Part shown: positions 1 to 64,000 of the stretch, piece after piece | Layout of the letters: every line of letters begins with the position of its first letter | Numbering within the stretch: position 1 is the stretch's first letter | Assembly (NCBI GenBank): GCA_963921275.4 | Contig: OZ001293.3 | Span: 4,160,001-4,224,000 of the forward strand | Reading direction: 5' to 3' | Length of the DNA: 64,000 nucleotides | DNA from: an uncultured Hormoscilla sp. | Lineage (GTDB): Bacteria; Cyanobacteriota; Cyanobacteriia; Cyanobacteriales; Desertifilaceae | The notes under the pieces: model-generated | What the model was told of the DNA's origin: nothing | Databases searched by the model: none | The model's input: the letters and a program-made list of their open reading frames with translations, nothing else | Translations under genes and position numbers: made by a program

Positions 1-1765
1 GATCGCCATCGTACTTCTGAACGACAATCAGATAATTGCGGGGCTCGCCGCCAACAATAGCCGAGATTTCTCGGAAAGTCTCCTGTTGAGGGCTAGCGAA
101 AAAGGAGCGGACAAACTCCTTAAACTCACTGCTAGTGCCTAAAAAACCAATGTCTTTACCAACAAAAGCTTCTGGGGGCAAGTCGAACATGTTAGCTAAA
201 TGGCGATTTACCTCTAGATAGCGTAAATCTGAACTAATCCACGAAACAATTCCCGGCACTGCTGCCAAAACCGCCTCTAACTGATCTTTAGCAGCCCGCA
301 GAGCATTTTCTGCCTGCTGGTGTTTAACAATCTCCGCCACCAATTGATCGTTTGATTCTTTCAGAGCAGCTGTCCGTTCCTGGACTTTATCTTCGAGGGC
401 GGCATTAGCTGCTTGCAGAGCCTCTTCTGCCCTCTTGCTGCTATGTCTCCCATCGCTATTCGGACTACCCGGGAGACACAGCTCCGTAATATCCTGTGCC
501 ACAAATAATGCCCTCTGTTTCCCCCCATCTGAGCGCAGTGTAGCTTCAATCTCTGATGTAGAGAAGTTAGACTGTTCAACCCCTAACCAGGGCAGAGGTT
601 TAATGGGGCGATCGCTGCTGAAAACTATTTCCACCTTTCCTGTAGGCATTATCCGCCCGATGCGGTTAGTTCTAGCAACATGGTGATTGGCAGAAATAGT
701 GACTAAGCCACTGGGAGCCAGGAAACTACTACCCAGGGCCGCCACCCCCACGCGATCGACTTCAAAGGACTCAGCTAATTCAACAGCACCCTTCCAGAGG
801 TAGATTTGGGTATATGCAGCTTCTATGGCGCTACTAATCACTCGTTTATTACCATACCGTTGCTGAAAATTATTGATAAATTTCCGATTGCTAGGTAGAT
901 CTAGGCTTGGGAAATAGCTAGCACTGACGTAAGTACCCTGGGCATATCCACCTATCTCGTTCAGTTCCGCTGCCAAGACATTACAGGCTACGATCTTAAT
1001 TTCATCTGCTGTCATGCCTGACTCAAAATACTGGCGATAGAATGCCTGATTATTTTCTCCCGATAGAGTATTGACTATCGCATCAGGTTGGGTATGTTTT
1101 ATGTGGGCGATTGTTTCAGTGAAATCAACAGCATCTTTGGGCATGTAAGCCTCGCCAACCACAGTGCCACCTTGAATAGGGAGTTGGGATTTAATGATTT
1201 TGCTAGCCCTATGGGAGAAGACATCGTCTGCACCCAGGAGGTAGAAACGTTTTCTCCGGTGCTGTAGCAGCCAGGCGATCGCCGGTTCAACTTGTTGATT
1301 GATACAGGCTCCCGTATAGAATATATTTGGGTAGCATTCTAGACCCTCATACTGTAAGGGATACCAGAGTTGAGCATTAAACTCTTCTGCCACCAGCAAC
1401 AGTCTTTTCAGACTGGCCGATGTCGAGCACCCGAAGATCGTGGTAATCTGATTTTCTGCGATTATTTTTCTGGCTTTCTGCTCAAACCGATCTGAGTCAG
1501 AAACCTCGTCTGCTATCACCGGCCCTATCTTATGACCCAGTACTCCACCGGTTTCATTGATTTCGGCGATCGCCATTAGTTGAGCTTCCAGCATGGGGGC
1601 ATCGCCCAATGCCAGTGTTTCCTGGAGAGAGTGCAAGATGGCAACGGCCACCCGCTCAACCACTGCCGGTTTTGTATAAACCCGATCGCGCGCAGCTCTG
1701 AGAGCTTCTACACCTTGATATTGCGAACTGTTAATAAATGACATAGCTTGTGCCGGGAGCATCAT
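1..1765 (-). CDS. Sensor protein (3' end beyond window): UrtA/AmiC-like amide/urea-binding domain + coiled coil + PAS-like domain
   Basis: Hand translation is open from ATG 1765 to the left edge, so it is missing from the ORF track. Motifs: AIAEINETGGVLG, IFGCSTSAS, LWYPLQYEGLE, FYTGACINQQ, IEAAYTQIYLW, then QDITE..KRAEEAL, LEDKVQERTAAL and VPGIVSWISSDLRYLEVN. The start could lie further upstream (GTG near 1894). Confidence 0.75.
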   Translation of the reverse strand, partial: MMLPAQAMSFINSSQYQGVEALRAARDRVYTKPAVVERVAVAILHSLQETLALGDAPMLEAQLMAIAEINETGGVLGHKIGPVIADEVSDSDRFEQKARKIIAENQITTIFGCSTSASLKRLLLVAEEFNAQLWYPLQYEGLECYPNIFYTGACINQQVEPAIAWLLQHRRKRFYLLGADDVFSHRASKIIKSQLPIQGGTVVGEAYMPKDAVDFTETIAHIKHTQPDAIVNTLSGENNQAFYRQYFESGMTADEIKIVACNVLAAELNEIGGYAQGTYVSASYFPSLDLPSNRKFINNFQQRYGNKRVISSAIEAAYTQIYLWKGAVELAESFEVDRVGVAALGSSFLAPSGLVTISANHHVARTNRIGRIMPTGKVEIVFSSDRPIKPLPWLGVEQSNFSTSEIEATLRSDGGKQRALFVAQDITELCLPGSPNSDGRHSSKRAEEALQAANAALEDKVQERTAALKESNDQLVAEIVKHQQAENALRAAKDQLEAVLAAVPGIVSWISSDLRYLEVNRHLANMFDLPPEAFVGKDIGFLGTSSEFKEFVRSFFASPQQETFREISAIVGGEPRNYLIVVQKYDGD

Positions 1766-2416
1766 GTACGGACTGACTCTACCTACAGACCGATGTTGCG
1801 GCTGCAAAATCGGATTATCGACAAGATGCTTCCCTGAGTGCCTGAGCTGGCGGTCTGTCCAAATGAGCGTCAAACCACCTTTGGTCACTGGCACAATTTA
1901 CTGCTATTATAGCTTGAATAGCGGTTCTTTGAGAGGTTTTTACACCCTCGATCCCCGAAAATCCGTAACTTTCACTACTTTTGTACCTATTCCTACTTAT
2001 GTTCCCTAAATTTTTTCTCCAAGAGGATGCAACCATACCCGGTCATTTTACCCATAGCTTCTTCATTCCTTAAATTCGGTCTGTTCGATATGATTTCAGG
2101 AAAGACTGAAAAATTTGGAACTTCGAGGTAGTTGAGATGAGTGCATCCAGTTTAGCAATGAGCAAAAATACTCAGATATTTAACTATCACTAGCAGGCAG
2201 TATGATTAGTCTGTCGATTGTAATGTCAATAAGTACATAGGCAAAATTATTTTTATATAATATATAGACAACGCAAGCGTTTCAGGTATGTCCGATATAA
2301 AAATAATTTTGCATAACTACTTATGATTAGTTTGCCGATTGTAATGTCAAGTTTGACTCCTTGAGAATACTCCATTGAGATCAGCACAGCGATGCAGCAG
2401 AACCTGGGGGACATCT

Positions 2417-2856
2417 TTAGGCGTTCCACTGTCTCCCAGAGATCAAGAGGTCCGCCATCTGCTTAATAGTTGATTCCACCTCTCCCGAGCCAATCTTGCA
2501 TCCCCTCGGCTTGATAATAGCCATAGTTGACAATGCGGTGGCGATGCTTAGTGACATAGGTTCTGAAGTTATCCACGAGTGGATAGTCCCAGTCGTCAAA
2601 TTCTTTGAGGGCCGCTTCTACCTTGCCAGACCAGAGGAGGGCTTTTACTCGTGCCAGTCGCTGACAAGACCCGCCGACAATTTCTACGGTTTTCCATCAA
2701 GTGATACCAATCGAGGATTTCAAGACGGAAGGTGGTCGGACCAATCAAGGCAAACAGGTTCCAAACACCATCATGGCCATCCCCGAGACTTACTAACGGA
2801 TTCGCGGCTGGGCTGCTGATTGACCCATTCAACTAGTCGAGCATTGTATACGCCAT
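2417..2856 (-). pseudogene. ISKra4-like transposase remnant (frameshifted)
   Basis: Fragments LGDGHDGVWNLF, EILDWYHLMEN and IGSGEVESTIKQ lie in different frames. Confidence 0.7.
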
Positions 2857-2877
2857 GTTTACTAAATTGTCAGATAT

Positions 2878-2968
2878 AGTACGTATTACAAAAAATCGTG
2901 CAGTTGTAATCTGACCGATAAATTACTTATTACAAGATATGTTACAACTTGTCGTGCGGAAAGTGGGT
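2878..2968. repeat. IS/MITE end remnant, homologous to 13108-13198
   Basis: Both copies share GTAATCT(G/A)ACCGATAAATTAC...TTACAACTTGTCGTGCG(G/T)AAAGTGGGT. Confidence 0.6.
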
Positions 2969-3142
2969 TACACAGTTGCAAGGCTGGATTTAGCATCCAC
3001 TCCACATCTTCAGAGAATATTTAATTTTTCTGCGGTCGTAGCTAAAACCTTGACCTTTTTTGATGTAGCAATGCAGCATGTATAGTCATTTGCTACATAA
3101 ATCTAGTCTAACTAACGGTCTAGAAGTCCCTCGCCACCCTCA

Positions 3143-4120
3143 CTAACTAATCGTAACATTTTGGCCTACCACCGCTCTCACTCTATAGATAGGTCTGTCC
3201 TGAGATTCGTGGTAAGTCCGCATCAACAGTTCCCCCAGCAAACCGAAGCAAAACAGCTGCACTCCGGTCACTAGGAGTACCACCGCCAGAATCAGCAGTG
3301 GTCTGCCGCCGATCTCCTGTCCTAATGCTAGCTTGAGGACCGTCAGATATGCCCCGAGGACCACTCCCAACAGCAGGGAGAGTAAGCCCATCGAGCCAAA
3401 GATATGCATGGGGCGAGTAAGAAACTTTTTCATAAACCAAATGGTTAATAAATCCATCAACACCCGGAAGGTCCGTCCCAGGCCATACTTACTGCTGCCA
3501 TGGCGGCGGGCGTGGTGACGAACTGGTAACTCGGCAATTCTCGCTCCTTCAATAAATGCTAGGGCGGGTAAAAATCTGTGCAACTCTCCATAGAGATTCA
3601 TGTCCGCCACCAGTTCCTCACGGTAAGCTTTGAGGGAACAACCATAGTCGTGCAGCTTTACCCCAGTGACTTTCCCGATCAGGAAGTTGGCAATTTGGGA
3701 AGGAAGTAGGCGGGTGAGGGCAGCATCCTGCCTGTTTTGACGCCAACCGCTCACTAGGTCATACCCCTCGGCCAACTTGTTGACAAGCAGGGGAATATCA
3801 GCAGGATCGTTCTGTAAGTCCCCATCTAAGGAGACAATGACTTGGCCTTGGGCATATTTGAACCCAGCGGCCATTGCCGCTGTTTGACCGTAGTTACGGC
3901 GTAGCAGGATGCCTTTGAGGTTTGGGGTCTTCTCTGCCAGTTGGGTGAGTAAGGCGGTTGACCCATCGGTTGAGCCGTCATCGACGCAGATGATTTCGTA
4001 ACTTAGCTGAGTTTCTCTCAAGCTCAGGCCGATCGCCTCTATCAGGTGGGGCAAGCTCTCCACTTCATTGTAAATTGGCACAACCACTGATAATTCTGGC
4101 TTGACAGGGGGTTCTGGCAT
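3143..4120 (-). CDS. Glycosyltransferase family 2 (polyprenol-phosphate GT, ArnC/DPM1-like)
   Basis: SVVVPIYNE, VDDGSTD, RNYGQTAA, LDGDLQNDP, two C-terminal TM helices. Confidence 0.9.
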   Translation of the reverse strand: MPEPPVKPELSVVVPIYNEVESLPHLIEAIGLSLRETQLSYEIICVDDGSTDGSTALLTQLAEKTPNLKGILLRRNYGQTAAMAAGFKYAQGQVIVSLDGDLQNDPADIPLLVNKLAEGYDLVSGWRQNRQDAALTRLLPSQIANFLIGKVTGVKLHDYGCSLKAYREELVADMNLYGELHRFLPALAFIEGARIAELPVRHHARRHGSSKYGLGRTFRVLMDLLTIWFMKKFLTRPMHIFGSMGLLSLLLGVVLGAYLTVLKLALGQEIGGRPLLILAVVLLVTGVQLFCFGLLGELLMRTYHESQDRPIYRVRAVVGQNVTIS

Positions 4121-4138
4121 GGGGACTGTTCGTTATAT

Positions 4139-5149
4139 CTAATCGGGCCTTTCCGGGGGTCCGTCGCTCCCTGGTTGATGCAGCCAGGCCAAAAGAGCAC
4201 CGCAAGCTTCTGCCAGAATACTGACAAGACGATATAAGGTGACAGCACTAAGCACAATGGCTGGGGAATATTCTCCAGACAGTTGGGCGATCGCCGTTGC
4301 TTCAAACACTCCAATTCCTCCGGGGGCTCCTGGGAGCACCAAACCTAGCAGCCATGATAAACTAAAAGCACTCATTAGTTGCGGGATCTGGAGCGGACTG
4401 AGGGGGCCGAAAGCATGCATAGTTAACAAAAATCCCATGGCTCGCAGTTCTAAGAAGCCCAATTCTCCCAGCAATGGCAGCAGGGGGTAGCAGTTTACTC
4501 TGAACGTCCGGTCACTGCCCTTGAATAAAGCCAACTGCTTCAGCAGTGGGTTCAAAACCAAAGGATGCACTGCCATTAACATCATAGCAACCATCGACAC
4601 CCCCGTCAACCCCCGATTTAAGAGTGGACTGCCGATGGCGGCGATGGATAAGGCAGCTGCTGCCATCAGTAGCAGTTCCATTAACAGGCTCAGAGTCCCC
4701 ACTGTCAGGGGAACTCCTGTGGCCGTTGCTGTCCTAACTCTACCGTAGAAATGCCAAACGTTCCCAGGCAAATACTTGGCAATGTTAGTTTTCAGGTAAA
4801 CCCCCACGCACCACATCCTGTCTACCGGTTGGTCAAGGAACCGCAGAATCCAACTCCAGACCCAGCCTGACCAGATATGGGCTACCAGCGTTACCAAAAG
4901 GGCGATCGCCATATATCCCCACCCTGACTTCCCCAGCTCGAGCCCTAGCACTTCCTGCCAGTTATCCTTCAAGGCTTTGGCCAAGAAGAATATAGTCCCA
5001 CCCAATAATACCCATCCCAGGTAGGGTTTGAGGCGCTTGACAATTCCGAAGGTGGCTTTCATACCTAATTTATGATGATCTTTCCATTTTTCCATTTTCC
5101 ACAGCCATGCTAGCCCAGTCTTGGGGTTTTTACTCGAGCTGACTAGCAC
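4139..5149 (-). CDS. UPF0104 / lysylphosphatidylglycerol-synthase-TM-like membrane protein
   Basis: Multi-TM protein with KYLPGNVW and PGAPGGIGVFE; adjacent to the GT2. Start uncertain. Confidence 0.8.
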   Translation of the reverse strand: MLVSSSKNPKTGLAWLWKMEKWKDHHKLGMKATFGIVKRLKPYLGWVLLGGTIFFLAKALKDNWQEVLGLELGKSGWGYMAIALLVTLVAHIWSGWVWSWILRFLDQPVDRMWCVGVYLKTNIAKYLPGNVWHFYGRVRTATATGVPLTVGTLSLLMELLLMAAAALSIAAIGSPLLNRGLTGVSMVAMMLMAVHPLVLNPLLKQLALFKGSDRTFRVNCYPLLPLLGELGFLELRAMGFLLTMHAFGPLSPLQIPQLMSAFSLSWLLGLVLPGAPGGIGVFEATAIAQLSGEYSPAIVLSAVTLYRLVSILAEACGALLAWLHQPGSDGPPERPD

Positions 5150-5189
5150 TAGATTGTACTGCTACTCTATTTCCGATATTAAGCTTGGG

Positions 5190-7382
5190 GTGCGATTCGT
5201 TTAGCGTAAACTACCGGCACTAGCTGGATAGGGGACCGCTAGCAGGGTTCCATTTGCCCTGATAACTTACAGATGATGGTGGTGAAAGTCCACCCCTCCA
5301 GGTGCAGGAGTGACAGCACCATCCCTACGGTAGAGATGGCATCAATCCGTAAAGCGGGAAGGAAAGGCGCAATGACTGGTAGCCTAAGCCAGTCACCGTC
5401 GAGCAAGTAGTCATGATGAGTATAAAACAAAGATTTGCAGCGTCGTTACGATAAACCAGTGAAATAAGGCTGACACACTGGCCCCAAAAGGGGGGAAGGA
5501 TACAGGTCGTTGGCGGATTCCCAAGCCGACCAACAAGCACTGACAACAAACCCGGCGCATGGAATCCATCTAAAGCTACAACCAATCATCTGTAGGAACG
5601 AAGTAACCCGGTTATGTACTCTCTACCACCGGTCGATAGGTAGAGTAGCCACCAAAGGCGTAACATCTGCTTCCATCAGGCAGGTCATAACCGGGAAGGA
5701 TTTCGTGGAGAAGCTAACGCCTATCTGTAATGGATAGGATATGCTGACGCCCTCACGGTAATGTCAAATGTGAAGTCTTAAGTAGTGGTATATACGTTAT
5801 GAGCACGGCGTTTAATAAGCGACCGATGAATGAATGGAAAACCATCCTCTGGCGAAAGCTAGAGCGGAGGGTTTTCAAAGCTACAAAAAAGAATTTACAG
5901 AGCGGCACAACGTGGTGATAAGCGGATAGTTCGCAAGCTCCAGAGGTTACTGGTGAAATCCTGGTCAGCCAAGTGCTTGGCAGTACGACGGGTAACACAA
6001 GACAATCAGGGAAAGAAGACTGCTGGTGTGGATGGTGTGAAAGCACTAACCCCAAAGCAGCGACTAGAACTGGTAGGACAGCTAAAGGTCTCAAACAAGG
6101 CTAAACCCGCGCGGCGCGTGTGGATACCAAAGCCAGGGAGAGACGAAAAGCGTCCATTAGGGATACCGGTGATGTATGACCGTGCACTACAAGGGTTAGT
6201 CAAACAGGCGCTAGAGCCCGAATGGGAAGCGTACATGGAACCTAACTCATATGGCTTCAGACCAGGCAGAGGATGCCATGACGCAATAGAGGCAATATTC
6301 AACAGCATCAAACAAAAGCCTAAATGGGTGTTAGATGCGGATATCGCCAAATGCTTTGACAGGATTGACCATAATGCACTGCTCAGAAAATTAAATACCT
6401 CGCCTATCTTTCGTAGACAAATACGCGCCTGGTTAAAAGCCGGTGTGATAGACGTAGGACAGATGTTTGAAACACCCGAAGGAACCCCTCAAGGTGGGGT
6501 TATATCACCCTTACTGGCCAATGTGGCCCTACATGGACTGGAGGGAGAGGTCTTATCTATAGCTGGAAACGGAATCAACAAACGGAACGAAATGACAGTA
6601 GTCAGATACGCCGATGATTTTGTAGTACTGCATAAAGACCGCAACACAATAGATCAAGCGCAGAAGGTCATAGCAGAGTGGCTGAAAGGAATAGGGTTAG
6701 AACTCAAGCCCGAGAAAACGAATGTAACCCATACGCTGCACGGCGACACCCTGGGATTTGACTTCCTAGGATTCAATGTAAGGCAGTATAAGGTTGGTAA
6801 ATATCATACCGGAAAAAACACAGGCGGAAAACCCCTAGGATATAAAACCCTCGTCAAACCCAGTAAGAAAGCCATAGACAAACACAAGAAAGAGTTAGCA
6901 AGGATAGTAACTGGCCACAAGGCAGCCCCACAGGCAGTCCTAATAAGCAGGTTAAACCCAGTGATACGAGGATGGGCTAACTACTTTAGAACAGGAGTGA
7001 GCAAAGAAACTCACTCCGACATGGACAATTATCTATGGAAAATTCTGTGGAATTGGGCGAGACACCCCAACAAATCAAGGCACTGGATAGCCAGGAAATA
7101 TTGGTCAACTGACCAAGATGAAAAATGGCGATTCCGATGTCAGGTAGATGAAGGGGAGCTAGAGTTATATCAACACGCAAGTGTAGAGATAGTCAGGCAC
7201 GTCAAGGTCAAAGGAACGACCAGCCCATACGACGGGAACCTCACCTACTGGAGCACAAGGCTAGGCAAAAGCCCAGAGCTAAATACCCGAGTGGCCAAGC
7301 TGCTCAAGAGGCAAAAGGGCAAATGCCAACACTGCGAACTAATATTCATGGATGGTGACAAGTGGGAAGTAGACCACATCAA
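5190..7382 (+). mobile_element. Group II intron with RT/maturase, 3'-truncated (no DV/DVI)
   Basis: 5' end GTGCGATTCG at 5190. EBS1 CCCAAG (5520-5525) pairs perfectly with exon end CTTGGG (5184-5189). Contains the RT ORF. Confidence 0.9.
5799..7382 (+). pseudogene. ltrA: Group II intron-encoded RT/maturase/HNH protein, frameshifted near N-terminus and truncated in HNH
   Basis: RPLGIP, SYGFRPGR, GTPQGGVISPLLAN, RYADD, X domain (LNPVIRGWANYF), CxxC..EVDH. An extra A at 5877-5879 separates MSTAFNKRPMNEWKTI from KLQKRIYRA. Confidence 0.9.
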
Positions 7383-7821
7383 GCGTATCCCAAGTATTAC
7401 TCCGGGCATTTGCTTCTTAGGCCATCTCTCCCGCTCGCGGCTTGCGCTTCACATCTGACTGGTCCTAACGGACAACACACGAGGGGTTACTTCGTTCCCT
7501 GGTCTCCGGAGCGCGATGCCTTTAGGTTCCTACTATACCCCAGTAGCTATTTGAGTACGTTGTTAGCCAGGAGTGATAACTAACACTAGCTACAGTTACT
7601 TTTGTGCTGGCGCATAAAGCCTTATTTCGCCAGTTTTGGTTGACGAGGTTTATATAGGTTCGCTTGCTCTAACCTTGGACATCTGAGAGCGCGGAGTTAC
7701 CAGCCGTAGCTGCTAGCTATCCTACATTTGAGTCCTCGCTTAGCACCACGGTGATGTTATTCCGCAGCACCGAGGACCGGTGTTACCCCCGTACTTGGGG
7801 AGGGGGAATTTAACCCCCATG
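7383..7821 (-). mobile_element. Internal fragment (domain I-III) of the ORF-less group II intron family
   Basis: Colinear homology with 60620-61101 and 56920-57420. EBS1 loop CACTCC (7570-7575). Confidence 0.85.
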
Positions 7822-8460
7822 GTACTGGCATCAAGAGTTGCCGACCTTTATTCATTACTCCTTTAAGCCAGCGCAGACCGCTCTTGAGATAGCTGATACC
7901 TCGTAGCAGATGGGGATCTACCTCTCGTCGTAGACCAACAAGAAGAACAGCCATGCCTTGGGTCGTGGCGTAAAGCATGGCTACGGCAGTAACGGGTGTA
8001 GAGCCGCGATTGGTGCTGGGGCTGAGCGAATGCGGGAATCTTCAAGTTCAAACGCTCCCGACTTGCTATCCAAAAACAGTTCTTCTACCTGAAACCGCAA
8101 ACCGTATTGCCATAGAGTTTGTAAGCTAGGGGGCTCGGAGGTGATAAGCCCAGGGCTCCTTGACTCCTTTAACATTAGCTAATACAAGATGGAGCGCGAT
8201 GCTTCCCATCAAGCCAGAGACCAACATTGCGCTTCTTCGACCGCTTCCCCTTTAGGTGGCCACAGATAGCTGACTTCAATGGGATAACGACTCCGGCCAT
8301 GTAGCAATACATCACAGGGCAATCCCAGGCAGTAGTGCCAACAAAAGGCTTGTAACTAACCCATCGATGTCTCCTGTGTGCCGAGTCCCCTGGGACGAAA
8401 GCAAGGAGCAGAGATATCGAAAGATCGTGGTTAGCTTTGCCCCGGTCTGCTAACAACATC
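7822..8460 (-). pseudogene. IS4-like DDE transposase remnant
   Basis: LLADRG, YGLRFQVEELFLDSKSGAFELEDSR and RGISYLK..LRWLKG split over several frames. Confidence 0.75.
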
Positions 8461-8479
8461 ACATCTCTATGTTGACGCT

Positions 8480-8761
8480 TCGGGCCACGGATTTCACGTG
8501 ATTACAAGATATGAAGATGCTCGCACTATTCTCACCAGTCTCAACTTCAGCGCCGATCGTAGTGCGTTCCTTGTCTCCCAAATGGCGAATGTCGATCTCT
8601 CCATAATGAAGGATTGGTTTCCCATCATTCAGAGAATGATGGTGACAAGTGATGGTAAAGAGCATGAAATACGTCGCCAAAGTGCTTCTATGGGGATTAG
8701 TGATCGTTGGGTTGACTATTTTAAATCTACAACCCGCAAAATTGTCAAATCACTCTTATGA
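8480..8761 (+). pseudogene. Possible cytochrome P450 N-terminal fragment
   Basis: VITRYEDARTIL...FSADR...MMVTSDGKEH..RR resembles P450 B/C helices; no heme motif present. Confidence 0.5.
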
Positions 8762-8774
8762 ATGAGGATTTAAT

Positions 8775-9186
8775 AAGATTTAGGGGTACTCAACCCGGCC
8801 ATTCCTGAAAATCGCGAAGGCTTAATTGTGGCCACCTTCTTAATACTCGTGGCGATCGCAGGTAAAGTGATTACAGGTTGGACAGTCTTTGGCAAAGTCA
8901 AACTTAACCGCTTGGCGATCGGGATCGGCATGATTCCCCGGGGAGTACCACTTGACATGCGTGATAATATTTTATATCACGCTATGTCAAGTGATACTGG
9001 GGGGAAGTAGGACTGGTATTTGCTGGCATTGGTTCAGCCAGTGGGGTCCTCAGCGAATCTTTAGAAGCTGCTATTATCATTATGGTGATTCTCACTACCT
9101 TTTTAGCACCTCCCCTTTTACGGCTGACCTTTAAGGAACCCGCTGCTGTTCTAGAACCCGTGCAAGAAGCAGAGAAGGTGAATTAA
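8775..9186 (+). pseudogene. CPA2 Na+/H+ antiporter C-terminal fragment, frameshifted by a hairpin insertion
   Basis: LAIGIGMIPRG|EVGLVFAGIG...AIIIMVILTTFLAPP; the PRGE motif is split by a palindrome at about 8944-9001. Confidence 0.8.
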
Positions 9187-9242
9187 AATCCCGAGGGGCG
9201 ATCGCTCCTATAATAGCAGGGGCTGCTATTATAGGAGTGAAA

Positions 9243-9355
9243 GGCGTTGCACATTTTGGGGATGATGTCATTGTTTGCACATAACTGAAAGTGGCTTATA
9301 GTCTACGTTTAAGACTTATGCAAAGAGACCCATCATCCCGTGATTGTGCAACGCC
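9243..9355. mobile_element. 113-bp MITE with 9-bp target duplication
   Basis: TIRs GGCGTTGCACA / TGTGCAACGCC, flanked by GGAGTGAAA at 9234-9242 and 9356-9364. Confidence 0.85.
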
Positions 9356-9367
9356 GGAGTGAAAAAT

Positions 9368-9697
9368 CTAATCATCACGGACATGATGGTGCGATCGCTC
9401 ACTATTTACCCTAGGGTCGAAGCTTGCCATTGCTTTAGCTAATCGATGCAGATTTGCCTGAGAGCGATGATAGTTTACCAGGAATGTCTCTATCGCACCG
9501 ATGCAAGCCTCCCTTGTGTTAGCAATCAAGGCTTCGTAATGCTCTGGTGTCAGCATATAAGCCACGGTTTCGCCATTACGGATAATCAGCAGATCTGACT
9601 CCTTGACCATCTCGGTTATCTTGGCAGTATTTTTTAGATCGGTTATTTTAACGTGCTGCATGGGGAAGTTGGGGTCTTTAATAACGTTGCTGGCCAT
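9368..9697 (-). CDS. Phd/YefM-like antitoxin, no adjacent toxin seen
   Basis: VKITDLKN...LLIIRNGETVAYMLTPEHYEAL fits the Phd/YefM N-terminal pattern. Confidence 0.5.
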   Translation of the reverse strand: MASNVIKDPNFPMQHVKITDLKNTAKITEMVKESDLLIIRNGETVAYMLTPEHYEALIANTREACIGAIETFLVNYHRSQANLHRLAKAMASFDPRVNSERSHHHVRDD

Positions 9698-9857
9698 AGG
9701 TATGGTATAATTTGGATAGTTCTCTTGTGATGACGTTTAGTTTGGCGATAAATTTCCTAAGCTGTCGCGCTATTAAATTGCATAGGTCGAAAAGCTGAGA
9801 CCCAAGTTAAAAATTGCTTTCCCTATTTTGAATTTTTTATTTTGAATTTTTAATTGC

Positions 9858-10397
9858 TTAAGTACCTGCTCCCGGGGGCCAGGTAGTGAGCAAGAAAACC
9901 ACGACAGCAGAGAGGGCCAACAAGCCCTGAATCAAGTTTCCCACCAGGGAACCCACGACAATGCCAATTCCTGCTCTAAAGGCTAGCTGAACTCGCGGCC
10001 CGAATTCCAAATTCTTGCGGTAGAGAAACTCGCAGACAAATGCGCCCAACAGGGGTCCGACCAACATTCCCACCAAGGGTCCGCCAAAGGGCAAAGCTGG
10101 CAATAACCCCAAAATTCCTAGCACTAAGCCGATCATCGCTCCAGTTTGCCCCCATTTGCTAGCACCTGCCTGTTTGGCTCCCACATAAGTTGCGACAACA
10201 TCAGTCACGATATTCAGCAGCACTACTATGAAAGTAAATCCCAGGGCCCAGGTGACCGTGCTAAAACCATTCAGCATGCCCCAAATGGCGATCGCCGCTA
10301 AAATCAAGATGCCTCTGGGAAGACTGGGAACAAAGGATCCGATAATGCCCGCAAGCATGACCACCACTAACAGCCAATAAATAACTACTGTACTCAT
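9858..10397 (-). CDS. DUF456-family membrane protein
   Basis: GSFVPSLP, GAKQAGASKWG..GA, GPLLGAF. Confidence 0.85.
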   Translation of the reverse strand: MSTVVIYWLLVVVMLAGIIGSFVPSLPRGILILAAIAIWGMLNGFSTVTWALGFTFIVVLLNIVTDVVATYVGAKQAGASKWGQTGAMIGLVLGILGLLPALPFGGPLVGMLVGPLLGAFVCEFLYRKNLEFGPRVQLAFRAGIGIVVGSLVGNLIQGLLALSAVVVFLLTTWPPGAGT

Positions 10398-10607
10398 ATT
10401 TCAGTTTTTTACATCACTACCGGGATCCCCCCCAACCCTCCTTACCAAGGGGGGAGAAGAATTATCGCCCCCCTTTTTAAGATACTGTGGGGTAATCGAC
10501 TGGGGGGCGACGCCCCTCATCAAGCCCAAAGGACCACCAAGAGAGGAATTTCTCCCCACTCCCCACTCCCCCCTAGCAGATATCTCGTAATTCGCCCACA
10601 GTATCTT

Positions 10608-11291
10608 TTAAGGAGGGGGGTTGGGGGGATCCAATTTTCTTGACAAATAGCCTAGTAGGGTGTCTGCCAGTTTATCAGCAATCCCCTCTATCCATATTTC
10701 ATCCTGACGGGTGTACGATCGCGGGGCATTTGCTGCCAAGATCAGCACCCCCTCTTTGTCGATGGGTTGACAAATTACGCCTTGTGTGTTATGAGGCAAA
10801 TAATCAAATTCAATTTTGCCAGGATAAAGCTTCAGATTCACCAGGTAGATGGGTTTTTGCTTGTCTAGAACCCGTTGGACGATCGGGCCAGGCTGGACTG
10901 GGGCCGATGAGCCCAAGATGCCGCGACGCAATAGCACCTTTCCTTGATAATAGACCAGGAGCGATCGGGTTGCCGTATTGGTCAGCAACAAATTGGAGGC
11001 CCAGGCAAGTTCAGTTAGCACCTGGTCTGGCAACTCTGGTGCCAACTCAAAACCCTCTTCACCCACCAGCTGCACGGCATCAGGGGTTACTGGCTGTACC
11101 TGCTGCCAGAGCAGACCTGTTAAGATCAGCACGGCACCGATCATCACCCCCAAGGCATCAGAACGGGTCTGGGAAGCCGTCAGCTGGGGGGTCGCCAAGC
11201 GGTTAATCATCAGCAGCGTACCCCCTAGGGCACCTACCCCGATGGGCATCAGCCGCAATAGGTAATTTGGATCTGGTTTTTTATTTGTCAT
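10608..11291 (-). CDS. Cofactor assembly of complex C subunit B (CCB2/CCB4 family)
   Basis: ELAWASNLLLTNT, LYPGKIEFDYLP.NTQGVICQP, W..GIADKL. Confidence 0.8.
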   Translation of the reverse strand: MTNKKPDPNYLLRLMPIGVGALGGTLLMINRLATPQLTASQTRSDALGVMIGAVLILTGLLWQQVQPVTPDAVQLVGEEGFELAPELPDQVLTELAWASNLLLTNTATRSLLVYYQGKVLLRRGILGSSAPVQPGPIVQRVLDKQKPIYLVNLKLYPGKIEFDYLPHNTQGVICQPIDKEGVLILAANAPRSYTRQDEIWIEGIADKLADTLLGYLSRKLDPPNPPP

Positions 11292-11500
11292 TCCCGTTCC
11301 GACAGGCCATACCGATCACTTCGGGTGCATCGAAATGTTGGCTTTCGATATGCTCTGTGCGCACTACTCGCACTGCACATCGCACATCGCTGCCATATTC
11401 ACTCTTTTGCCCAGAGCCCAGAAACCAGGTTTTGCTGGAAAAACCTGGTTTCTTAATTCATGATGCTTCCCTCACTTCTCTTTTATCGCAAAATTATCTA

Positions 11501-11653
11501 TAATCACAACCCACCAGGGTTCTCTAGAGGCTCTGCCTCTATCTTGTGGTTCCCAGGCTGAGCCTGGGAACCAGGTTAATAATCACAACCCACCAGGGTT
11601 CTCTAGAGGCTCTGCCTCTATCTTTTGGAGTCTCAGGCTGGGAACCAGGTTAA
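11501..11653. repeat. Tandem duplication (about 78 bp x2) containing a REP-like palindrome
   Basis: AATCACAACCCACCAGGGTTCTCTAGAGGCTCTGCCTCTATCTT occurs twice; palindrome GGTTCCCAGGCTGAGCCTGGGAACC. Confidence 0.8.
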
Positions 11654-11680
11654 ATCGTTGGAAGGGAGCGAAGGGAAAGT

Positions 11681-12973
11681 ATGTTAGAGTTGCTGAGTTC
11701 CGGGGTGATTCATCTGTGGCTAGATTTGGCAGGAGTTAAGACTGCTCCTGAGAATTTGCTAGCCTGGCAGCAGACAACGCAGTTCGTATTACCCAGCAAG
11801 TCAGAAAAAATCGAAAAGATATTGCAGCCATACCTCCAGGACTGGGGGAGACATGGCTTGGGTAAAGCACAGCAGGGTGTGTGGATACAGTCTGGCTATC
11901 AGCTGCTAGCCAGTAACCGGGGGGATATTGCCCTGCCAGCAGCTTCTTTGACCAAGATAGCGACGACTCTGGCCGCCTTGAAAACCTGGCACCCACATCA
12001 CCAGTTTGAAACCACGCTCTGCGGCACTGGACCAGTTAAAGATGGGGTGTTGCAGAGAGATTTGGTGGTAAGTGGCAACGGCGATCCCTTCTTTATCTGG
12101 TCCGAGGCGATCGCCCTTGGGGTAGCGCTGAATAAAAAGGGCATCACCCGGGTGACTGGCAACCTCCTCATAGCTGACAAATTCTCTATGAATTACAAAT
12201 CAGATCCTGCGGTAGCTGGTGAAATGCTGTTCAAAGCAATCAACCCCAAGCTCTGGTCCTGGGAAATTAAAAATAGCTATTGGGAATTACCACCAGATAT
12301 ACCTCAACCGCAAGTAAAAATTGAGGGTAAAGTGCTTGTGCCCAGCAATATTGTACCCCATCAAGACTGTTTGCTGCGGCGCTTCTCCAGGCCGCTGATG
12401 GAAATTCTCAAGCAGATGAATGTCTACAGTAAGAACGAGCTGTCAGAGGCGATCGCCTCTAGGTTGGGCGGCCCCGCTGAGGTGAGAAAACTGGCGGCCC
12501 AAGCTGCGGGGGTTCCGGTGGCAGAAATTCAGCTTGTTAATGGTTCAGGACTGGGGGAAGAAAATCGCATTTCTGCCCGGGCGGCGGTGGCCATGTTAAT
12601 GGCAATTCAACAGGAACTGACGAAATATCAGCTCAATATTGCTAACTTGTTTCCCGTCGCTGGTCGCGATCGGAGGGGCACCCTATCAGGTCGGCTGACT
12701 CCAACTCATACTGTAGCGAAGACGGGAACTCTGCGCCATGTCAGTTCTTTAGCTGGCGTCCTGCCAACGCGCGATCGGGGTTTAGTCTGGTTTGCGATCG
12801 TCAATCGAGGCTGGGATCTGCATACCTTCCGGGCACAACAAGATCAATTGTTGCAAGAATTAGTCAAGGAATGGGGGGTGGCACCTTCATTACCAAAGGC
12901 GATCGATCGGCATGCAGTTTTTACGGGCGATCGGGTAAAGATCGGGGCCCTAGGACGCAATGAAATATTCTGA
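11681..12973 (+). CDS. dacB: D-alanyl-D-alanine carboxypeptidase (PBP4, peptidase S13)
   Basis: PAASLTK (SxxK), SKN (SxN), NGSGL, AKTGTL. Confidence 0.9.
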   Translation: MLELLSSGVIHLWLDLAGVKTAPENLLAWQQTTQFVLPSKSEKIEKILQPYLQDWGRHGLGKAQQGVWIQSGYQLLASNRGDIALPAASLTKIATTLAALKTWHPHHQFETTLCGTGPVKDGVLQRDLVVSGNGDPFFIWSEAIALGVALNKKGITRVTGNLLIADKFSMNYKSDPAVAGEMLFKAINPKLWSWEIKNSYWELPPDIPQPQVKIEGKVLVPSNIVPHQDCLLRRFSRPLMEILKQMNVYSKNELSEAIASRLGGPAEVRKLAAQAAGVPVAEIQLVNGSGLGEENRISARAAVAMLMAIQQELTKYQLNIANLFPVAGRDRRGTLSGRLTPTHTVAKTGTLRHVSSLAGVLPTRDRGLVWFAIVNRGWDLHTFRAQQDQLLQELVKEWGVAPSLPKAIDRHAVFTGDRVKIGALGRNEIF

Positions 12974-13210
12974 AATTATCTACTATTCTACATTCCGCAC
13001 GGACAAATATTACGTAATGATGACAAACAGCTTGTGATGAAAACGAACAGAAAAGTCCATATACGTATAAATAAATATACGTCCTGTTTCCTAAATTATC
13101 AGAGCTAGTACGGATTACCAAAAGTAGTGCAATAGTAATCTAACCGATAAATTACGTATTACATAGCATTTTACAACTTGTCGTGCGTAAAGTGGGTGTT
13201 ATACTAGAAC

Positions 13211-13576
13211 GTGAAATCTACTTCTTATGGTATGACCAATCAACAGGAAGTTTCAAAACTACAGATTGACCGCAAACCAGCGGTGATCGCCCTCGCATCA
13301 TTATTGGTGGCGTTAATCGCTATGTCCTTCGCGGGAATTTTTATCAGATTGAGCGAATTTGTCGTCTTAGGGTTGTGGTCCCTGTTAAATACCGCCAGTC
13401 AAAAACGTCAGGAAAAATTATCACTATTATCACTTGACAATCATGAAACGAGAGAATATAATGGTAGCAAAGTGAAACACCAGAAGGTTTACAGGAGGAT
13501 AGACTTAGCGTTGTTGGTAGCAGCAGGGACTCTCTTTTGGGTTTATCTAACTGGCTCGCATTTGCAGTTGTTTTAA
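13211..13576 (+). pseudogene. DMT/EamA transporter N-terminal fragment
   Basis: LLVALIAMSFAGIFIRLSE motif; short and truncated. Confidence 0.5.
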
Positions 13577-13670
13577 GTGGCTTATATTTAGCGATATTTA
13601 GCAAATCAGCGGTCAAAGAATAATCACAAAAAATACCCAGAGTATACAAAAGCTAATTAGGAGCAAAAAG

Positions 13671-14933
13671 ATGAAAATATTCGATTAATTGGAATCAAAT
13701 GTACGCAGTTACTGCCGGACATTTCCCACCGTGTTCGAGAAAGCACAAGGGGCAATTATGGAAGATGAAAGCGGTCGCAAGTATATTGATTTCTTTAGCG
13801 GGGCAGGAACCTTGAATTACGGACATAATAATCCGCATTTCAAGGAACGCCTGTTAAATTATCTAGAGTCGGACAGTATTGTTCACAGTCTGGACATGGC
13901 AACTGTGGCCAAACGGGAGTTTATCGAAGCATTTGAAGGCATTATTCTCAAACCCAGGCAATTGAACTACAAGTTTCAATTCAGCGGACCGACAGGAACA
14001 AATGCCGTAGAAGCTGCTCTGAAAATTGCCCGCAACGCCACCGGACGGAAAAATATCATCTCCTTTGCGGGTGGTTTTCACGGCGTCACCTTTGGTTCCT
14101 TGGCGACGACATCCAATGCCTACTATCGAGAAGCTTGCGGAATTCCTACCACAAGTGCGACGTTTATGCCCTACGACGGATACATGGGAGCGTCTCTTGA
14201 CACCACAGAATACCTAGATCGCGTCCTCTCGGACAGAAGCAGTGGAGTAGATCGTCCCGCAGCAGCGATCGTGGAAACGGTTCAGGGAGAAGGGGGAGTA
14301 AATGTGGCAAGTTTTTCCTGGTTGCGATCGCTCTTAAAGGTCTGCCGCAAGCACGATGTCCTGTTGATTGTTGACGACATCCAGGTGGGATGCGGACGGA
14401 CCGGAACCTTTTTCAGTTTTGAAGAAGCTGGCATTTCTCCTGACATCGTTACCCTCTCGAAATCCTTGAGTGGTTTCGGTCTTCCTTTCTCACTGGTACT
14501 GATGAAACCAGAATTGGATAAGTGGAAACCGGGTCAACACAGTGGTACGTTCCGGGGACATAACCTAGCCTTTATCACTGCCAAAGCGGCTTTAGAAAAA
14601 TATTGGCAGGACTCGTATTTGTCTGACTCTGTAAAAGAAAAAGGAACAAAAATTCTTACCCGTTTAGAGCAAATCGTCAAAAATAACGGGGAAGCCCCTT
14701 TTGCAGTCAGGGGACGGGGTATGATTCAGGGATTGGACTGCTCAACGGGAGATTTGGCGAGTAAAATCATCGCCAAAGCCTTTGACAAAGGGCTAGTCAT
14801 TGAAAGTTGCGGTTCGCGGGGGCACGTCCTTAAATATCTTTCGCCTTTAACGATCTCCGAAGGCGAACTGGAACCGGGACTGCAGATTTTAGAAGAGAGT
14901 GTAAAGGAAGTGATGCAGTCACAGCAAAGTTAG
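13671..14933 (+). pseudogene. ectB: Diaminobutyrate--2-oxoglutarate transaminase (EctB/Dat) with a nonsense codon at codon 6
   Basis: AGGAG RBS, then ATG AAA ATA TTC GAT TAA TTG GAA TCA. Motifs ESNVRSYCR, DFFSGAGTLNYGHN, GPTGTNAVEAA, DDIQVGCGRTG, SKS. Confidence 0.85.
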
Positions 14934-15091
14934 CAATTAGCATCGTTACGCACGGCTCTGCCTAAGAACGCAATTAGCAATTTGCAAGGCTACCAACATA
15001 ACGCGGGACAAATTAGCCCCTCGGAGCGGCTTCTATCGCTGTGGGCTGGAAGCCTTGCACCATGAGCTGTCCCGGCTTAAGTTGGTAGCCC

Positions 15092-16372
15092 CTAAGGAAT
15101 AATTTCCGTGACCACTCTCCCACCACTCTTACCGCTTTTAACCACAATATTTTGCTCTGGGAGTCTCCCGAAAGCTTTAGCACCCTTTAAGTTCAATGGT
15201 GGATCGACCTGACGATAATTAACATTCCCTTCCGCTGCCATTTCTTCCGAGGCAATGTACCAGGTAATTTTATCTGCCTCCAGTTGAGATTGATTGCTTT
15301 CCCCAATGCCCCGCACGTTACCAGTCAAAGACGCAATTTGCTTTTGTAAGTCTACCTGTCCCTTGTTACCTGTGAGGGTAACTTGCTGCTGAGGATAATC
15401 TATCTTAACTAATTGGTCTGATGCGATCGTTTCTGTTGCTAAATTCCAGGTCATTGACTCACTTGTCACATGCACGGGTGGTTCTGATAGGGTCAGTTTA
15501 GCATCTTGCTTCAGGGTGAGAGTATTGGCTTTCAGATCCACTAAGGAGGCATTGGCAACTGCTTTACCTGTCACTTTCTCCCCCTCATAGCGATCGATCT
15601 GGATGGGCCGATCGCCTATCACCTGCTCGTCCTGCATCTGCCAGATCAATTTCTCAGTTTTCATCTGTAACTTGGGAGACTTCGTCGTCGCGGACACCTG
15701 GCCGAGTAACTCCATGCGGCGATCGCGGCTCAAAACTCTGGCCTCAGCAGCGGATGCTGACACTTGCGGATGAGTACCAGTCAAATTATTGCGGACAATT
15801 AAAATATCTTCCTGAGGACTCCACTCCAACTCCTCGCCCCGCAATATAGCTCCATCTGCAACCGCCGTAGCCATAATTTCTCCTTTCAGGAATATTTTTT
15901 TCCCATCCTGATGAATTTCTCCTTTCTGCGACATCACCTGAAACGCTAACTTCCCATCCTGATAAAGTTCACTATTGGAATGATGAACAATGGCAATTTT
16001 CTCATCTCGGCTGTAAGTAGCCTCTTTGGCCTCCACTTTCCACAAAAGACGCCCCCGAACATCCACTTGCTCAAGAGTAACATCATTAAAAATCAAGCTG
16101 TTTTCCAGTTCTTGTGAGTCAGAACCATCCTCAGTCAACTTGTTCCCTGTCTGCTTTTCACCTGCACAACCACCTACCAGCAGCGCCATCAAAACCAAAG
16201 ACAGCGCTACAGTCCGCGTCCCGTTGGAGAAAAGATGCCGTATATAGCCCGCGCAGGCGGGCTTTGTGTTTGTAGCCCTACCCCCTCGTTCCCACGGCTC
16301 TGCCTGGGAACGGGTGGGGATGGGGGTGGGGATGACAATCTTCGGAATTTGCCAATTAGAAAAGTTCAGCAT
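15092..16372 (-). CDS. lptC: LPS export protein LptC (cyanobacterial long form)
   Basis: Lipoprotein-like LLVGGC, VTLEQ..G.LLWKVEA and repeated OstA-like beta-jellyroll segments. The true start is probably downstream because the 5' part overlaps REP-like repeats. Confidence 0.8.
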   Translation of the reverse strand: MLNFSNWQIPKIVIPTPIPTRSQAEPWERGGRATNTKPACAGYIRHLFSNGTRTVALSLVLMALLVGGCAGEKQTGNKLTEDGSDSQELENSLIFNDVTLEQVDVRGRLLWKVEAKEATYSRDEKIAIVHHSNSELYQDGKLAFQVMSQKGEIHQDGKKIFLKGEIMATAVADGAILRGEELEWSPQEDILIVRNNLTGTHPQVSASAAEARVLSRDRRMELLGQVSATTKSPKLQMKTEKLIWQMQDEQVIGDRPIQIDRYEGEKVTGKAVANASLVDLKANTLTLKQDAKLTLSEPPVHVTSESMTWNLATETIASDQLVKIDYPQQQVTLTGNKGQVDLQKQIASLTGNVRGIGESNQSQLEADKITWYIASEEMAAEGNVNYRQVDPPLNLKGAKAFGRLPEQNIVVKSGKSGGRVVTEIIP

Positions 16373-16506
16373 TATTGGTAATTTGCTAATGGCGTTCCCA
16401 GGCAGAGCCTGGGTTTACAAAGTTCGGGCACTGGCGATGGGAATTGCCAATTGAAAATAGCACAGAACAATTCTCAAATTCTCAATTAACAATTCTAAAT
16501 TCGCAA

Positions 16507-17139
16507 TTAACAATGTCCGTCCTCTACCTCCTTAATTAAGCCGATGCCAGATAGGGGACGGCAGGAATAGTCATTTGGGCGATAATTCGTCTTTTGGATA
16601 TCATATTTTACATGTTCCAAGTCAATGTAGCGGTCTGCTACATTAATCAAGCTGTCACTGGTCATCGATCGCAGACTCACCACCTCCACCCGCACGCCGC
16701 GATAACTGACCGCATCTACAGCATAAGCCAGATCCCCATCTCCACTGACTAAGACTGCTGTGTCGTAAGCACCCACCAGGGCCATCATGTCTACAGCAAT
16801 TTCCACATCCAGATTAGCTTTTTTCGAGCCATCCGGTAATTGTACCAGATCCTTCGCGATCACGCGATAGCCGTTCCGACGCATCCACAACAGGAAACCC
16901 TGCTGTTTCTCATTTGTGCGATCGACACCGGTGTAAAAGAAAGAGCGCAGCAATCGGGAGCCAGCGGTCAAGCGACAAAGTAGCTTGGTATAATCAATTT
17001 CTATTCCCAATTGCAGAGCTGCATAAAACAGATTAGAGCCATCGATGAATATGGTAACTCTACCTCTATTTGACAAAACCTGTTCTGCTGAGAAAAGGTC
17101 ATGATTTTCCGGATGTTCCAACATTGTTAAATTTCTCAT
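16507..17139 (-). CDS. NYN-domain (LabA/DUF88) protein
   Basis: IFIDGSNLFY, KANLDVEIAVDM, SGDGDL. Confidence 0.9.
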   Translation of the reverse strand: MRNLTMLEHPENHDLFSAEQVLSNRGRVTIFIDGSNLFYAALQLGIEIDYTKLLCRLTAGSRLLRSFFYTGVDRTNEKQQGFLLWMRRNGYRVIAKDLVQLPDGSKKANLDVEIAVDMMALVGAYDTAVLVSGDGDLAYAVDAVSYRGVRVEVVSLRSMTSDSLINVADRYIDLEHVKYDIQKTNYRPNDYSCRPLSGIGLIKEVEDGHC

Positions 17140-17175
17140 TTGTTAAATTTATTTGACTTTGACGCTTTGCCTGTC

Positions 17176-17455
17176 AGTCGGTGTTTCTTGGGAGCGCGAC
17201 GCGCATTACCCAGGAGACACCTTCGATGTGCTCTACGCGCGCTACCCGCACTGCTTAATGTGCTCTGCTGCTGTGTCTCCTGGGAGCGCTACTCGCACAA
17301 AAGGAGACACAGCGCGCGGTTGAGCACTGCGCGGCTGTGTCCTTGACACGCATGAGAAGATAGTATCTCATGCGTGTCAAGGGACACAGGGAGCACATTA
17401 ATCGCACATCGCCGAGACATCGTACTCGCACTACCCCTCGCACATCGAAGCAGCA
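17176..17455. repeat. Cluster of nested small palindromic elements
   Basis: GGTGTTTCTTGGG..CCCAGGAGACACC; CGATGTGC..GCACATCG enclosing GCTGTGTCTCC..GGAGACACAGC and CTGTGTCCTTGACACGCATGAG..CTCATGCGTGTCAAGGGACACAG. Confidence 0.85.
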
Positions 17456-19122
17456 TTCACAAGTTCCAAACGCTCAAACGCTGGCTGAGCTTTGCCTAAC
17501 TTCTGGTTGGCCGGTAATGCTCCCCAGCTGGCATGAGTATCAAAGGTCGATGTCTCCGGAGTAGTGCGAGTATGATGTCCCCCGGGTTTCGCCGTGCGTC
17601 CGGGGGACATCAAGCTCTCCGGAGACATCGAAGCCGACAAGATTGAACTTTGCCGATCGAAGTCGATGCTAAAACCCAGTTGCTGGTAGATAGCACTGCT
17701 GACACGGGGAATGACTGGCGAGAGCAGATAGGCGGCCAATCGCACCGATTCTAAAACTGCGTAGAGCACCTGTTCGGTAGCTGACTGTTTTCCCTCTTTG
17801 TACAGCTGCCAAGGGGCCTGCTCGTCAATGTACTTATTGCCAGCTTGTACCAAAGCCATAATTTCTGCGCAGGCTTTACTAAATGCTAGCACTTCGTAGG
17901 CAGCACAAACCCGATCGCCCAATCCTGCACCTATCTGTTGCAACAGGTTGTCTTCAGGAATTTCCGCAAGCTCCGGCACAGTGGAGCCGCAGTATTTCTT
18001 GGCCATGCCCAAGGTGCGATTCAGCAAATTGCCCAAATCATTTGCCAAATCCGCATTCAGGATATTGACAAACCTGGTTTCCTTAAAATCCCCATCCTTG
18101 CCAAATTCAATTTCCTTCATAAAGTAGTAACGAACGGCATCAGCTCCATAAGCATTGACGAGAGCGATCGGATCTACAGTATTCCCCAAGCTTTTGCCCA
18201 TTTTCATGCCATCTTTGGTTAAAAAGCCATGTCCAAATACGCGCTCTGGTACTGGCAGACCCGCTGACATCAGCATTGCTGGCCAGTAAACTGCATGAAA
18301 GCGTAAGATATCCTTGCCAATCAAATGCAAGTTAATGGGCCACCATTTGGCTAAGGCATTTGCCAAAGTCGGCGGCTCCTCTGGCTCCAGGAGTGCCGTT
18401 ACATATCCTAACAAAGCGTCAAACCAGACATAGATAGTATGATCTGAATCTACTGGCACCGGGAATCCCCAGTCGAGATTCACCCGCGAGATGGAAAAAT
18501 CTTGCAGTCCCTGCCTGACAAAGCCGAGCACTTCGTTCCGGCGGCTCTCTGGCTGGATAAAATCCGGTCGTTCTTCGTAAAGGGCTTCTAGCTGCTGTTG
18601 GTACTTGGAGAGTCGGAAAAAGTAGTTCTGTTCGTTTCGCCACTCAGTTTGTACGTTCTGGTGGATCGGACAGCGGTTATCTGAAGCGCGATCGCGTTCT
18701 TCTTTGAATTCTTCGCAGGATACGCAGTACCAGCCCTGTTGACGTCCTAAGTAAATGTCTCCTTTTTCCCACACCAAATTAAAGAATTCTTTAACAATTG
18801 CCTCGTGGCCAGGGGCTGTGGTGCGGCTGAAGCGATCGTACTGGATGTTCAGCAACTGCCAAATGGCCTCAAAGCCAGTGACAATTTGGTCGCAATGCTC
18901 TTGGGGCGATCGGCCCTTAGACTGAGCTGTGCGCTGAATTTTCTGTCCATGTTCATCCGTCCCTGTAATCATCAGCACCTCGCCGCCCCGCAACCGCTGG
19001 TAGCGAGCCCACACATCTGCCGCCATCGTCGTATAGGCACTACCGATATGAGGCAAATCATTGACATAATAAAGAGGCGTCGTAACAGCAAATCTCCGTT
19101 TTTCTCGATCGGTATAATTCAT
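17431..19122 (-). CDS. metG: Methionine--tRNA ligase, with an in-frame palindromic insertion near the C-terminus
   Basis: TTPLYYVN..PHIGSAY (HIGH), GTDEHGQKI, YVWFDAL, GKDILRFHAVYWP, KMGKS (KMSKS). Confidence 0.97.
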   Translation of the reverse strand: MNYTDREKRRFAVTTPLYYVNDLPHIGSAYTTMAADVWARYQRLRGGEVLMITGTDEHGQKIQRTAQSKGRSPQEHCDQIVTGFEAIWQLLNIQYDRFSRTTAPGHEAIVKEFFNLVWEKGDIYLGRQQGWYCVSCEEFKEERDRASDNRCPIHQNVQTEWRNEQNYFFRLSKYQQQLEALYEERPDFIQPESRRNEVLGFVRQGLQDFSISRVNLDWGFPVPVDSDHTIYVWFDALLGYVTALLEPEEPPTLANALAKWWPINLHLIGKDILRFHAVYWPAMLMSAGLPVPERVFGHGFLTKDGMKMGKSLGNTVDPIALVNAYGADAVRYYFMKEIEFGKDGDFKETRFVNILNADLANDLGNLLNRTLGMAKKYCGSTVPELAEIPEDNLLQQIGAGLGDRVCAAYEVLAFSKACAEIMALVQAGNKYIDEQAPWQLYKEGKQSATEQVLYAVLESVRLAAYLLSPVIPRVSSAIYQQLGFSIDFDRQSSILSASMSPESLMSPGRTAKPGGHHTRTTPETSTFDTHASWGALPANQKLGKAQPAFERLELVNAASMCEG

Positions 19123-19468
19123 CTATTTTTCAACAGTCCCTTGTCAAATCTCAGACTTAAACTGATATTTCGGTATTCTACTGGTTATTCTCTAGAACTG
19201 AGCGAGATTTCCCAATAAATACTTAATTATTTTAGCTTTCCGTTCGCCCAGGGACGACCGGGAGCTGGTAGCGTAGCGTGCAGCCATGGGAGCAGGCAGC
19301 AGTATTATTCTGACTGCCGTCTCCCCAAGCAGCCACACCTGTTCTCATCCCTATGGTCTAGGTCAGCGCTGGTTGCCCTCCACTCTCGCCGGTGGTTCAG
19401 GAGGGGGAGGATAACTGCATTACGCCCCCAATCCCAGCCAGATAATGTAAAGTAATGTCAATGATGAT

Positions 19469-20380
19469 ATGGTGATCGATTCAAAATTCAAAATTCAAAA
19501 TTCTTGCATTGACAAATGCCAAATGCCAAACCTGAAAAATTGTCTTCGTTTTCTCACCCCTTGCCAACCCAGACCCGAATATCCCCTGTTTGTCTTCCTG
19601 CCAGGAATGGATGGCACCGGGAGGTTGTTACACAGACAAATACCTAGCTTACAGAAAACCTTTGATATTCGCTGTCTGGCCATCCCACCTGATGACCTAA
19701 CTGACTGGGATGCTATGGCCAAACAGGTAATTGCCCTAATTGAAGCCGAGTTGAAACCACGATGTGCGATGCGCGCGCTACCCGCACTGCGCATCGCACA
19801 TCGAAGACGTGCAGTTTATCTATGTGGCGAATCCTTTGGCGGTTGCTTAGCTCAAAAAGTGATAATGCACGCCAAAGGACTAATAGAGCGACTGATTCTC
19901 ATCAATCCCGCCTCATCCTTTAAATTATATCCCTGGATGAGTTTAGGAGAGCCAATTACTCGCGCATTGCCCTCAGCCCTCTACAGAGTCTCTAAACTGG
20001 GGATACTGCCCTTTTTAGCTGACTGGGGACGGGTTGCCGACTGGGAAGTCCGCGCCCTGTGGTCAGCTATCCACTCTATACCGCAAGCAACCTTCATTTG
20101 GCGTTTGTCTTTGCTCGGAGAGTTTCATATCAGTGAAACCCAGCTGAGTTGCATCACTCAACCCACGCTGCTTCTTGCTAGTGGTGCAGACAGACTCCTT
20201 CCTTCTGTCACAGAAGCTCAACGCCTCAACAGCTGCCTCCCTAAGGCCCAGATGGTAGTGCTGTCTGATAGCTGTCACGCCTGTCTATTGGAAAGGTCGG
20301 TTGACCTCTATCAAATTCTCCAAACACATAACTTCTTGTCTTCTGGAAATGCCGTTTCCCTAGTTAGAGGAGCGTCATAA
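19469..20380 (+). CDS. Alpha/beta hydrolase, with an in-frame 42-nt palindrome insertion
   Basis: FLPGMDGTG, GESFGG nucleophile elbow, D.LLPS, HACLLE. The start may be Met at 19523. Confidence 0.9.
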   Translation: MVIDSKFKIQNSCIDKCQMPNLKNCLRFLTPCQPRPEYPLFVFLPGMDGTGRLLHRQIPSLQKTFDIRCLAIPPDDLTDWDAMAKQVIALIEAELKPRCAMRALPALRIAHRRRAVYLCGESFGGCLAQKVIMHAKGLIERLILINPASSFKLYPWMSLGEPITRALPSALYRVSKLGILPFLADWGRVADWEVRALWSAIHSIPQATFIWRLSLLGEFHISETQLSCITQPTLLLASGADRLLPSVTEAQRLNSCLPKAQMVVLSDSCHACLLERSVDLYQILQTHNFLSSGNAVSLVRGAS

Positions 20381-20561
20381 ATCTAAGCATTCAGCGGGTG
20401 CATCTCCAGAAGACAGGGGCGAAGCATTCTGTCAGACCACATAAAGATGTTTTTCCTAGATTGACTGCCAGAATGCTAGGAACATATACATTGACAATGC
20501 AGGAGATGCACCCAGGAACAACCTCCGGACAGGCAATCCGCCCGCCCGGAGCAACTAACAA

Positions 20562-21278
20562 CTAACCAATGGCTTGACGTCGCTTTTGGACCTGTTGAGC
20601 AGGTAACTCAGCCAAAGCCTGTTTTCCCTGCGAGGACTCCAATAGCTTCAGCAACTTCTGCAACTTCACCTGTAATATTTCTGCTTCTGTAGAGCCTAGG
20701 AGTTCGAGCAATTCATCCGCTTCTGGGTGACGACAGACGCCAGTATCACAGTTCAAACCTAGCTGACGCCAGTACATAGTTGGCACGGACTTTCCCCGCT
20801 GACCAATGTGTTCCTAATTGAGCAGGCGAGTTTCTAAGTAAGCTTTAGGAGATTCGTAGCAGTTTTGGGAGCGAGTATAGGGGACAGTAAAGCAACCAAA
20901 CACCTTGCGGTATTCTTCGGAGTCTAAAAAAGCAGTGATTAGTTTGTCAACGCCTTCTTTCGTCAGAATATCGCAGTAAATTTGTAATTCTGACTGGTCG
21001 CGCGGGGCCCGACCTAAAAAATGCTTGAAGCACAGTTCGATAAACTTCACGTTAGAATAACAGTGATAAAATGCCTTGTGATAAACTTCCGAGTGACCCA
21101 GTTCCTTGATGAAGCGTCGCACCCAGATTTTATCTTTGAGAAAGTCTTTCTCAGCTTTAGCTAAGATCTCCCGCTCAAAATCATAAGGCTGCACTTGACG
21201 GTAAATTTGGTGCAGCGCCAGTTGGCGTTCTTCTAAGGATGAGCGGCGGTTAGCTGTGAAGGGTTTGAATTGATTCAT
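20562..21278 (-). pseudogene. Phycobilisome-linker-domain protein split by an in-frame TAG (20814-20816)
   Basis: FKHFLGRAP, DSEEYRKVFG; the frame continues past the stop as EHIGQRGKSVPTMYW. Confidence 0.75.
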
Positions 21279-21359
21279 GTTTTCTCCCTTTGTCGAGTCA
21301 TTTTTGGTATTTCAGCTTTTTATTCTGAGGTTAGTTAATCCCATGCTTGACAAGATATG

Positions 21360-21866
21360 TCAAGCATGGGATTCTAGCGACAGCGTCACAATGTCAATAT
21401 AAGAACGGACTAAACTACTACAAGCAGGCGGCAGAGTCGCGTCTACTGCTTTTTGCAAATAGCGGTACGCCGTAGTGCAATGATTTGTTTTTTTGTAAGC
21501 CCGCATAATTGTATCGAACCATGACATCATCTGTTCCTTAAAGAACAGTTCATCGTTTCGCAAAATTGATAAGGCGATGTAGCGGACCATTTCTGTCATA
21601 TCGTATTTGCAACGCGCTCCATGCTGGCGAATCGGTTCTGGATAAGTCTGCGCAAATTTCCGCAGTGTCTGCATGACTAGCTTTTCGCTGTGCTTACTCA
21701 GTTGCTGGTAAGTCTGCAGTCTGGTAGTGTAACTCCGAATATACTGCTCTAATGGGTAGAGTTCGGTGGAGCTGAGATAGCGACCGTCCGCTTCTATCAG
21801 GCTTTGTTCTAGGGTGTGATTGAGGGTATGCATCCAACTTACAACTCTATTCTCTATTATTACCAA
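21360..21866 (-). CDS. Phycobiliprotein/globin-like protein
   Basis: EADGRYL, RCKYDM...RYIALSIL. Confidence 0.75.
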   Translation of the reverse strand: MVIIENRVVSWMHTLNHTLEQSLIEADGRYLSSTELYPLEQYIRSYTTRLQTYQQLSKHSEKLVMQTLRKFAQTYPEPIRQHGARCKYDMTEMVRYIALSILRNDELFFKEQMMSWFDTIMRAYKKTNHCTTAYRYLQKAVDATLPPACSSLVRSYIDIVTLSLESHA

Positions 21867-22142
21867 ACTGCCCTAAGAATAAAGATAAATTGCAAATTTG
21901 CAGATATTCTTAATATCTTGGCTGCCAGTGGACTCTGGTTACACCGGCGCTATCGCCTCCCCCGATCCGCTCCTGGTGGGTTGACGATCGGGGGCGATAT
22001 CGACCCTCAACCGACGGTATAGCGGCGATTGTTCCTGTCCGAAAGGCTTATGTATACTATAAGTTAGCTTAAAGTTGCCGATATCTTTACAATTTGTTAC
22101 ATTGAAAGGGAGTCAAGAAAACAATTAGCAACAATCATCCCT

Positions 22143-22940
22143 ATGTTTACTGGCATCACTGGTATATTTCCTTTTTCCAGCAATACGGATATGGGAGAGC
22201 AGCTACTCTCAAGTGTGGCAAGCCAAGGCATCCGCCATTTATTTAGCAGCAGTGAGTCGGTAGATGTCTCGATCCGCTGCCAGCCCTCTAGCAAACTGTT
22301 GCAGGGCAGAATCGACGGATTGCAAATGACTGGTCGCGGTCTGGTCATCCGCAAAGATTTCCCGGTTGAGGAAATGTCTTTTACTACCGACGCCGTTGCT
22401 ATTGATGTGGCCGCTGTGCTCAGGGGTGAAATTCGTCTGTTGCAACCCACCCAAGCGGTTGCCCTGATCTCCCTTTCTGAAGGGGGCATCAACCATGCCT
22501 TCAAGGCCCAACTGGTGACAAAACGCCTGGAAAATCTCTCTGTACCAGCTTTGACCGAATTCTCTGGCGGCAAACCGGTTTCCTTTCAGGACGTGCAGGT
22601 AGAGTTGCTGGCCAACAACAAAATTAGGCTATTTGCCACATGTAATCTAGGTGCTGGTGAACCTGTGCCCATTGTGATGACCTCAACCCTGGCAGTTGAG
22701 CGCAGGCGTCGCATTACCTTTAGTCAAGCTCAGTTTGAGCCAGAATTGGTACCAGACTCTGTCCGGGATATCTCGGAAAAGTTGACAGGGGTACTTGATG
22801 AAATTTTGAATGACATGGTAGACCTCGATCGTTTTGACCTGGATGGAGTAAAATTGCGTATTAATCGCCTAGAAACTCAAGGGAAAAATTTGCTGTTCAG
22901 CGGTTACGCTCAAATTGAGCATTTCCCACGTACATCCTAA
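22143..22940 (+). CDS. DUF2993 (LmeA-like) protein
   Basis: SKLLQGRIDG..M.GRGLVIRKDF, LDRFDLDG. Confidence 0.75.
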   Translation: MFTGITGIFPFSSNTDMGEQLLSSVASQGIRHLFSSSESVDVSIRCQPSSKLLQGRIDGLQMTGRGLVIRKDFPVEEMSFTTDAVAIDVAAVLRGEIRLLQPTQAVALISLSEGGINHAFKAQLVTKRLENLSVPALTEFSGGKPVSFQDVQVELLANNKIRLFATCNLGAGEPVPIVMTSTLAVERRRRITFSQAQFEPELVPDSVRDISEKLTGVLDEILNDMVDLDRFDLDGVKLRINRLETQGKNLLFSGYAQIEHFPRTS

Positions 22941-23289
22941 GCAATTCAAAATTCAAAATTCCAAATTAAAAATTGGGAAGGCCATTTTTAATTTGGATCT
23001 CAGCTTTTCTCGTTATGCAATTTAAATGGACGACAGCTTAGGACAGGCAACCAAGATCTGTCAGATGCATGAATCAATTACAACCAGCAACAAAATCCTC
23101 TCCGGAAGTGTTCTGTTCTCGCCAGTTGCTCGACTGGATGCGATAGCAACAGATCGGCTTCGCCCTGACGACCTATCAAACCTCGATGTGCGATTAATGT
23201 GCTCCGCGCAGTGCTTTTAGCGCGCGCAGAGCACATTGCTCAACCGCGCGCTGTGTCTCCTGGGTAGTGCGATTTGAACCAGTTGCTTT

Positions 23290-23344
23290 CTGCGGGGCTT
23301 CTGCGGGGCTTCTGCGGGGCTTCTGCGGGGCTTCTGCGGGGCTT
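23290..23344 (+). repeat. 11-mer tandem repeat (CTGCGGGGCTT) x5
   Basis: Direct reading of the sequence. Confidence 0.9.
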
Positions 23345-23640
23345 GACATTTTGGCAGCATTATGCGATCGCGGGCTTGTCGAAGCCACGGAAAGGAGATA
23401 AAACTTTTTCGGGGTTAGCATTAGACGAGCAGTTAATCGCCAAAGATGTTGAACCCCGCTGTGGTTTAATGGTAATTGATATTAACACTGGTGCTATTGT
23501 TAATTGGCTGCGTCTAAAAGGGGTGATTACAGAATTATATGACGTGCAGGTGTTACCAGGGGTACGGCGACCCATGGCTTGAGGATTTCAAACTGATGAA
23601 ATTAGCCGCCTGCTTACCCTCGATCCTATGTCGCAGCCTG
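23345..23640 (+). pseudogene. TIGR03032/DUF4915-like C-terminal fragment with internal TGA
   Basis: YAIAGLSKPR..KTFSGLALD..RCGLMVID..TG..ELYDVQVLPGVRRP. Confidence 0.7.
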
Positions 23641-23736
23641 AGAACGGAAGCACGCTTCGTGCTTACTACGAACGGAACGGAAGCACCCTTCGTGCTTACT
23701 ACGAACGGAACGACCCTTCGTGTTTACTACGAACGA
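23640..23736 (+). repeat. About 33-bp tandem repeat x3 upstream of chrA
   Basis: GAACGGAAGCAC(G/C)CTTCGTGCTTACTACGAACG units, each with an internal hairpin. Confidence 0.8.
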
Positions 23737-23738
23737 TT

Positions 23739-25849
23739 ATGAGAAACTCAAATCAAGGACATCTGGGCGAACTGGCAAAATTATTTCTTAAACTAGGGGC
23801 GATCGGCTTCGGTGGCCCCGCCGCCCACATCGCCATGATGGAGGATGAGGTTGTCGAAAAACGCCAGTGGTTAACCAGGGAACATTTCCTGGATTTAATT
23901 GGTGCCACCAACCTCATTCCTGGTCCCAATTCAACTGAAATGGCAATTCATGTAGGCTATCTCTACTCCGGTTTGCCCGGTTTGGTGGTGTCAGGGGTCT
24001 GTTTTATTCTCCCAGCAGTTGCCATCACGGCTATACTGGCCTGGGTTTATGTCTCTTTTGGCAGTCTGCCCCAAGTTGCCCCTTTACTTTACGGCATTAA
24101 ACCTGCTGTACTAGCAATTATCTTGGGTGCTTTGTGGCGTCTGGGGAAAAAAGCAGTTAAAAACTGGAAATTGCTCTCGATCGCCTTGGGGGTAGCTACT
24201 TCCCTATTCTTAGGGTTGAACCAGGTGGTAGCCTTATTATTAGGCGGAGTTTTGGGTACGATCGGGCTGCGACTGGCGGCGGGAGACAATCATCAGAATA
24301 CAGCAATGGTAGCCGCTGGGTTAACTAGCAGTGTGGCCCTGCCAGATATTACTGCTATATCAGTTGCTGCTAGGACTACAACTCACGTGCCCTTGTGGCA
24401 GTTGGGGTTATTTTTTCTGAAGGTGGGAAGCGTTCTATTTGGTAGTGGCTATGTCCTGGTGGCCTTTTTGGAAAATGGATTGGTTAGAGACTATGGTTGG
24501 TTGGTGCGATTCGTTCAGGCGTAAACTGGCGACGGTGAAGTCTGGTCTGGTTTCATTTGCCGGATAACTCTGGTTATCATGGGGGTTAAATTCCCTCTCC
24601 CCAGGTGTGGGGGGTCGAGGGTACTACCGGTCCTTAGTGCTGCGGGGTCACATCGCCGTGGTGCTCCGCTAGGACTTAAATGTAGGATAGCTGGCAGCCT
24701 AACCCAGTGACGCCGCTAGGAAAGATGCTCATGGTTAGAACAAGCGAACCTGTTAAAGCCTCGTTACATAGAACCAGCGGAATAAGGCTTATACGCTGGC
24801 CCAAAAGGGAAAATGGTAGTTAGTGTTGGTAGTCATCTATTGCCAGCATCGCACCCAAAGAACTCCCGGGGTATAGCAGGGGCCTACAAGCATCGAGAAA
24901 TGATACCAGGGAACGAAGTAACCTCACGTGAGCTGTCCTCATTTGGACCAGTTAGATGTAAAGCGCAAGCCGCGAAGAGGAAGGATGTTCTAAGAAGCCA
25001 ACGCCTGGGGTAATGCCTGGGATATGCAGACGTAGGACGGATATGGTAAGAAGCCTTTGGTGAAAGTAGCCCTAACACGTCGCAAAACTTAGGAGAAATC
25101 CAAAAGTATGAATATGGACTAGAGTCTCAGCCGGGTAAAGTTCAGAGCCCCGATAAATTGCCAGAATGGGGAAATGTTAGAGAAGAGCGGCTAGAATGGT
25201 TTGCTGAACTACCCTCCGCGATCGCGCAGCGTGCGCGCAGCGCATACCTTCCGGAGCTGAAATCATTAACGGTCCAATAGGATTGACCATAAGGGGTAAA
25301 ATTACAGAGGGTAAGGGGAATACGGGGTAACCTAATTATTGATGATGATATGCCTAAGGACAAGCCCCAGCGGTGAAAGTCGCAAGTCCGGTTCCGCTCT
25401 TGGAGGGTTGGGGAGTGATTCCCAGCTCGACCCCGACCACTCAGCAGCTGCTGCTGGATGCGATCGCGATCGGTCAATTCACTCCTGGACCTGTACTTTC
25501 CACATCTACATTTATCGGTTACCTAATTGCTGATTTACCTGGTGCCGCAGTTGCGACAATGGGAATATTCCTGCCCTCATTTTTCTTCGTTGCTGCCTTA
25601 AATCCCCTGATTCCACGCTTGCGGGCATCCAAGTGGACATCAGCATTTTTAGATGCGGTCAATGCTGGGGCGGTAGCGTTAATGGCAGTGGTAACAATTC
25701 AGTTGGCACGCGGGACTCTGATTGATATAGCAACTATCCTGATTGCTATTGCCGCAGCTATTGGGGCCATTCGCTTTCAAGTTAACGCTGCATGGCTGGT
25801 TTTGAGTGGTGCTGTGCTGGGGTTTTTAGTTTCAATCAGTAATTTGTGA
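23739..25849 (+). CDS. chrA: Chromate transporter ChrA (long-chain CHR), interrupted by a group II intron; exons 23739-24503 and 25439-25849
   Basis: GFGGP, PGPNSTE, FGSGYVL. Splicing joins DYGWL|TQQLLLDAIAIGQFTPGP in frame, giving 391 aa. Confidence 0.9.
24504..25438 (+). mobile_element. ORF-less group II intron (935 nt), sense orientation in chrA
   Basis: Begins GTGCGATTCG and ends with DV/DVI ...TTCCCAGCTCGACCCCGACC. EBS1 CATCTA versus exon end TGGTTG. No RT ORF. Confidence 0.92.
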
Positions 25850-25973
25850 GAATTGAGGAGTGAGAATTGAGAATGGTAGATTTATTTATTCACGTTCATT
25901 AGCAATTTTTAGTTATTCTTGACATTGTTATACAGAGAGTATAGGATATTTAATCATTAGCTAGATAGACAAA

Positions 25974-28130
25974 ATGAAACAGGAAGTCAAAAAGAAAAAG
26001 AAACAGAAGAAGTGGCAAAAACTGACATTTTACACATCATTGCTCCTCTGCGCCACTACTTTCCTGTTGGCGACAGGCGGGCTGTTCTTGTACTCGCGAG
26101 AAAAACAGCAAATACTTACAGAGGCGAGAACATCAGCCAAGCGACAAACAATCCGGGCGGCTTTGGAAATTGACCGAGAAGTGCGTTTGGCTAAAGACAC
26201 AGCCCTGGCGATCGCCAACGATCTGACTGCGGGCAGATTAAATGACACCGAGGTATTAAACCGACTCAAAGCCGAACTGGAGAAAAAGCCTCAGCTTTTA
26301 GATGTGGGCGTTGCCTATGAACCTTTCGCCTACGATCCGAATGTGAGGCTGTATGCGCCCTATTATGCCAGATTAAAAAATGAACTGCAATCCCTGGAAG
26401 TTACCTACAACTACACTCGTCCTAAGTATGCTTGGTATCGGAACACTCTCACCAAGGGGGCTCATTGGGCAGAACCAGACTTTTGGCAGGACAGCACTTT
26501 ATTCAGTCAGCCAGCAGTAGGATTTTACACGCCTTTTTATAGTCGAGGATCTCAAAACCAGCGTCCGCGAGGAATAGTCTACGCCGAATATTCTATGGAG
26601 ACGATCGCAGATATAGTCAAGTCACTCAATCTCGGTAGAACTGGCTACGGCTTTCTAGTTTCCCGGACTGGGAATTTTCTCTATCATCCCAATGAAGGGT
26701 ATGTCAAAAGTCAGGCAAACATCTTTGACCTCGTATACGATCGCAACGGATCACAAGTTCGTCCTTTAGTAGATTTAGTAGCTAGAGCCTTGCGTGGCGA
26801 ACCCGTAGAAGCAGATTTGAGCGATGACATCACAGGTCAAAATTCCTGGGTATTTCTGCGACAAGTAAATCAGAATGGATGGGTGGTGGGAGTAGTCTTT
26901 ATTCAGGACGAAGTTTTGCCAGACAACCAAACCACGCGACGCCAACTTATCTTTCTCAGTCTCGCATTTATGTGGTTTTTCGTGTTTTTGTTTTTCCTCC
27001 TTTTCCGGGCTGACAAGGGTACTGTCAAGCGTCTTGGGGCACTGTCGTCTACTGTCAGCCTGTTGTTTCTAGCAGAAATCGGGTTTATCTGGAGTTTGGC
27101 GCTAAAAACACGTACCTATACCTCTACCCGGAATCTGCTGCTGAATGAAACTGCTGTAGATCAGTTATTGGTTCCCCAAGTTGAGTTAAGTGCAAAATTA
27201 AACCAAAAACCACCGCTGTTGGTACCTACGGGGGTTTATATTCACTCCCTATATTTTACCAGTTCTAACGATGTGTTTGTGACTGGCTATATCTGGCAGG
27301 AATACCACGAAGGAATCCATGATGAGTTGGAGCGTGGTTTTATCCTACCCGATGCTATTGATGCCAATGATTTGGAAGTGAAGGAGGCTTATCGCCACAA
27401 GGAAGACGAGATCGAGGTCATCGGTTAGTATGTTGAAGCTACTCTGCGTCAGGATTTCGATTTTTCCAATTATCCTTTTGACTATAAAGATGTCAAAATC
27501 AGGTTGTTACACCTGGACTTCAATCGTCGGGAATTAAACCGTCAGGTAATTCTGGTTCCCGATCTAGGGGGCTACGAAGTGATCGATCCCAGAACTAAAC
27601 CTGGTGTAGATAAAGATATTGTCTTGGGCAACTGGAATCTGAGTGATATTTTTTTTGAGTACAAGTTCAAAACTTATGATACAAATTTGGGGATCAAAAG
27701 TAATCTGTTCAAAACTAACTTTCCCGAACTTCATTTCACAATCGTGCTGCAAAGAGATTTCATCGGTCCGTTGATTTCTAGAGTCGGACCACTCTTAGTT
27801 GTCGTCACTCTGCTCTTTGCGATGCTGCTGATCTCCGATGAGGAGAAGGCATTAGAGGTTTTGGCAGCTTGTATTGGTTTTGTCTTTATTGTCATCCTCG
27901 ACCAGATCGCTTTGAGAGAACAGATTGTCACGAAAGGAATTCTTTACTTCGAGTATTTTTACTTCGCGATCTATTTTTACATTTTCCTGGTGACCGTTAA
28001 TGCTATCCTGTTTATCTCTCAGCCTAACACTCCTTTCATCCAGTATAAAGATAACTTGATATCCAAGTTGCTTTACTGGCCCACACTTCTGAAGATATTG
28101 CTAGTAATCACGATTTTAGTATTTGCTTGA
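25974..28130 (+). pseudogene. Cache-domain + pentameric ligand-gated ion channel-like fusion, split by TAG at 27426-27428
   Basis: TM-dCache (YAPYY, WY, WAEP, GYGFLVS..G.FLYHP)-TM. Then VPTGVYIHSL...G*YVEATLRQDFDFSNYPFD (Pro-loop) and four TM helices, all in one frame. Confidence 0.8.
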
Positions 28131-28145
28131 TTGAGATTCTCGCTG

Positions 28146-28290
28146 CGATGTGCAATTAATGTGCTCCGCGCAGTGCGAGTAGCGCGCTGTGTCTCCTGGG
28201 TAGTGCAACTAGCGCGAGGTATCTCGCCCCAGGAGACACAGCAGCAGAGTAAATTAAGCAGTGCGGGTAGCGCGCGCATCGCACATCGAA
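28146..28290. repeat. Nested small palindromic elements
   Basis: CGATGTGC...GCACATCG encloses GCTGTGTCTCCTGGG...CCCAGGAGACACAGC; three copies of the core motif. Confidence 0.85.
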
Positions 28291-28364
28291 GGGAACTCAG
28301 AAACCTGGTTTTGGCAAAAACCGGGTTTCTTAATTATTGCAGATCGAGATCCTGATGAGGTTAA

Positions 28365-29450
28365 TCAATTCCCGTTAGAGTCAGGGCTGCTGCTTGGTTT
28401 GGGCTGCAGCTTCTCAGCTAGGTTGACACCAACTGAAGACCCATCTGCAAACATCGAACCAGTGATGCGATAGTCAAGACGGGCCCGAACTTTTGGCAAC
28501 AGATTATCTGGCAAAGGTAAATAGCCTGCTTCTGAGATTATAGGTTTGTGTTCAGCATTCAGAAGGTACTCAACAAAGGCTTTGACCGCAGGTCTTTTTT
28601 CTAGAGACTCCTTGTTGATATATAGAAATAGGGGACGCACCAAGGGGTTGTAAGTGCCGTTGGCGATCGTCTCTGCACTTGGTTCGGTGCATTCGCCGCT
28701 TTCATTTTCAATGGCAATCAGCTTCAAAGCATCCTTGTTTTTTTCATAGAAGGACAAGGTGAGAAAGCCCAAAGACCCATACTCAGACTCGATACCCTGA
28801 ATTGTGACGATATCATCTGGACTAGCGGTGTAGTCACTGCGACTTTTACCCTCTTCCCCCGTGGTAGCATCGGCAAAGTAATCGTAGGTACCAGAATCAA
28901 TTTCAGCACCATAGAGACCCAGACGTACATCGGGGTACTCCTCATCGATCTGCTGCCAGTTGACCACTTCGCCCTCAGCAGCAGGTTCCCAAATTTTGCC
29001 CAACTGCTGTGGGGTAAGGCAGGTTGTCCAGTCATTGTCGCGGTTGACTGCCACCGCGATCGCATCGAAGGCCACGGGAATTTCCACGTACTCGATTTTG
29101 TTGACCTCGCAAAGTGCCATCTCAGATTTCTTGATGGGACGAGAAGCATTAGAGATATCAGTGTCTCCAATGCAGAACTTCTTGAACCCAACTCCCGAAC
29201 TAGATATGCCCACGGTTACCCCGATGACCGGATTAGCCTTCATAAACTTTTGTGCCATGGCTTCCGCGATCGGGAAGACGGTACTGGAACCATCGGCCAG
29301 TACATACTTAGTCAACTGCGGGTCGGCTGCGGTTTCCTCTGAGACAGTTGTCTGGATAGTAGAAGTTTGGTTTTGATTGCCGCCACAGGCGGTCGCTGTC
29401 ATGAATAGCACTCCTGCTAAAAAACCGATAGACTGGCCTGGCCTTCTCAT
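28365..29450 (-). CDS. pstS: Phosphate ABC transporter substrate-binding lipoprotein
   Basis: TACG lipobox, DGSSTVFPI, DISNASR, SGTYDYF, YNPLVRPLFLY. Confidence 0.92.
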   Translation of the reverse strand: MRRPGQSIGFLAGVLFMTATACGGNQNQTSTIQTTVSEETAADPQLTKYVLADGSSTVFPIAEAMAQKFMKANPVIGVTVGISSSGVGFKKFCIGDTDISNASRPIKKSEMALCEVNKIEYVEIPVAFDAIAVAVNRDNDWTTCLTPQQLGKIWEPAAEGEVVNWQQIDEEYPDVRLGLYGAEIDSGTYDYFADATTGEEGKSRSDYTASPDDIVTIQGIESEYGSLGFLTLSFYEKNKDALKLIAIENESGECTEPSAETIANGTYNPLVRPLFLYINKESLEKRPAVKAFVEYLLNAEHKPIISEAGYLPLPDNLLPKVRARLDYRITGSMFADGSSVGVNLAEKLQPKPSSSPDSNGN

Positions 29451-29599
29451 ATTTCTCTTCGTCGAGCGTCATTTCATGGCGATCGGGTACTATACTGGTG
29501 AGTACCCTGCTACCTTAGCACTCCCATCCTTTCTTTGTCAAGTACCACCAGGGTCGGATGACTTGACTCTGCTGGTCAATTCCCACTTTTGAAAGATGG

Positions 29600-29648
29600 C
29601 CCAAACCTGCCCCCAAACCTGCCCCCAAACCTGCCCCCAAACCTGCCC
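29600..29648 (+). repeat. 11-mer tandem repeat (CCCCAAACCTG) x4
   Basis: Direct reading of the sequence. Confidence 0.85.
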
Positions 29649-29675
29649 TAGACAAAACCAAACCAAGAGATGTTC

Positions 29676-29825
29676 TTAGCGTCGATCTTCTGGGTGGGTT
29701 CCGGTTGTCAGTTCGTCGTAAACTTCCTGAGGAATAATGACTTGTCCAAAAATCCGCCGTAGCAAGTCCATTTGTCCCACTTTTGCTAGTTCACTAAATG
29801 GTGTAGTGTTCGAGACAACAGTCAC
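29676..29825 (-). pseudogene. Truncated DUF3368 (PIN-like) toxin
   Basis: VVSNTTPFSELAKVGQMDLLRRIFGQVIIPQEVYDEL followed by an early stop; overlaps the UPF0175 stop. Confidence 0.75.
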
Positions 29826-30124
29826 TGTTTGCGCTTCTCCAACATAGCTATGGTTTCCTCTACTTCCTGTTCTAGTTCTTCCCTAGTCTGTGGTGCAAAG
29901 ACAGAGATCCCGTACTCTCCCATGAGGTCGATCGCCTCTAAGCGAGATATTCCTAAAAGCCTTGCTGCCCTTCCACTAGATATCTCACCATATCGCAGCA
30001 TAGTCATAATGTAAGCTTCTTTAGCTTTCCGTTCAGCTTCTCTGCGAATAGCTTCAGGACTATCAGGCATTTCCAGAGTAAATTGGATTGTGGTTGAAAT
30101 ATTTTGGGTTGGCATTGTTTTCAT
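29822..30124 (-). CDS. UPF0175 family antitoxin-like protein
   Basis: GEISSGRAARLLGISR. Confidence 0.85.
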   Translation of the reverse strand: MKTMPTQNISTTIQFTLEMPDSPEAIRREAERKAKEAYIMTMLRYGEISSGRAARLLGISRLEAIDLMGEYGISVFAPQTREELEQEVEETIAMLEKRKQ

Positions 30125-30179
30125 CTAGCAATTATCCATTAACAATAGCGATCCGACGTCGCGCACTGCGTATAAGCCA

Positions 30180-30395
30180 TTAGCATCTGGACACCTCAAC
30201 ATACTGACACAGACTAGATAATTCGGGAATCGACTCACCCCTCAGTTGCATTCCTTCCAGATGAAACTCAATTGCCTCGCGAATCATCTGCTCAATTTCT
30301 TCTAAAGTATCCCCGACAGCAACACAGCCTGGTAAATCTGGTACATAGGCTGAGTAATTTTCTGATGCTTTCTCGATTACCACAGCATAGCGCAT
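30180..30395 (-). CDS. hicB: HicB antitoxin
   Basis: YAVVIEK..NYSAYVPDLPGCVAVGDT.EE...IREAIEFHLEG. Confidence 0.92.
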   Translation of the reverse strand: MRYAVVIEKASENYSAYVPDLPGCVAVGDTLEEIEQMIREAIEFHLEGMQLRGESIPELSSLCQYVEVSRC

Positions 30396-30589
30396 TAGTC
30401 TTCCTCCTCCAATTGTGCCTGTTTCCAGATACTTTTAAGAGTGCCTATAGCTACATCTTTAGACATCTTACCGGGAACTGTGACGGTTCCTGCTTTTTCT
30501 GGATGTGCGTATTGTCGATGACTACCCTTAGTCCGTGCCAAATACCAGCCATCCCTTTCTATTATCCTGATTACTTCTCTAACTTTCAC
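30395..30589 (-). CDS. hicA: HicA mRNA interferase
   Basis: DGW...RTKGSHRQY.HP..VTVPG...GTLKSI. Confidence 0.92.
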   Translation of the reverse strand: MKVREVIRIIERDGWYLARTKGSHRQYAHPEKAGTVTVPGKMSKDVAIGTLKSIWKQAQLEEED

Positions 30590-30717
30590 CTTTCAGTTTT
30601 TTCCGCACTCTACCACCTTGTCGTCAGGAACCGCCGCAAATTGAACCGTTATACCGTACCTATCGTAGCGGATGGTGGGCACTGCCCACCCTACATTTAG
30701 CTATTAACCATTATCGA

Positions 30718-32106
30718 CTATCGGCCAATACCCACATAGCGGAAACCAGCAGCTTCTAAAACCTTCCGATCGAGGAAATTGCGACCATCAATCATGACTG
30801 CATGACTCATCCGCTTTGCCATCTTGCCGTAGTCTAAAGTCAGAAACTGCTGCCATTCTGTCACGACGACTAAGGCATCGCAACCATCTGCTAGCATTTC
30901 TGGTTCCGTTTCCACGATCGCCCCGGACAAACCGTGACGCATTCCCGTTTGAGAAATAATCGGATCGTAAGCTTTCACCTTAGCACCCAGGCGATTCAGT
31001 TCTTCAATCAAATTCAGTGAGGGGGCATCTCGGAGATCGTCCGTATCGGGTTTGAAGGTTAAACCCAAAAGTCCCACAACCTTCCCCTTGAGGATTTTCA
31101 GTTCCTGCTGCAGTTTATCCACCGCGATCGCCCGCTGGCGTTGATTAACATTGACTGCGGCATTCAGCAGTTCCGTGTCATAATTATAGTCCTTTGCGGT
31201 ATGAATCAAAGCCGAAACATCTTTGGGGAAGCAGGAACCGCCCCAACCTATGCCTGCTTGCAAAAACTTGTTGCCAATTCTCGAATCTAAACCAATTCCT
31301 TTAGCCACCTGGGTCACGTCCGCACCCACCTTGTCGCAAATATTGGCAACTTCATTGATAAAACTAATCTTAGTTGCCAGGAAGGCATTCGCCGCATACT
31401 TAATCATCTCCGCCGAACTCAGATCCGTCACCACCACTGGCACGGGAGGTAAGGACTTATCTTCGCCAAACTTGCGTTCCACGATCGGGCGGTAGAGTTC
31501 TTGCATCATGGCGATCGCCTTGTCGCTATCACTGCCCAGCACGATCCGGTCTGGATTAAAGGTATCATAAACCGCCGAACCTTCCCGCAGAAACTCGGGA
31601 TTACTGACCACATCAAACTCAGCCTTAATTTGCGTCAGGGCCTCTTCTCCAGAAACCCCATCTTCTCCCGCTTTCTGTCGGTCTTTAATTCCATCCAACA
31701 CGATCATCCGCGCCCAGTCCCCAGACCCGATCGGCACGGTAGATTTATTCACAATCACCTTATAACCTTCTGTCAGATGCTGACCGATGCCCCGCGCCAC
31801 AGCTTCCACGTAGCGGGTATCGCTATCACCGCTAGGCAAAGCTGGCGTTCCCACGGCGATAAACAAAATCTCTCCATAATCCACACCCATCGCCAAATCT
31901 GAGGTGAACTCCAGATTACCCGCCTGACTCGCACCCTGCATTATCTCCGACAGTCCCGGTTCGTAGATCGGCGACTGTCCCGACTTCATTAATTTTACCT
32001 TCTCTTCATTGTTGTCCACGCAGACCAATTGATGACCGCAGTGGGCTAAACATGCCCCCGTGACTAAGCCGACATAACCCGTACCAATCACACAAACTTT
32101 CATCAA
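30718..32106 (-). CDS. ugd: UDP-glucose 6-dehydrogenase
   Basis: GTGYVG, KSTVPIG, NPEFLREG, GGSCFPKD, FKPDTDDLR. Confidence 0.95.
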   Translation of the reverse strand: MMKVCVIGTGYVGLVTGACLAHCGHQLVCVDNNEEKVKLMKSGQSPIYEPGLSEIMQGASQAGNLEFTSDLAMGVDYGEILFIAVGTPALPSGDSDTRYVEAVARGIGQHLTEGYKVIVNKSTVPIGSGDWARMIVLDGIKDRQKAGEDGVSGEEALTQIKAEFDVVSNPEFLREGSAVYDTFNPDRIVLGSDSDKAIAMMQELYRPIVERKFGEDKSLPPVPVVVTDLSSAEMIKYAANAFLATKISFINEVANICDKVGADVTQVAKGIGLDSRIGNKFLQAGIGWGGSCFPKDVSALIHTAKDYNYDTELLNAAVNVNQRQRAIAVDKLQQELKILKGKVVGLLGLTFKPDTDDLRDAPSLNLIEELNRLGAKVKAYDPIISQTGMRHGLSGAIVETEPEMLADGCDALVVVTEWQQFLTLDYGKMAKRMSHAVMIDGRNFLDRKVLEAAGFRYVGIGR

Positions 32107-32194
32107 TATTCTCCTTTGTTATGCGTAGGACGGGTTCGGCGTCTCCTGGGAGACACCGCCCGCCTGTCCGTTGTCAATCTATTGCAGCGCTGAA

Positions 32195-34090
32195 TTATGA
32201 CAGGCGATCGCGAAAATCATCTATTGTCCGTTTCAACCCTTCTGCCAGGGGAATAGTGGGTTCCCATCCCAGCCAGGTTTTCGCACGAGTAATATCCGGT
32301 TGTCGCTGTCGGGGGTCATCCTGTGGCAGGGGTTTAAAGATTATCTCCGCCTCTGGGTTAATCATTTCCTGGATTTTGCGAGCCAGTTCTAAGATAGTAT
32401 ATTCATCAGGATTCCCGATATTAACTGGTCCTACATATTCCCCATTCATCAACCGAATTATTCCTTCTACCAGGTCCGATACATAGCAAAAACTCCTTGT
32501 TTGGGAACCATCTCCATACACCGTCAGGGGGATGCCTTTTAAGGCCTGGACGATAAAATTGCTCACCACTCGTTCATCATTTGCCAACATCCGGGGTCCA
32601 TAGGTGTTGAAGATGCGTACCACCCGAATGTCTACATTATTTTGCCGGTGATAGTCAAATGACAGAGTTTCCGCAATCCGTTTCCCTTCATCATAACAAT
32701 TTCCACAAAACAGGGCTTTCCCGTTTCTTCTGACAAATATGACGTGGTTGGGTACGTTTACGCAGTAGACAAATCCATCGTACTCGGAAACTGCTTGCTT
32801 TCCATACCTGAGATTTTCACTCCCCTCTTGCACCTGGATCTGATATACTTTTTCTTGCGACTGGGTCTCCTGCACTTCTATATTCCCTGCATACCCCAAT
32901 TTTAATAGCAGTTCTTGCACATCACTTATCAGTCTCCCTGACTTGCACTCATAGCGATCGCCCGTTCCCTCTCCCTGCCTCACCGATGTCCAGAATATGT
33001 TTAGCTGCCTGCTAGACAAGCACATCACATCTCTGGGAATATACCGAGTCTCTGATGGACCCAATTTCTCCAGATACGAGTATAGCTGCTGAGAATAGAT
33101 GCTGATTTCCTGCTTGCCAAGCTTTACATTCGGGAACAGCAACCTGGCCACACATGCTTTCATCTGCTCATATTTTTCTCCTACCTCTGCCAAGATCACT
33201 TGATATTTTCCATCTTGGATCCCAATCGTTCCTGATGTGATATAATATCCCAAGAACTCCACCCAATCATCCATTTTTATCCTGTTTAAGGGATGAACTG
33301 ATAAATCAAACCAGTCTCGTTCTTCTCCTTGATAATGGGCCACCTTCAGCATTTGCGCTGCTTCCCACTGCAACGGGGCATCTGCCCGGATCAGCGACCA
33401 ACCCGACCCTAAGAACGACCAATCCCTCCTGCTTTTGGCATACATTTTGTGATTGGGCGTCACCAGCAGGTCGCAGTCCTGATTTTGAAAGTGAATGACT
33501 TTGCCTCTGTACCTTTCTGCAATTATTTCTACTGGTTGATGATACTCGATTTTTCGCGCAGCGTTCGCCCGTTCTCCATTCAGCGTCGCTATTCTATCTT
33601 CCCTGGATAGGGCGTGAAAATATTTCCAACCTTCGCTGGTGAGAACTTCTGTATCAGCAGAAAAGCAACTTCTAATCCCGATCGGATTAACATTGCCGCG
33701 ATAATCTTCTGTTTGGGGATGGACATCTGGGTCTCCATACACTTCCGAAGTTGAAGCTAGGAGGAATCTGGCCTTTACTCGTTTTGCCAGTCCTAGCATA
33801 TTCATCGTCCCCATCACATTAGTTTTCACCGTTTTTACGGGATTCGACTGATACTGGACTGGTGACGCCGGACAAGCCAGATGATATATCCGATCTACTT
33901 CCAACCGGATCGGTTCGGTGATATCATGGCGGATCAGTTCAAAATAGGGATTATCCAGCCATTTGAGGATATTACGCTTATTTCCCGTGTAGAAATTATC
34001 CAAGCAAAGCAATTCATGTCCTGCCTCCATCAAGCGATCGACGAGATGGGAACCTAAAAAACCTGCTCCACCTGTGACTAAAATTCGCAT
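32195..34090 (-). CDS. UDP-glucuronate decarboxylase (UXS-like SDR) precursor containing an intein; extein 308 aa
   Basis: MRILVTGGAGFLG, HLACPASP, STSEVYGDP, PIGIRS|intein|CYDEGKR, RIFNTYGP. Confidence 0.92.
   Translation of the reverse strand: MRILVTGGAGFLGSHLVDRLMEAGHELLCLDNFYTGNKRNILKWLDNPYFELIRHDITEPIRLEVDRIYHLACPASPVQYQSNPVKTVKTNVMGTMNMLGLAKRVKARFLLASTSEVYGDPDVHPQTEDYRGNVNPIGIRSCFSADTEVLTSEGWKYFHALSREDRIATLNGERANAARKIEYHQPVEIIAERYRGKVIHFQNQDCDLLVTPNHKMYAKSRRDWSFLGSGWSLIRADAPLQWEAAQMLKVAHYQGEERDWFDLSVHPLNRIKMDDWVEFLGYYITSGTIGIQDGKYQVILAEVGEKYEQMKACVARLLFPNVKLGKQEISIYSQQLYSYLEKLGPSETRYIPRDVMCLSSRQLNIFWTSVRQGEGTGDRYECKSGRLISDVQELLLKLGYAGNIEVQETQSQEKVYQIQVQEGSENLRYGKQAVSEYDGFVYCVNVPNHVIFVRRNGKALFCGNCYDEGKRIAETLSFDYHRQNNVDIRVVRIFNTYGPRMLANDERVVSNFIVQALKGIPLTVYGDGSQTRSFCYVSDLVEGIIRLMNGEYVGPVNIGNPDEYTILELARKIQEMINPEAEIIFKPLPQDDPRQRQPDITRAKTWLGWEPTIPLAEGLKRTIDDFRDRLS
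32699..33667 (-). mobile_element. Intein (323 aa) with a degenerate LAGLIDADG-like region
   Basis: Block A CFSADTEVLT, block B VTPNHKM, block F VYCVNV, C-terminus LFCGN followed by +1 Cys. Confidence 0.92.
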
Positions 34091-34118
34091 GACTGACTCC
34101 CTTGACTGCCATCTTTGA

Positions 34119-35933
34119 TTATTGTCCTTGTTCCAGGCGCAGCACCGCCATAAAAGCTGATTGGGGCACATCTACAGTCCCGATGGATTTCATCCGCTTT
34201 TTCCCTTTCGCCTGTTTAGCCAGCAACTTTTTCTTTCTGGAGATGTCTCCACCATAGCATTTTGCCAGGACATCCTTGCGCAAGGCCGGGATATGTTCGC
34301 TAGCAATTACCCTCGACCCGATCGCTGCTTGGATGGGCACCTTAAACTGATGGCGGGGAATCAGTTCCTTCAGCTTTTCAGTCAAGCTGCGACCGACATG
34401 ATAGGCTTTGTCTCGATGCACGATCATCACCAAAGCATCTACCGAGTCATTATTAATCAAAATATCCAACTTGACCAAAGGGTTTTCTCGGTAACCCAGC
34501 ATCTGATATTCCATGCTGGCGTAACCGCGCGATCGGGACTTCAGCTGGTCAAAAAAGTCCGTCACCACCTCTGCCAAAGGCAACTCGTAGATCAGAGTAG
34601 TGCGCCCCTGAGTCAGATACTTCATGTCTTGGAATACCCCCCGACGGCCTTGACAGAGTTCCATCAAGGCACCCACATAGGTTTCTGGGGTAATCATGTC
34701 CACCTGCACGTAAGGTTCTTCAATCTTTTGGCGATCGTTTGGTGCTGGCAGAGTGCTGGGGTTATCTATGTTGATGACCTCAGCATTGTTAAGTGTCACC
34801 CGATACACCACTGACGGCGCGGTGATAATCAAGTCCAGATCGTATTCTCGTTCTAGGCGTTCCTGGACAATTTCCATATGCAGCAGTCCCAGAAAGCCGC
34901 AGCGGAAGCCAAACCCCATGGCGCTGGAGGTTTCCGGTTCATAGGACAGGGCCGCATCATTTAGCTTCAGCTTTTCCAATGCTTCCCGCAACTCCGGAAA
35001 TTGGTCCGCATCTGTAGGGAACATACCGCAAAACACCATGGGCTTGGCTTCTGTGTAGCCTGGCAGAGGACTTGCCGCCGGTTGAGCTTTGAGAGTAATG
35101 GTATCTCCCACCCGGGCATCTTCTACTGCTTTGATCGATGCTGCTAGATAGCCCACTTCTCCCCCATGGAGTTCCTCTACTTGCACTTGCGTCGGCGCTA
35201 ACACCCCCAGTTCGTCGATTTCATATTCCTTGCCCGTGGCCATCAGACGGATGCGATCCCCCTTTTTCACTCTGCCATCCATCACTCGAAAATAGACTAT
35301 CACTCCCCGATAACTGTCATAATAGCTGTCGAAAATCAAAACCCGCAGGGGTGCAGACAGTCTGTCTGCCGGTGCTGGCACCAGATGGACGATGGACTCG
35401 AGGATCTCATCTATGCCGATCCCCTCCTTTGCGGAAGCCTCGATCGCCCCACTACAATCTAGGCCAATTATTTCTTCGATTTCGGCCTTGACCCGTTCTG
35501 GGTTAGCCCCTGGCAGGTCAATTTTATTCAATACGGGGATAATTTCCAGGTCGTGTTCCAGGGCCAAATAGACATTAGCTAGGGTCTGGGCCTCCACTCC
35601 TTGGGAAGCATCTACCACCAGCAGTGCCCCTTCGCAGGCTGCCAGAGAACGGGACACCTCGTAGGAAAAATCCACATGACCGGGGGTGTCAATCAAATTC
35701 AGCACGTACTGCTGACCGTCAGAGGCCGCATAGTTCATCCGAACCGCTTGCAGCTTAATGGTAATCCCCCGTTCCCGTTCCAAGTCCATATTGTCGAGGA
35801 ACTGTTCCTTCATCTGGCGGGCCGCCACTGTGCCCGTGGCTTGCAGCAGCCGGTCTGCCAGAGTCGATTTGCCGTGGTCTATATGAGCGATAATGGAAAA
35901 ATTACGAATTTGAGCGACAGTAGCGTCAGTCAT
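34119..35933 (-). CDS. lepA: Elongation factor 4 (LepA)
   Basis: [50 protein letters not shown]. Confidence 0.98.
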
Positions 35934-36116
35934 AGATATTTGCCGGGAGATTCCAGGTAATCGAACAGCGCGATCTGCCAACAGTCCGGGACGGTTAGGC
36001 ATCGGGTTTAATATATTGTAATCTTTTCCGTGGCCGGGACGGTTGAAAGTATCTCAGCTCTAGATTATCTTTTAATGGGATTCCCACTATACTACCGAAG
36101 AACGAACTTCTTAATT

Positions 36117-36359
36117 ATGAACGATACTGCTACACAATCCCTGAGCGAACTGCAGCACGCTGCTGACAAGGTGAAAGTTTCCCTCTACCTGGATGCCGAG
36201 TTATTGGAGAAAATCAACCATTTGACCAATGATCCCAGCAAGATCGTTGAACGGGCCGTGCGCCAGTGGCTTAGAGGTGAAGCTCAGCGGGACGACGATC
36301 TGACTCGCACTCTACCCAAGAATCCCCCAGTACCGCCTAGAGGCGAATGGAATGATTGA
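36117..36359 (+). CDS. Small ribbon-helix-helix-like protein
   Basis: KVKVSLYLDAELLEKI...SKIVERAVRQWL. Confidence 0.6.
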   Translation: MNDTATQSLSELQHAADKVKVSLYLDAELLEKINHLTNDPSKIVERAVRQWLRGEAQRDDDLTRTLPKNPPVPPRGEWND

Positions 36360-36837
36360 TTCTACTCACTGCGTTGACTGCCCCAAGCCTGCCCCCTCGT
36401 CAAGTCCAGACCTGTATATTCAACGCATGTTGATTACCTGGGGGGCTTCGCCCTCCAATTACTCCTAACAACCGCCCGACAAGGTTTTGGCGATCGCCAA
36501 TCTCTTTTCTGCCATCACCAAAAAGCGAGTAGGGCGCTCAATTAGCCAACTCACAAATCAACTCGCCCATTCGATGTCTCCCGGACGCACGGCGAAAACC
36601 CGGGAGACATCGCAAGTTGGTACCTAAGATTGACAAATATATTTAAGGTGCTATAATAAAAATGATATCATCCCGCTTTGATCGATAAAGCGAGTAGGGC
36701 GCTCAATTAGCCCAGCAAGTTGGTACTTATTTGTTAATGTGAGTTATGGAGTGAGGTGGCAAAGAGTGAGGCTGACAAGACCCTAACGTTCCCGTTCTCC
36801 CATTATTCACATAAATGATGTGCTGGGTATCAGGCCC

Positions 36838-37002
36838 TTTGAGTCCTCGCTTAACACCACGGCGATGTGGCTCCGCCGCATTGAGGACCGGTGTCACCCC
36901 CGCACTTGAGGGAGGGGAATTTAACAATAATGAGTACCAGAGTTTCTAGTTTCCTAGACTAGCGTTCCGTGTTTGACTATGTTAGGCTAAAACGAATCGC
37001 AC
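36838..37002 (-). mobile_element. 5' fragment of the ORF-less group II intron family
   Basis: Minus strand begins GTGCGATTCGTTTTAGCC; colinear with 61007-61176. Confidence 0.85.
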
Positions 37003-37159
37003 TGAATACCGCATCACATATGACCGACAAGCAATTCACATGAATCTAGAGACGCTATCACATTTATCTAGAAACACTGTCATATTTATAGAGCAAATTC
37101 ACATGAATCTAGAGCTTCGTCAAGTGACTCTATGTCAAAGTAACTTTACTCTATGTCAA

Positions 37160-37315
37160 AGTCGCGCGAACCTATTGCCAAGTCACGCGAACCTATTGCA
37201 GAGTCACGCGAACCTATTGCAGAGTCACGCGAACCTATTGCAGAGTTACGCGAACCTATTGCAGAGTCACGTGACTTAATCACAGAGTCACGTGATTTGA
37301 TTGCAGAGTCACGTA
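37160..37315 (+). repeat. 21-bp tandem repeat (GAGTCACGCGAACCTATTGCA) about x7
   Basis: Direct reading; would encode an SREPIAE heptad. Confidence 0.85.
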
Positions 37316-37875
37316 ATATCATGTCCGATATATAGCCAAAAGATAAAAAATTTATCACTTGTAGGTTGGGTCTGGAGCACGAAACCCAACCGCGATGTCT
37401 CCCCGATACCTCTGGGCGATGGCCTTCATCCCAGAGGTATCGAAGGTTTTCGCCGTGCGTCCGGGAGACATCGAAAGTAAGCCCTGTTGGGTTTCGCTAG
37501 CGAAGCGTGCTCTACCCAACAAACGCAAGAGATCTTTTTTATTATGGTTAATCATCCGGACATAATATAAGTCTTGCAACCAAGATGCGATGCGCGAGGG
37601 GTAGTGCGATCGCGCAGGCGGAGTTTGCATGTGCGCGCAGCGCATGTAGCGCGAGTGCATCGAAGATCGCCCCCGCTAAATCTGATAATAGACATCTCCA
37701 AAAACACTGGGGTAGGTGGTGGCATAAGGGTTTGAGAACCTTTTCTGGAGATGTCTAATGAAGGGCCCAATAGGGACTCCAGGGTTCGTCGAAAGAATTA
37801 TTGTTGGTCAAGTATGCCCACCTCAGTCGTGGTATAATAGAGAGAATTAACCAAAATATCAAACAGAGTCAACCC

Positions 37876-38375
37876 ATGTCAGAACAAGTTCGTTATATCA
37901 CCAACGAAGGATGTGTATTGTTGGATAACAGTCGTGTCAATTGGAGGACCGCAATTATATCTAACTCAGATATAGAAGCTATAGAAATTGTCGAACAGGA
38001 GATCGATGACCCGAGTATCCAAGTGGGAAGTGGTTGTCAATGGAATGGTTGTGGCGTAGAACCCCAATGGAACAATCCTAAATGTAGCAAGGTCTACGAT
38101 CATATTTTGCGTCATCATGGTCCTCAACTACAACCCCGTCATTTTCAGGGTAGAATAGCAAGTACCAACACCGATCAAGGACAGTGGCTAAACTTGCGGG
38201 ATTTAGTCAAGGCCGAACAAGTGACTCTTAAACATCCAGGCAGATATATCATCGATTTTTAGCGTCCTCTAGGGCGAGTTTATCATGCCGATGGTAGCAT
38301 AACTGAAAATGTTACCCGTGTTAATATTAACAGAAAGCTGGATGGCACTCTGAAATATGCTTATCCTGTAGTATA
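37876..38375 (+). pseudogene. Putative polymorphic-toxin nuclease domain; internal TAG, C-terminus displaced by IS982
   Basis: YDHILRHHGP...*RPLGRVY...DGTLKYAYPVV; the frame resumes after the IS (39395-39428). Confidence 0.55.
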
Positions 38376-39387
38376 ACTCAAGTTGCGACCTATAAAAATT
38401 GGATACAAAAAGCTATGATAAAGAGAATTATTTTCAACTCTAATCCCTTAGATGTAACAGCATGAATTGACTTGGGAAACAAATTGGTGATTCGACTAAA
38501 ACAGGTTTCAACTTGTTTTCTTGTTACTTTTTGTATATATTCAAAACAAGAATATTCTTTTCTTTTTGAGTTCTTTTTTCGCAAAGGTTTTAACATTATA
38601 CTTGACGACTCTTTTAGTAAATCCTCTAATTGATAATCATTATAAGCTTTATCTCCATAAACTATTGAATTTGATGGTAAGTCAAAGCCAAAAGATTGCA
38701 AAACTTTAACATCATTATAACTACCAGGATCTAGATAAAATTCTATTGGCTTTCCATTTTTGTTTACCAACATATGAACTCTTAATCCATAAAAATAACG
38801 TTTTTTACTGGCAATATACCCTCGATATTCTTCCTTGTTATAAATTTGGCATCTATCAATCCTAATATTATCACATACTGGCACCGGAAAACTATCAAGA
38901 ATATATTCTTGACCCGGATTGAGCTCTTTAAATGTTTGAGCTATAACTTGGAAGAAAAACATCCAAATTGGTTCCTCAATATTGTGTAATCGACGATTGA
39001 ACCTACTTTTACTTAACAGATTTTTTATATACTTGTGTTGGACCATAAATTGACAAGAGCGATCGTGGTGTCCTCCGAAAAAATATGCAGCAACTAATCC
39101 GACTGTCATCACTTCGGCATTGTTCATTTTTACTTGTGGATCTTCTTTTATATTTAACGCTTTTAGTAGCTCGTCACAAAGAACAAAAATTGTTGTAATC
39201 ATATCTTCCATCATCTACATCCCCCAGCAATTAACTATTATTTTAGTACATTATAACCTATAAACAGCCAACCCGCCGTCTAGCACAAAAAAAATATAAT
39301 TTTGTATCAAAAGCTACGAAATATCCCAAATATCTGTAAAGTCTAAGTGGGTAATTCATATTTTTTTTAATAGGTCGCAACTTAGGT
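38376..39387 (-). mobile_element. IS982-family insertion sequence (intact), 7-bp TSD TAGTATA
   Basis: IRs ACTCAAGTTGCGACCTAT / ATAGGTCGCAACTTAGGT; TSD at 38369-38375 and 39388-39394. Confidence 0.92.
38390..39214 (-). CDS. IS982-family transposase
   Basis: SRFNRRL, DSFPVPVC, YFYGLRVH, GDKAY, RKQVETCFS. Confidence 0.92.
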   Translation of the reverse strand: MMEDMITTIFVLCDELLKALNIKEDPQVKMNNAEVMTVGLVAAYFFGGHHDRSCQFMVQHKYIKNLLSKSRFNRRLHNIEEPIWMFFFQVIAQTFKELNPGQEYILDSFPVPVCDNIRIDRCQIYNKEEYRGYIASKKRYFYGLRVHMLVNKNGKPIEFYLDPGSYNDVKVLQSFGFDLPSNSIVYGDKAYNDYQLEDLLKESSSIMLKPLRKKNSKRKEYSCFEYIQKVTRKQVETCFSRITNLFPKSIHAVTSKGLELKIILFIIAFCIQFL

Positions 39388-39420
39388 TAGTATACCATTA
39401 CACCTTCAAGAAGAGAGAAA

Positions 39421-39975
39421 ATGAATAATCATCAATTTCATATTCAATTAGGAGAAGTTTGTTTGGAAAACTCGGCTCTCCCTCCATCAGATCTCCTGGG
39501 AGAACTTTCAGATTTTGAATTGGGACTGCGCCGCTTCTGTTACGAACAGGACCGACCAGTCGCGATCGCGATCGGGCCGTTCACAACCAGAGTATTTTTA
39601 GATCCGGACATATGCATGATGCTGGAAGATAACTTCCCAGAACAAATTGCGCTGCTTTCGGAGGGAAAAAACATGCAAATAGAATTTGCTGAGAGTTGTT
39701 GGCAAATTCTCAAGTTCATGCCTAGAGGTCAGAAAATCTCTTGTCAGATCGGAGAGTTTGGCTACTCTTTGCAGTCAAAAACTGTGGAACTGGACAAAGA
39801 TATAGTTTTAGGAGTGCTAAGAAATTTCTTAAATGAAGTCATGCAGATGGCCGTTGATAAAAGTTACATTACCCAGTCAGATAAAGAAGCATTTATCCGT
39901 CCTGCTTTTGTTACCCAGCAGTCAGTTACCGGTTACTGCATCTGTAAATCTGTAACCCATGCCAGCAGAAAATAA
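39421..39975 (+). CDS. Hypothetical protein, putative immunity protein
   Basis: Overlaps the reconstructed toxin stop by 8 nt. Confidence 0.5.
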   Translation: MNNHQFHIQLGEVCLENSALPPSDLLGELSDFELGLRRFCYEQDRPVAIAIGPFTTRVFLDPDICMMLEDNFPEQIALLSEGKNMQIEFAESCWQILKFMPRGQKISCQIGEFGYSLQSKTVELDKDIVLGVLRNFLNEVMQMAVDKSYITQSDKEAFIRPAFVTQQSVTGYCICKSVTHASRK

Positions 39976-39991
39976 AATAGCCCTACTTTCT

Positions 39992-40399
39992 TCATGATTT
40001 AGCGATCGGGCTATGCACTTGGTCACGCGATCGAGATGGAAGATTATCAATCAACTCCCTAGGATGATTTATCAGTTGTTGTCGGCGATCGCTAAAATAG
40101 CTGACTTCGTAAGCAGGTTCCAGTTCTTGACGCAACTGCTTCCACAAACTAATACCTTCTCGTTCAAAATCCTCTATTTCTTCTGGACTAAGTTCGGGGG
40201 AATCATAGGGGTCTGACCAGTTAATTCTAGCATCGTAAACATTTGCCCAGTTATGCAAACGAGTAATTGTCTCTGGACTTAAAGGTAGTTTTTCCGGCTC
40301 AATATTACCGACAATATCCGGTTCATCCCACCACAAAGGATCGCAGCCATAATCTGCCATTAGTCTAATTTTTTTTACCATCATATCCTCACCTTTCAT
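39992..40399 (-). CDS. Putative immunity protein
   Basis: KIRLMADYGCDPLW...LPLS..T..RL..W; acidic; immediately downstream of a toxin-like ORF. Confidence 0.55.
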   Translation of the reverse strand: MKGEDMMVKKIRLMADYGCDPLWWDEPDIVGNIEPEKLPLSPETITRLHNWANVYDARINWSDPYDSPELSPEEIEDFEREGISLWKQLRQELEPAYEVSYFSDRRQQLINHPRELIDNLPSRSRDQVHSPIAKS

Positions 40400-40402
40400 A
40401 AA

Positions 40403-40795
40403 CTAGCTAAGTTGAGTTTTGGGGTTGGCACCTACAATATATCCATTTTCAAATACACTGATTGATATATACAGAATTTTGCCTTTGAACGTCAATTCAT
40501 AAATTTCTCTAGGTCGAACATTTTTCTTTCCTTGAAAACCTACAACCTTTCCTTGAACCACCGCAGATATCACTGCATCGGGAATCTCATCTGGTTCAAT
40601 TCCTACTTTAGCAAATTGATCGGCTTTTGACAAGATATGTTCTAAGCCGCTTTTAGCATCTCCTGATTCTAAAAATACAATTTTGCCATCCTGTTTCTTG
40701 GCAATTCGCACAATTTTGTCAGGACTGTGCTTTATCCCAGTTTCCTGAAGTTCTGCAATTAATACATCCCGATCGTATATTGGTGATTGCGTCAA
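40403..40795 (-). CDS. Putative stand-alone polymorphic-toxin (RNase-like) domain
   Basis: IVFLESG...SGLEHI...NGYIVGANP resembles toxin C-terminal domains. Confidence 0.5.
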   Translation of the reverse strand: MTQSPIYDRDVLIAELQETGIKHSPDKIVRIAKKQDGKIVFLESGDAKSGLEHILSKADQFAKVGIEPDEIPDAVISAVVQGKVVGFQGKKNVRPREIYELTFKGKILYISISVFENGYIVGANPKTQLS

Positions 40796-40972
40796 TTGCT
40801 TGTCCTTAACACTAATATATTATCTGTAAACAATTAATCTTTGCTGTTCTGGGCACAACAAAAAGATTATCTCCTGCCGTACACAGGATGGGGCGATCGC
40901 ATGATGGGGCGATCGCCTATTCTGCAGATGCAGCCATTAGCAATTAGCCATTAGCAATTAGCCATTAGCAAT

Positions 40973-42304
40973 TTAGGGACTGATTGAGGGCAGGAAACTG
41001 ACAATTCCTGGGAAGATGATAATTAACATTAAAATCATCATCTGGATCAGGATAAAGGGGATCGCCCCGCGATAAATGTGACCCGTAGTAACTTCAGGAG
41101 GGGCGATGCTGCGCAGGTAGAAGAGGGCAAAACCAAAGGGTGGCGTCAGAAAGGAAGTTTGCAGGTTGGCCCCGAGAATGATGCCGAACCAAACTAGGTC
41201 TATTCCTAGCTGCTGGGCCACGGGTACAAATAGGGGAACGACGATAAAGGCGATCTCGAAAAAGTCGATGAAAAAGCCCAGCAGAAAAACTACTGCCATG
41301 CTGACAACCAAGAAGCCAGTTTGACCCCCCGGCAGGTTAATTAACATGTCTTCCATGAAGCTATCGCCATTCAATCCCCGGAAAACGAGACTAAAGGCAG
41401 TGGAACCGATGAGAATGAACATTACCATAGTGGTGGTGCGCATGGTAACGTCAGAAACTAGGCGCAGAGAGGCCCAGTTAACTTGTTTGTTGGCAGCAGC
41501 AAGGGCGATCGCGCCAACGCAACCGACAGCCCCAGCTTCCGTGGGGGTAGCAAAGCCGAAAAAGATACTTCCCAGTACCATTAAGATCAGCAACAGTGGG
41601 GGGATCATGACTTTCAAAACTCGCATTCCCAAAGCTTTGCCGCCGATCTGCCTGACTTCTGGGGGCAAAGGAGGTGCCATGTCGCGTCGGAAAAAGGCAA
41701 TAATTAATACCTGGAGGGCAAAGGCCCCCGCCATCATCAAACCCGGGACGATCGAACCGATAAACAAGTCTCCCACGGAAACACCCAATTGGTCTCCCAA
41801 AACCACCAGGACAACAGAAGGGGGGATAATTTGTCCGAGGGTACCCGAAGCCACGATCGCGCCAGTAGCGAGTTCCTTATTATAGCCGTAACGCAGCATA
41901 ATGGGGAGAGAAATGAGCCCCATAGCGACCACAGTTGCGGCGACAACCCCTGTAGTAGCAGCGAGTAGGGTGCCCACGAGGATAACAGCGAGGGCCAAAC
42001 CACCGCGCAAGCGGCCAAAGAGAATGCCCATAGTTTCGAGCAAATTTTCAGCGATGCCGGATTTTTCCAGCATCGACCCCATAAAGATAAAATAGGGGAT
42101 AGCGAGGAGAGTATAATTTGCCATGATGCCAAAAATCCGTTGGGGCATGGCAGTCATAAAGTTGGGCGAGAATATTCCTAGGGCAATGCCAATGATTCCG
42201 AAGATAATGGCAACGCCACCCAAAGAGAAGGCAACGGGATAGCCAAAGGATAGCAATACTAATGCCCCAGCAAACATGGCCGGACCTAACCAATCATAGT
42301 GCAT
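40973..42304 (-). CDS. TRAP transporter large permease (DctM family)
   Basis: LAIPYFIFMG, SGTLGQIIPPS, ATPTEAGA, SFLTPPFG. Confidence 0.93.
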   Translation of the reverse strand: MHYDWLGPAMFAGALVLLSFGYPVAFSLGGVAIIFGIIGIALGIFSPNFMTAMPQRIFGIMANYTLLAIPYFIFMGSMLEKSGIAENLLETMGILFGRLRGGLALAVILVGTLLAATTGVVAATVVAMGLISLPIMLRYGYNKELATGAIVASGTLGQIIPPSVVLVVLGDQLGVSVGDLFIGSIVPGLMMAGAFALQVLIIAFFRRDMAPPLPPEVRQIGGKALGMRVLKVMIPPLLLILMVLGSIFFGFATPTEAGAVGCVGAIALAAANKQVNWASLRLVSDVTMRTTTMVMFILIGSTAFSLVFRGLNGDSFMEDMLINLPGGQTGFLVVSMAVVFLLGFFIDFFEIAFIVVPLFVPVAQQLGIDLVWFGIILGANLQTSFLTPPFGFALFYLRSIAPPEVTTGHIYRGAIPFILIQMMILMLIIIFPGIVSFLPSISP

Positions 42305-42845
42305 CGTGTTCTTCCTCCCGGGCAGGTAAGTGGCCAGTGAAAATAGCGAAGTTTTTAATTGCTTCGGAGATCCCTTGGAGAATAAGCAGTGCGAAGGCGA
42401 TGGGAATCATAGTTTTAATCGGGTAACGGGGTAAACCATCTGGATCGGGAGATAATTCCAGGTCAGCCCAGGAATAATAGACTGCTTGCCAGGAAAAGTA
42501 GATCGTGAGGATGCTGAAGGGAATGAGAAACAGTAGGGTGCCGATGAGGTTAACGAGGGCTTTGCGTTTGGGAGGCCATCCGCTGTAGAACAGATCTACA
42601 CGGACATGTTCGTTGTGCTTGAGGGCGTAGGCGGCACTCACCAGGAAGATAATATCGAAGAGATACCATTGGGTTTCGATTAGGGCGTTGGAGGTCAGGT
42701 TTTGCCCGATCGCATTACCGAGGTAGCGACCGATGACATTCCACACTCCTACGATTATCATAATTAGTACCAGCCAGAGGGTGAGTTGACCGATACTTTG
42801 ATTGATGCGATCGATAATTTTGGAAAGTCTCAGCAGTTTCTGCAC
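42294..42845 (-). CDS. TRAP transporter small permease (DctQ family)
   Basis: EHVRVDLFY, four TM helices. Confidence 0.92.
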   Translation of the reverse strand: MQKLLRLSKIIDRINQSIGQLTLWLVLIMIIVGVWNVIGRYLGNAIGQNLTSNALIETQWYLFDIIFLVSAAYALKHNEHVRVDLFYSGWPPKRKALVNLIGTLLFLIPFSILTIYFSWQAVYYSWADLELSPDPDGLPRYPIKTMIPIAFALLILQGISEAIKNFAIFTGHLPAREEEHDAL

Positions 42846-43106
42846 GGTTTTAAATTTAAGTGACTGAGTAGTGTATTGTATAGAATTAAGACGCCATCAG
42901 GAGCATTTTCTCGTTACCAGGCTCAGCCTGGTAACGAAAGTTGGGAGGCTCCTGCCTCCTGACGCTCTAGTGCTAGATATAATATGTTAATTAACACGCT
43001 ATACCGAATCCAATTCTATCAACAGTTTTACCCAACTAGAGGCAGAGCCTCTGCAAATTGCGTTCCCAGGCGGAGCCCGGGAACGAGGGTAAAGGGATGC
43101 ACCCAA

Positions 43107-44069
43107 TCAAGATTCGCTGCCTATCTCTAATAATACTTTTAACACGCCTCGCTGCTGGGCATGCCCGAAGGCTGCTAGTCCTTCTTCTAGGGGATAGTAG
43201 GCCTGAATTAATGGCTTGACATCTACTTGGTTTTGTGATAGTAGCTCTAATGCGGGTTGAAAGGGACCGCAGCGAGAACCGATGAGAGTAATTTCATCTA
43301 CGACCAGAGAGGAGGCATCAATGGTGATGTCGCCGGCGTAGGTGCTCTTGAGCACCAGGATGCCCCGGGGACGTAAGGCGCGACGGGCGATCGCCCATCC
43401 TTGGGGGTTGCCCGTACATTCTACGGAGATATCGAAGTATCCTGCTTGCACGGCATCGGCGAACCCGGTTTTAATGCCCCGGGCCTCTAGGTTAGCCAGC
43501 TTTTCGGTATGGCGACCAATTACTAGCAATTCGCAGCCAGTTAGGGCCAGGGTTTGGGCCACTAACTGCCCTAGTTTACCATCTCCCACTACCAGAAGGC
43601 GATCGCCTTCTGTTATCTTAACCTGCTGTTGAATTTCCAGAGCCGCTGCCACCGGTTCGGTAAAAGTTGCCGCATCAGTGGAGACGCGATCGGGCACAGG
43701 ATGAAGATTTGCCGCTGGCAAGGTAAGATATTCAGCAAACGCTCCGTGGCGGTTAACGATACCGAGGACAGTGCGATTTTCGCAGTGAGTCGGTTGTCCG
43801 GTGCGACAGAAGCGACAGTTGCCACAGGCGGCATTAATTTCTCCCACTACCCGCTGGTTAATCAGGTGTGATGGACCAAGTTCGACAACACCGACAAATT
43901 CATGACCTAAGATACCACTGTAGGGATAGTAGCCTCGAATCAGTTCTAAATCCGTGTTGCAGATGCCAGCACGCAAGACGCGCACCAGTGCTTCTCCCGG
44001 TGGCGGTTCCGGTATAGGGAGGTTAGTGCGCAGTTGCAATTGGTTATTTTCTAGCCAGAGTCCTTTCAT
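43107..44069 (-). CDS. Zinc-dependent alcohol dehydrogenase (MDR family)
   Basis: GICNTD, GHEFVG, CGNCRFC..HC, GDGKLG. Confidence 0.92.
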   Translation of the reverse strand: MKGLWLENNQLQLRTNLPIPEPPPGEALVRVLRAGICNTDLELIRGYYPYSGILGHEFVGVVELGPSHLINQRVVGEINAACGNCRFCRTGQPTHCENRTVLGIVNRHGAFAEYLTLPAANLHPVPDRVSTDAATFTEPVAAALEIQQQVKITEGDRLLVVGDGKLGQLVAQTLALTGCELLVIGRHTEKLANLEARGIKTGFADAVQAGYFDISVECTGNPQGWAIARRALRPRGILVLKSTYAGDITIDASSLVVDEITLIGSRCGPFQPALELLSQNQVDVKPLIQAYYPLEEGLAAFGHAQQRGVLKVLLEIGSES

Positions 44070-44195
44070 TATCAGTTACCAGTTACCAGTTACCAGTTTA
44101 GCGTTTACTGCGATTTCTCGTTACCAGACTCGATCTGGTAATAAGATTTGGGAGGATCCCGTCTCCTTATGAGTTGATCGAACTCAGATATAAAT

Positions 44196-44640
44196 AACTC
44201 AAGTTGCTACCTAAAAAAATTGAATACAAAAAGCGATGATAAAGAGCATCGTTTTCAACTCTAATCCTTGGGATGTAACAGCATGAATTGTCTTGGTAAA
44301 TAAATTAGTTATCTGACTAAAACAGGTTTCAACTTGTTTTATAGTTACTTTCTGTACATATTCAAAGCAGGCAGATTCCTTTGTTTTTTAATTTCTATTG
44401 CGCGTTTCAACATGAGATTTAGTGATAATTTTAGTAAATCCTCTAATTGATAATCCTTATAAGCCTTATCTCCATAAACTATCGACTCTGATGGTAGCTC
44501 GAAGCAATTGGAGAACATTAGCATCATTATAACTACCAGGGGCTAGATAAAATTCTATTGGTTTCCCACTTTTGTTTACCAACAACTCGCCAACCAGAAA
44601 AATAACGTTTTTTACGCTTCTATATATCCTCGGTATTCTT
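44196..44640 (-). pseudogene. Degraded IS982 remnant
   Basis: IR ACTCAAGTTGCTACCT and homology to 38376-38830 with indels (IVYGDKAYKDYQLEDLLK). Confidence 0.85.
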
Positions 44641-44923
44641 CGCTGAATTCCAAAACAATTCGAGATTTTAAATTTTGCCTATATATTGAGAAAATTTCGT
44701 GAAGGAACTGAACAAGACGCAACAACCGAAAAAAATATGGCTGCGCCCCCAGCGCAGCGCTATCGGCTGGGCGGGCCATTGTTTCCCGTCATCTTGACAG
44801 GGCTAGTTTCCGGCTGTGTCCCCCCCTCGTTCCCACGGCTCTGCCTGGGAACGTGCTCAACCGCGCTCCCGAGGGACACAGAAGTGGTCGCGAAGCTTGC
44901 ATTGAGATGCACCCTCAAGTAAC

Positions 44924-45856
44924 CTAGCAACCGAAAATACCGCAAACGTTGCGAATAGTGTTGGTTACATTATTAATTGTACTCAAGGTTTTGTTCAGGT
45001 CGTCAATCCGATCGCGCGGATCTGGTTCGGTACTCGCCACATAAGCTTGTCCCAACTCCGGTGCTGCTGAATTCTCCACTTGCAAGCTCAAAAAAATCCC
45101 GGCCTGGGGTGCTTGCTGCAAAAAGGTATTAATCGGAATCGCATAATTAAATCCCGGCTTGATTTGAGAAGCAATGCTGACCGCTACCTCCTCACTAAAC
45201 CTTCTGCTATCAATTTACTGTGATCTTCCTTATCTCCCAACCCGTGAATGCCAATCACGCGACCTCCCGCATCAAATACCGGTCCCCCACTCATCCCCGC
45301 GCGAGTTACATTGGTATAAATCATCTTGTAACCCAAATAAGGCTTCTCCAAAAAAGCCGATATCGCACCCCCCGTAAACTGACGAATCAGTGGACCGCCA
45401 GCTTGTTGCCCTACTGTGCCTAAAGCCAGCCATCCAGACACAAAAACATTCTGTCCCTCATTCGCCAGTTCAGAATTCGCCAGTTTCGCAATTTGATATT
45501 CTTCTTTATTGCTGGTAAATTCCACCAATGCTAAATCAACATCAGGCAGCGGTTTTACCTTCTTCAGATCCACTTCGTAAGCTTGCTTGTTCGGGGCAAC
45601 CAGAATGCATTTTTCCAAACCGCCAACCACGTGCATATTTGTCGTAGTAATTATTGCCATATTTAGCAATAATTACTCCCGAACCATGTCCTTTTCCCGT
45701 CTCTGTTTCCCCTACAATTAACACCGTCACCTCGCGGGCGATATAATTTACCTGCGTGCCAGTCAACGCCACGGTCTTTCCCGCCAAGGTTACTACTAGC
45801 GCACTGGCGATCGCCACCCCGCCGACAAAGGCAGGAATACTATTGTCAAACCTCAT
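44924..45856 (-). pseudogene. Trypsin-like serine protease, frameshifted
   Basis: HGSGVII, HVV, DLALVEF and GMSGGPVFDAGGRVIGIHG spread across frames. Confidence 0.8.
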
Positions 45857-45938
45857 AATTTTACCTCCAAACAATCAAATCTCACTTGACAAGGGACAAA
45901 AACTGCAAATAGGTACTCTAATGGGAATTCTCCAACTA

Positions 45939-46679
45939 GGGCGTGTCATCAATTAAGCCATATTACAGCTGCCGCGAGGTAGATGGCACCCAAGAAATTG
46001 CGAGCCGTTTTATCGTAGCGTGTCGCCAGAGCCCTGTATTGCTTGAGTTTTTGGAATAGATTTTCAATTAGATGCCGCCACTTGTACATTTCTTCATCGT
46101 ATTCTCTGTGTTCTGTGCGGTTACTTTTTGGAGGAATGACAGCCATCCAATCCGCCTCTTTCAGGCGCTCGAGCACACGTTGTTCCGCATCATAGGCTTT
46201 ATCTGCAAGCAGCGCGCCAATCTCACCGATTTTATCCAATAGCACGTCAGCGCCTTTCCCGTCGTGGGCTTGGCCAGGGGTAAGATGAAATCCTGTGGGA
46301 TTGCCTTGGGCAATCGCAAGTGGCATGAATCTTTGTCGATAGTCCCCCTTTACTACGGCCTATGGCTTGGGTTTCGCACGTATCTGAGGGTGTTTTTTTT
46401 TGCACCCGCACGCTCGTTGATGGGCACGCAGGATGGTGGCATCAATCGCGGCGTATTCGTTATCGGCGTCTGAGGCCAAGACATCGAATACCTGCTTCCA
46501 AACTCCCTTTTCAGACCAACGGGTATGGCGGGTATGAACAACCCGAAAATCCCCGTTCCCACTGGTCGTCTCGCAAGCCATAGCGTCTCATATCATGCCC
46601 TCTTGATTGTTATTGCTGGATAAGGACTCCATACCGTATCCATCTATTTCTGTCAAGCAATTTGATTGATGACACACCC
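45939..46679 (-). mobile_element. IS5-family element (transposase in several frames), TA duplication
   Basis: TIRs GGGCGTGTCATCAAT / ATTGATGACACACCC; IDATILRAHQ, ADKAYD, YKWRHLIENLFQKLKQYRALATRYDK. Confidence 0.88.
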
Positions 46680-47415
46680 TAGAATCGATCATTTTTTCTA
46701 AGATAGCGGGTTCCAGTTCAGTACCATCAGCAAAGGCATAGACTCCAAAAGCCGGATCTCGGTGTTTCACCCGACCGTTAATGCCAATCAGCAAACCCCT
46801 AGCATTCAATATCGGACCGCCACTCATTCCCACCACAATATCATTTGTATAGCCCAAACGATAGCCCCGATCGAGAGATTTAGACAGTAACAGGGACACC
46901 TCCCCTTTCGTAAACTGAAACGCCTCAATTCCCAACTCAAAGGTAGTTCTCACAGTGCCGGGATGATACATGGGAAAACCGGCAGCATATACCCGTTCTC
47001 CCACGATCGCGGCTTCCGTACTAACTTCCGCTATCGGATAGTCCGCCCCACTGCTAAACTGAGCGATCGCCATATCAGTATTTCCCAGTCGTATAGGCGA
47101 TCGGGCCAATTCTTACCGTTGACCATCATGGGCGATCAGCGTATACTCCTCGCTAAAAGCAACCACGTGCCAACTGGTCACTACCGTATAAACTTGCCCC
47201 GATCTCCCGATGATCGCCCCCGAACCAGAAGCCCTCGGCGTCAGAATGCGAACCGTCACCCCTTGGCTTAAACGTTTTATCTGAGCAGATGTCATATCCC
47301 CAGCCTGGGAAACTAGAAGCACGGGTTGAGCGATCGTCTCCTCGAAGAAGTATAATTGGGTAAAGGCGATCGCCACTAAGACAGCATAGCGGAAGTAACT
47401 CCTGCTTGGCTCCAT
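46680..47415 (-). pseudogene. Trypsin-like serine protease with in-frame TAA (47113-47115); C-terminus cut by IS5
   Basis: SGSGAII, TSWHVV, DMAIAQF, GMSGGPILNARGLLIGING; the frame resumes SWRIPI beyond the IS. Confidence 0.8.
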
Positions 47416-47429
47416 CTAAAACTCCTCCC

Positions 47430-48071
47430 TACCTGCGGGAATATTTGGTTTTCTCTCTGGCTGTACGATCGTCTCAGACCTAGTATGCGTCTCGAGGGAG
47501 ACGTCATACTCCAGGCGCTGACATCGATATAAGGTCTTTGCCTAACCGTACTTTCTCACAGAGAAGGCGTCCCCGCTGTCCTTTCCGCCAAGCCAAAAAT
47601 TTTTCAGCGCCCCAATGGGGTCTTGACCGGGTTTGAGCGTATATATCAACTTTTCGCAGCCTCCATTTACCCGACTAGCCGTACAAATTTAGTATTTTGG
47701 GCGTTGCACAACCACGGGATGATAGGGGTTGTTAATTGTTAATTGTTGACAGCTACTTAAAATAGTCAGAAGTTGTCATATATAGATTTATAAACTCATG
47801 AACAATTTTCAATTTTCCTCGTTCCCTGGGGACCGCCTGGGAACACGCTGCGCTAATTTTCAACCATTGGCTGGTATCATCCCCAAAATGTGCAACGCCG
47901 TATTTTGGTAAACTGTTTTAGGTATACTTGATGAGGTATCGCAATAGAATCCCGATTGACCCGGTGCCGGTTGGCTGTGCTGGCTTTACTAGCACTCACT
48001 ACCCCAAGCACCGTCAAGGAAGCGATCGCGATCGCCCCTTTCTTCAGCAATGATGTTAATTTCATCACCAA
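47430..48071 (-). pseudogene. COP23-like protein remnants
   Basis: Signal-peptide fragment and ICTASRVNGGCEKLIYTLKPGQDP fragment. Confidence 0.55.
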
Positions 48072-48198
48072 ACTCCTTATTTTACCTAAATTATTTGCTT
48101 CTTCCCTATTAGCAAAAGAAACAGAAAGGCTACCGTGTCAATACTAAAATATGCAACAATATCACCCAATTACCTTTTCGACAATCACTTGACAAACC

Positions 48199-48711
48199 AT
48201 GAAACGTTCTTTATCTGCTGTGGCGATCGCCTCCTGTCTCGTAACAGGGGTGCCAGTCATCAGCTATGCCAATGGACTTCCGGGATTAACCATATTTGGC
48301 GGTCCCGAGCGGCAATACCTGTTACCCTTCCGGTTAGATTTCGGGGGTCAACCGGATCAGTGGGACCGTTACCGACTGAGAATTCCCGCCAGTAAACTGA
48401 AGCTAGCAGCTGCTCAGTTTTCCGTTTCCTATCCCGAGCGCTTCAACGGCAAATTCAACCCCGAAGAAATTCAAGTCCGGGTGAAAAGGAAGCCCATTCC
48501 TTTACAGGAGGTGATTTGGGACCAGGAAAATAACCTGATCGAAATTTATCCCGAAACTCCAGTACCGGCGGGAACTCAAGTGGAGCTAGTGTTCTCCAAC
48601 GTCATCAACCCCACCTTTGGCATCTACTACTTCAAATGTCTCATCCTCACTCCCGGTGATATCCCCCTGCCTCGCTATATCGGCACCTGGGATTTGAGCA
48701 TTAATAGATAG
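48199..48711 (+). CDS. DUF2808 domain protein
   Basis: Signal peptide, DRYRLRIP, NVINP.FG.YYF, YIGTW.L; usual position upstream of cyanobacterial rpmH. Confidence 0.8.
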   Translation: MKRSLSAVAIASCLVTGVPVISYANGLPGLTIFGGPERQYLLPFRLDFGGQPDQWDRYRLRIPASKLKLAAAQFSVSYPERFNGKFNPEEIQVRVKRKPIPLQEVIWDQENNLIEIYPETPVPAGTQVELVFSNVINPTFGIYYFKCLILTPGDIPLPRYIGTWDLSINR

Positions 48712-48777
48712 GCGCAACGAGGGTGGTATAATTAGGAATTGTGACTTTTTGACGAGGTTGACGAGGCTGGAAGTATT

Positions 48778-48915
48778 ATGACTAAACGCACCTTGGGTGG
48801 GACGACACGCAAACGCAAGCGCACCTCGGGTTTTCGCGCTCGTATGCGGATCAAAATTGGCCGCCGAACGATCAATGCTCGCAGAAGAAAGGGGCGTCAT
48901 CGCCTCAGCGTCTAA
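48778..48915 (+). CDS. rpmH: 50S ribosomal protein L34
   Basis: Hand translation [45 protein letters not shown] (45 aa, below the ORF-track cutoff). Confidence 0.97.
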
Positions 48916-48931
48916 TGATTCCGTAAGCGCA

Positions 48932-49513
48932 GTGTTACCGAAAGCCCATAGACTCAGATACTGGCGAGACTTTGAAGCAGTTTATCAGAGTCGAAGAAGT
49001 CGTCGCACCCCTCATCTGACTTTAAGAGCTTTGCCTCCGGTGTCCCCGGGTGAGGTGTCTCCTGGTGCTGCATCTCCTGGTGAGGTTTCTTCTGGGAGCT
49101 TGATGTCCGGGGGACATCATAGTCGCACTACCGAGGAGAAACTTCGCGCTAGTCGGACTACCCTGGAGACCACAGCGAGACGGTCTACTCGCACAAAAGA
49201 GGGGACACCGCCCCAACCTCAGCACCAGTCGCAGGTCGATGCGCCGGTTGCAGCAGGGTCGCAGCCAACGCGGGTTGGTATTGTTGTGGGCAGGAAAGTC
49301 AGTAAAAAAGCTACGATCCGCAATCGGATCAAGCGGCGACTGCGGGCCTGTATGCGCCAGTTGTTGCCGAGTTTATCACCTGGTTGGCAGCTGGTAGTAA
49401 TGGCCCGACCAGCAGCAGGGGAGTGCGATTCTGCTCAATTTCTGCGAGAATTAGAGCAGATGTTGGCAGAAGCGGAGGTACTCAATGGGGATTCGAGAGG
49501 ACGTGTATTATGA
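48932..49513 (+). CDS. rnpA: Ribonuclease P protein component with an in-frame insertion of about 57 aa
   Basis: LPKAHRLR...DFEAVY, RVGIVVGRKVSKKATIRNRIKRRLR (RNR motif); follows rpmH. Confidence 0.93.
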   Translation: MLPKAHRLRYWRDFEAVYQSRRSRRTPHLTLRALPPVSPGEVSPGAASPGEVSSGSLMSGGHHSRTTEEKLRASRTTLETTARRSTRTKEGTPPQPQHQSQVDAPVAAGSQPTRVGIVVGRKVSKKATIRNRIKRRLRACMRQLLPSLSPGWQLVVMARPAAGECDSAQFLRELEQMLAEAEVLNGDSRGRVL

Positions 49514-49877
49514 GGGAGGACCCCATATCGGTGATTTGATCTTCAATCTGTTGCTGGGATTGCTGATAATATTTTTGCCCCTGACAGTGGGGGCAATAGT
49601 CAGGGCCCTGTGGCTGCGCTACCGGATAACCAGTCGCCGCATCTCGGTTACAGGTGGCTGGATGGGACGCAATCGGGCCGATCTGATCTATTCGGAAATC
49701 ACCAATATAGTAAAGGTGTCTCGCGGACTAGGCTTCTGGGGAGATATGGTCATCACCCTCAAAGATGGTAGCAAGGTAGAACTCAGAGCCATCCCCAATT
49801 TTCGAGAAGTATATAACTACATCAACGAGAAAATGCCTAGCAAAGCAAAAAAACAGAGTGCTGCTAAAAGTAGTTAA
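49485..49877 (+). CDS. PH-domain (bPH_2) membrane protein
   Basis: YEGGPHIGDL, RYRITSRRISV, WGDMVITL.DG; lies between rnpA and yidC. Confidence 0.85.
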   Translation: MGIREDVYYEGGPHIGDLIFNLLLGLLIIFLPLTVGAIVRALWLRYRITSRRISVTGGWMGRNRADLIYSEITNIVKVSRGLGFWGDMVITLKDGSKVELRAIPNFREVYNYINEKMPSKAKKQSAAKSS

Positions 49878-50090
49878 AGTAAACACCAGGCTGTGCCTAA
49901 CTTGGTGCAGCCGGACCCCGAGATGGAAAGTTGTTAGTTGTCAGTTGTCAGGAGGCATGGTAGGCGGTCACCCCAAGGCATGGTACGCGGTCAACATACA
50001 TCAATTCGCAATTCACAATTAACAATTCGCAAGCAACTCTAGAGATTAGAATCGGAAAAGTACCCCAGCGCAAAGGTAAACTCAGAAAGT

Positions 50091-51287
50091 ATGGACTTTG
50101 GTATCGGTTTTCTCAAAAACAATGTAATGCTGCCGATCCTAGACTTTTTCTACGGGATCGTGCCCAGCTACGGATTAGCGATCGTGGCTCTCACCCTGGT
50201 AATTCGTACTGCAGTCTACCCTCTGAGTGCAGGCTCCATTAGAAGTATGCGTCGCACGCGAGCGGTTCAGCCCTACATGCAGAAGCGACAAGAAGAAATT
50301 AAGACTAGATATAGAGACGACCCAACCAAGCAGCAGGAGGAGATGGGTAAACTCTTCAAGGAAGTGGGCAACCCTCTGGCAGGGTGCTTGCCAGTGCTGT
50401 TGCAAATGCCCGTGTTGTTTGCCCTGTTCGCAACCTTGCGGGGTTCGCCCTTTGCTAATATAAATTACTCAGTCAATCTGGAAATATTTCCCCAAGCACA
50501 GATTGAGCGCATAGTGCCCCAAGCATTTGCCACTAAGCCCCAGAACATCTATGTAGCAGATGGGGTACGGGCACCAGTAGTGGCTTTGCTTCCAGGGGGC
50601 AATAAGCTGGGGGTGGGAGAAAAAACTAAGGTATTGTTTCAGACGACCGAAGGCAAACCATTCCAAGATATATTAGCAGAAAACCCGGAAGCTAAGCTGG
50701 TAACTGAATGGACAGTGCTCAAGGGCGAAGAACGAGTACAGATAGATGCCCAGGGCAATATAGTAGCCCTCCAGCCCGGAGAAGTCACCATTCAGGGAAC
50801 GATACCAGGGTTAGCCGCTAATAAAGGATTTCTATTCATCAAGGCTCTAGGCCAGGTGGGGGCAGTTGGTGAAAATGGGGAAATAAATTGGGATATTGTG
50901 GGCATGGTACTGTTTTTTGGCATCAGCTTGTATCTCAACCAGAATCTCTCAGGTCAAGGAACAAGCAATGCTAACGCTCAGCAGCAGACGGTTAACAAAA
51001 TTACGCCAGTGTTGTTCTCAGGCATGTTTTTGTTCTTCCCGCTGCCAGCTGGAGTATTGATGTACATCGTGATAGCTAACATTTTCCAAACGGGCCAGAC
51101 GTTGATTTTGTCCCGGGAGCCTCTGCCGGAGAACATCCAAAAAATAGTAGACGCGGAGGAGGCTAAGAATGTAAAGGAAGAGAAAAAAGATGTCCTGCCA
51201 TTTGAGCCGAAAAGTTACAAGAAGAAAGAGAAAACAGAACCAGAACTGACGAAAAAATCGCAACGTGCTAAAAAGAAAAAGATGTGA
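50091..51287 (+). CDS. yidC: Membrane protein insertase YidC
   Basis: [36 protein letters not shown]. Confidence 0.96.
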
Positions 51288-51787
51288 TTGTTCTTATGAA
51301 TGAAAGTAAAATCCAACTAGGTAAGGAGTGGCTTGAAGAATTTCTGCACAAAGCAGGTTTGCCAGCAACTGTAACCAGGCAAGAAAATCAAGCAGAACCG
51401 GGAATGGAAAGTTGCTGGCTGACTATTGACTCCCAGAATCTGACGGCCCAACAGATGGAAACATTGACTACGAGGAAGGAGGGTGTGGCCCTAGATGCAA
51501 TTCAGTATTTGGCAAATACGATCCTCAATTTGGGCTGTACTCGCGATGAGCAAATTGCCTATACAATTGAATTGAATGGCTATCGATCTCGCAGGCAAGC
51601 AGAGTTACTCCAGCTGGCATCTGATGCTGCTACGCAGGTGCGTCGCACAGGGGTGCCGTTTGAGATGAAGGACCTATCGGCGGCAGAGAGACGCCAAGTC
51701 CATACTTTTCTCAAGTCCTATGAGGATATAGCAAGTGAAAGCCGGGGTCGAGAAGCAGATAGACGCTTGATAGTGCGCCGGTTGTAG
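51284..51787 (+). CDS. jag: Jag/KhpB-like R3H RNA-binding protein
   Basis: [17 protein letters not shown] (R3H), SESRGRE..RRL. Confidence 0.88.
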
Positions 51788-51809
51788 CAATGTTTCTGGT
51801 AGTGGTGTC

Positions 51810-52316
51810 ATGGAACCAATTTATATTCCTAACTTAGTGAAAGCCCCCGATCGCACTCTTTCCCTGGAGGTGCGCGATCGCCTACCAGATATGGAAAGTC
51901 TGACGGCGGTGACGGGACGAATGCTAGTGAGACATCAACGGAATTATCTGGAGGTTTTAGCAACAGCGGAAACGATTATTACTCTCACCTGCGATTGCTG
52001 TTTGCAGCAGTACAATCACCGCCTGAAAGTTGATACTTCCGAACTGATATGGTTGGATGAAGCTGCAGATAAACGGGACGCAGATGGGCCCGTTTATCGG
52101 GAAGTAGGACTGGAAGATTTGGTAGAAGTCCTCCACCCGAGGGGCTATTTTTATCCAGATGAGTGGTTGTACGAACATCTGTGCTTGTCATTGCCTCACC
52201 GCCAGCTGTGCGATCGCCAATGTCCGGGCATTCAGCCAGGGCCTGATGCTAGGGAGTCACAACCGCTACTAGATCGGCGATGGGCTAGTTTGGCAGGGTT
52301 GAAAATAGAGAATTGA
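51810..52316 (+). CDS. YceD/DUF177 family protein
   Basis: LTCDCCLQ, LC.SLP.RQLC...CPG, DRRW..L. Confidence 0.88.
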   Translation: MEPIYIPNLVKAPDRTLSLEVRDRLPDMESLTAVTGRMLVRHQRNYLEVLATAETIITLTCDCCLQQYNHRLKVDTSELIWLDEAADKRDADGPVYREVGLEDLVEVLHPRGYFYPDEWLYEHLCLSLPHRQLCDRQCPGIQPGPDARESQPLLDRRWASLAGLKIEN

Positions 52317-52319
52317 GAA

Positions 52320-53840
52320 ATGGATTTTAATGAGGAGTTTGAATTATTGCTGCGATCGCGTTACCCGGCGATCTACATTCAGACAGCAGAAGAGGAAAGA
52401 GTAGAAGAGGCGATAGCTGCGATCGCAGCCAAATTAGGAAATCGGGCTGTATATATCTGGGATTTTGTAGATGGCTATCAGGGAAATCCTAATGATGCGG
52501 GTTTCGGACGCAGAAATCCCTTGCAAGCGCTAGAATTTGTAGAGAAATTGCCCATAAGTGCAGCAGCAATATTGGTACTGCGGGACTTCAATAGGTTTTT
52601 AGAAGATATTTCTATTTCGAGAAAATTGCGGAATCTATCCCGGGTACTGCTGTCTCAGCCGAAAAATCTAGTCATAGTAGCGCCAGAAATTGCAATTCCG
52701 ACAGAACTATCGGAAGCGATTACCGTCCTGGAGTTTCCTCTGCCAACAAGCGACCAAATTAAAGCCGAACTGGAACGCTTGTTAGGGGCGATCGCTCAAA
52801 GATTGACTGGGACAAATATAGATGAATTGGTGCGCTCCTGTCAGGGACTCTCGATCGAACGGATTCGCAGGGTGCTGGCAAAGGCGATCGCCAATCATGG
52901 GGAATTGCGTCCAGAAGATGTAGAATTAATTCTAGCAGAAAAACGGCAGAAAATTCGCCAAACGCAAATATTAGATTTCTATCCGGCCAAAGAGGATATT
53001 TCCGATATCGGCGGGTTGGATAACCTCAAAGATTGGTTGCTCAGGCGGGGAGGGGCATTCTCAGAACAGGCTAGAAGCTATGGCCTGCCCCATCCGCGCG
53101 GCTTGCTACTGGTGGGAATTCAGGGAACTGGTAAATCTCTGACGGCCAAGGCGATCGCCCACCACTGGCACCTACCCCTATTGCGGCTGGATGTGGGGCG
53201 TCTATTTGGGGGCTTAGTGGGTGAATCGGAATCCCGTACCAGACAGATGATTCAGCTAGCAGAAGCCCTGGCCCCCTGCGTGCTGTGGATAGACGAAATT
53301 GATAAGGCATTTTCGGGCTTAGGGGGCAAAGGGGATGCGGGTACAGCTAACCGCGTCTTCGGCACCTTTATCACCTGGTTGGCGGAGAAAACCTCACCCG
53401 TGTTTGTCGTTGCTACGGCCAATGATATCCAGGCTTTGCCCCCGGAAATGCTACGCAAAGGTCGGTTTGATGAAATCTTCTTTGTCGGTTTGCCCTCCCA
53501 GGCAGAACGCCGCTCAATATTTACTGTCCATTTGTCCCGCCTGCGCCCCCACAATTTAAAGAACTACGATATCGAACGGTTAGCCTACGAAACTCTTGAT
53601 TTTTCCGGAGCCGAGATCGAGCAGACGATAATTGAAGCCATGCACATAGGCTTTAGCCAGAACCGAGATTTCACCACAGATGATATCCTAGAAGCAGCAA
53701 GCCAAATTGTCCCCCTGGCTCGCACCGCTCAAGAACAGATCCGGTTCTTGCAAGACTGGGCCGCCTCCGGTAAAGCCCGCCTTGCTTCCCGACAAAGCAG
53801 TTTGAGCACCTCAATGGGCGCATTTCAATATGATTCTTAA
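52320..53840 (+). CDS. ycf46: Ycf46-family AAA+ ATPase
   Basis: GIQGTGKS, WIDEIDK, LRKGRFDEIFFV. Confidence 0.92.
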   Translation: MDFNEEFELLLRSRYPAIYIQTAEEERVEEAIAAIAAKLGNRAVYIWDFVDGYQGNPNDAGFGRRNPLQALEFVEKLPISAAAILVLRDFNRFLEDISISRKLRNLSRVLLSQPKNLVIVAPEIAIPTELSEAITVLEFPLPTSDQIKAELERLLGAIAQRLTGTNIDELVRSCQGLSIERIRRVLAKAIANHGELRPEDVELILAEKRQKIRQTQILDFYPAKEDISDIGGLDNLKDWLLRRGGAFSEQARSYGLPHPRGLLLVGIQGTGKSLTAKAIAHHWHLPLLRLDVGRLFGGLVGESESRTRQMIQLAEALAPCVLWIDEIDKAFSGLGGKGDAGTANRVFGTFITWLAEKTSPVFVVATANDIQALPPEMLRKGRFDEIFFVGLPSQAERRSIFTVHLSRLRPHNLKNYDIERLAYETLDFSGAEIEQTIIEAMHIGFSQNRDFTTDDILEAASQIVPLARTAQEQIRFLQDWAASGKARLASRQSSLSTSMGAFQYDS

Positions 53841-54225
53841 GGCTTTGTTTTATACAAATCAGTTCTTACTGGGGTTGGCGATCGCGATCGCCCTGGTCCT
53901 CGCTGGTTGCCTAACCAGCGCTCGCTTCTTCATGACCAAAATGACGGCACCCCCGCCTAAACCCATGTTCGCCAACGATACCCCTGGTGGCAAAAAACAG
54001 AGCGGACTGCCACCAGGAACCTATGAAGCCCGCGTTACCTGGCCTGAAGGTCTGATTCTCCGCGATCGGCCCAGCTATAACTCTCTGAGAATTGGTGGCA
54101 TCGGATATAATGAACGGGTGCTTGTCCTGGGTGAAAGCTCTGATAAAGTTTGGCAGCGAGTGCGCATGTCCGATAGCTTCCAGGAAGGTTGGGTCAAAGG
54201 AGGCAACACAGCACGGACCAACTAG
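53830..54225 (+). CDS. SH3b-domain protein
   Basis: N-terminal TM; GLILRDRPS...WQRVR...EGWVKGGN. Confidence 0.85.
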   Translation: MILKALFYTNQFLLGLAIAIALVLAGCLTSARFFMTKMTAPPPKPMFANDTPGGKKQSGLPPGTYEARVTWPEGLILRDRPSYNSLRIGGIGYNERVLVLGESSDKVWQRVRMSDSFQEGWVKGGNTARTN

Positions 54226-54914
54226 AATTATATCATTCCCGAACCCTTTGGCAGGCATATCCGGGGAACGAATCCTACCCAGAAACCTGGTTTCTTAATT
54301 CTGGCATTTAGAAAATCTTCTTATATCATGTCTGGGGAATTACCCTCAATTAAGAAGCGACTCTCACCTTCTAGAGTGTCTCGCGTTACCCATTCCTCCG
54401 TTGGGTTTCGTGCCTCAACCCAACCTACGAGGGAGAAAAATTTTCACTTCGCGCCTGCACGTGCGATCGGGCTAAGTTGTCACCTCTTCTCTGTCATATC
54501 AATCGCAATTAATTTGGTCTATTATTTTCAGTTCCCGATGCTTCCATTACGAGCGCTCTCCCTTGACCGCAACTGGCTGGTACTGCACGCTGTCCCGAGC
54601 ACGGCTTCAGTTTATTGACTATATCACCCGATATTTTATTGATAGAGACTGTATTCGATATCAATTTTATTTGGCACAGCTATTTACCATCATGCTTAAT
54701 TTTATTGTTGCAGTGTTATTAACAAAATGCTGTTTGGGGTTTGGGGTTTGGGGTGCCGGTTGTCGCCCATGGCTCCCTGGCGAGGCTATATATTGTATCG
54801 CGAGGGTACGGTGAGGATGTCGTGTCCAGAGATACCACCGGTACTCTCGGACACGAGTGGCGGAATTGCGCTGAGAATGCCCCTCCAATCCCCTCCAGGT
54901 GAGGGGGCCGATTA

Positions 54915-55220
54915 GGCTAGGTTATCGCTCGACTACGGCTCGCTTATGGCTCGCTTATGGCTCGACTAGGGCGAGGATCCTGGCTCCGGTGTGGCTCCGG
55001 TGTGGCTTGGGTGTGGCTTGGGTGTGGCTTGGGTGTGGCTCGGTTACGGCTCGGGTGCGGCTCGGTTACGGCTCGGTTACGGCTCGGTTACGGCTCGGTT
55101 ACGGCTCGGTTACGGCTCGGTTACGGCTCGGGTACGGCTCGGTTACGGCTCGGTTACGGCTCGGTTACGGCTCGGTTACGGCTCGGTTACGGCTCGGTTA
55201 CGGCTCGGTTACGGCTCGGG
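54915..55220 (+). repeat. 11-mer minisatellite (GGCTCGGTTAC) with drifting units
   Basis: About 27 units in total; see finding. Confidence 0.92.
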
Positions 55221-55374
55221 TATCTATCGTCACACTATGAGTGGGATCTAACTTCGTACCTCGCAACCAGGCTACGCGGTTTGAACAAGTGAACTCAAAA
55301 TTTCCACAGAGCACTTCATTATAGCATTGTTGATTAACATTTGCAATATAAAAATAATTTGGCACTTGCACTTA

Positions 55375-56335
55375 CATGAGAGGCTGGGAACATACTCTTT
55401 TCATGGGCTGGGCATCTCAGGACTGACGGTTGAAGGCCACGGCTATCACCGCTAGAAAGCAGGACAAAAACCATTGCCTGTAAAGATTTGTTACAGCCAG
55501 ACAGTGTCGCAGAAATATGGCTTATGGTAGAAGTGGAAATCACATAAAGACAAAATAGATTAGCCTTGTAAGTATGTCAGATGTGCGATCCTATTTCAGA
55601 AGGTGTAGGCTTTGAGATGGGAGAGGCTCACAGGAGGTGGAACTGTTGGAGAGCAATAATGGCCGCGCCATCGCATGTTTAACCGGTAGTTGAAGGATCG
55701 GGAACATATCCGGCATCACAACTTGGACAAAAGAAGGCCCCCACCGGTAGATAGCTGGCCGAAAACGCTCGACAAGGGGTGTGTAAAGAATCGTTACGGA
55801 TTGAAAGAGTCGCAGGAAATATGGCTTATGGTAGAAGAGGTAATGACGCCAAAAAAATCTTGCCGTTGGAAGTATGTCAGATGTGCGATCCGATAGAGCA
55901 GGCTAGGTCTGTAGTAGGAGGCATAAAGTTATGGCTAAAGGAGTGGTGAATGAAGTTGTTTATGAGGGGTTGACGCCGGTGCAGTCGGCCAAGCTAGATG
56001 GTTTCACCGGTAGTTGAGGGCTTGGGAACATACTCATCTCCGGCATCACAACTGAGGATGGACAAAAGAAGGCCCCCACCGGTAGATAGCTGGCCGAAAA
56101 CGCTCGACAAGGAGTGTGTAAAGAATCGTTACGGATTGAAAGAGTCGCAGGAAATATGGCTTATGGTAGAAGAGGTAATGACGCCAAAAAAAATCTTGCC
56201 GTTGGAAGTATGTCAGATGTGCGATCCGATAGAGCAGGCTAGGTCTGCAGTAGGAGGCATAAAGTTATGGCTAAAGGAGTGGTGAATGAAGTTGTTTATG
56301 AGGGGTTGACGCCGGTGCAGTCGGCCAAGCTAGAT
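55375..56335 (+). repeat. Three tandem units of about 320 bp (two near-identical, one diverged)
   Basis: 55682-55999 versus 56006-56335 are near-identical; shared blocks also occur in 55375-55680. Confidence 0.85.
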
Positions 56336-56537
56336 AACAGGTATTGGAGTTGTAATCAGCAAAACCTGGGAAATTGGTCAGAACAGCAGGCAAAAAGTTA
56401 GTTTTGGTTTGAGGATCCCGATCCTGAGGGAAAGGTGATACGGAGAAACTATAAGAACCTAAGTTGCGACCTATTAAAAAAAATATGAATTACCCACTTA
56501 GATTTTACAGATATTTGGGATATTTCGTAGCTTTTGA

Positions 56538-57534
56538 ATTAGGGGTCGAGCTGGGAATCGCTTCCCAACCCTCCCTTTCGAACCGTGCATGCGGTTTTCA
56601 TCGCACACGGCTACTGGTTAGTTGGACCTTGTCATTGGCAGGATTACTGGGGATTGCTCCCTTTGTCCCTCTTCTTATGCAGTTTTTCCCCTTTATGGTA
56701 GTCGATAGGACTGTTTCGTATCTAGCTCCGGAAGGTTCGCGGGGGGTATCCAGGAAACCACTTATACCGCTCTTTGCTAACATTGCCCCTGTCTCGTCAT
56801 TAGGGGACTTTTCAAGTTTTACCCGGCTAGAGTTTTAGTCCATATTACAATCTAGGATTTCTCCTGATTTTTGGTACGTATTAGGGATACTTCCACCCAA
56901 GATTTCCAACTATATCCGACCCACGTCTGCCGGTACATTCCTGCACCACTTATACAAGGAGTTACCCCTGTCCTTTGCTTCTTGGGCCATCTCTCTCCAC
57001 ATGGCTTACGCTTATCATCTAACTGGTCCCTATCTCCTGACCACCGGTCGATAGTCGAGTAGTTATGGACAGCACACGTGGAGTTACTTCGTTCCCTGGT
57101 ATCATTTCACGATGTTTTTAGGTCCCTGCTTTACCCCGGGAGCTACTTTGAGTGTGATGTTGGCCATATGCAACAGCCAACACTAGCTACCATTTCCTTT
57201 TTAGGCCAGCGTGTAAGCCTTCTTCCGCTGGTTACACATAACGAGGCTTTCACAGATTCGTTTTCCTAACCATGAGCATCTTTCCTAGCGGAGTTGCCGA
57301 CTTTGGGCTGTCAGCTATCCTACATTTAAGTCCTTGCTCCGCACCACGGTGATGTCACTCCGCAGCACTAAGGACCGGTGTCACCCCCACACCTGGAAAG
57401 AGGGAATTTAACCCCCATGATGACCAGAGTTACCATATTGAGCCTGATTATGATTAGTTTTGGTTCTAAACATTCAGTCCAATTTTGGCTCGGCTTTTCC
57501 GTGTTTGTACAGGTTAGGCCGAAACGAGTCGCAC
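56538..57534 (-). mobile_element. ORF-less group II intron (997 nt) inside IS982
   Basis: Minus strand GTGCGACTCG...AGCCGTGTGCGATGAAAACCGCATGCACGGTTC (DV)...CTCGACCCCTAAT. Boundaries are fixed by the empty IS allele near 39307. Confidence 0.95.
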
Positions 57535-57626
57535 TACAAAATTATATTTTTTTTGTGCTAGACGGCGGGTTGGCTGTTTATAGGTTATAATGTACTAAAA
57601 TAATAGTTAATTGCTGGGGGATGTAG

Positions 57627-58451
57627 ATGATGGAAGATATGATTACAACAATTTTTGTTCTTTGTGACGAGCTACTAAAAGCGTTAAATATAAAAGAAGA
57701 TCCACAAGTAAAAATGAACAATGCCGAAGTGATGACAGTCGGATTAGTTGCTGCATATTTTTTCGGAGGACACCACGATCGCTCTTGTCAATTTATGGTC
57801 GAACACAAGTATATAAAAAATCTGTTAAGTAAAAGTAGGTTCAATCGTCGATTACACAATATTGAGGAACCAATTTGGATGTTTTTCTTCCAAGTTATAG
57901 CTCAAACATTTAAAGAGCTCAATCCGGGTCAAGAATATATTCTTGATAGTTTCCCGGTGCCAGTATGTGATAATATTAGGATTGATAGATGCCAAATTTA
58001 TAACAAGGAAGAATATCGAGGGTATATTGCCAGTAAAAAACGTTATTTTTATGGATTAAGAGTTCATATGTTGGTAAACAAAAATGGAAAGCCAATAGAA
58101 TTTTATCTAGATCCTGGTAGTTATAATGATGTTAAAGTTTTGCAATCTTTTGGCTTTGACTTACCATCAAATTCAATAGTTTATGGAGATAAAGCTTATA
58201 ATGATTATCAATTAGAGGATTTACTAAAAGAGTCGTCAAGTATAATATTAAAACCTTTGCGAAAAAAGAACTCAAAAAGAAAAGAATCTTCTTGTTTTGA
58301 ATATATACAAAAAGTAACAAGAAAACAAGTTGAAACCTGTTTTAGTCGAATCACCAATTTGTTTTCCAAGTCAATTCATGCTGTTACATCTAAGGGATTA
58401 GAGTTGAAAATAATTCTCTTTATCATAGCTTTTTGTATCCAATTTTTATAG
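57627..58451 (+). CDS. IS982-family transposase (second copy)
   Basis: Four amino-acid differences from 38390-39214. Confidence 0.92.
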   Translation: MMEDMITTIFVLCDELLKALNIKEDPQVKMNNAEVMTVGLVAAYFFGGHHDRSCQFMVEHKYIKNLLSKSRFNRRLHNIEEPIWMFFFQVIAQTFKELNPGQEYILDSFPVPVCDNIRIDRCQIYNKEEYRGYIASKKRYFYGLRVHMLVNKNGKPIEFYLDPGSYNDVKVLQSFGFDLPSNSIVYGDKAYNDYQLEDLLKESSSIILKPLRKKNSKRKESSCFEYIQKVTRKQVETCFSRITNLFSKSIHAVTSKGLELKIILFIIAFCIQFL

Positions 58452-58472
58452 GTCGCAACTTGAGTTATAAGA

Positions 58473-59054
58473 ATGCTTCAAGACTTGGATCGAACATTAG
58501 AAGAACTGCTTAAAAACGAATTACCACCGGAGGTGATATCCCCCCCGGAGGGGAAGTCAGTCACGATTAGTTTTTCAACTCCTGACAAAGATTTTGCTAC
58601 CAGAGTTGAGCTGCCAGCAATAGACCTGTTCCTCTACAACGTGCGGGAAAACATGGAATTGCGGACTGTCCCCTGGTCGGTAGAACGAGAAAATGGGATG
58701 GCAAGCAAGAAGCGTAACCCCGTCCGGGTAGATTGTTCTTATCTAATCACGGCTTGGTTGGAGGAAGAAAATGATGAAAATAAACAAGAGCACCGGCTAT
58801 TAGGAGAAGTGATGAAGGTGCTGTTGCGTCATCGGATAATTCCAGGGGCAGTATTGCAAGGAGATCTGCAAGGGCAAGAACCCCCCATCAGAACCACGGC
58901 ATTGGGACAACCTCAATTACAAAGTATGGGAGAATTCTGGCAGGCGATCGGGGGTAAACCAAGAGCAGCTCTGAATTACACTGTTACTATATCGGTAGAT
59001 GTTAATGATGTCGTGGAGACGGTACCGCTAGTGACAAATATACAAGTAAGATGA
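58473..59054 (+). CDS. Pvc16/DUF4255 family protein (associated with contractile injection systems)
   Basis: DLDRTLEELL, ISFSTPD, IDLFLYNVREN, SYLITAW, EHRLLGEV, FWQAIGGKPRAALNYTVT. Confidence 0.8.
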   Translation: MLQDLDRTLEELLKNELPPEVISPPEGKSVTISFSTPDKDFATRVELPAIDLFLYNVRENMELRTVPWSVERENGMASKKRNPVRVDCSYLITAWLEEENDENKQEHRLLGEVMKVLLRHRIIPGAVLQGDLQGQEPPIRTTALGQPQLQSMGEFWQAIGGKPRAALNYTVTISVDVNDVVETVPLVTNIQVR

Positions 59055-59072
59055 ATCAGCAGAGGACAGAGC

Positions 59073-59711
59073 ATGTCAGCATGGATGAAGTTGGAGGGAA
59101 TTAGTCGTCAGGTGGCGATCGCGGGAATGGTCAGGAATGCCCAAACTGGCCAGGGAATAGCCGGAGTCCGAGTAGAAATTACGGGAATGCCGGCAAAATT
59201 ACAAGCAAAAATTGACTTACTCGCTCAGCTATATGGGGCGGACTGGGATCGCAGAAAAGAACGACCGGACCGGACTGAAACTCGGCCTGATGGTTCCTTT
59301 TACTTCCTGGACCTGCCCGACGGAAATTATACCTTGAGGGCGTCATGGCTACAGGCAGGTACGCGCTATGGCAGTGCGAAACAAAATGTAACAGTGTCGC
59401 GGAATATCGAGGGCAAAATCAACAATCAGGAGATCCTGAAAATTGACTTGCCACCAACCTCACTTACAGGTATCATCACAGATGAAAAAGACAAAGCTGT
59501 AGTCATGGCGAAAGTGCAGCTTGAAGGGAGCAGCGAATATACTTACAGCGATCGCAAGGGGAACTATAGTATGATCGGATTAGAAGCAAGTGACAAACTG
59601 CGTCAAGTCAAGGTGAACGCCTTAGGCTACGAGTCCCAAGTGGCAGAGATAGTTTTGACTCAAGGACAGGTGAAAACTAAGAATATTGCTCTAGCTGGCG
59701 CTGCACAATGA
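59073..59711 (+). CDS. Carboxypeptidase-regulatory-like domain protein (eCIS-associated type)
   Basis: IAGMVRNAQTGQGIAG, DGSFYFLDLPDGNYTL, second beta-sandwich repeat. Confidence 0.75.
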   Translation: MSAWMKLEGISRQVAIAGMVRNAQTGQGIAGVRVEITGMPAKLQAKIDLLAQLYGADWDRRKERPDRTETRPDGSFYFLDLPDGNYTLRASWLQAGTRYGSAKQNVTVSRNIEGKINNQEILKIDLPPTSLTGIITDEKDKAVVMAKVQLEGSSEYTYSDRKGNYSMIGLEASDKLRQVKVNALGYESQVAEIVLTQGQVKTKNIALAGAAQ

Positions 59712-60069
59712 CAAAGGATAGTAGGAAAATTTGCTTAAGCAATACTCCGGACACTTTGGGGAACGACGCCGTAAGCCTTACAGCGTCAGCCTTTGGGAGA
59801 GCGAGCCATTTTTTACAAGTTAGCCCTGGGCCTGACCTTGAAAAAAATGATGCGCCTTTTGCCGTAACCCTTGCTATGTCGTGGTTCTGGGGTCTAAAAA
59901 ATGTCCGGACTATTGTAAAGCAGGAAATGTTACCAATGTCGCCGGTAACCAACACTTGAGTTATAATAAACAAACGTGCCACTCGTTCCGGCGTAAGTCA
60001 GAAATATGACGATAGTCGGGCTAGTATTACACCAGCACCTCTACAGAAAAATACAAGAGGAACCAAAAA

Positions 60070-63000
60070 ATGAAGCATAAATCCTTTACCAACACCATGG
60101 TAGTAGTGGATGCCTCCCTAGAAAACTACCAGCAGCTTATAGACGGCATCCGGCCTGGGGCCAAATCTTTCCTCTTAGACCTTCGGTCCGATGGCATCGA
60201 ACAGATCGGCGAACTTCTCCGACAGCATAAAGAAACAGAGGTTCTGCACCTACTCTCCCACGGCAGCCCTGGCTGTCTGTATCTGGGAAACTCCCAACTG
60301 AGTTTGGATGGGGTCGAGCCGGGAATCGCTTCCCGACCCTCCCTTGAGGAACCGGACTTGCGATTTTCACCGCATCCGGCTACTGGGTACTAGGCCCTTT
60401 TCATAGGTAGACTTAATAGGAATTACTTCCGTTAGCCCTTGCCGCCTGTCTTTTCTTCCCTTTCCTGGTTTAGCGAGTGGTTGTTCTGATAACCGTTAGT
60501 ATCACCATTTTCAAGTCAGTTTTACCAGTTATCCATACCTTATCCTCCACTTGCGTTTCGGATTAGTTCCGTGGCTTTTTAGGATTACTCATTCCAGCAG
60601 CTTCCTAGTATCACCGACCCACGTCAGCGCTGGCTACCCAGCATCATCTACATTACTGTAGATGTTATCCCAGGAATTACCCCGGGCATTCGCTTCTTGG
60701 GCCATCCCTCCCCCCGTGGCTTGCGCTTAACATCTAACTTGTCCTGATGGACAGCACACGAGAGGTTACTTCGTTCCCTAACAACATTTCGCGATACCTT
60801 TAGGTCCACACTATACCCCGGGAGCTATTTGAGTACTATATTAGCCAGAGTCTAAAACTAATACTAGCTACCATTTCCTTTTTAGGCCAGCGCATATAGC
60901 CTTATTTCGCTGGTTCCTTATAACGAGGCTTGCACATGTTTGCCTGCTCTAACCTTGGATATCTTTCCTAGCGGCGTCACCGGCTTAGGCTGCCAGTTAT
61001 CCTACATTTGAGTCCTCGCTTAGCACCACGATGATGTCGCTTCGTAGCACCGAGGACCGGTGTCACCCCCGTACCTGGGGGGAGGGGAATTTAACCCCCA
61101 TGCGGTCAGAGTTCCCGGCTAATGAAACCGGGCTAGCGTTCCGTGTTTGACCACGTTAGGCTAGAACGAATCGCACAGATCCTCTAGGAGATTACGCCTC
61201 TACCCTGCAGAAGTGGAAGGTAAAACAACTCCTACTCTACGGCTGTAACGTCGCCGCCGGAGATGCAGGAGAGGAGTTGATGACTAAGCTACAGGCCCTG
61301 ACCGGGGCATCCCTCGCCGCCTCTACTACCCGGACAGGGGCAGCAGCCCGGGGCGGAAATTGGAAGTTGGAGTGGCGAACTCCGGGGATGAAAACTCCCT
61401 TAGCATTGTCCGCAGAAGCTCAGATGGCCTATGGGGGCATATTGATCCCCCAGCAGGAGTATCAGGCCTTAAGGGCTCTCTATCAAAGCACCAATGGGGC
61501 TTCTTGGACGAACAATACAGGCTGGCGGGACTGGAATTTCAACAGCGCAACTCCCCCCGATGCTTCTATTGTTAACGGTTGGCATGGGGTGACGGTAACT
61601 AACAACAGGGTGACGATGCTCAACCTGGACTCCAACCAACTGACTGGCAGCATCCCGACGGAGTTAGGGAATCTTTCCAATTTGGAGTTTCTCTGGCTGA
61701 ACATAAATCAACTGACTGGCAGCATCCCGACGGAGTTAGGGAATCTTTCCAATTTGGAGTCTCTCTGGCTGTACTCCAACCAACTGACTGGCAGCATCCC
61801 GACGGAGTTAGGGAATCTTTCCAATTTGGTATCTCTCAGGCTGGACTCCAACCGACTGACTGGCAGCATCCCGACGGAGTTAGGGAATCTTTTCAATTTG
61901 AGATCTATCTGGCTGTACTCCAACCAACTGACTGGCAGCATCCCGACGGAGTTAGGGAATCTTTCCAATTTGATATCTCTCAGGCTGGACTCCAACCGAC
62001 TGACTGGCAGCATCCCCCAAGAGGTCTTAGATTTGCGGGCCTCAAAGCGATTGGAAAACCCCCCTTATGTAAAAACCGAGATTACCGACGTCGAGTTCTT
62101 GCTAGGTAATAACCTCAACATAGACATTAGCGCAAATTTCGGCGACATCAATAACAACATCAACAACTACACAGCTACCGGTTTACCAGGGGGCGTAACG
62201 ATCAACAGTCGGAGAGTTATCAGCGGTACTCCTACTACCGCAGACACCTTTACCGTGACAGTAACAGCAACGGATAGGGCGGGAGGCCGGGGAGAAGATG
62301 AATTTAATATTACGGTATCGATTCCTCCTCTAAATGCAAGTGATTACGCCGCCCTTCAGGCTCTCTATAACAGTACTTCTGGGGATAATTGGACGAACAC
62401 GACAGGCTGGGATGTCAGCAGCCCAACTCCTCCCTCTGCTAGTGTTGTTAATAGCTGGCATGGGGTGACGGTAGTGGGAAATCGGGTGACGGAACTCAAC
62501 CTGTACAACAACTCCCTGAGCGGTACGCTCCCCTCGGAGTTAGGCTCCCTCAGCAATTTGCAACGCCTCATCCTGGAGTCAAACTCCCTGAGCGGTACGC
62601 TCCCCTCGGAGTTAGGCTCCCTCAGCAATTTGCAACGCCTCAACCTGTACAACAACTCCCTGAGCGGTACGCTCCCCTCGGAGTTAGGCTCCCTTAGCAA
62701 TTTGCAATACCTCTGGCTCTATTCCAACTCCCTGAGCGGTACGATCCCCGACAGTATCAACGCTTTGTCAGCAGACAAACGATTGGAAAACCCTCCCTAT
62801 GTGGAAATTCAAATTCCCGACGTCAATGCCTTCAGTAGTGAGAAATTCAACTTCAATGTCAGCGGGAACTTCGGCGACCTCAACAACAACATTAGTAGCT
62901 ACGGCGCTAATGGTTTGCCAAACGGTTTAACCATTAACTCCACTACTGGGGTGATCAGCGGCACTCCTACTACTGAGGGCAGTTTTACCGTGACGGTAAC

Positions 63001-64000
63001 AGCAACGGATATGGCTGGAGGCCGGGTAGAAGATGAATTTAATATTACGGTATCGATTCCTCCTCTCAATGCAAGTGATTACGCCGCCCTTCAGGCTCTC
63101 TATAACAGTACTTCTGGGGATAATTGGACTCACAGGAGAGGCTGGGATGTCAGCAGCCCAACTCCCCCCTCTGCTAGTGTTGTTAATAGCTGGCATGGGG
63201 TGACGGTAGTGGGCTCACGGGTGACGAAACTCGACCTGGACTCCAACTCCCTGAGCGGTACGCTCCCCTCGGAGTTAGGCTCCCTCAGCAATTTGCAAGA
63301 GCTCTGGCTGGGCGCCAACTCCCTGAGCGGTACGATCCCGTCCGAGTTAGGTTCCCTCAGCAATTTGCAAGAGCTCTGGCTGGGCGCCAACTCCCTGAGC
63401 GGTACGATCCCCTCGGAGTTAGGCTCCCTCAGCAATTTGCGATCCCTCGGCCTGGGCGCCAACTCCCTGAGCGGTACGATCCCCTCGGAGTTAGGCTCCC
63501 TCAGCAATTTGCAAGTACTCAACCTGCTCAGAAACTTCCTGAGCGGTACGATCCCCTCGGAGTTAGGCTCCCTCAGCAATTTGCGATCCCTCGGCCTGTA
63601 CTTCAACTCCCTGAGCGGTACGCTCCCCTCGGAGTTAGGCTCCCTCAGCAATTTGCAACGCCTCAACCTGTACAACAACTCCCTGAGCGGTACGATCCCC
63701 AACAGTATCAACGCTTTGTCAGCAGACAAAAAATTGGAAAACCCTCCCTATGTGGAAATTCAAATTCCCGACGTCAATGCCTTCAGTAGTGAGAAATTCA
63801 ACTTCAATGTCAGCGGGAACTTCGGCGACCTCAACAACAACATTAGTAGCTACGGCGCTAATGGTTTGCCAGACGGTTTAACAATTAACTCCACTACTGG
63901 GGTGATCAGCGGCATTCCTACTACTGAGGGCAGTTTTACCGTGACGGTAACAGCAACGGATAGGGCGGGAGGGCGGGAGGCCGGGGAGAAGATGAATTTA
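60070..64000 (+). pseudogene. Large DUF4347-[cap-LRR-Ig]x3 protein, interrupted by an antisense intron and frameshifted at 63963-63978; continues past the window
   Basis: LHLLSHGSPGCLYLGNSQLS|LDPL...LYGCNVAAG...GGNWKLE (DUF4347). Hand translation of 61178-63962 is open, with 6+4+7 LRRs (LxxLxLxxNxLxGxIPxELGxL) and three Ig-like units (GLP.G.TINS..GVISGTPT..FTVTVTATD). Confidence 0.88.
60306..61176 (-). mobile_element. ORF-less group II intron (871 nt), antisense within the DUF4347 domain
   Basis: Minus strand GTGCGATTCG...AGCCGGATGCGGTGAAAATCGCAAGTCCGGTTCC (DV)...CTCGACCCCATCC. Removing it restores the AGT TT|A GAT frame. Confidence 0.93.

Follow-up and report, generated by a model that had tools for sequence, protein, structure and literature searches.

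The 64-kb stretch of DNA analysed here (the window) carries copies of a family of short hairpins that are probably non-autonomous palindromic micro-elements, restricted to one genus and mobilised in trans through the folded hairpin, most likely at the DNA level. A census of the window's genome (G000), with a loop at most 4 mismatches from the consensus and a stem of at least 9 bp, confirms that the repeat family is real and non-random, yielding 242 hairpins compared to 1 with a reversed-motif control. The genome holds a further ~260 stemless loop pieces, which are mostly outer shells of nested copies. Genome-wide, the word TCGCACTACC occurs 349 times against a naive expectation of 12, GCGCTACTCGCAC 108 times (expectation 0.2) and GGACGCACGGCGAAA 43 times (expectation 0.0), and the family loops rank among the genome's commonest in an unbiased scan for perfect hairpins.

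The family is restricted to one genus, comprising a sponge-symbiont cyanobacterium and its close relatives. The loop pattern was found in all five genomes of the window genome's genus and in 0 of 26 other relatives; similarly, the covariance model found matches in 5 of 5 genus genomes and in none of 36 genomes from 29 other genera. Viral contigs gave no covariance-model matches, and only 1 of the 10 matches in metagenomes had a real hairpin context. The interpretation given in the preliminary description of this stretch, a mobile system with structure and a core motif conserved and arms left free, is supported overall, and each of its testable parts held.

Anatomy of the hairpin unit

A family-1 unit consists of a conserved 16-nt loop, AGCGCTAnTCGCACTA, enclosed by a 14-bp stem (14+16+14 = 44 nt). 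A T or TT commonly precedes the unit and the usual insert is 45 nt, which corrects the ~42 nt first given for it. The loop starts with the palindrome AGCGCT and is perfect in half of the 242 census copies. The core motif first reported is real, but it is not the loop alone: it extends from the loop into the beginning of the 3' arm. The stem, with consensus CGRTGTCYCCnGRG, is free in sequence yet self-complementary, and its edge is sharp: positions 1-14 have a Watson-Crick frequency of 0.89-0.98, which falls to 0.48 at position 15 and to ~0.25 further out.

The claims that the arms vary between copies while remaining complementary, and that structure and loop are what is conserved, were confirmed by an arm census and by covariation. 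There are 179 arm-pair types among the 242 copies. Standard pairs make up 94.4% of the stem compared to 76.1% after shuffling, 12 of the 14 pairs change on both sides, and compensated changes are frequent in family 1, G:C to C:G included. The covariation score is 0.554 versus 0.198, with 0 of 500 shuffles reaching 0.554, in a set in which the 15 specified loop positions are invariant by construction; sliding the pairing register as a control left 37-50% of positions paired. In 11 orthologous pairs from G000 and G004, arm differences in place are single unpaired changes only.

Copies in the window

All 15 positions at which core copies had been reported carry a recognisable core (TCGCAC/GTGCGA and its neighbours) on either strand. 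The 17-mer GCGCTAsTCGCACTACC is seldom intact in the window, with 3 sites at two or fewer mismatches (0.00 expected from 100 shuffles), and the exact canonical loop is not found within the window. A covariance-model search of the kind proposed in the preliminary description, with 28 genome copies as input, filters off and a cut-off of E ≤5e-5, recovered 10 distinct hairpins in the window; the remaining reported positions correspond either to half-units or to outer shells around nested copies.

Some of these copies lie in coding sequence. A degenerate family-1 hairpin, GCTGCTATGTCTCCC / ATCGCTATTCGGACTA / CCCGGGAGACACAGC, at 437..482 (+; model match 433-489, 30.6 bits, E 2.8e-6) is read through in frame in a real gene, the minus-strand ORF 2..1894, which encodes a periplasmic-binding domain (Pfam Peripla_BP_5/6) and then a sensor part. 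This copy is found in G000, G002 and G003, and the G001 segment differs. The window's best match (19752-19811, 42.9 bits, E 9.7e-10) is to the 44-nt unit CGATGTGCGATGCGC / GCGCTACCCGCACT / GCGCATCGCACATCG at 19760..19803 (+), within an alpha/beta-hydrolase ORF (19469..20380, Pfam). Here 54 nt in G000 correspond to 9 nt in G001, a net insertion of 45 nt, and in the alignment G002 and G003 keep the outer arms with a different interior. At 17547..17631 (-), within the C-terminal tail of a methionyl-tRNA synthetase ORF (17431..19122, minus strand; Pfam tRNA-synt_1g/Anticodon_3), a family-1 unit that is canonical on the minus strand holds a family-2 hairpin (loop GGACGCACGGCGAAAC) inside its loop, between AGC(T) and TAC (dG -35.4; match 17565-17620). 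A decayed nested cluster with three cores, one of them a CACAAAAG variant, occupies 49084..49215 (+; weak match 49093-49127) in the upstream part of ORF 48797..49513, of which the C-terminal part is RNase P protein (Pfam Ribonuclease_P, residues 155-226).

Some further copies lie between genes. A degenerate 44-nt unit with CGATATGC..GCACATCG-type arms at 11346..11389 (+; match 11338-11397, 37.0 bits, E 4.4e-8; repeat family D14) separates the divergent genes CCB2/CCB4 and Peptidase_S13 (Pfam), and a composite of nested and partial units at 23184..23290 (-; match 23187-23246 on the minus strand, 26.2 bits; repeat family D15 and fold) is found between an LmeA-like gene and a chromate-transporter gene (Pfam). 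Between convergent genes, a three-level nest at 28146..28292 (-; match 28179-28249 on the minus strand, 37.2 bits; dG -41.9) has an inner unit, 28186-28242, with a further small hairpin in its loop. Among the remaining copies, a second three-level nest, at 17224..17447 (+), was delineated from repeat families D14 and D15 and from its fold. It has outer arms CGATGTGC..GCACATCG, middle arms TTAATGTGCTC..GAGCACATTAA and an inner unit at 17270-17313 (GCTGTGTCTCC..GGAGACACAGC, CACAAAAG variant; match 17263-17320, 41.2 bits). The hairpin GGTGTTTCTTGGG / AGCGCGACGCGCATTA / CCCAGGAGACACC at 17180..17221 (+; match 17171-17230, 38.8 bits, and fold) has a variant loop. At 37588..37664 (-; from the sequence, coordinates hand-counted) a family-1 unit has a GCGCTGCGCGCAC-type micro-element occupying the centre of its loop; the genome contains GCGCTGCGCGCA 243 times.

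Relatives with a GGACGCACGGCGAAA loop had been placed at 17573, 36571 and 37393, of which the first two stand. The solo family-2 hairpin TTCGATGTCTCCCGG / ACGCACGGCGAAAAC / CCGGGAGACATCG at 36570..36612 (+; match 36564-36620, 31.7 bits) has the same outer arm as family 1, and the family-2 loop has 22+8 perfect-hairpin occurrences genome-wide. The third needs correcting: the hairpin at 37393..37442 (+; match 37396-37450, 26.3 bits) starts with the family arm CGATGTCTCC but has another palindromic interior, and the family-2 loop is represented by a half-unit after it.

Insertion, reading frame and nesting

Comparison of orthologous sites shows that units have, on an evolutionary scale, recently been copied into new places in the chromosome, mostly as 45-nt modules. 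These dated insertions, for which empty orthologous sites exist, bear out the earlier view of the elements as mobile and non-autonomous; at 44-45 nt, a unit cannot encode anything. Three copies are confined to G000, and one nested copy is confined to G004. The copy at C1:4588617-60 is matched by empty sites in all four congeners and that at C1:1938632-75 by empty sites in G001, G003 and G004, with no G002 sequence recovered. The third, in topA, is a clean 45-nt (15-codon) insertion that is absent from G001-G004 and from 4 of 4 aligned genomes of other genera. No regular target-site duplication was found at the compared insertions, and no target motif emerged from their junctions, which are irregular, with an overlap of 0-4 nt (CCAG at topA, GAC at C1:4588617, TTTC at C1:282118), 0-4 nt of target replaced and some adjacent substitutions. 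Empty sites with 2-4 unrelated bases could be excisions, sites in general being polarised only where an outgroup is present.

In a systematic survey of 1.59 Mb of G004 against G000, of which 0.94 Mb aligned, we found 23 polymorphic family sites. Their net length is 45 nt at 8 sites, 44 nt and 48 nt at 3 sites each and 78 nt at 2, with 42, 60, 75, 87, 108, 112 and 139 nt occurring once each. The proposal that unit length preserves the reading frame agrees with the mode of 45 nt and with the 18 of 23 polymorphic sites that differ by a multiple of 3 (p 1.3e-5). Outside long ORFs, multiples of 3 account for 8 of 13 family sites, and among the other indels for 32 of 69 (Fisher p 0.37), and the rule of three could perhaps be a survival filter alone.

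Units land both between and inside genes, and some insertions into essential genes are in frame. Many copies are intergenic, and 53 of the 242 are set 150 nt or more inside ORFs of 600 nt or longer; 41 of these 53 are in the sense orientation and 29 are in one frame (about SMSPGSATRTTQETS; p 2.5e-8 against one fifth). The host genes include topA and genes for an SNF2 helicase, an ARC6-like division protein and an NTP-transferase/PGM fusion, and the in-gene copies persist where they are translated as a 15-residue hydrophilic peptide.

Further units, and other mini-elements as well, land preferentially in the loop itself, and this results in 'Russian-doll' hairpins. Other mini-elements are inserted in the family-1 loop to form nested structures, many of the nested copies lying after the AGC of AGCGCT. 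The loop centre is replaced or filled in 6 of the 11 orthologous G000/G004 pairs, and one unit has an IS630-like element in its loop.

Known systems and the mode of mobilisation

The preliminary description did not recognise the family; searches returned no matching SDR/REP or Rfam family and no matching paper, with SDRs compared by description only. The closest analogues are the Rickettsia palindromic elements (RPEs), the Nostoc SDRs and the REPs. As summarised in PMC10969869 from Ogata et al. (2000), RPEs are palindromic, ~100-150 bp long and in frame in housekeeping genes. As far as that account goes, the family described here resembles them in being palindromic and non-coding, with many in-frame copies in unrelated housekeeping genes of a host-associated bacterium, read as an extra peptide and without a known mobilising enzyme. 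However, family-1 units measure only 44-45 nt, and whereas sequence defines the RPE families, the present family has free arms and a fixed loop only. In addition, its copies are as a rule nested in the loop, the host phylum is different, and there is no sequence similarity. The Nostoc SDRs are 21-27 nt long and, in the account of PMC5861425, reported only in Nostocaceae. SDR1-8 of Nostoc punctiforme and relatives are likewise described as cyanobacterial, too small to encode anything and sharing a secondary structure with compensatory changes, and as having copies within copies (PMC5861425, PMC4390886). The described insertion of SDR5 between bases 3 and 4 of HIP1 is similar to the precise mid-palindrome insertion seen here after the AGC of AGCGCT. 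The present units differ in their 44-45 nt, long stem, large conserved loop and other lineage, a distinction drawn from descriptions and not from sequences.

REP/REPIN sequences, as presented by Bertels and Rainey (2011, PMC3116915), are also short hairpins with hundreds of copies, and REPs act single-stranded; the reverse strand of the family-1 loop contains GTAG, as in REPs. REPs are, in the same account, extragenic, adjoin their RAYT gene and propagate as inverted pairs, whereas the units here are single hairpins that are often inside genes. The HUH/RAYT partner suggested earlier was not found adjoining these hairpins; the only good Y1_Tnp (RAYT-like) gene of G000 has another REP-like array on its flanks. 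A search for 0.4-6 kb of DNA enclosed by family arms gave only housekeeping genes and the one IS inserted in a loop. Classical MITEs (Correia, Nezha, IS630-derived) share terminal inverted repeats, a short non-coding interior, non-autonomy and strain-variable presence with our family, but they differ from it in that family 1 lacks both a target-site duplication and a cognate insertion sequence sharing its ends, and has a conserved interior instead of conserved ends. An IS630-type MITE with TA flanks is present in the same genomes (survey sites 13 and 14) and is quite unlike family 1.

The irregular junctions are explained by imprecise events linked to repair or replication no less well than by an enzyme, and they bear on two other readings. 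With their short overlaps and small target losses, they resemble target-primed reverse transcription, and group II intron copies lie within the same window. In this reading, an RNA copy might be turned into DNA at nicks by a resident reverse transcriptase (one of the many group II intron enzymes, or a retron-like one). RNA intermediates were reportedly proposed for the Nostoc small dispersed repeats by Elhai et al. in 2008. We consider retro-insertion unlikely, since RNA that folds on one strand would be expected to leave a strand asymmetry, and G.T and A.C stem mismatches are about equal (62 versus 76, hand-summed). Moreover, chromosomal orientation is balanced (122 plus, 120 minus), there is no poly-A or other 3' tail, and none of the RNA runs contained more than a minor fraction of the region. 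It is similarly doubtful that the units are enzyme-free by-products of replication or repair. In that case hairpin DNA that has been extruded, or hairpin oligonucleotides that have been displaced, would be captured through microhomology at breaks or stalled forks, and being single-stranded would be enough to make the loops hot spots. The lack of target duplication, the 0-4 nt overlaps, the small target replacements with nearby substitutions, and the polymorphism of several unrelated hairpin families in the same genomes would all be consistent with such capture. However, hundreds of copies from five genomes keep a near-invariant 16-nt loop despite drifting stems, which argues for sequence-specific recognition; in addition, Ku was not found in G000 (genome 96.7% complete), and the modal insert is a precise whole 45-nt unit, not a random fragment.

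The strong conservation of the loop, its initial palindrome AGCGCT and the many copies between genes might instead point to functional host sequences, amplified because they are useful as protein-binding sites, terminators, RNA-stability hairpins or recombination sites. We regard this as very improbable: the 53 copies deep in long ORFs, topA included, the variable presence at orthologous sites between close genomes, and the decay and mutual nesting of copies all speak against it, as do the lack of a T run after the stem and of an Rfam family match.

If mobilisation occurs in trans, as we favour, a host- or element-encoded enzyme would act on the folded hairpin, recognising its loop sequence together with the shape of the stem, and would most likely do so on DNA. 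Five of the 20 arm haplotypes common to different contexts carry the same mismatch, and mismatches are thus inherited; perfect stems are found in 15 of 20 shared haplotypes compared to 45 of 152 singletons (Fisher p 2e-4). Both arms would be copied, and well-paired copies would be the most successful in spreading. Selection on which copies survive and found new lineages may then account for the 15-codon length and for the benign reading frame.

A constant loop on variable, paired stems

The preliminary description listed 15 core positions in the window, and we find a TCGCAC-type core or its complement recognisable at all 15, flanked by inverted arms of the claimed types. The exact 17-mer offered there as the conserved core is nonrandom (0 expected by chance) but too strict, with three window sites at ≤2 mismatches; a loop pattern and a covariance model (R1) took its place as search query. 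Genome-wide, the genome of the window (G000; 7.03 Mb in 7 contigs, 47% G+C, with GCGATCGC abundant) contains 349 copies of TCGCACTACC where ∼12 are expected, 108 of GCGCTACTCGCAC where 0.2 are expected and 43 of GGACGCACGGCGAAA where the expectation is 0.0. A motif-free scan for perfect hairpins (9-bp stem seed, loops ≤30 nt) returned 146 family hairpins with 65 distinct 12-nt arms, and the 16-nt loops AGCGCTAnTCGCACTA (n = C in 31, T in 20, A in 20 and G in 15) were among the commonest. In a census that required ≤4 mismatches in the loop and an adjoining stem of ≥9 bp with ≤2 mismatches, G000 has 242 units of this family (family 1), compared to a single unit with the reversed motif as control. 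Loop-like sites without a stem (≤2 mismatches) number 262 in G000 versus 15 in the control, and most of the 262 are outer shells of nested copies. A separate contig of the assembly, C3 (31,420 nt), has 17.6% G+C compared to 47% for the chromosome; it could be foreign, or derive from a different organism in the sample.

The anatomy of the unit is sharp. In the census, the frequency of Watson-Crick pairing is 0.89–0.98 at stem positions 1–14, falls to 0.48 at position 15 and is ∼0.25 beyond; thus, the unit is 14+16+14 = 44 nt. It is usually preceded on the 5′ side by T or TT, and by CTT at 56 of 224 copies. Several stem positions exist in more than one paired state: position 4 is T:A in 116 copies, G:C in 57 and C:G in 55, position 7 is T:A in 156 and C:G in 79, and position 12 is A:T in 119 and G:C in 97. 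We measured covariation in an alignment of 28 of the first 30 loci, from which L012 (no left arm) and L016 (identical to L010) were omitted. Here 94.4% of cells are paired compared to 76.1% in shuffles, both sides have changed at 12 of the 14 stem pairs, and the covariation score of 0.554 (versus 0.198) was equalled by none of 500 shuffles. As a control for register, shifting the partner by 1–3 columns reduced pairing to 37–50%. The position-wise counts and the covariation both bear out the earlier claim that the stems vary yet remain paired. Mismatches of the G.T type (62) and of the A.C type (76; both summed by hand) are nearly equal, and thus there is no sign of folding of one strand only, as would be expected of an RNA.

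The history of the stems is recorded in their haplotypes. Among 179 arm-pair haplotypes, 20 recur in two or more distinct flank contexts, and perfect pairing is far more frequent in these shared haplotypes (15 of 20) than in those present as a single copy (45 of 152; Fisher P = 2e-4). Copies with good pairing left more descendants, which fits a process that needs a folded stem. In five of the 20 shared haplotypes an identical mismatch is kept across contexts, and therefore both arms were copied, which argues against the strict form of a fold-back model in which only one arm is copied, its partner being made anew. Similarly, we saw no correction of arms in place, since the arms of orthologous pairs (11 units common to G000 and the congener G004) differ by single unpaired changes alone, as their flanks do. 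Interior exchange between nested units, or mismatch repair in a folded intermediate, are possible sources of the frequent double changes, some of which are transversions.

The family is confined to one genus among the genomes searched. We counted 139 matches to the loop pattern in G000, 25, 45, 44 and 64 in the four congeners (G001–G004), and 0 in 26 genomes from the same family or order. The covariance model matches all five genomes of the genus and none of 36 genomes from 29 other genera; its counts per genome are lower bounds, as at most 133 candidates were scored in each. When one genome per prokaryotic species was scanned, every record with multiple hits among the matches listed bore the title Hormoscilla sp.; each of the other records listed had a single hit, as expected by chance given 15 fixed bases. 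Viral contigs had 0 matches to the family. Metagenome contigs had 10, with arms present in one; we rejected the other nine as chance matches within coding DNA.

Copies in the window and in genes

With filters off, R1 identifies 10 distinct hairpins in the window at E ≤5e-5, and folds of the flanking DNA show units that stand alone, degenerate ones, and nests two or three levels deep. Coding copies lie at 437–482 in a periplasmic-binding/sensor gene and at 19760–19803 in an alpha/beta-hydrolase gene, and a coding nest occupies 17547–17631 in the C-terminal tail of the methionyl-tRNA synthetase ORF. Assembled sequencing contigs aligned to the window end at hairpin clusters. Some contigs skip 44–45 nt at 17569–17614, with flanks of ∼21 letters, so that other copies may be their source; the RNA runs contained 0.07–0.11 of sampled words.

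The window holds other repeats as well. The sensor gene (window 380–560) carries in G002 and G003 an extra 51-nt hairpin (TTTTTCTGAGGTTTGTAGTGAGG...CCTCACTACAAACCTCAGT), 17 codons in frame, that is missing from G000. At its gathering score, Rfam has no match on the window hairpins; the two Rfam matches in the window, both off the hairpins, are group II intron domains V/VI at 56538–56615 and 60308–60384 (both minus strand, 42–44 bits). Related repeats lie at 7512–7833, 57147–57431 and 60790–61113, and repeats of 60–220 nt are shared within the window (families D4, D6, D12, D18 and D20); together these represent several copies of group II introns. An 11-nt tandem repeat of ∼18 copies spans 54949–55255, and 72-nt repeats at 61277–64000 lie within a long ORF that runs past the window end.

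Genome-wide, half of the units (121 of 242) lie within a stop-to-stop ORF of ≥360 nt, compared to 67% of random positions, and 53 of the 242 are ≥150 nt inside an ORF of ≥600 nt. Sense orientation accounts for 41 of these 53, and 29 are read in one common frame. Because the consensus is free of stops in five of the six frames, 29 of 53 far exceeds one fifth (P = 2.5e-8). In the favoured frame, T plus the 44-nt unit encodes a hydrophilic peptide, approximately S-M/V-S-P-G-S-A-x-R-T-T-Q-E-T-S, while the seldom-used frames give hydrophobic peptides. Selection on tolerated insertions would produce such a frame preference. Host genes checked with Pfam encode topoisomerase I, a SNF2-type helicase, an ARC6-like division protein and a nucleotidyl-transferase/phosphomutase fusion.

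Insertions, their lengths and the loop as a landing site

Family units are mobile. The mobility claimed in the preliminary description, and the empty sites that it called for, are seen in copies that are present in G000 only. The 44-nt unit at C1:4588617-4588660 is filled in G000 only, and the sequence is uninterrupted in all four congeners; similarly, the unit at C1:1938632-1938675 is filled in G000 only and the site is empty in three congeners. The clearest case is topA, which in G000 has 45 additional bases immediately 3′ of the AHEAIR codons. This insert is missing from all four congeners and from each of the four genomes of other genera that were aligned, and the ORF that contains it remains open (910 aa) and is the sole topA-like match in G000 at E ≤1e-30. 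The filled site reads ATTCGT-CCAGTGTCTCCTGAG-AGCGCTAGTCGCACTA-CTCAGGAGACACCG-CCAGCAGG and the empty one ATTCGT-CCAGCAGG, with four bases, CCAG, common to insert and target. In the window, the copy at 19760–19803 corresponds to a net gain of 45 nt relative to G001 (54 nt versus 9 nt). Insertion has also occurred into the family itself: in G004 only, a 46–47-nt unit occupies the loop of another, older unit, which stands alone in G000, G002 and G003.

The junctions are irregular and without regular duplication, showing either an overlap of 0–4 bases that varies in sequence or the replacement of 2–4 target bases, whereas a transposase-derived MITE has a target-site duplication of fixed length. At some sites, substitutions adjoin the insert. 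A candidate target rule, by which copies insert 5′ of sequence like the 3′ half of the loop (TAnTCGCAC), fitted three sites and failed in a larger set. No replication-strand bias is obvious (122 plus versus 120 minus copies), and GC skew is weak.

We surveyed insert lengths in 1,593,699 nt of G004 against G000, of which 940,697 nt aligned in 788 pieces that were kept. A site was counted if the gap between neighbouring pieces contained a family unit on one side of the comparison and ≤12 nt on the other, and two sites of unrelated 100-nt MITEs that passed the loose loop filter were left out. The 23 polymorphic sites have net lengths of 45 (8 sites), 44 (3), 48 (3), 42, 60, 75, 78 (2), 87, 108, 112 and 139 nt. 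Thus 18 of the 23 lengths are divisible by three (P = 1.3e-5 versus one third), as are those of 12 of the 15 single units of 42–48 nt. Across a wider size range, 10 of 11 family sites have lengths divisible by three within ORFs of ≥600 nt that stay open in both genomes; outside such ORFs, the proportion is 8 of 13 for the family versus 32 of 69 for other indels (Fisher P = 0.37). The 45-nt mode belongs to the unit itself. The wider rule of three may be intrinsic or may result from filtering by survival; the frame-preserving length proposed in the preliminary description holds for the 45-nt mode and for the 18 of 23 sites, but the excess outside ORFs is not significant.

Two other groups of indels were seen in the same comparison. 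A second hairpin family, TCGTGTCCAGAGACGCCCACCC...GGGTGGGCGCTCTCGGACACGA, of 72–74 nt with a 38-nt short form, is polymorphic between G000 and G004 at at least seven sites (for example C1:820245, 2319512, 4344836 and 4439637), with net lengths of 72, 72, 72, 96, 87, 93 and 39 nt, mostly multiples of three. Well-aligned DNA of the two genomes also contains twelve indels of 20–27 nt, many of the GCGCTGCGCGCAC/GCAGCGTGGCGC type, whose 12-mer has 243 copies in the genome; the motif also occurs at window 37588–37664. By size and behaviour these look like Nostoc-type small dispersed repeats (SDRs), in a lineage without reported SDRs.

In six of the 11 units common to G000 and G004, the loop centre has changed as a block: two loops are filled by a 22–26-nt GTTCCCAGGC...GGGAAC hairpin, one, at a nested site, has this hairpin in place of a larger part, two have the centre swapped for other short sequences, and one has changed from CACTACCC to CACAAAAG, a variant that recurs genome-wide. 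At two sites, congeners keep the outermost arm bases while the palindromic interiors are wholly different. An IS630-like element of ∼2.7 kb, with an ORF containing HTH_32/HTH_29 domains, sits in a family-1 loop of G000 (C1:5277775-5280555; L305) with TAGTA on either side. Thus, judging by the block-altered and filled loops, the loop is a hot spot in general, and the tip is where nests grow. In the window, a small GTTCCCAGGC..GCCTGGGAAC hairpin repeat (D13) is present at 16281–16312 and 44822–44853; this hairpin fills family-1 loop centres in G004 that are unfilled in G000.

Mobilisation and relation to known elements

The preliminary description suggested a search for a RAYT/IS200-type HUH, IS110 or other transposase flanked by the same hairpins, and no RAYT/IS200 partner was found beside them. 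In a PF01797 search that covered G000–G004, the one good Y1 (IS200/RAYT-type) gene of G000, at C1:241795-242139, adjoins another array: its flanks (L205) have hairpins of GCCCGCGCAGGCGGGC with a 78-nt period and no family-1 unit. In the 400 nt downstream of the Y1_Tnp gene, the array consists of six tandem 78-nt repeats with GCCCGCGCAGGCGGGC hairpins, and the gene and these repeats are probably the true REP/RAYT pair of G000. Similarly, we found no autonomous element with family arms among the G000 arm pairs 0.4–6 kb apart that were examined. This search gave 29 candidate pairs, and the contents were inspected for the three with 14/14 complementary arms; they comprised SAICAR synthetase, KARI, GATase, Uma2, or the IS630-like element in a loop, which is unrelated and has its own ends. 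Ku, a component of NHEJ, was not detected in G000; group II introns are present, and thus so are reverse transcriptases.

These results bear on the element classes to which family 1 might belong. REPs, like family 1, are hairpin repeats (PMC3116915). In REP/REPIN-RAYT systems, however, a single-copy Y1 gene is flanked by the same repeat, while the Y1 gene of G000 is flanked by another; moreover, these repeats are extragenic and move as inverted pairs, whereas 53 of the 242 family-1 units lie deep in long ORFs and the dated inserts are single hairpins of 44–48 nt. A transposase-derived MITE has a full-length, transposase-coding relative with the same terminal inverted repeats, and none was found for family 1 among the arm pairs inspected in G000. 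The ends of IS200/IS605 elements (PATEs) have two different subterminal hairpins, compared to one hairpin per family-1 unit, and insert 3′ of a fixed motif of four or five nucleotides, whereas the 5′ flank of family 1 is only T-rich and is part of the insert at dated sites. In behaviour, family 1 matches Rickettsia palindromic elements (RPEs), which also colonise genes in frame (PMC10969869); family 1 inserts in frame in many unrelated genes whose ORFs stay open. RPEs differ in being ∼100–150 bp long, with a conserved peptide, in Rickettsia, while family 1 is 44–45 nt and is found in one cyanobacterial genus among the genomes searched. Thus, family 1 fails the defining features of REP/RAYT systems and of transposase-derived MITEs, and its size, sequence and host exclude it from the RPEs.

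Family 1 also resembles the Nostoc SDRs. Those of Elhai et al. (2008) are reported to be of a small size class, to nest and to show compensatory changes. Units of family 1 likewise insert into one another and share a fold with compensatory changes; SDR1–8 are 21–27 nt long, which its 44–45 nt does not fit. SDR5 inserts between bases 3 and 4 of HIP1, according to one paper (PMC4390886), and another places no SDR-like repeat outside the Nostocaceae (PMC5861425). We found no description of family 1 in the literature searched, and looking up terms in the main text of two Hormoscilla genome papers gave no mention of such repeats.

We conclude that these palindromic micro-elements form a new family restricted to one genus, with SDRs compared by description. 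The division of labour in family 1 is unusual: the loop is constant, the stem is free to vary but stays paired, and the module spans 15 codons. The preliminary description had not recognised the family, and this stands as regards REP and Rfam, where no matching family was found, and as regards empty sites, which exist; for SDRs it extends to descriptions only. Its observation is confirmed, and its interpretation as a mobile micro-element, putatively recognised by structure and core, is upheld in the parts that could be tested. A speculative scenario for mobilisation, and on balance an unlikely one, is that a folded hairpin with the specific loop is the sole requirement in cis and a resident loop the preferred landing pad, such that lineages fitted to a 15-codon length and an innocuous peptide could colonise even essential genes such as topA; the route would be enzymatic or linked to replication, and family 1 would be one family of a wider, undescribed DNA-moving process.

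Very small palindromic repeats that have settled in genes are known from a few lineages, such as the RPEs of Rickettsia and the SDRs of Nostoc, and to our knowledge how such repeats move has been an open question for more than 20 years. Family 1 is an unusually clean system for this question, with hundreds of copies, five related genomes and dated insertions, as well as a sharp anatomy, a precise 15-codon insert and a loop that receives new insertions. Short-read contigs end at hairpin clusters, which matters for assembly and annotation of these natural-product-rich genomes. In the uncultured sponge symbiont itself, family 1 remodels conserved proteins, among them topoisomerase I, methionyl-tRNA synthetase and a cell-division protein.

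What the first reader, a model, noticed from the sequence alone, without database searches (positions are those of the whole stretch)
24504..61176. Family of ORF-less group II introns, each with a different EBS1 matching its own target
Seen: three full-length homologous ribozymes with no RT ORF (24504-25438 +, 56538-57534 -, 60306-61176 -) and two fragments (7383-7821, 36838-37002), all within 64 kb. The equivalent stem-loop has a different loop in each copy, and each pairs at 5 of 6 positions (G-U allowed) with its own upstream exon: CATCTA/TGGTTG, TGCATA/TTTGTA, AGACTC/GGATCT. The 7383 fragment has a fourth loop, CACTCC. The stems and domain V covary between copies (CCGGATGCGG..ATCGCAAGTCCGG versus CCGTGTGCGA..ACCGCATGCACGG). 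No target duplication is present. Established: ORF-less introns mobilised in trans with EBS diversification are known from Thermosynechococcus elongatus. Inference: this is an old, diversified, non-autonomous family acting as a natural library of RNA-guided retroelements served by an RT encoded elsewhere. The density and divergence here look unusual.
Basis: partly seen in the sequence, partly recalled or inferred. Interest (0 to 1): 0.85.

Follow-up and report, generated by a model that had tools for sequence, protein, structure and literature searches.

The report
ORF-less group II intron family
Three RT-less group II introns of one old, diverged family sit in this cyanobacterial DNA, each at a site matching its own guide loops; this repeats a pattern known from Thermosynechococcus, so it is a solid but not new kind of finding.

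Summary
24504-25438(+), 56538-57534(-) and 60306-61176(-) are complete ORF-less group II introns, and 7385-7843(-) and 36837-37002(-) are fragments. An empty-site copy, a restored reading frame and a colinear uninterrupted homolog fix all six boundaries. There is no target duplication.

I fetched seven further independent copies from Hormoscilla genomes. In that register each window copy pairs 5/6 with its own exon (P about 0.015 each). Over nine copies, 50/54 positions pair, against a mean of 21 when exons are swapped. I also found EBS2, which pairs with exon -14..-9. Stems covary.

Its RT is frameshifted and truncated, and its ribozyme is only about 50-56% identical to the family.
- c2 and c3 lie antisense to the units they interrupt (an IS element, a DUF4347 gene).
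- c1 lies sense in chrA but has a non-canonical domain V.

ORF loss looks single and old. Full-length RT genes apparently lie elsewhere on the same 6.88-Mb contig. The case closely parallels the T. elongatus TeI3/TeI4 system (PMC2882425) but is more diverged. Verdict: new member of a known kind.

The parts
24504..25438 (+). Intron c1 (935 nt), ORF-less, sense inside a chromate transporter gene. IBS2 24490-24495, IBS1 24498-24503, EBS2 24767-24772, EBS1 24834-24839, DV 25363-25393 (non-canonical lower helix), DVI 25402-25433 with bulged A at 25430, 8 nt from the 3' end.
   Evidence: nhmmer. Boundaries from homolog colinearity and the open joined frame. EBS coordinates. DV 17.6 bits against a 40-bit cut-off. 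DV pair counts.
56538..57534 (-). Intron c2 (997 nt), ORF-less, inside an IS element, antisense to its transposase gene and 93 nt upstream of its ATG. IBS1 57535-57540, IBS2 57543-57548, EBS2 57233-57238, EBS1 57167-57172, DV 56581-56612, branch A 56546.
   Evidence: Rfam RF00029 42.1 bits. Empty-site alignment, 1015 bp, 99.4%, no gap. L003 carries the same uninterrupted IS. EBS.
60306..61176 (-). Intron c3 (871 nt), ORF-less, antisense inside a + strand DUF4347/LRR/He_PIG gene. IBS1 61177-61182, IBS2 61185-61190, EBS2 60915-60920, EBS1 60848-60853, DV 60350-60381, branch A 60314.
   Evidence: Rfam RF00029 44.4 bits. Frame restored on removal. DUF4347 profile 1-69 and 73-164 on the two sides. 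EBS.
5190..7383 (+). DI runs from 5190. The IEP ORF starts at ATG 5799, is frameshifted at about 5878-5891, and is cut off inside the HNH/En region at 7383. DV and DVI are absent.
   Evidence: Sequence. Pfam RVT_N, RVT_1, GIIM. TIGR04416 339.7 bits. Matches residues 25 to about 530 of 584-596-aa homologs. nhmmer 5185-5632. DI 47-56% identical to the ORF-less family.
7385..7843 (-). Internal fragment of a family member (profile positions 75-528) with its own EBS1 loop CACTCC. It is fused head-on to the truncated RT ORF.
   Evidence: nhmmer. blastn 79.5% to c3. Hairpin alignment.
36837..37002 (-). 5' fragment of a family member, about 165 nt, starting with the canonical GTGCGA at 37002.
   Evidence: nhmmer. 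blastn 78.4% to c3. 5' end.
38374..39389 (+). Second copy of the IS element that hosts c2. It is unoccupied, so it is the empty target site (junction 39306|39307). Transposase 38393-39214 (-).
56456..58467 (+). IS copy carrying c2. Transposase 57627-58448 (+).
23739..25849 (+). Chromate transporter gene split by c1. Exon 1 is 23739-24503, exon 2 is 25439-25849. Both are open and 87-92% identical to uninterrupted homologs.
   Evidence: Pfam..
60070..64000 (+). DUF4347/LRR/He_PIG gene interrupted by c3 in antisense (60070-60305, then 61177 onward). It runs off the window.

Best explanation
c1, c2 and c3 are genuine ORF-less group II introns of one diverged family that is common in Hormoscilla-lineage cyanobacteria. 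Their 5' GUGCG, DV, DVI and EBS1/EBS2 layout fit the IIB type. Each copy was put where it is by reverse splicing and reverse transcription. The guides were two intron loops: EBS1, in the terminal loop of a conserved hairpin, pairs with exon -6..-1; EBS2, about 65 nt upstream of it, pairs with exon -14..-9. That explains the exact, duplication-free junctions and why each copy carries loops that fit its own site.

The family lost its RT gene once, long ago. It then diversified while the RNA fold stayed under selection, so it must have depended on an RT/maturase supplied in trans.

In this window the copies are not gene-sparing introns. c2 and c3 are antisense to what they interrupt and so act as plain insertions. 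c1 could restore chrA by splicing, but its domain V is non-canonical. The only RT in the window is a dead gene of a different intron lineage.

Shown: anatomy, boundaries, EBS-IBS specificity, covariation, a shared DIV layout in most copies. Inferred: mobilisation in trans, which RT does it, and whether any copy is active now.
For: - **Group II hallmarks.** GTGCGA at all 5' ends. DV-DVI passes Rfam's cut-off for c2 and c3. The bulged A lies 8 nt from each verified 3' end.
- **Exact insertion.**
- **EBS1, register fixed by relatives.** 50 of 54 positions pair in the 9 independent copies of like hairpin geometry. Swapping exons gives mean 21.1, sd 3.0, maximum 34; 0 of 73,089 derangements reach 50.
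- **EBS2.** 44 of 60 pair in 10 copies, against 23.7 +/- 3.0; 0 of 73,194 reach it. A control register one base off shows nothing: 28 of 60 against 28.7.
- **Free-register test.** Same answer over 10 copies: 0 of 73,693.
- **Covariation.** 7 of 8 EBS1-hairpin pairs show changes on both sides in 11 sequences. DV-DVI has 7 such pairs against 2.9 +/- 1.1 in shuffles, and 92% of cells pair against 33-53% when partners are slid.
- **Single ORF loss.** Five of eight aligned ORF-less copies share DIV motifs despite 59-76% overall identity.
- **No RT remnant.** The only sub-E=1 tblastn hits in the ORF-less copies fall on residues 507-531 of the query frame. These are the unreal tail of the frame and its last few real codons, where it runs into antisense intron sequence.
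- **Recent insertion of c2.** It sits in one of two IS copies that differ at 6 of 1015 positions.
- **RTs available.** Among the best 120 RT homologs, 9 (one of them the window's own) come from a contig of the same length, 6,879,066 bp. P0003 (588 aa), P0013 (591 aa) and P0023 (596 aa) carry RVT_N, RVT_1, GIIM and HNH.
Against: - No ORF-containing relative close to the ORF-less family was found. The only one to hand (5190-7383) is 47-56% identical in DI, whereas T. elongatus partners are 85-100% identical (PMC2882425, section 7).
- No pair of copies at different sites exceeds 86% identity in DI, so there is no sign of a recent burst.
- The window copies match their sites less well (5/6, each with an internal mismatch) than five of the six relatives (6/6). 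With a free register the window copies alone are not distinguishable from chance.
- c2's EBS1 region fits the exon of L002_c better than its own.
- The identical IS site at 39306|39307 is unoccupied, so c2 is not homing efficiently.
- c1 and three Hormoscilla copies lack three DV base pairs.
- That the other RTs lie in the same genome rests only on an equal contig length.
Confidence: 0.72

Rival explanations
1. Fossils only. The copies were mobile once, but all copies here are now inert relics carried along in a mobile-element-rich, decaying symbiont genome. Nothing mobilises them today.
For: - c1's DV scores 17.6 bits against 42-44 for c2 and c3.
- The window's RT is frameshifted and truncated.
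- There are two truncated fragments and head-on fusions.
- Copies are only 59-80% alike.
- Each window copy has one EBS1 mismatch, while five of six relatives have none.
- c2 and c3 are antisense, so nothing selects for their splicing.
- The duplicate IS target is empty.
Against: - c2 entered an IS whose two copies differ by only 0.6%, so at least one ORF-less copy moved recently.
- DV-DVI of c2 and c3 still pass Rfam's curated cut-off.
- The divergence is largely compensatory, not random.
- The chrA exons flanking c1 are still open and 87-92% identical to intact homologs.
- Full-length RT genes appear to be present on the same contig.
Confidence: 0.3
2. Independent decay. Each copy was inserted as a full RT-encoding intron and lost its ORF separately afterwards.
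For: RT-encoding introns and RT fragments do occur alongside the ORF-less copies (window 5190-7383; L003 485-868). Three copies (c3, L002_c, L004_b) have shorter DIVs than the rest.
Against: - c1, c2, L002 inner, L002 outer and L004_c share the same DIV motifs in the same order, although they lie in two subfamilies that are 59-66% identical overall.
- The shorter DIVs look like further deletions within that layout.
- No protein-level RT remnant is found in any DIV.
Confidence: 0.05
3. Splicing-only introns kept because they sit in host genes, as in organelles, with no retroelement behaviour.
For: c1 lies in sense orientation at a codon boundary of a conserved gene, and the joined frame is open.
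Against: - Two of the three copies are antisense to the interrupted unit.
- One of those is in an IS element.
- Other copies are nested in one another in L002 and L001.
- Uninterrupted chrA exists in relatives 92% identical.
- Site-specific EBS diversification is the signature of retromobility.
Confidence: 0.03

Closest known systems
Thermosynechococcus elongatus TeI3 (ORF-less) / TeI4 (RT-encoding) group II introns, CL/IIB1 (Mohr, Ghanem & Lambowitz 2010, PMC2882425; I read passages found by term search and the whole of section 7)
   Same: - Cyanobacterial host, and ORF-less copies outnumber RT-encoding ones.
- ORF lost once by deletion in DIV.
- Families differ in EBS sequences that match their own sites.
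- Some copies sit at imperfect sites, taken there as retrotransposition.
- Insertion into IS elements and into other introns (twintrons).
- Fragments, and copies with mispaired DV or DVI.
- The best solved-structure match of the window's RT is the T.el4h maturase/RT, 6ME0 chain C, E 2e-83.
   Different: - T. elongatus introns are 85-100% identical to each other and to their RT-encoding partners. Here ORF-less copies at different sites are 55-86% identical in DI, and the nearest RT-encoding intron seen is 47-56%.
- No driver RT is identified here and mobility is untested.
- The host is a relative of the Hormoscilla MAGs, not the thermophile T. elongatus.
- Two of the three window copies are antisense inside a gene or an IS.
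Nested ORF-less and RT-encoding group II introns of Methanosarcina acetivorans (Dai & Zimmerly 2003, as cited in PMC4424553 and PMC2882425; the paper itself was not read)
   Same: ORF-less copies beside RT-encoding relatives, and introns homing into other introns. Compare the L002 twintron and an intron inserted at position 28 of another in L001/L003.
   Different: Archaeal host. The comparison rests on what the two citing papers say.
Group II intron expansions in Arthrospira platensis and Trichodesmium (Miura et al. 2022, PMC8919778, passages read; Pfreundt & Hess 2015, PMC4649490, search listing and abstract only)
   Same: Filamentous cyanobacteria with tens to about 100 group II introns per genome, mostly CL type, including ORF-less copies and twintrons.
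   Different: Those surveys count introns through DV-DVI and RT models and do not report this family. No paper in the library holds both 'Hormoscilla' and 'group II intron'.

Membership tests
Group II intron (ribozyme) | 5' end GUGYG | tested here: met
   GTGCGA at 24504, 57534(-), 61176(-), 37002(-) and 5190, and at the 9 copies located in the loci.
Group II intron (ribozyme) | Domain V hairpin (AGC triad, 2-nt bulge, GNRA loop) followed by domain VI, scored by Rfam RF00029 at its gathering score | tested here: met
   c2 42.1 bits and c3 44.4 bits against a 40-bit cut-off. NOT met for c1: 17.6 bits, with two non-standard pairs and one deleted base in the 5' strand.
Group II intron (ribozyme) | Bulged branch-point A in DVI, 7-8 nt from the 3' splice site | tested here: met
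   The unpaired A is 8 nt from each independently verified 3' end: 25430, 56546, 60314 (with boundaries).
Group II intron (ribozyme) | EBS1-IBS1 and EBS2-IBS2 pairing with the 5' exon | tested here: met
   EBS1 50/54 against 21.1 for swapped exons, 0 of 73,089. EBS2 44/60 against 23.7, 0 of 73,194, with a negative control register. Window copies: EBS1 5/6 each; EBS2 5/6, 5/6 and 4/6.
Group II intron (ribozyme) | Domains I-IV recognised by Rfam group-II-D1D4 models | tested here: not met
   No D1D4 family matched at E<=1 anywhere in the window. I recall these models as class-specific, so this bears on class, not on group II identity.
IIB1 / chloroplast-like (CL) class | EBS3-IBS3 in the coordination loop and the other IIB-specific tertiary motifs | not tested
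   First 3' exon bases are A, T, A. No EBS3 was assigned.
IIB1 / chloroplast-like (CL) class | RT of the CL lineage | tested here: inconclusive
   The window's RT (from a different, RT-encoding intron) matches TIGR04416 and is closest among solved structures to T.el4h. No class phylogeny was built. The ORF-less copies have no RT to classify.
ORF-less introns mobilised in trans (TeI3-like) | No RT ORF or remnant in DIV | tested here: met
   tblastn of the RT frame against all copies gives no hit with E<1 to the RT proper. The two antisense frames tested (25145-25438, 56539-56835) have no Pfam match.
ORF-less introns mobilised in trans (TeI3-like) | Closely related RT-encoding intron in the same genome | tested here: inconclusive
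   The one in the window is decayed and only 47-56% identical in DI.
ORF-less introns mobilised in trans (TeI3-like) | Evidence of mobility after ORF loss | tested here: met
   Five of eight aligned ORF-less copies, at different sites, share one DIV layout. One is nested in another. c2 lies in one of two 99.4%-identical IS copies.
ORF-less introns mobilised in trans (TeI3-like) | Splicing and retrohoming driven by a heterologous RT | not testable with these tools
   Needs the two-plasmid assay of PMC2882425.

The most novel reading that the evidence does not exclude
[quoted passage not shown] It has many EBS specificities, nested arrays and 55-86% divergence, and it no longer has any close RT-encoding partner. 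It is kept mobile by one or a few generalist RT/maturases acting on very dissimilar ribozymes, including a subfamily whose domain V lacks three base pairs yet still spread to new sites. That would be a bacterial case of a common trans-acting splicing and mobility apparatus serving a diverged intron population, further along that road than T. elongatus.
Probability: 0.2. Interest if true: 0.7.

Novelty: new member of a known kind. Interest (0 to 1): 0.42.

Why it matters
[quoted passage not shown] T. elongatus has been the worked example of how they spread by changing their guide loops. A second, much more diverged family in another cyanobacterial lineage shows the pattern is not peculiar to a thermophile. 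It supplies many natural EBS1/EBS2-target pairs for studying how target specificity evolves. If a generalist RT is found, it bears on how a shared splicing machinery can arise. In practical terms, annotators should expect these RT-less elements to split genes (chrA, the DUF4347 gene) and IS elements in this lineage.

Tried and rejected
- **Genome scan.** The single genome-contig scan used a 31-base pattern that matches 4 of 4 window copies holding that region. I kept this as a caveat rather than dropping it.\n- **EBS2 against exon -13..-8.** No signal. I kept it as a control.\n- **RT remnants in DIV.** None found.\n- **The window's RT intron as the cognate partner.** Rejected on 47-56% DI identity.\n- **Counting copies through spurious ORFs in the protein database.** I listed the intron ORFs and then dropped the idea as unreliable.\n- **Literature.** No paper holds 'Hormoscilla' with 'group II intron', nor 'Hormoscilla spongeliae' with 'mobile genetic elements'. 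One unrelated paper holds 'Hormoscilla', 'genome' and 'transposase'. One unrelated paper holds 'group II intron', 'sponge' and 'cyanobacterial symbiont'. Subscription journals are not covered.\n- **Not attempted.** EBS3/IBS3 assignment, a full DI-DIV secondary structure, promoter analysis, structure prediction.

Full report
**Setting.** The window is gene-dense cyanobacterial chromosome. It holds phycobilisome proteins, CCB2/CCB4, MetRS, LepA, YidC and RNase P protein, no tRNA genes, and about 48% G+C. Three results point to the Hormoscilla lineage. An IS element in the window is 97% identical to one in a Hormoscilla MAG. The nearest named RT homologs are from Hormoscilla MAGs. All five loci returned by the genome scan are Hormoscilla MAGs. 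I did not try to identify the record further.

**The observation.** A profile of the three claimed copies finds six stretches in the window:
- c1, 24504-25438 (+)
- c2, 57534-56538 (-)
- c3, 61176-60306 (-)
- fragment, 7843-7385 (-)
- fragment, 37002-36837 (-)

The three full copies are 74-76% identical by blastn and 70-73% over their full length. All begin GTGCGA. Rfam's DV-DVI model passes its curated cut-off of 40 bits for c2 (42.1) and c3 (44.4). c1 scores only 17.6 bits. No D1D4 model matched.

**Boundaries.** Each boundary is fixed by evidence independent of the intron.
- c2 lies in an IS element of which a second copy lies at 38374-39389. With 56538-57534 removed, the two copies align over 1015 bp at 99.4% without a gap. 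A Hormoscilla locus shows the same uninterrupted IS.
- c3 lies inside a + strand gene. Removing 60306-61176 restores the frame. Pfam DUF4347 covers profile positions 1-69 just before the intron and 73-164 just after it, with three residues between.
- c1 splits a chromate transporter gene. The uninterrupted homolog P0123 aligns with residues 1-254 ending at 24503 and 255-386 starting at 25439. P0121 and P0122, 92% identical to exon 1, are also uninterrupted.

There is no target-site duplication in any of the three. In each copy the unpaired A of DVI lies 8 nt from the verified 3' end.

**More copies.** Those 35.7 kb nevertheless hold 17 profile matches. After setting aside orthologous duplicates (L003_a = L001_a; L004_a and L005_a = L002_c, 99-100% identical with the same flanks), they give seven further independent copies with a 5' exon and a complete DI. 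They include a twintron in L002: the outer intron is 56-805 plus 1967-2199 and the inner is 806-1966. In L001/L003 an intron is inserted at position 28 of another.

**EBS1.** Seven of its 8 pairs show changes on both sides among 11 sequences, and its 9-nt loop is hypervariable. In the six Hormoscilla copies with the same hairpin geometry, the best match to the last six exon bases always falls at the same six loop positions. Five of these score 6/6 and one 5/6.
- With the register fixed this way, each window copy pairs at 5 of 6 positions (4 Watson-Crick plus 1 G-U). The background probability against all hexamers of the window is 0.014, 0.018 and 0.015.
- Over the nine copies, 50 of 54 positions pair. 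Exchanging exons gives a mean of 21.1 (sd 3.0, maximum 34), and 0 of 73,089 derangements reach 50.
- I left four rows out of this count. The RT-encoding intron was dropped because its loop geometry differs; its own site pairs 6/6 in the free-register tests. The three orthologous duplicates were also dropped.
In the free-register test c2's loop fits the exon of L002_c better than its own.

**EBS2.** About 65 nt upstream of the EBS1 loop is a second hypervariable hexamer between conserved flanks. With the register fixed, it pairs with exon -14..-9 at 44 of 60 positions in ten copies. Swapped exons give 23.7 +/- 3.0, and 0 of 73,194 reach 44. The neighbouring register -13..-8 gives 28 of 60 against 28.7, which is no signal. 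The window copies score 5/6, 5/6 and 4/6. It roughly doubles the evidence that each copy fits its own site.

**Fold under selection.** On a canonical DV-DVI structure, 92% of cells pair, against 33-53% when partners are slid. Seven pairs have changes on both sides, against 2.9 +/- 1.1 in shuffles. Divergence is therefore largely compensatory, as expected if copies descend from working masters.

**ORF loss.** tblastn of the RT frame finds nothing in any DIV. The only sub-E=1 hits fall on residues 507-531, the tail of the frame and its last few real codons, where it runs into antisense intron sequence. c1, c2, L002 inner, L002 outer and L004_c share the same DIV motifs in the same order, although they belong to two subfamilies 59-66% identical overall. 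c3, L002_c and L004_b have shorter DIVs that look like further deletions.

A fourth intron, on the + strand, starts with GTGCGA at 5190.
- It carries an RT/maturase ORF with RVT_N, RVT_1 and GIIM that matches TIGR04416 at 339.7 bits.
- The ORF starts at 5799, changes frame at about 5878-5891, and stops matching 584-596-aa homologs at their residue ~521-532, at 7383 inside the HNH region.
- At that point it is fused head-on to the 7843-7385 fragment. DV and DVI are absent, so this intron is dead.
- Its DI is only 47-56% identical to the ORF-less family, so it is not their partner.
- Its best solved relative is the T.el4h maturase/RT (6ME0 chain C, E 2e-83).
- Of the best 120 homologs, 9 (one the window's own) come from a contig of the same length, 6,879,066 bp. 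Three of these (588-596 aa) have all four domains. That they lie in the same genome is an inference from the contig length.

**What the copies are doing here.**
- c2 is antisense to the transposase gene of its IS, 93 nt upstream of the ATG.
- c3 is antisense inside the DUF4347 gene. Neither c2 nor c3 can be removed from the host transcript, so both are plain insertions. The DUF4347 reading frame now ends inside the intron (ORF 60070-60393).
- c1 is the only copy in sense orientation. It sits at a codon boundary, and splicing would restore a 391-aa ChrA.
- However, c1's DV lacks one base and has two mismatches next to the AGC triad, and the stretch just 5' of DV is not alignable with the other copies.
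- Two things argue against calling c1 dead. Both chrA exons are open and 87-92% identical to intact homologs. Three Hormoscilla copies at three different sites share a similar loss of the same three DV pairs, which a dead ribozyme should not have spread. I cannot explain this.

**Age.** c2 sits in one of two IS copies that differ at 6 of 1015 positions, so it probably arrived after that IS duplicated. Yet it is 20-27% different from every other intron copy to hand. A close donor copy should therefore exist, or have existed recently, elsewhere in the genome. The identical site in the other IS copy is empty and the EBS1 match is imperfect. This fits a rare ectopic event rather than efficient homing.

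**Comparison with what is known.** The T. elongatus system (PMC2882425; passages and section 7 read) has 28 introns, 17 of them ORF-less from a single DIV deletion, six EBS families, insertion into IS elements and into other introns, fragments, copies with mispaired DV or DVI, and 'driver' RTs acting in trans. Every qualitative feature here has a counterpart there.
- The differences are of degree: 55-86% identity here against 85-100% there, no close RT-encoding partner seen, and a different host.
- Reviews call ORF-less introns rare in bacteria and note that they nearly always accompany related RT-encoding introns (PMC4424553, passages).
- A survey reports up to 101 group II introns in Arthrospira, and ORF-less expansions in some genomes (PMC8919778, passages).
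- I found no paper that pairs Hormoscilla with group II introns.

**Verdict.** Copy number, the cognate RT and present activity stay open.

Noticed in passing
window 32198-34171 (-): A 658-aa NAD-dependent epimerase/dehydratase ORF is about twice the usual length. The enzyme domain is split into two stretches. Between them are sub-threshold Hint_2 (residues 169-264) and LAGLIDADG_3 (405-456) matches. This is probably an intein with a homing endonuclease.
   Followed up: partly
L002 51-2199; L001 2234-2455 / L003 4105-4326: Nested introns in the Hormoscilla loci. In L002 a twintron has its inner copy (806-1966) inserted in a conserved DIV motif of the outer copy. In L001/L003 one intron is inserted at position 28 of another. 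L001/L003 also show a head-on fusion of two copies, like the one at window 7383.
   Followed up: partly
alignment A2 columns 13-15/34-36: window 25367-25369, L002 inner and outer, L004 copy ending near 7752: Four of eight copies lack the same three base pairs in the lower helix of domain V. Three of them share the 5'-strand variant TCCT at three different insertion sites, as if a ribozyme with a broken DV had still spread.
   Followed up: partly
window 45187-47109 (-): A trypsin-like peptidase gene appears split into two ORFs (45187-45669 and 46591-47109), with a DDE transposase fragment (45952-46326) between them.
   Followed up: no
window about 25222-25245 (in DIV of c1): A 24-nt G+C-rich insert beside a GCGATCGC palindrome is absent from the other window copies. 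A similar insert sits at a different place in the L002 inner intron.
   Followed up: no
window 7844-8500 (-): Next to the intron wreckage, open frames have no Pfam match, but their wording resembles IS4-type transposase fragments. The resemblance is from recall, not from a call.
   Followed up: partly
window 16245-16268 (-): A single near-threshold Rfam match to CRISPR-DR28 (34.4 bits against a 35-bit cut-off, E 0.02) lies inside the LptC-like ORF. With no array around it, it is probably chance.
   Followed up: no
L003 485-868 (-): A fragment of another group II RT gene (up to 88% identical to residues 49-107 of P0023) abuts the IS copy at L003 878-1901.
   Followed up: no

Follow-up and report, generated by a model that had tools for sequence, protein, structure and literature searches.

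The Rickettsia palindromic elements (RPEs), reportedly described by Ogata et al. in 2000, and the SDR1-8 group of small dispersed repeats from Nostoc punctiforme and its relatives, said to have been described by Elhai et al. in 2008 (Genome Res 18:1484), appear by analogy to be the closest counterparts of the repeat units reported here from the cyanobacterium Hormoscilla. To our knowledge, Rickettsia is the only textbook example of essential genes being colonised in frame by selfish palindromes, RPEs are not known for self-nesting, and SDRs have not been described as in-frame additions to essential proteins. Going by their descriptions, RPEs are set apart by a length of about 100-150 bp and their occurrence in Rickettsia, whereas the Hormoscilla unit is only 42 nt long, combines a conserved loop with variable stems and is stacked up to about five deep. 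RPEs and Hormoscilla units are both palindromic repeats lying in frame within many unrelated housekeeping ORFs of a host-associated bacterium, and both encode a family-typical peptide that is apparently compatible with protein fold and function (PMC10969869, PMC3733652). By description, Nostoc SDRs share with Hormoscilla units an occurrence in cyanobacteria, a very small size, the potential to form hairpins, compensatory changes and confinement to one lineage each; some SDRs lie inside copies of themselves and the Hormoscilla units are likewise nested, but SDRs measure 21-27 nt against 42 nt. No SDRs are reported to have been found outside Nostocaceae (PMC5861425).

Two further groups of bacterial repeats share features with the Hormoscilla units. 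REP/REPIN sequences, which RAYT tyrosine transposases mobilise, are likewise short, high-copy hairpins with a GTAG motif, lineage-specific abundance and occasional intragenic copies (PMC3733652; see also PMC3116915). The GTAG (or CGTC) tag of REPs lies outside the stem (PMC3733652), whereas in the Hormoscilla units it is found within the loop (GG-GTAG-TGCGA). We do not assign the units to the REP/RAYT system, given this position of GTAG and because the flanks of the RAYT-like gene in this genome carry another REP family and not the Hormoscilla units. Bacterial MITEs (Correia, Nezha, ERIC) resemble the units as non-coding inverted repeats with presence/absence polymorphism and occasional in-frame fusions, and are described as 70-300+ bp long and as having a cognate IS, target duplications and TIRs that are conserved (PMC10969869). 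MITE-type traits of the Hormoscilla units are 12-bp complementary arms in 271 of 652 sites and presence/absence at rnpA, rpoB and metG; unlike in MITEs, the termini vary while the loop is conserved, the three sites compared carry no TSD, and no parent IS was found among the Y1_Tnp and TnpB loci whose flanks were compared. The missing TSD speaks against placing the units in the classical MITE families. Our literature search found no published description of such elements in Hormoscilla, nor of RPE-like in-frame elements in cyanobacteria, and the main text of the comparative-genomics paper on Hormoscilla uses none of the terms 'palindrom', 'mobile' and 'insertion'.

The locus considered here is the rnpA gene of an uncultured Hormoscilla sp., within a window of 64,000 nucleotides (the whole stretch of DNA that was analysed). 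The gene is part of a conserved rpmH-rnpA-(bPH_2)-yidC arrangement (Table 1), and a genome-wide search returned a single full match to rnpA in the 7.03-Mb genome under study (G000), which was compared with four other Hormoscilla genomes (G001-G004), namely three sponge-associated MAGs and one sediment MAG. The match of RnpA to the Pfam profile (cut-off 22.3 bits) falls into two stretches that are split by the insert, with profile positions 38-108 aligning at residues 110-181. In agreement with the sequence-only reading of this locus, no stop interrupts the frame and the RNR motif (IRNRIKRR) is intact; residues K122, V123, S124, K125, R130, N131, R132, K134 and R135 are present and invariant across 116 sequences. 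Judged from its sequence (VLPKAHRL.., compared with MLPKAHRL or MLSKAHRL in homologs), the gene likely starts at GTG 48932, and the ORF listed for it begins further upstream, at 48797. Gene callers also add an N-terminal extension of 19-23 residues to the Hormoscilla RnpAs P0001-P0004, P0008 and P0010, starting from an upstream ATG that overlaps the 3' end of rpmH (window 48797-48931). This extension is probably a start-site miscall, because other alleles start at MLPK or MLSK.

Table 1. Coordinates of the rnpA insert, its parts, its neighbouring genes and two further hairpin elements of the window.
Feature	Position	Strand	Remark
rpmH (ribosomal protein L34)	48778..48915	+	ORF; Pfam PF00468, 55 bits; upstream neighbour of rnpA
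rnpA (RNase P protein)	48932..49513	+	PF00825, 91 bits
bPH_2 membrane protein gene	49485-49877	+	downstream neighbour of rnpA
yidC	50091-51287	+	last gene of the conserved arrangement
Nested hairpin repeat stack, in frame, 174 nt (58 codons)	49038..49211	+	boundaries +/-3 nt
Outer left arm CGGTGTCCCC	49038..49047	+	perfect 10-bp inverted repeat with GGGGACACCG
Outer right arm GGGGACACCG	49201..49210	+	perfect 10-bp inverted repeat with CGGTGTCCCC
Second and third left arms GGTGTCTCCTGG, GCATCTCCTGG	49052..49080	+	15-nt register
Fourth left arm GAGGTTTCTTCTGGG	49082..49096	+	pairs with 49131-49145, 80% of 15 nt; in MFE structures
Tip hairpin TGATGTCC-GGG-GGACATCA	49101..49119	+	arms 49101-49108/49112-49119
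Core copy 1 TAGTCGCACTACC	49120..49132	+	reverse complement of family loop motif GGTAGTGCGAnTA
Core copy 2 TAGTCGGACTACC	49150..49162	+	CGCGC before it is the family's loop-tip GCGC
Core copy 3 TACTCGCACAAAA	49186..49198	+	TTTTGTGCGAnTA variant of loop
metG element, one unit + H hairpin, in frame near C-terminus	17540..17630	-	open frame 17434-19122
Stand-alone H-type hairpin GATGTCTCCCGG ACGCACGGCGAAAAC CCGGGAGACATC	36573..36611	.	same arms, other loop type

Read from GTG 48932, RnpA is 58 aa longer than the empty-site allele P0006 (135 aa, ..RALPPQLQHQSQ..), and the additional segment, which encodes PVSPGEVSPGAASPGEVSSGSLMSGGHHSRTTEEKLRASRTTLETTARRSTRTKEGTP, lies between the beta-strand ..HLTLRAL and ..TRVGIVV. 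Flanking CCG/CC repeats leave an ambiguity of 2-3 nt in its boundaries. Comparison with the empty-site alleles thus gives a length of 174 nt instead of the 173 or 171 nt read from the sequence alone, and no support was found for the terminal CG target duplication that had been suggested with the shorter figure. The same reading had described a perfect 10-bp outer inverted repeat, further inner arm pairs and three core copies, and all of these are present. The inner pairs include a pairing of the second arm (49057-49065/49162-49170) besides those of the fourth arm and of the tip hairpin, and the third left arm, GCATCTCCTGG, is without a clear partner. The left arms follow a 15-nt tandem periodicity, absent from the sequence-only description, which appears in the protein as an SPGEV-type peptide repeat. 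The tip hairpin equals an H-type unit (see below) minus the loop of 13-14 nt (GTTTCGCCGTGCG) that is present in most genomic copies, and the loop variant of core 3, TTTTGTGCGA, has 122 occurrences in the genome. On the other strand, the insert is parsed exactly by the nesting grammar of the family into four arm layers and a loopless H-type tip, with one right arm lacking a good partner.

Folding of the insert, which had been proposed as a check, gave statistics of weak significance. The predicted RNA and DNA folds recover the concentric arms, and the RNA fold reaches -79.3 kcal/mol compared with a shuffle mean of -69.2 (z -2.2), a value matched by 4 of 200 shuffles, or by 5 of 200 for DNA. As the folds only modestly beat shuffles, the structure of the insert on its own is weak evidence, and a single 10-bp inverted repeat within about 300 nt is not rare by chance. 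A chance origin is disfavoured by the recurrence of 14-mers of the insert, which are found in 4-35 copies in the genome vs 0.05 expected, and by the genome-wide nesting grammar.

The arms and cores of the insert recur hundreds of times in the genome, so that the sequence-only reading, which a lack of such recurrence would have refuted, stands on this point. They belong to a repeat family built from 42-nt hairpins, each with a 12-bp stem that is variable and co-varying in its arms and with the conserved loop GTAGTGCGAnTAGCGCT. The commonest form, with 135 un-nested copies of 42 nt, reads GATGTCTCCnGG-GTAGTGCGAnTA-GCGCT-CCnGGAGACATC, where the stem with the consensus GATGTCTCCnGG is variable among copies and complementary within each, and the loop GTAGTGCGAnTA-GCGCT is asymmetric. 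A sister unit, H, has stems like those of the basic unit around the loop GTTTCGCCGTGCG. Unit lengths are multiples of three, with 42 nt for the basic unit and an addition of 39 nt by H. All 33 genomic copies of the seed TCCGGGGGACATCA stand in one architecture. Among the 652 GTAGTGCG sites, 271 have an 11-nt upstream arm that is complemented downstream (at least 10 of 11 positions within 150 nt), compared with 5.4% after the arms had been shuffled between copies. With 116 distinct arm sequences among these 271 sites, the stems vary yet stay complementary in each copy while the loop is conserved. In two-layer forms, a complete unit with different stems directly follows the ..GAnTA or ..TAGCGC of the outer loop; deeper stacks obey the same rule, and nesting adjoins the GCGC tip. 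At one pair of sites 1.8 kb apart (C1:2207856 and 2209678), the element copies have flanks that are identical over at least 170 nt, and we regard this pair as a local duplication carrying the element because of these identical flanks.

A second hairpin family, GTTCCC-(8-14 nt)-GGGAAC, has 410 matches genome-wide, with both strands of the palindromic pattern counted. Its subtype GTTCCCAGGCAGAGCCGTGGGAAC often stands directly after the ..GCTAnTCGCAC core of the first family and before GAGGGGGGGACAC, a configuration also seen in the rnpA inserts of G003 and G004 (L003 and L002), and other GTTCCC..GGGAAC copies adjoin GGGGCTAC (REP-like) contexts.

Among the genomes searched, the repeat family is restricted to Hormoscilla. 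The loop motif GGGTAGTGCGANTA occurs 271 times in the genome under study; for the remaining four Hormoscilla genomes the counts are 121, 88, 76 and 24. In 26 relatives of other genera it was found 0-1 times each, and in 400 phylum-wide cyanobacterial genomes, a few of which overlap with the 26 relatives, 0-2 times each. The reversed control pattern likewise occurs 0-2 times per genome.

Natural alleles of rnpA range from empty to multi-layered. Between HLTL and GIVV, the DNA measures 108 nt without any repeat in G001, 147 nt with one layer in G002, 240 nt in G003, 276 nt in the genome under study and 300 nt in G004, where the insert contains a 60-nt tandem duplication. At the protein level, four alleles are empty (P0006, P0008, P0010 and P0009/L005), and the filled ones are longer by 13, 15, 32, 46, 58 and 66 aa, with P0007 (+13 aa) and P0004 (+32 aa) as intermediates. 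An alignment of orthologs, suggested earlier as the means to define the empty site, thus found four Hormoscilla-type alleles without the segment and no equivalent ancestral loop; the loops of more distant cyanobacteria are short and unrelated. The clean empty alleles P0006, P0008 and P0010 (..ALPPQ.QHQS..) are known solely as proteins, and the sole empty allele seen as DNA, in G001, differs slightly in its flank (..RAFFLTPQP..). None of the rnpA alleles contains a stop, and every length difference is a multiple of three. The outer left arm is common to all filled alleles seen as DNA, with one mismatch in G002, G003 and G004, and the tip hairpin differs in G003 and G004 (GTTCCC..GGGAAC). A further allele is seen in an assembled contig (X6), in which positions 49100-49164 are replaced by 17 other letters.

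Empty and filled sites were also found at two other essential genes. The rpoB insert, 243 nt long here, is absent from G002, G003 and G004 (GGCTTCGAT|ATACC), the flanks of which are 96-99% identical. The metG site, in a frame with the Pfam domains tRNA-synt_1g and Anticodon_3 (L035), has no element in G001 or G004 and one unit in each of G002 and G003; the genome under study has that unit plus H, with the H hairpin sitting between AGCT and the core. Degenerate units (cores TCGCACAAAA and TCGCACTACC; arms GTGTCTCC) form an intergenic cluster in the window (17250-17440), immediately beyond the 3' end of metG and adjoining the in-frame element. Outer arms are kept and the interior differs in the allele series of both rnpA and metG. 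No target-site duplication was seen at the three sites compared (rnpA, rpoB and metG), just ambiguities of 2-3 nt. Small additional in-frame indels lie beside the elements at the compared sites, and the insertion events are therefore not clean. The distribution is incongruent across sites, as G004 has a multi-layered rnpA and an empty metG site, which points to additional loss or recombination.

According to our analysis, the rnpA segment is very probably a selfish stack of four arm layers and a tip hairpin that belongs to a Hormoscilla-specific family of very small palindromic repeats. We posit that, in an ancestor of the lineages associated with sponges, a first unit would have inserted into the beta-hairpin loop at the RnpA surface, and that later units would have entered the loop of the resident unit on either side of its GCGC tip, as they appear to have done genome-wide; some layers were perhaps swapped in by conversion from other copies. 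The proposal of about four successive insertions, each into the previous element, stands with regard to nesting, given the 135 single units, the two-layer forms and the allele series. As to the number of insertions in rnpA, four arm layers and a tip hairpin are seen, with GCATCTCCTGG lacking a clear partner, and the addition of every layer in situ is a candidate history.

A competing account of how the layers came together is that a multi-layer block was copied into rnpA whole, or arrived by ectopic gene conversion from a nested locus via shared arms. We consider this account rather unlikely, although it has to be taken seriously. The rpoB composite, with about five layers, is wholly absent in three congeners, and its parts follow one another as in the rnpA insert (tip hairpin, core, arm, CGCGC, core, arm, core(AAAA), arm); for these two reasons, some layers may well have arrived en bloc or by ectopic conversion. 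The interiors of rnpA alleles moreover differ by whole modules, including the tip hairpin in G003 and G004. On the other hand, a blastn search with both inserts found no donor, that is, no near-identical block in the genome for either. The best genome match covers 118-160 nt at 71-85% identity, and the best paralog of the rnpA insert is 71% identical over 160 nt, the values also obtained with the rpoB insert, which has the same multi-layer architecture. The shared order is also predicted by the general nesting grammar, and the rnpA alleles with one layer and with two to three layers that have the same outer arms fit stepwise growth.

Local replication errors, meaning slippage and quasi-palindrome template switching within rnpA with a parallel origin elsewhere, are an improbable source of the insert. 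Such errors would be in line with the 15-nt periodicity of the left arms, with the 60-nt tandem duplication in G004, and with the 116 variable yet complementary arm types, which template-switch 'perfecting' of palindromes would yield. They do not explain why a conserved 17-nt loop and the H unit are found at hundreds of unlinked loci and why the family is absent from related genera, nor can the duplication of one arm produce inner and outer layers with different, individually complementary stems. Replication errors may shape copies, but cannot found the family. Within the selfish-stack reading, the covariation of the arms might have arisen because a hairpin intermediate was under selection, or through quasi-palindrome repair by template switching.

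In-frame elements extend well beyond rnpA, the one gene of the sequence-only reading. Out of 20 long open frames carrying in-frame elements, 16 have Pfam matches, among them RpoB, MetRS, CobN/Mg-chelatase H (chlH/cobN), a PEP-utilising enzyme (ppsA-like), ARC6/Ftn2, two aminotransferases with the element inside the domain, a CbiG-methylase, a TPP enzyme and others. Such loci are under-represented, with 32 of 225 verified loci (14%) in long open frames (at least 80 codons open on each side of the element) compared with 30% of random spans. The length is divisible by three in all 32 in-ORF loci, which partly follows from how the set was chosen, vs 134 of the 193 other loci. CGCACTAC is on the coding strand in 28 of the 32, and 19 of the 32 use the single phase that gives xSPGSAxRTTxET. 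The rnpA insert has the favoured strand and phase (..SPGEV..SRTTEE..SRTTLET..). The fractions of 42-nt units that are open in the three phases are 0.98, 0.0 and 0.99 on the GTAGTGCG strand and 0.6, 1.0 and 0.99 on the other strand. Stop codons are ruled out as the whole cause of the 28:4 strand bias, since the GTAGTGCG strand is open in two of three phases; because stops alone fall short, the encoded peptide or an insertion bias must contribute.

From this dependence on frame, strand and phase, which is our main argument, we infer that the inserts are translated. In one strand and phase, the units would encode a hydrophilic peptide rich in Ser, Pro, Gly, Thr and Arg (..SPGSATRTTQET..), and selection would filter copies for a length of 3n, strand, phase and an exposed position. 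Owing to the 3n length and the hydrophilic peptide, copies in the right orientation and phase would be read through and survive selection in exposed loops.

For RnpA, alignments to solved RnpAs map the insert to a hairpin loop; the strand that follows this loop continues into the RNR helix. In an AlphaFold2 (AF2) model built on the 116-sequence alignment, residues 1-40 and 111-186 have a pLDDT of 77-90, with helices at 11-18, 127-147 and 167-180 and strands at 29-34, 114-119 and 153-158. Most of residues 41-110 score below 50 (block means 43-48) and show no secondary structure. The model hence predicts a disordered loop on an intact alpha-beta core, and RnpA would thereby carry a disordered loop of roughly 70 residues on an otherwise intact fold.

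The insert might also have been retained as an exapted extension of benefit to RNase P, whether by supplying extra basic residues that bind RNA or in some host-related role, as RnpA is an RNA-binding protein and the insert is rich in Arg, Lys, Ser and Thr and has been kept in frame in several species. We regard such a function as quite improbable, given that close species differ in length and sequence (+13 to +66 aa), that four alleles are without the insert, that the same peptide is found in unrelated enzymes and that the insert is predicted to be disordered. Removal of the segment before or during translation, by RNA processing or translational bypass with a protein of normal size as the result, is highly implausible despite an RNA able to form a long nested hairpin (-79 kcal/mol) and an expression contig that reaches only 13 nt into the segment, because frame, strand and phase would then not matter (yet they do, in 32/32, 28/32 and 19/32 loci), all rnpA alleles are stop-free, and we know of no bacterial mechanism that excises such hairpins and religates mRNA.

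That expression contig (X23, 206 nt, from an RNA library) covers only 48845-49050. In the comparison of sequencing runs over rnpA, which comprised four runs, all of them consisting of contigs, another contig (X1, 4415 nt) is identical to the window over 48770-49520 and may come from the source sample. Inserts of this kind inflate and fragment gene calls and break short-read assemblies, in which contigs end at the repeat.

Under the selfish-stack reading the units would be mobile, and a comparison of Y1_Tnp and TnpB-type loci in the genome identified no mobilising gene. Y1_Tnp has two matches, the better of which is RAYT-like (C1:241711-242259; L025 1417-1965; PF01797, 69 bits). This gene is flanked on both sides by arrays of the other REP family, GTAGCCC..GCGCAGGCGGGC, with HIP1-like GGCGATCG spacers, an arrangement that resembles a classical REPtron with no relation to the rnpA-type units. 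The TnpB-type domain has eight matches. No family motifs were found at the flanks of the two Y1_Tnp loci or of seven TnpB loci. Six TnpB-type loci (C1:51375, 194608, 1401355, 3756492, 6147866 and 4427919; L063-L068) share a stretch that is more than 99.5% identical, over about 1.8 kb in four comparisons and 0.9 kb in one, with an open frame of 564-573 aa in five loci and of 288 aa in one. By its sequence this element looks like a recently active IS, and no hairpin-family motifs lie within 1.5 kb of the six loci.

A bolder proposal, to which we give somewhat less than even credence, is that these units are previously undescribed mobile hairpins of 42 nt whose conserved loop is at the same time their preferred landing site, which would be the reason why the family stacks into itself. 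By virtue of their 3n length and hydrophilic phase, they would colonise exposed loops of the essential proteins RnpA, RpoB, MetRS and ChlH in a sponge symbiont. They might then be a cyanobacterial counterpart of the RPEs with a different, loop-targeted insertion chemistry, and a source of new disordered protein segments. If a cyanobacterium living with sponges provided a second independent case, such colonisation would be seen to recur in other host-associated bacteria. In Hormoscilla, the unit is far smaller and nests in itself, and five genomes provide natural empty, one-layer and multi-layer alleles; for these reasons the case offers a tractable system for the study of element movement and of how proteins tolerate or perhaps exploit such additions.

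Two other features of the genome were noted. The HIP1 sequence (GCGATCGC) occurs 9,476 times, about once per 740 bases. One contig (C3, 31,420 bases) has a G+C content of 17.6% compared with 47% for the main chromosome, and may not belong to the cyanobacterium; an organelle or the replicon of another organism would be examples of such a source.

What the first reader, a model, noticed from the sequence alone, without database searches (positions are those of the whole stretch)
61608..63700. Antibody/VLR-like LRR arrays: near-invariant scaffold DNA, hypervariable binding-face codons
Seen: 17 plant-type 24-aa LRRs in three blocks (6, 4, 7). Each block has an N-cap (ALQALYNST.G.NW...GW...WHGV) and is followed by an Ig-like unit. 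Within a block the scaffold codons are almost identical even at synonymous sites, while the xxLxLxx positions change by multi-base substitutions: EFLWLNI, ESLWLYS, VSLRLDS, QRLILES, QYLWLYS, QELWLGA, RSLGLGA, QVLNLLR, RSLGLYF. Half-motifs reappear in new combinations, QRLNLYN recurs in blocks 2 and 3, and repeat number differs between the duplicated modules. Established: these positions form the concave ligand-binding surface of LRR receptors. Inference: a surface or secreted multi-head receptor diversified by repeat shuffling or gene conversion under positive selection, possibly for host or phage interaction.
Basis: partly seen in the sequence, partly recalled or inferred. Interest (0 to 1): 0.75.

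Follow-up and report, generated by a model that had tools for sequence, protein, structure and literature searches.

The report
Hypervariable LRR heads, broken family copy
A filamentous cyanobacterium (nearest named relatives: sponge-symbiont Hormoscilla) carries about 30 genes for giant secreted proteins whose plant-type leucine-rich-repeat heads keep a nearly identical DNA scaffold while the five ligand-facing residues of each repeat differ almost at random; the copy in this window shows the pattern clearly but is itself broken.

Summary
Window 61607-63721 holds 17 plant-type 24-residue LRR units in blocks of 6, 4 and 7. Each block has an N-cap and is followed by a He_PIG Ig-like domain. Within blocks, 27 of 45 nucleotides in codons 3, 4, 6, 8 and 9 vary, against 10 of 171 elsewhere.

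The gene is one of about 31 paralogous loci (326 units). Genome-wide, replacement differences at the five codons (pN 0.51-0.69) far exceed scaffold synonymous differences (about 0.1). The third base of codons 8 and 9 is frozen (225 C to 4 T; 119 to 3). This fits amino-acid-directed diversification on a concertedly evolving scaffold. It does not fit DGR-like or VLR-like programmed mutagenesis.

The architecture is DUF4347 (caspase-fold, Tce1-like), LRR/He_PIG heads, FG-GAP repeats and a C-terminal RTX domain.

This copy is probably a pseudogene. An antisense ORF-less group II intron (140 genomic copies) splits DUF4347, and an 8-nt duplication shifts the frame before FG-GAP/RTX.

The kind is known: the Flavobacterium psychrophilum LRR locus, fungal NLR repeats and plant R genes. 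This scan has also noted the same pattern on other DNA (e1-5020664). It is a new member of a known kind, at unusual scale.

The parts
60070..60305 (+). 5' part of the gene: N-half of the DUF4347 domain, holding the conserved SHG histidine
   Evidence: Pfam PF14252 profile positions 1-73, E 1.4e-20. 23 paralogous copies of 200 nt or more were found by blastn, and all matches end at the intron site.
60306..61176 (-). ORF-less group II intron, 871 nt, antisense to the gene, inserted between the catalytic-type His and Cys of DUF4347
   Evidence: Rfam RF00029 (D5-D6) at 60308-60384 on the minus strand scores 44.4 bits (gathering score 40) with a canonical AGC D5. GTGCG lies at the 5' end at 61176. 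Intron-free paralogs define the boundaries. The genome holds 140 copies at 98% identity or more, with a target consensus of AACCTTA ... GAGTCT | A.
61177..61453 (+). C-half of DUF4347 (LYGC cysteine) and linker
   Evidence: Pfam PF14252 profile positions 72-164, E 7.4e-24. It lies in a different frame from the N-half. Removing the 871 nt restores the frame seen in paralogs.
61454..61606 (+). N-cap of LRR head 1
   Evidence: The motif QEYQALRALYQSTNGASWTNNTGW...WHGV. The model has a helix at residues 2-12 and strands before the first unit.
61607..62038 (+). LRR array 1: 6 units of 72 nt (type A scaffold NQLTGSIPTELGNLS)
   Evidence: AlphaFold pLDDT is 90-98 over the units, with a beta strand at unit positions 4-6. 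Foldseek matches plant LRR ectodomains.
62039..62329 (+). C-cap and He_PIG Ig-like domain 1
   Evidence: Pfam He_PIG finds three stretches, E 6e-45. The fold was not confirmed because the model's pLDDT is under 50 here.
62330..62482 (+). N-cap of head 2
   Evidence: It is 143/153 nt identical to the N-cap of head 3.
62483..62770 (+). LRR array 2: 4 units (type B scaffold NSLSGTLPSELGSLS)
62771..63064 (+). C-cap and He_PIG domain 2
   Evidence: The best Pfam He_PIG stretch covers residues 551-632 of the frame that starts at 61160.
63065..63217 (+). N-cap of head 3
63218..63721 (+). LRR array 3: 7 units (type B)
63722..64000 (+). He_PIG domain 3, cut by the window end and by a frameshift. Beyond the window the gene continues in another frame (window-equivalent 63964-65634) with FG-GAP_3 repeats and RTX nonapeptides.
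   Evidence: Pfam gives FG-GAP_3 at E 2.1e-32 and HemolysinCabind at E 1.4e-13 on L011:6964-8631.
63963..63978 (+). 8-nt tandem duplication (GGGCGGGA twice) that shifts the reading frame
   Evidence: The homologous places in heads 1 and 2 carry one copy.

Best explanation
The arrays are the ligand-binding heads of one member of a lineage-expanded gene family of about 31 loci and 326 LRR units in this genome.

Intact members encode giant proteins without a Sec signal. They carry an N-terminal DUF4347 domain (caspase/legumain-type fold with a conserved His-Cys pair). This is followed by one to three heads, each made of an N-cap, a plant-type LRR solenoid and a He_PIG Ig-like domain. FG-GAP repeats and a C-terminal RTX block follow. 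That is the layout of a type-1-secreted surface or extracellular binding protein (inferred).

Two processes shape the repeats. First, the 45-nt scaffold of each 72-nt unit is nearly identical between units and loci. In-register unequal recombination or conversion can therefore add, delete and homogenise units; this is shown as unit-number differences between near-duplicate modules and paralogs. Second, replacement substitutions accumulate at the five solvent-exposed residues of the LxxLxLxx strand far faster than synonymous change. This indicates diversifying selection on the binding face (shown as a pattern; the selective agent is inferred).

The likely ligands are molecules of a host or other biotic partner. 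The nearest named relatives are obligate sponge symbionts, where LRR proteins are postulated recognition factors.

The copy in this window is very probably dead. An antisense group II intron separates the His and Cys halves of DUF4347, and an 8-nt duplication uncouples the heads from FG-GAP/RTX.
For: Anatomy. An intact paralog of 1396 aa (G000:C1:4599517-4603704) shows the full architecture.

Genome-wide pattern:
- Of 368 anchor matches, 326 passed the filters and form 67 arrays.
- In 156 type A units there are 124 distinct variable 21-mers but only 26 distinct scaffold 45-mers. 42% of unit pairs have identical scaffold DNA. The 15 variable nucleotides differ at 54% and the scaffold at 5.9%.
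- pN at codons 3, 4, 6, 8 and 9 is 0.51-0.69. Scaffold pS runs from 0 to 0.35, mostly under 0.2.
- Over all 326 units the third base of codon 8 is C in 288 and of codon 9 in 258, while bases 1-2 are near maximal entropy.
- Two-fold NNY codons are 225 C-ending to 4 T-ending at codon 8, and 119 to 3 at codon 9. The C fraction is 0.38-0.43 in 633 long ORFs of the genome.
- Among unit pairs that differ by 1-6 nt, 60-89% of the differences fall in the 15 variable nucleotides (21% expected).

Turnover: no variable heptad is shared between 257 in G000 and 115, 22 and 17 sampled in three congeners. Flanking genes of G000 and G004 differ by dS of only 0.085-0.28.

Expansion is genus-specific: 23-133 matches in four congeners against 0-10 in 26 other genomes.

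Unit-number change: 4 against 7 units in near-identical modules, and a 3-unit indel between paralogs.

Fold: the LRR part has pLDDT 90-98. The top 50 Foldseek rows include plant LRR receptors, SERK co-receptors and PGIP, with E down to 5.8e-14.

DUF4347: model pLDDT 96.2. The best PDB match is 9qpe_G (Tce1, E 2.7e-5, TMq 0.59), followed by legumain and caspases. Cys is invariant and His is kept in at least 90% of 30 sequences. Tce1 is described as a putative cysteine protease resembling the TcdB/RtxA CPD (passages of PMC13323088).

Disruption.

Organism and role: the nearest named proteins come from Hormoscilla MAGs. LRR proteins in Hormoscilla are postulated to act in sponge recognition (passage of PMC6520454).
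Against: No expression or protein data exist. No RNA run holding this DNA was listed.

pN/pS between repeat units is not a phylogenetic site test, and conversion lowers scaffold pS by an unknown amount. The type A and B subsets were chosen by exact scaffold motifs (199 of 326 units), which fixes their scaffold amino acids by construction, though not their synonymous sites.

Many family members are damaged. Six carry the intron. Seven junctions within or between arrays are out of frame (5 with gaps of 73 nt or less, 2 longer; 11 of 32 junctions are flagged in all, and 4 of those may be separate genes). 7 of 14 listed DUF4347 matches in G000 lie in open frames under 500 aa. Part of the family may therefore be decaying rather than selected, or some 1-nt indels may be assembly errors.

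No ligand, secretion system or host contact was shown. The He_PIG fold was not confirmed (pLDDT under 50).

Only a sample of the congeners' units was compared: 144, 36 and 19 units.
Confidence: 0.7

Rival explanations
1. Relaxed constraint plus gene conversion, without positive selection. The five positions are simply free to drift, while conversion and purifying selection keep the scaffold uniform.
For: Scaffold homogeneity across loci shows concerted evolution. Many copies are pseudogenes, where drift is expected. In the congener G004 the scaffold is much less uniform (0.21 against 0.57 at variable sites; 32 units).
Against: Drift cannot make replacement change exceed synonymous change. pN is 0.5-0.7 against scaffold pS of about 0.1. 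Inside the variable codons themselves the synonymous third base is frozen (225:4 and 119:3) while bases 1-2 are scrambled. Conversion tracts that homogenise the scaffold would also homogenise the 27 nt between scaffolds unless selection removes such events. Closest unit pairs already concentrate their differences in the variable codons.
Confidence: 0.12
2. Programmed diversification: a DGR-like mutagenic retroelement, VLR-like cassette assembly, or a recombinational contingency system that rewrites arrays within a population.
For: NNC codons at positions 8 and 9 resemble the AAC-to-NNC outcome of DGRs. The genome is rich in retroelements (140 intron copies). Many short LRR fragments exist that could act as donors (5 one-unit and 16 two-unit arrays). 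A few unit runs are shared between loci (runs of 5, 3, 2 and 2 units).
Against: Variable nucleotides sit at consensus G, A, T and C alike. The 12 scaffold adenines of type A units vary at only 1.8%. 326 units at 31 loci cannot be served by one template repeat. The arrays are complete in the chromosome. 235 of 258 variable 21-mers are confined to one locus. Contigs of public runs were too short to show array variants. No search for a DGR reverse transcriptase, Avd or a deaminase was made.
Confidence: 0.06
3. The LRR protein is a component, tail fibre or cargo of the neighbouring contractile injection system. DUF4347 would serve as the tube-loading domain, as in the T6SS effector Tce1.
For: The gene lies between the Pvc16_N and CarboxypepD_reg genes and two sheath and two tube genes. 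The DUF4347 protein Tce1 is loaded inside Hcp3 rings (abstract and passages of PMC13323088).
Against: The orthologous cluster of congener G004 has an IS transposase, not an LRR gene, at this intergenic site. Homology between the two genomes stops at 59711 and resumes at 66105. The other 30 or so family loci are scattered across the chromosome, though I did not examine their neighbouring genes. The paralogous unit brings its own upstream 115-160 nt. A protein of 1400-2000 aa with an RTX end fits type 1 secretion better than a tube lumen.
Confidence: 0.04
4. Assembly artefact: repeats collapsed, chimeric or homogenised by polishing.
For: Repeats are hard to assemble. Short contigs of public runs do not span any array. 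Some 1-nt indels in paralogs could be errors.
Against: The arrays are 288-504 nt long and lie in a 6.88-Mb contig. The same unit structure and nearly the same scaffold DNA appear in independently assembled congeners. The coding periodicity, caps and domains are intact across 2.8 kb. The frameshift is an 8-nt duplication, not a homopolymer slip.
Confidence: 0.02

Closest known systems
Flavobacterium psychrophilum cell-surface LRR protein locus (Duchaud 2007 and Castillo 2015 as cited in Altae-Tran et al. 2020, PMC10392669; I read passages only)
   Same: Bacterial secreted or surface LRR proteins built from near-identical repeat units with a few hypervariable positions on one face. Unit number is variable, many gene fragments exist, and there are signs of recombination.
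   Different: That locus holds units of about 22 residues, uses a T9SS signal, and is a single tandem locus of up to 19 genes that varies between strains. Here the units are 24-residue plant-type with an N-cap, and each head is followed by He_PIG. The protein has DUF4347 at the N-terminus and FG-GAP/RTX at the C-terminus. The roughly 31 loci are dispersed, and strain-level variation is untested.
Highly internally conserved WD, ANK and TPR repeats of fungal NLRs (Podospora HNWD/het-e family; Dyrka et al. 2014, PMC4986451; I read passages only)
   Same: Repeats are 85% or more identical internally. There is concerted evolution within and between paralogs, repeat-number polymorphism, and positive diversifying selection on a handful of codons that map to the interaction surface.
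   Different: Those are eukaryotic intracellular STAND receptors with other repeat folds, and RIP may act as a mutator. Here the proteins are bacterial and extracellular, with LRRs and no NOD domain.
Plant LRR receptor ectodomains, PGIP and R-gene LRRs (structures 8wee, 4mna, 4q3i, 1ogq)
   Same: The same 24-residue repeat class and N-cap, with 29-43% identity over the aligned part. Hypervariable solvent-exposed xxLxLxx residues in plant R genes are established knowledge, which I recall rather than read here.
   Different: There is no transmembrane or kinase part and the protein is bacterial. The N-cap shows no cysteine pair in this sequence (read by eye). The scaffold is uniform at the DNA level to a degree not typical of plant receptors.
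Eukaryotic-like LRR proteins of sponge symbionts (Hormoscilla: Schorn et al. 2019, PMC6520454; I read one passage)
   Same: The nearest named homologs are Hormoscilla proteins. LRR (COG4886) proteins are noted there as a symbiosis hallmark.
   Different: In the passages found, the paper only reports their presence. It gives no account of family size, scaffold identity, hypervariable positions or architecture.
Lamprey VLRs and antibodies
   Same: A conserved LRR scaffold with variation on the concave face, and many different binding surfaces in one genome.
   Different: VLRs are assembled somatically from cassettes into an incomplete germline gene. Here every array is complete in the chromosome and the diversity is germline and evolutionary.
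Tce1/PA0256 and the CPD of TcdB and MARTX toxins (for the DUF4347 domain; PMC13323088 passages)
   Same: The Pfam family is DUF4347 and the best structural match is 9qpe_G. There is a His-Cys pair on a caspase-type fold.
   Different: Tce1 is a 310-aa T6SS cargo. Here the domain heads a protein of 1400-2000 aa with an RTX end. Activity, activation and substrate are unknown.

Membership tests
Leucine-rich repeat proteins, plant-specific (24-residue) class | Tandem units that match the LRR profiles, with consensus LxxLxLxxNxL(s/t)GxIPxxLGxLxx (the consensus is recalled from the literature, not from a call) | tested here: met
   Pfam LRR_1 scores E 1.1e-48 and LRR_8 E 2.3e-24. All 17 units fit the consensus.
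Leucine-rich repeat proteins, plant-specific (24-residue) class | Solenoid fold with an N-terminal cap, as in plant receptor ectodomains | tested here: met
   The model has pLDDT 90-98 over the units. The top 50 Foldseek rows include plant LRR receptor ectodomains, SERK and PGIP, with SERK TMt of 0.73-0.84.
Hypervariable, internally conserved repeat families (F. psychrophilum LRR; fungal NLR repeats) | Units nearly identical to each other, also in DNA | tested here: met
   42% of 12,090 type A unit pairs have identical 45-nt scaffolds, and there are 26 distinct scaffolds in 156 units.
Hypervariable, internally conserved repeat families (F. psychrophilum LRR; fungal NLR repeats) | Variation confined to a few codons on the binding surface, with an excess of replacement change | tested here: met
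   The assignment to the surface rests on strand positions in the model and on established LRR geometry.
Hypervariable, internally conserved repeat families (F. psychrophilum LRR; fungal NLR repeats) | Repeat-number differences between alleles or paralogs | tested here: met
   4 against 7 units in near-duplicate modules. Arrays range from 1 to 14 units. There is a 3-unit difference between two paralogs.
Hypervariable, internally conserved repeat families (F. psychrophilum LRR; fungal NLR repeats) | Differences between strains of one species | not testable with these tools
   Only one genome per species is held. Public-run contigs do not span arrays. Between species no heptad is shared.
VLR-type somatic assembly | Incomplete germline gene completed from flanking LRR cassettes | tested here: not met
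   All three arrays, with caps, are contiguous in the chromosome. Cassette sharing between loci is rare. A deaminase was not searched for.
DGR variable region | Variation only at positions that are adenine in a template repeat, with a nearby RT and accessory gene | tested here: not met
   Highly variable nucleotides have consensus G, A, T and C, and scaffold adenines are invariant. The template repeat, RT and Avd were not searched for.
RTX / type 1 secretion substrates | C-terminal glycine- and aspartate-rich nonapeptide repeats | tested here: met
   HemolysinCabind scores E 1.4e-13 on the frame 63964-65634. In this copy it is out of frame with the heads.
RTX / type 1 secretion substrates | Cognate ABC transporter, membrane fusion protein and outer-membrane channel | not tested
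   No search was made.
DUF4347 (PF14252), putative clan CD-like cysteine peptidase | Match to the family profile | tested here: met
   There are two half matches (profile positions 1-73 and 72-164), split by the intron. 30 matches occur in G000, and 41 of 61 genomes of the order have the family.
DUF4347 (PF14252), putative clan CD-like cysteine peptidase | Caspase-type fold with conserved His and Cys after hydrophobic strands | tested here: met
   Cys is invariant and His is kept in at least 90% of 30 sequences. The model has pLDDT 96.2. Foldseek gives 9qpe_G at E 2.7e-5, then legumain and caspases at E of about 1e-3, which is weak.
DUF4347 (PF14252), putative clan CD-like cysteine peptidase | Proteolytic activity | not testable with these tools
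   Activity is only inferred, both here and for Tce1 in the paper.
Group II intron | Domain V/VI structure, a GUGYG 5' end and target-site pairing signature | tested here: met
   RF00029 scores 44.4 bits against a gathering score of 40. GTGCG lies at the 5' end. 140 insertion sites share IBS-like consensus blocks. No reading frame for an intron-encoded protein is present. The last two bases beyond the canonical AU end are unexplained.
Extracellular contractile injection system component | Conserved place in the cluster across related genomes | tested here: not met
   G004 has an IS element at this site and no homology across 59712-66104.

The most novel reading that the evidence does not exclude
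The family may be a germline-encoded recognition repertoire of a symbiotic cyanobacterium. It would comprise more than 250 different LRR binding faces that are species-specific and turn over faster than silent sites. New faces would be generated continually by unit duplication and selected replacement. The heads would be released or activated by the N-terminal caspase-fold (CPD-like) domain on contact with a eukaryotic host. If so, a bacterium would run, at the evolutionary level, the same strategy as plant R genes and fungal NLRs, but pointed at its host or its phages. The intron burst and frameshifts would be the visible death side of a fast birth-and-death process.
Probability: 0.2. Interest if true: 0.75.

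Novelty: new member of a known kind. Interest (0 to 1): 0.5.

Why it matters
LRR proteins are listed as 'eukaryotic-like' hallmarks of sponge symbionts, but little is known about what they do. This genome gives a large natural data set: 326 units on an almost constant scaffold. In it, the residues that matter for binding are marked out by evolution itself, and intact and dead copies lie side by side. That makes two questions testable. The first is which partners (host, phage or other microbes) drive the diversification. The second is whether bacteria use concerted evolution plus diversifying selection as a general way to build binding repertoires. The constant scaffold with five free positions per unit is also a ready-made template for engineered binders. 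For this particular locus the practical message is more sober: it should be annotated as a disrupted gene.

Tried and rejected
1. Public reads. One look-up listed 24 runs, none on record as an RNA holder (no RNA holder listed). I laid four runs. All are short assembled contigs and no piece spans an array, so neither array variants nor the assembly could be checked. A joint that skips 871 nt (60305 to 61177) appears in X1 and X2. It has only 30 nt on the shorter side and may come from intron-free paralogs, so it is not evidence for an intact allele.

2. DGR-type mutagenesis: rejected on base specificity.

3. Ancient cassette pool shuffled between arrays: rejected as the main source. No heptads are shared with congeners and there are few shared runs.

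4. DNA-level constraint on the scaffold across species: not needed. The congener is close (dS 0.085-0.28).

5. Injection-system membership: rejected.

6. He_PIG fold: the 5-sequence alignment gave pLDDT under 50 for that part, so only the HMM match stands.

7. Literature searches. A search for DUF4347 found 5 papers. Hormoscilla plus leucine-rich found 2. Searches on sponge-symbiont LRR with 'hypervariable', on plant-specific LRR in bacteria, and on LRR, cyanobacteria and diversifying selection gave no description of this family. One search was too broad to be useful.

8. This scan's notes for this genome: none.

9. Integrity of every paralog by Pfam was not done. The counts rest on open-frame lengths and junction frames.

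Full report
What is at the coordinates. A single plus-strand frame is open from 61160 to the window end. It holds 17 units of 72 nt, starting at 61607 (6 units), 62483 (4) and 63218 (7). Tandem Repeats Finder independently reports period-72 arrays there. Each array is preceded by a 51-residue cap (..ALxALYxSTxGxxWxxxxGW....WHGV) and followed by a He_PIG Ig-like domain (three stretches, E 6e-45). The unit reads NLxxLxLxxNxL(T/S)GxIPxELGxLS, the 24-residue plant-type consensus; I recall that consensus from the literature. A model of head 1 is confident over the repeats (pLDDT 90-98) and puts a strand at unit positions 4-6. It is poor (under 50) over He_PIG. The top Foldseek rows include plant LRR receptor ectodomains, SERK co-receptors and PGIP (E down to 5.8e-14, 29-43% identity).

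I took the inner units of each block, dropping the first and last because they merge into the caps. 27 of 45 nucleotides in codons 3, 4, 6, 8 and 9 vary, against 10 of 171 elsewhere (odds ratio 24, p 1e-14). Scaffold codons are identical or nearly so at synonymous sites. QRLNLYN recurs with identical DNA in blocks 2 and 3. Heads 2 and 3 are near-duplicates (143/153 and 246/254 nt identical outside the arrays) with 4 and 7 units.

The whole gene, and why this copy is broken. Upstream, 60070-60305 encodes the first half of a DUF4347 domain (profile positions 1-73). The second half (72-164) starts at 61177 in another frame. Between them lies an 871-nt ORF-less group II intron on the minus strand. 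Rfam D5/D6 scores above the gathering score, with a canonical AGC domain V, and GTGCG lies at the 5' end. Intron-free paralogs read straight through the site. Because the intron is antisense, it cannot be spliced from the gene's transcript. Downstream, an 8-nt tandem duplication at 63963-63978 shifts the frame inside the third He_PIG domain. Beyond the window the gene continues in the new frame to window-equivalent 65634, with FG-GAP_3 repeats (E 2.1e-32) and RTX nonapeptides (E 1.4e-13). With both lesions, the heads are cut off from both the N-terminal domain and the secretion end, so I read this locus as a pseudogene (about 0.8).

A large family. The 2.8-kb stretch has 86 DNA matches in its own genome. 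An anchor search over the genome gave 368 candidate units. 326 passed simple filters (no stop codon, hydrophobic residues at positions 2, 5 and 7). They form 67 arrays of 1-14 units at 31 loci. At least one intact member of 1396 aa shows the full architecture: DUF4347, two heads, FG-GAP and RTX. Many others are damaged. Six carry the same intron at the same site. Seven junctions within or between arrays are out of frame. 7 of the 14 listed DUF4347 matches lie in open frames under 500 aa. The expansion is genus-specific: four congeners have 23-133 matches, while 26 other genomes of the order have 0-10. The nearest named proteins are from Hormoscilla MAGs and, for DUF4347-LRR fusions, from Okeania.

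How the repeats evolve. I analysed two subsets: 156 units with the exact type A scaffold and 43 with type B. These subsets were chosen by scaffold motif, so only their synonymous sites are informative for the scaffold. Replacement differences at the five codons are 0.51-0.69 per site. Scaffold synonymous differences are mostly under 0.2. Type A has 124 distinct variable segments but only 26 distinct scaffold DNAs, and 42% of unit pairs have identical scaffolds.

The sharpest control lies inside the variable codons. Over all 326 units, bases 1 and 2 of codons 8 and 9 are near maximal entropy while base 3 is C in 288 and 258 units. Two-fold NNY codons are 225:4 and 119:3 in favour of C, in a genome that uses C in only 38-43% of such codons. 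A regional mutator or plain drift would not spare the silent base. Amino-acid-directed change over a short time would.

Even the closest unit pairs (1-6 differences) put 60-89% of their differences into the 15 variable nucleotides. The repertoire is young. None of 257 heptads is shared with the sampled units of three congeners (115, 22 and 17 distinct heptads), although flanking genes of G000 and G004 differ by dS of only 0.085-0.28. Cassette shuffling exists but is minor. 23 of 258 variable 21-mers occur at two or more loci, and shared runs between loci reach 5, 3, 2 and 2 units. A DGR-like process is not supported: variable bases have consensus G, A, T and C, and scaffold adenines are invariant.

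The N-terminal domain. I aligned 30 DUF4347 domains from the order. Cys is invariant and His is kept in at least 90%, each after a hydrophobic strand. The model is very confident (pLDDT 96.2). Its best PDB match is the DUF4347 protein Tce1 of P. aeruginosa (9qpe_G, E 2.7e-5). Legumain and caspases follow at weak scores. The paper on that structure calls Tce1 a putative cysteine protease resembling the autoprocessing domain of TcdB and MARTX toxins (passages read). An earlier paper notes that PA0256 carries DUF4347. A processing or release role for this domain in the LRR proteins is inference only.

Context. The gene sits between the Pvc16_N and CarboxypepD_reg genes and the sheath and tube genes of a contractile injection system. 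In congener G004 the same cluster has an IS transposase at this spot, and homology breaks exactly at 59711 and 66105. The paralogous unit also brings its own upstream 115-160 nt. I therefore take the location to be an insertion, not a functional link.

Comparison with what is known. The pattern of near-identical repeats, a few hypervariable surface codons, unit-number change, many fragments and paralog exchange is described in several places. One is the F. psychrophilum LRR locus (passages of PMC10392669). Another is the WD, ANK and TPR repeats of fungal NLRs (passages of PMC4986451). It is textbook for plant R genes, which I recall rather than read here. For Hormoscilla, the passages I found only state that LRR proteins are present and may act in sponge recognition (PMC6520454). 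My searches found no description of this family. This scan has noted plant-type LRR modules in sponge-associated bacteria, and one hypervariable LRR lipoprotein cluster, on other DNA. Those are unchecked notes.

Verdict. The finding is a new member of a known kind. It is notable for scale (326 units), for the clean within-codon signature, and for the DUF4347 / LRR-He_PIG / FG-GAP / RTX architecture. The locus in the window is a dead copy.

Limits. There are no expression data, no strain comparison and no ligand. The unit-based pN/pS is not a tree-based test. The congeners were only sampled. The public-run contigs could neither confirm nor challenge the array order.

Noticed in passing
window 60306-61176 (minus strand): An 871-nt ORF-less group II intron is present in 140 copies at 98% identity or more across the chromosome, about 1.7% of the genome. 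The insertion sites share a consensus (AACCTTA ... GAGTCT | A). Six DUF4347 genes carry it antisense at the same codon. Relative to intron-free paralogs, the element runs two bases (CC) past the canonical AU 3' end, which I cannot explain. Contigs of runs from other studies (X5, X6) hold the same intron without differences over 753-874 nt.
   Followed up: partly
window 57627-59711 and L011 9141-19000 (window-equivalent 66141-76000): A contractile injection system cluster (Pvc16_N, a CarboxypepD_reg protein, two sheath genes, two tube genes and more) is interrupted at one intergenic site. In this genome the interruption is the LRR gene, and in congener G004 it is an IS transposase. A DDE transposase gene also abuts Pvc16_N at 57627-58451.
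   Followed up: partly
genome contig C3 (31,420 nt): One small contig of the assembly has 17.6% G+C, against 42-49% for the other six contigs. It may belong to another replicon or organism.
   Followed up: no
G000:C1, e.g. 4607047-4607121, 4931548-4931622, 5619231-5619305, 5699426-5699500: Some arrays contain in-frame 75-nt units (25 residues, one extra residue before the Asn). The scaffold therefore tolerates a one-residue length variant.
   Followed up: no
window 38001-40000: G+C falls to 36.5% in this 2-kb bin, against 43-52% in the other bins of the window.
   Followed up: no
G000:C1:2453829-2454344 and 3981014-3981529: Two 172-codon open frames each hold a single LRR unit with the same heptad (ESLRLDG). 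Each lies just upstream of a family member. They look like remnants of a duplicated fragment.
   Followed up: no
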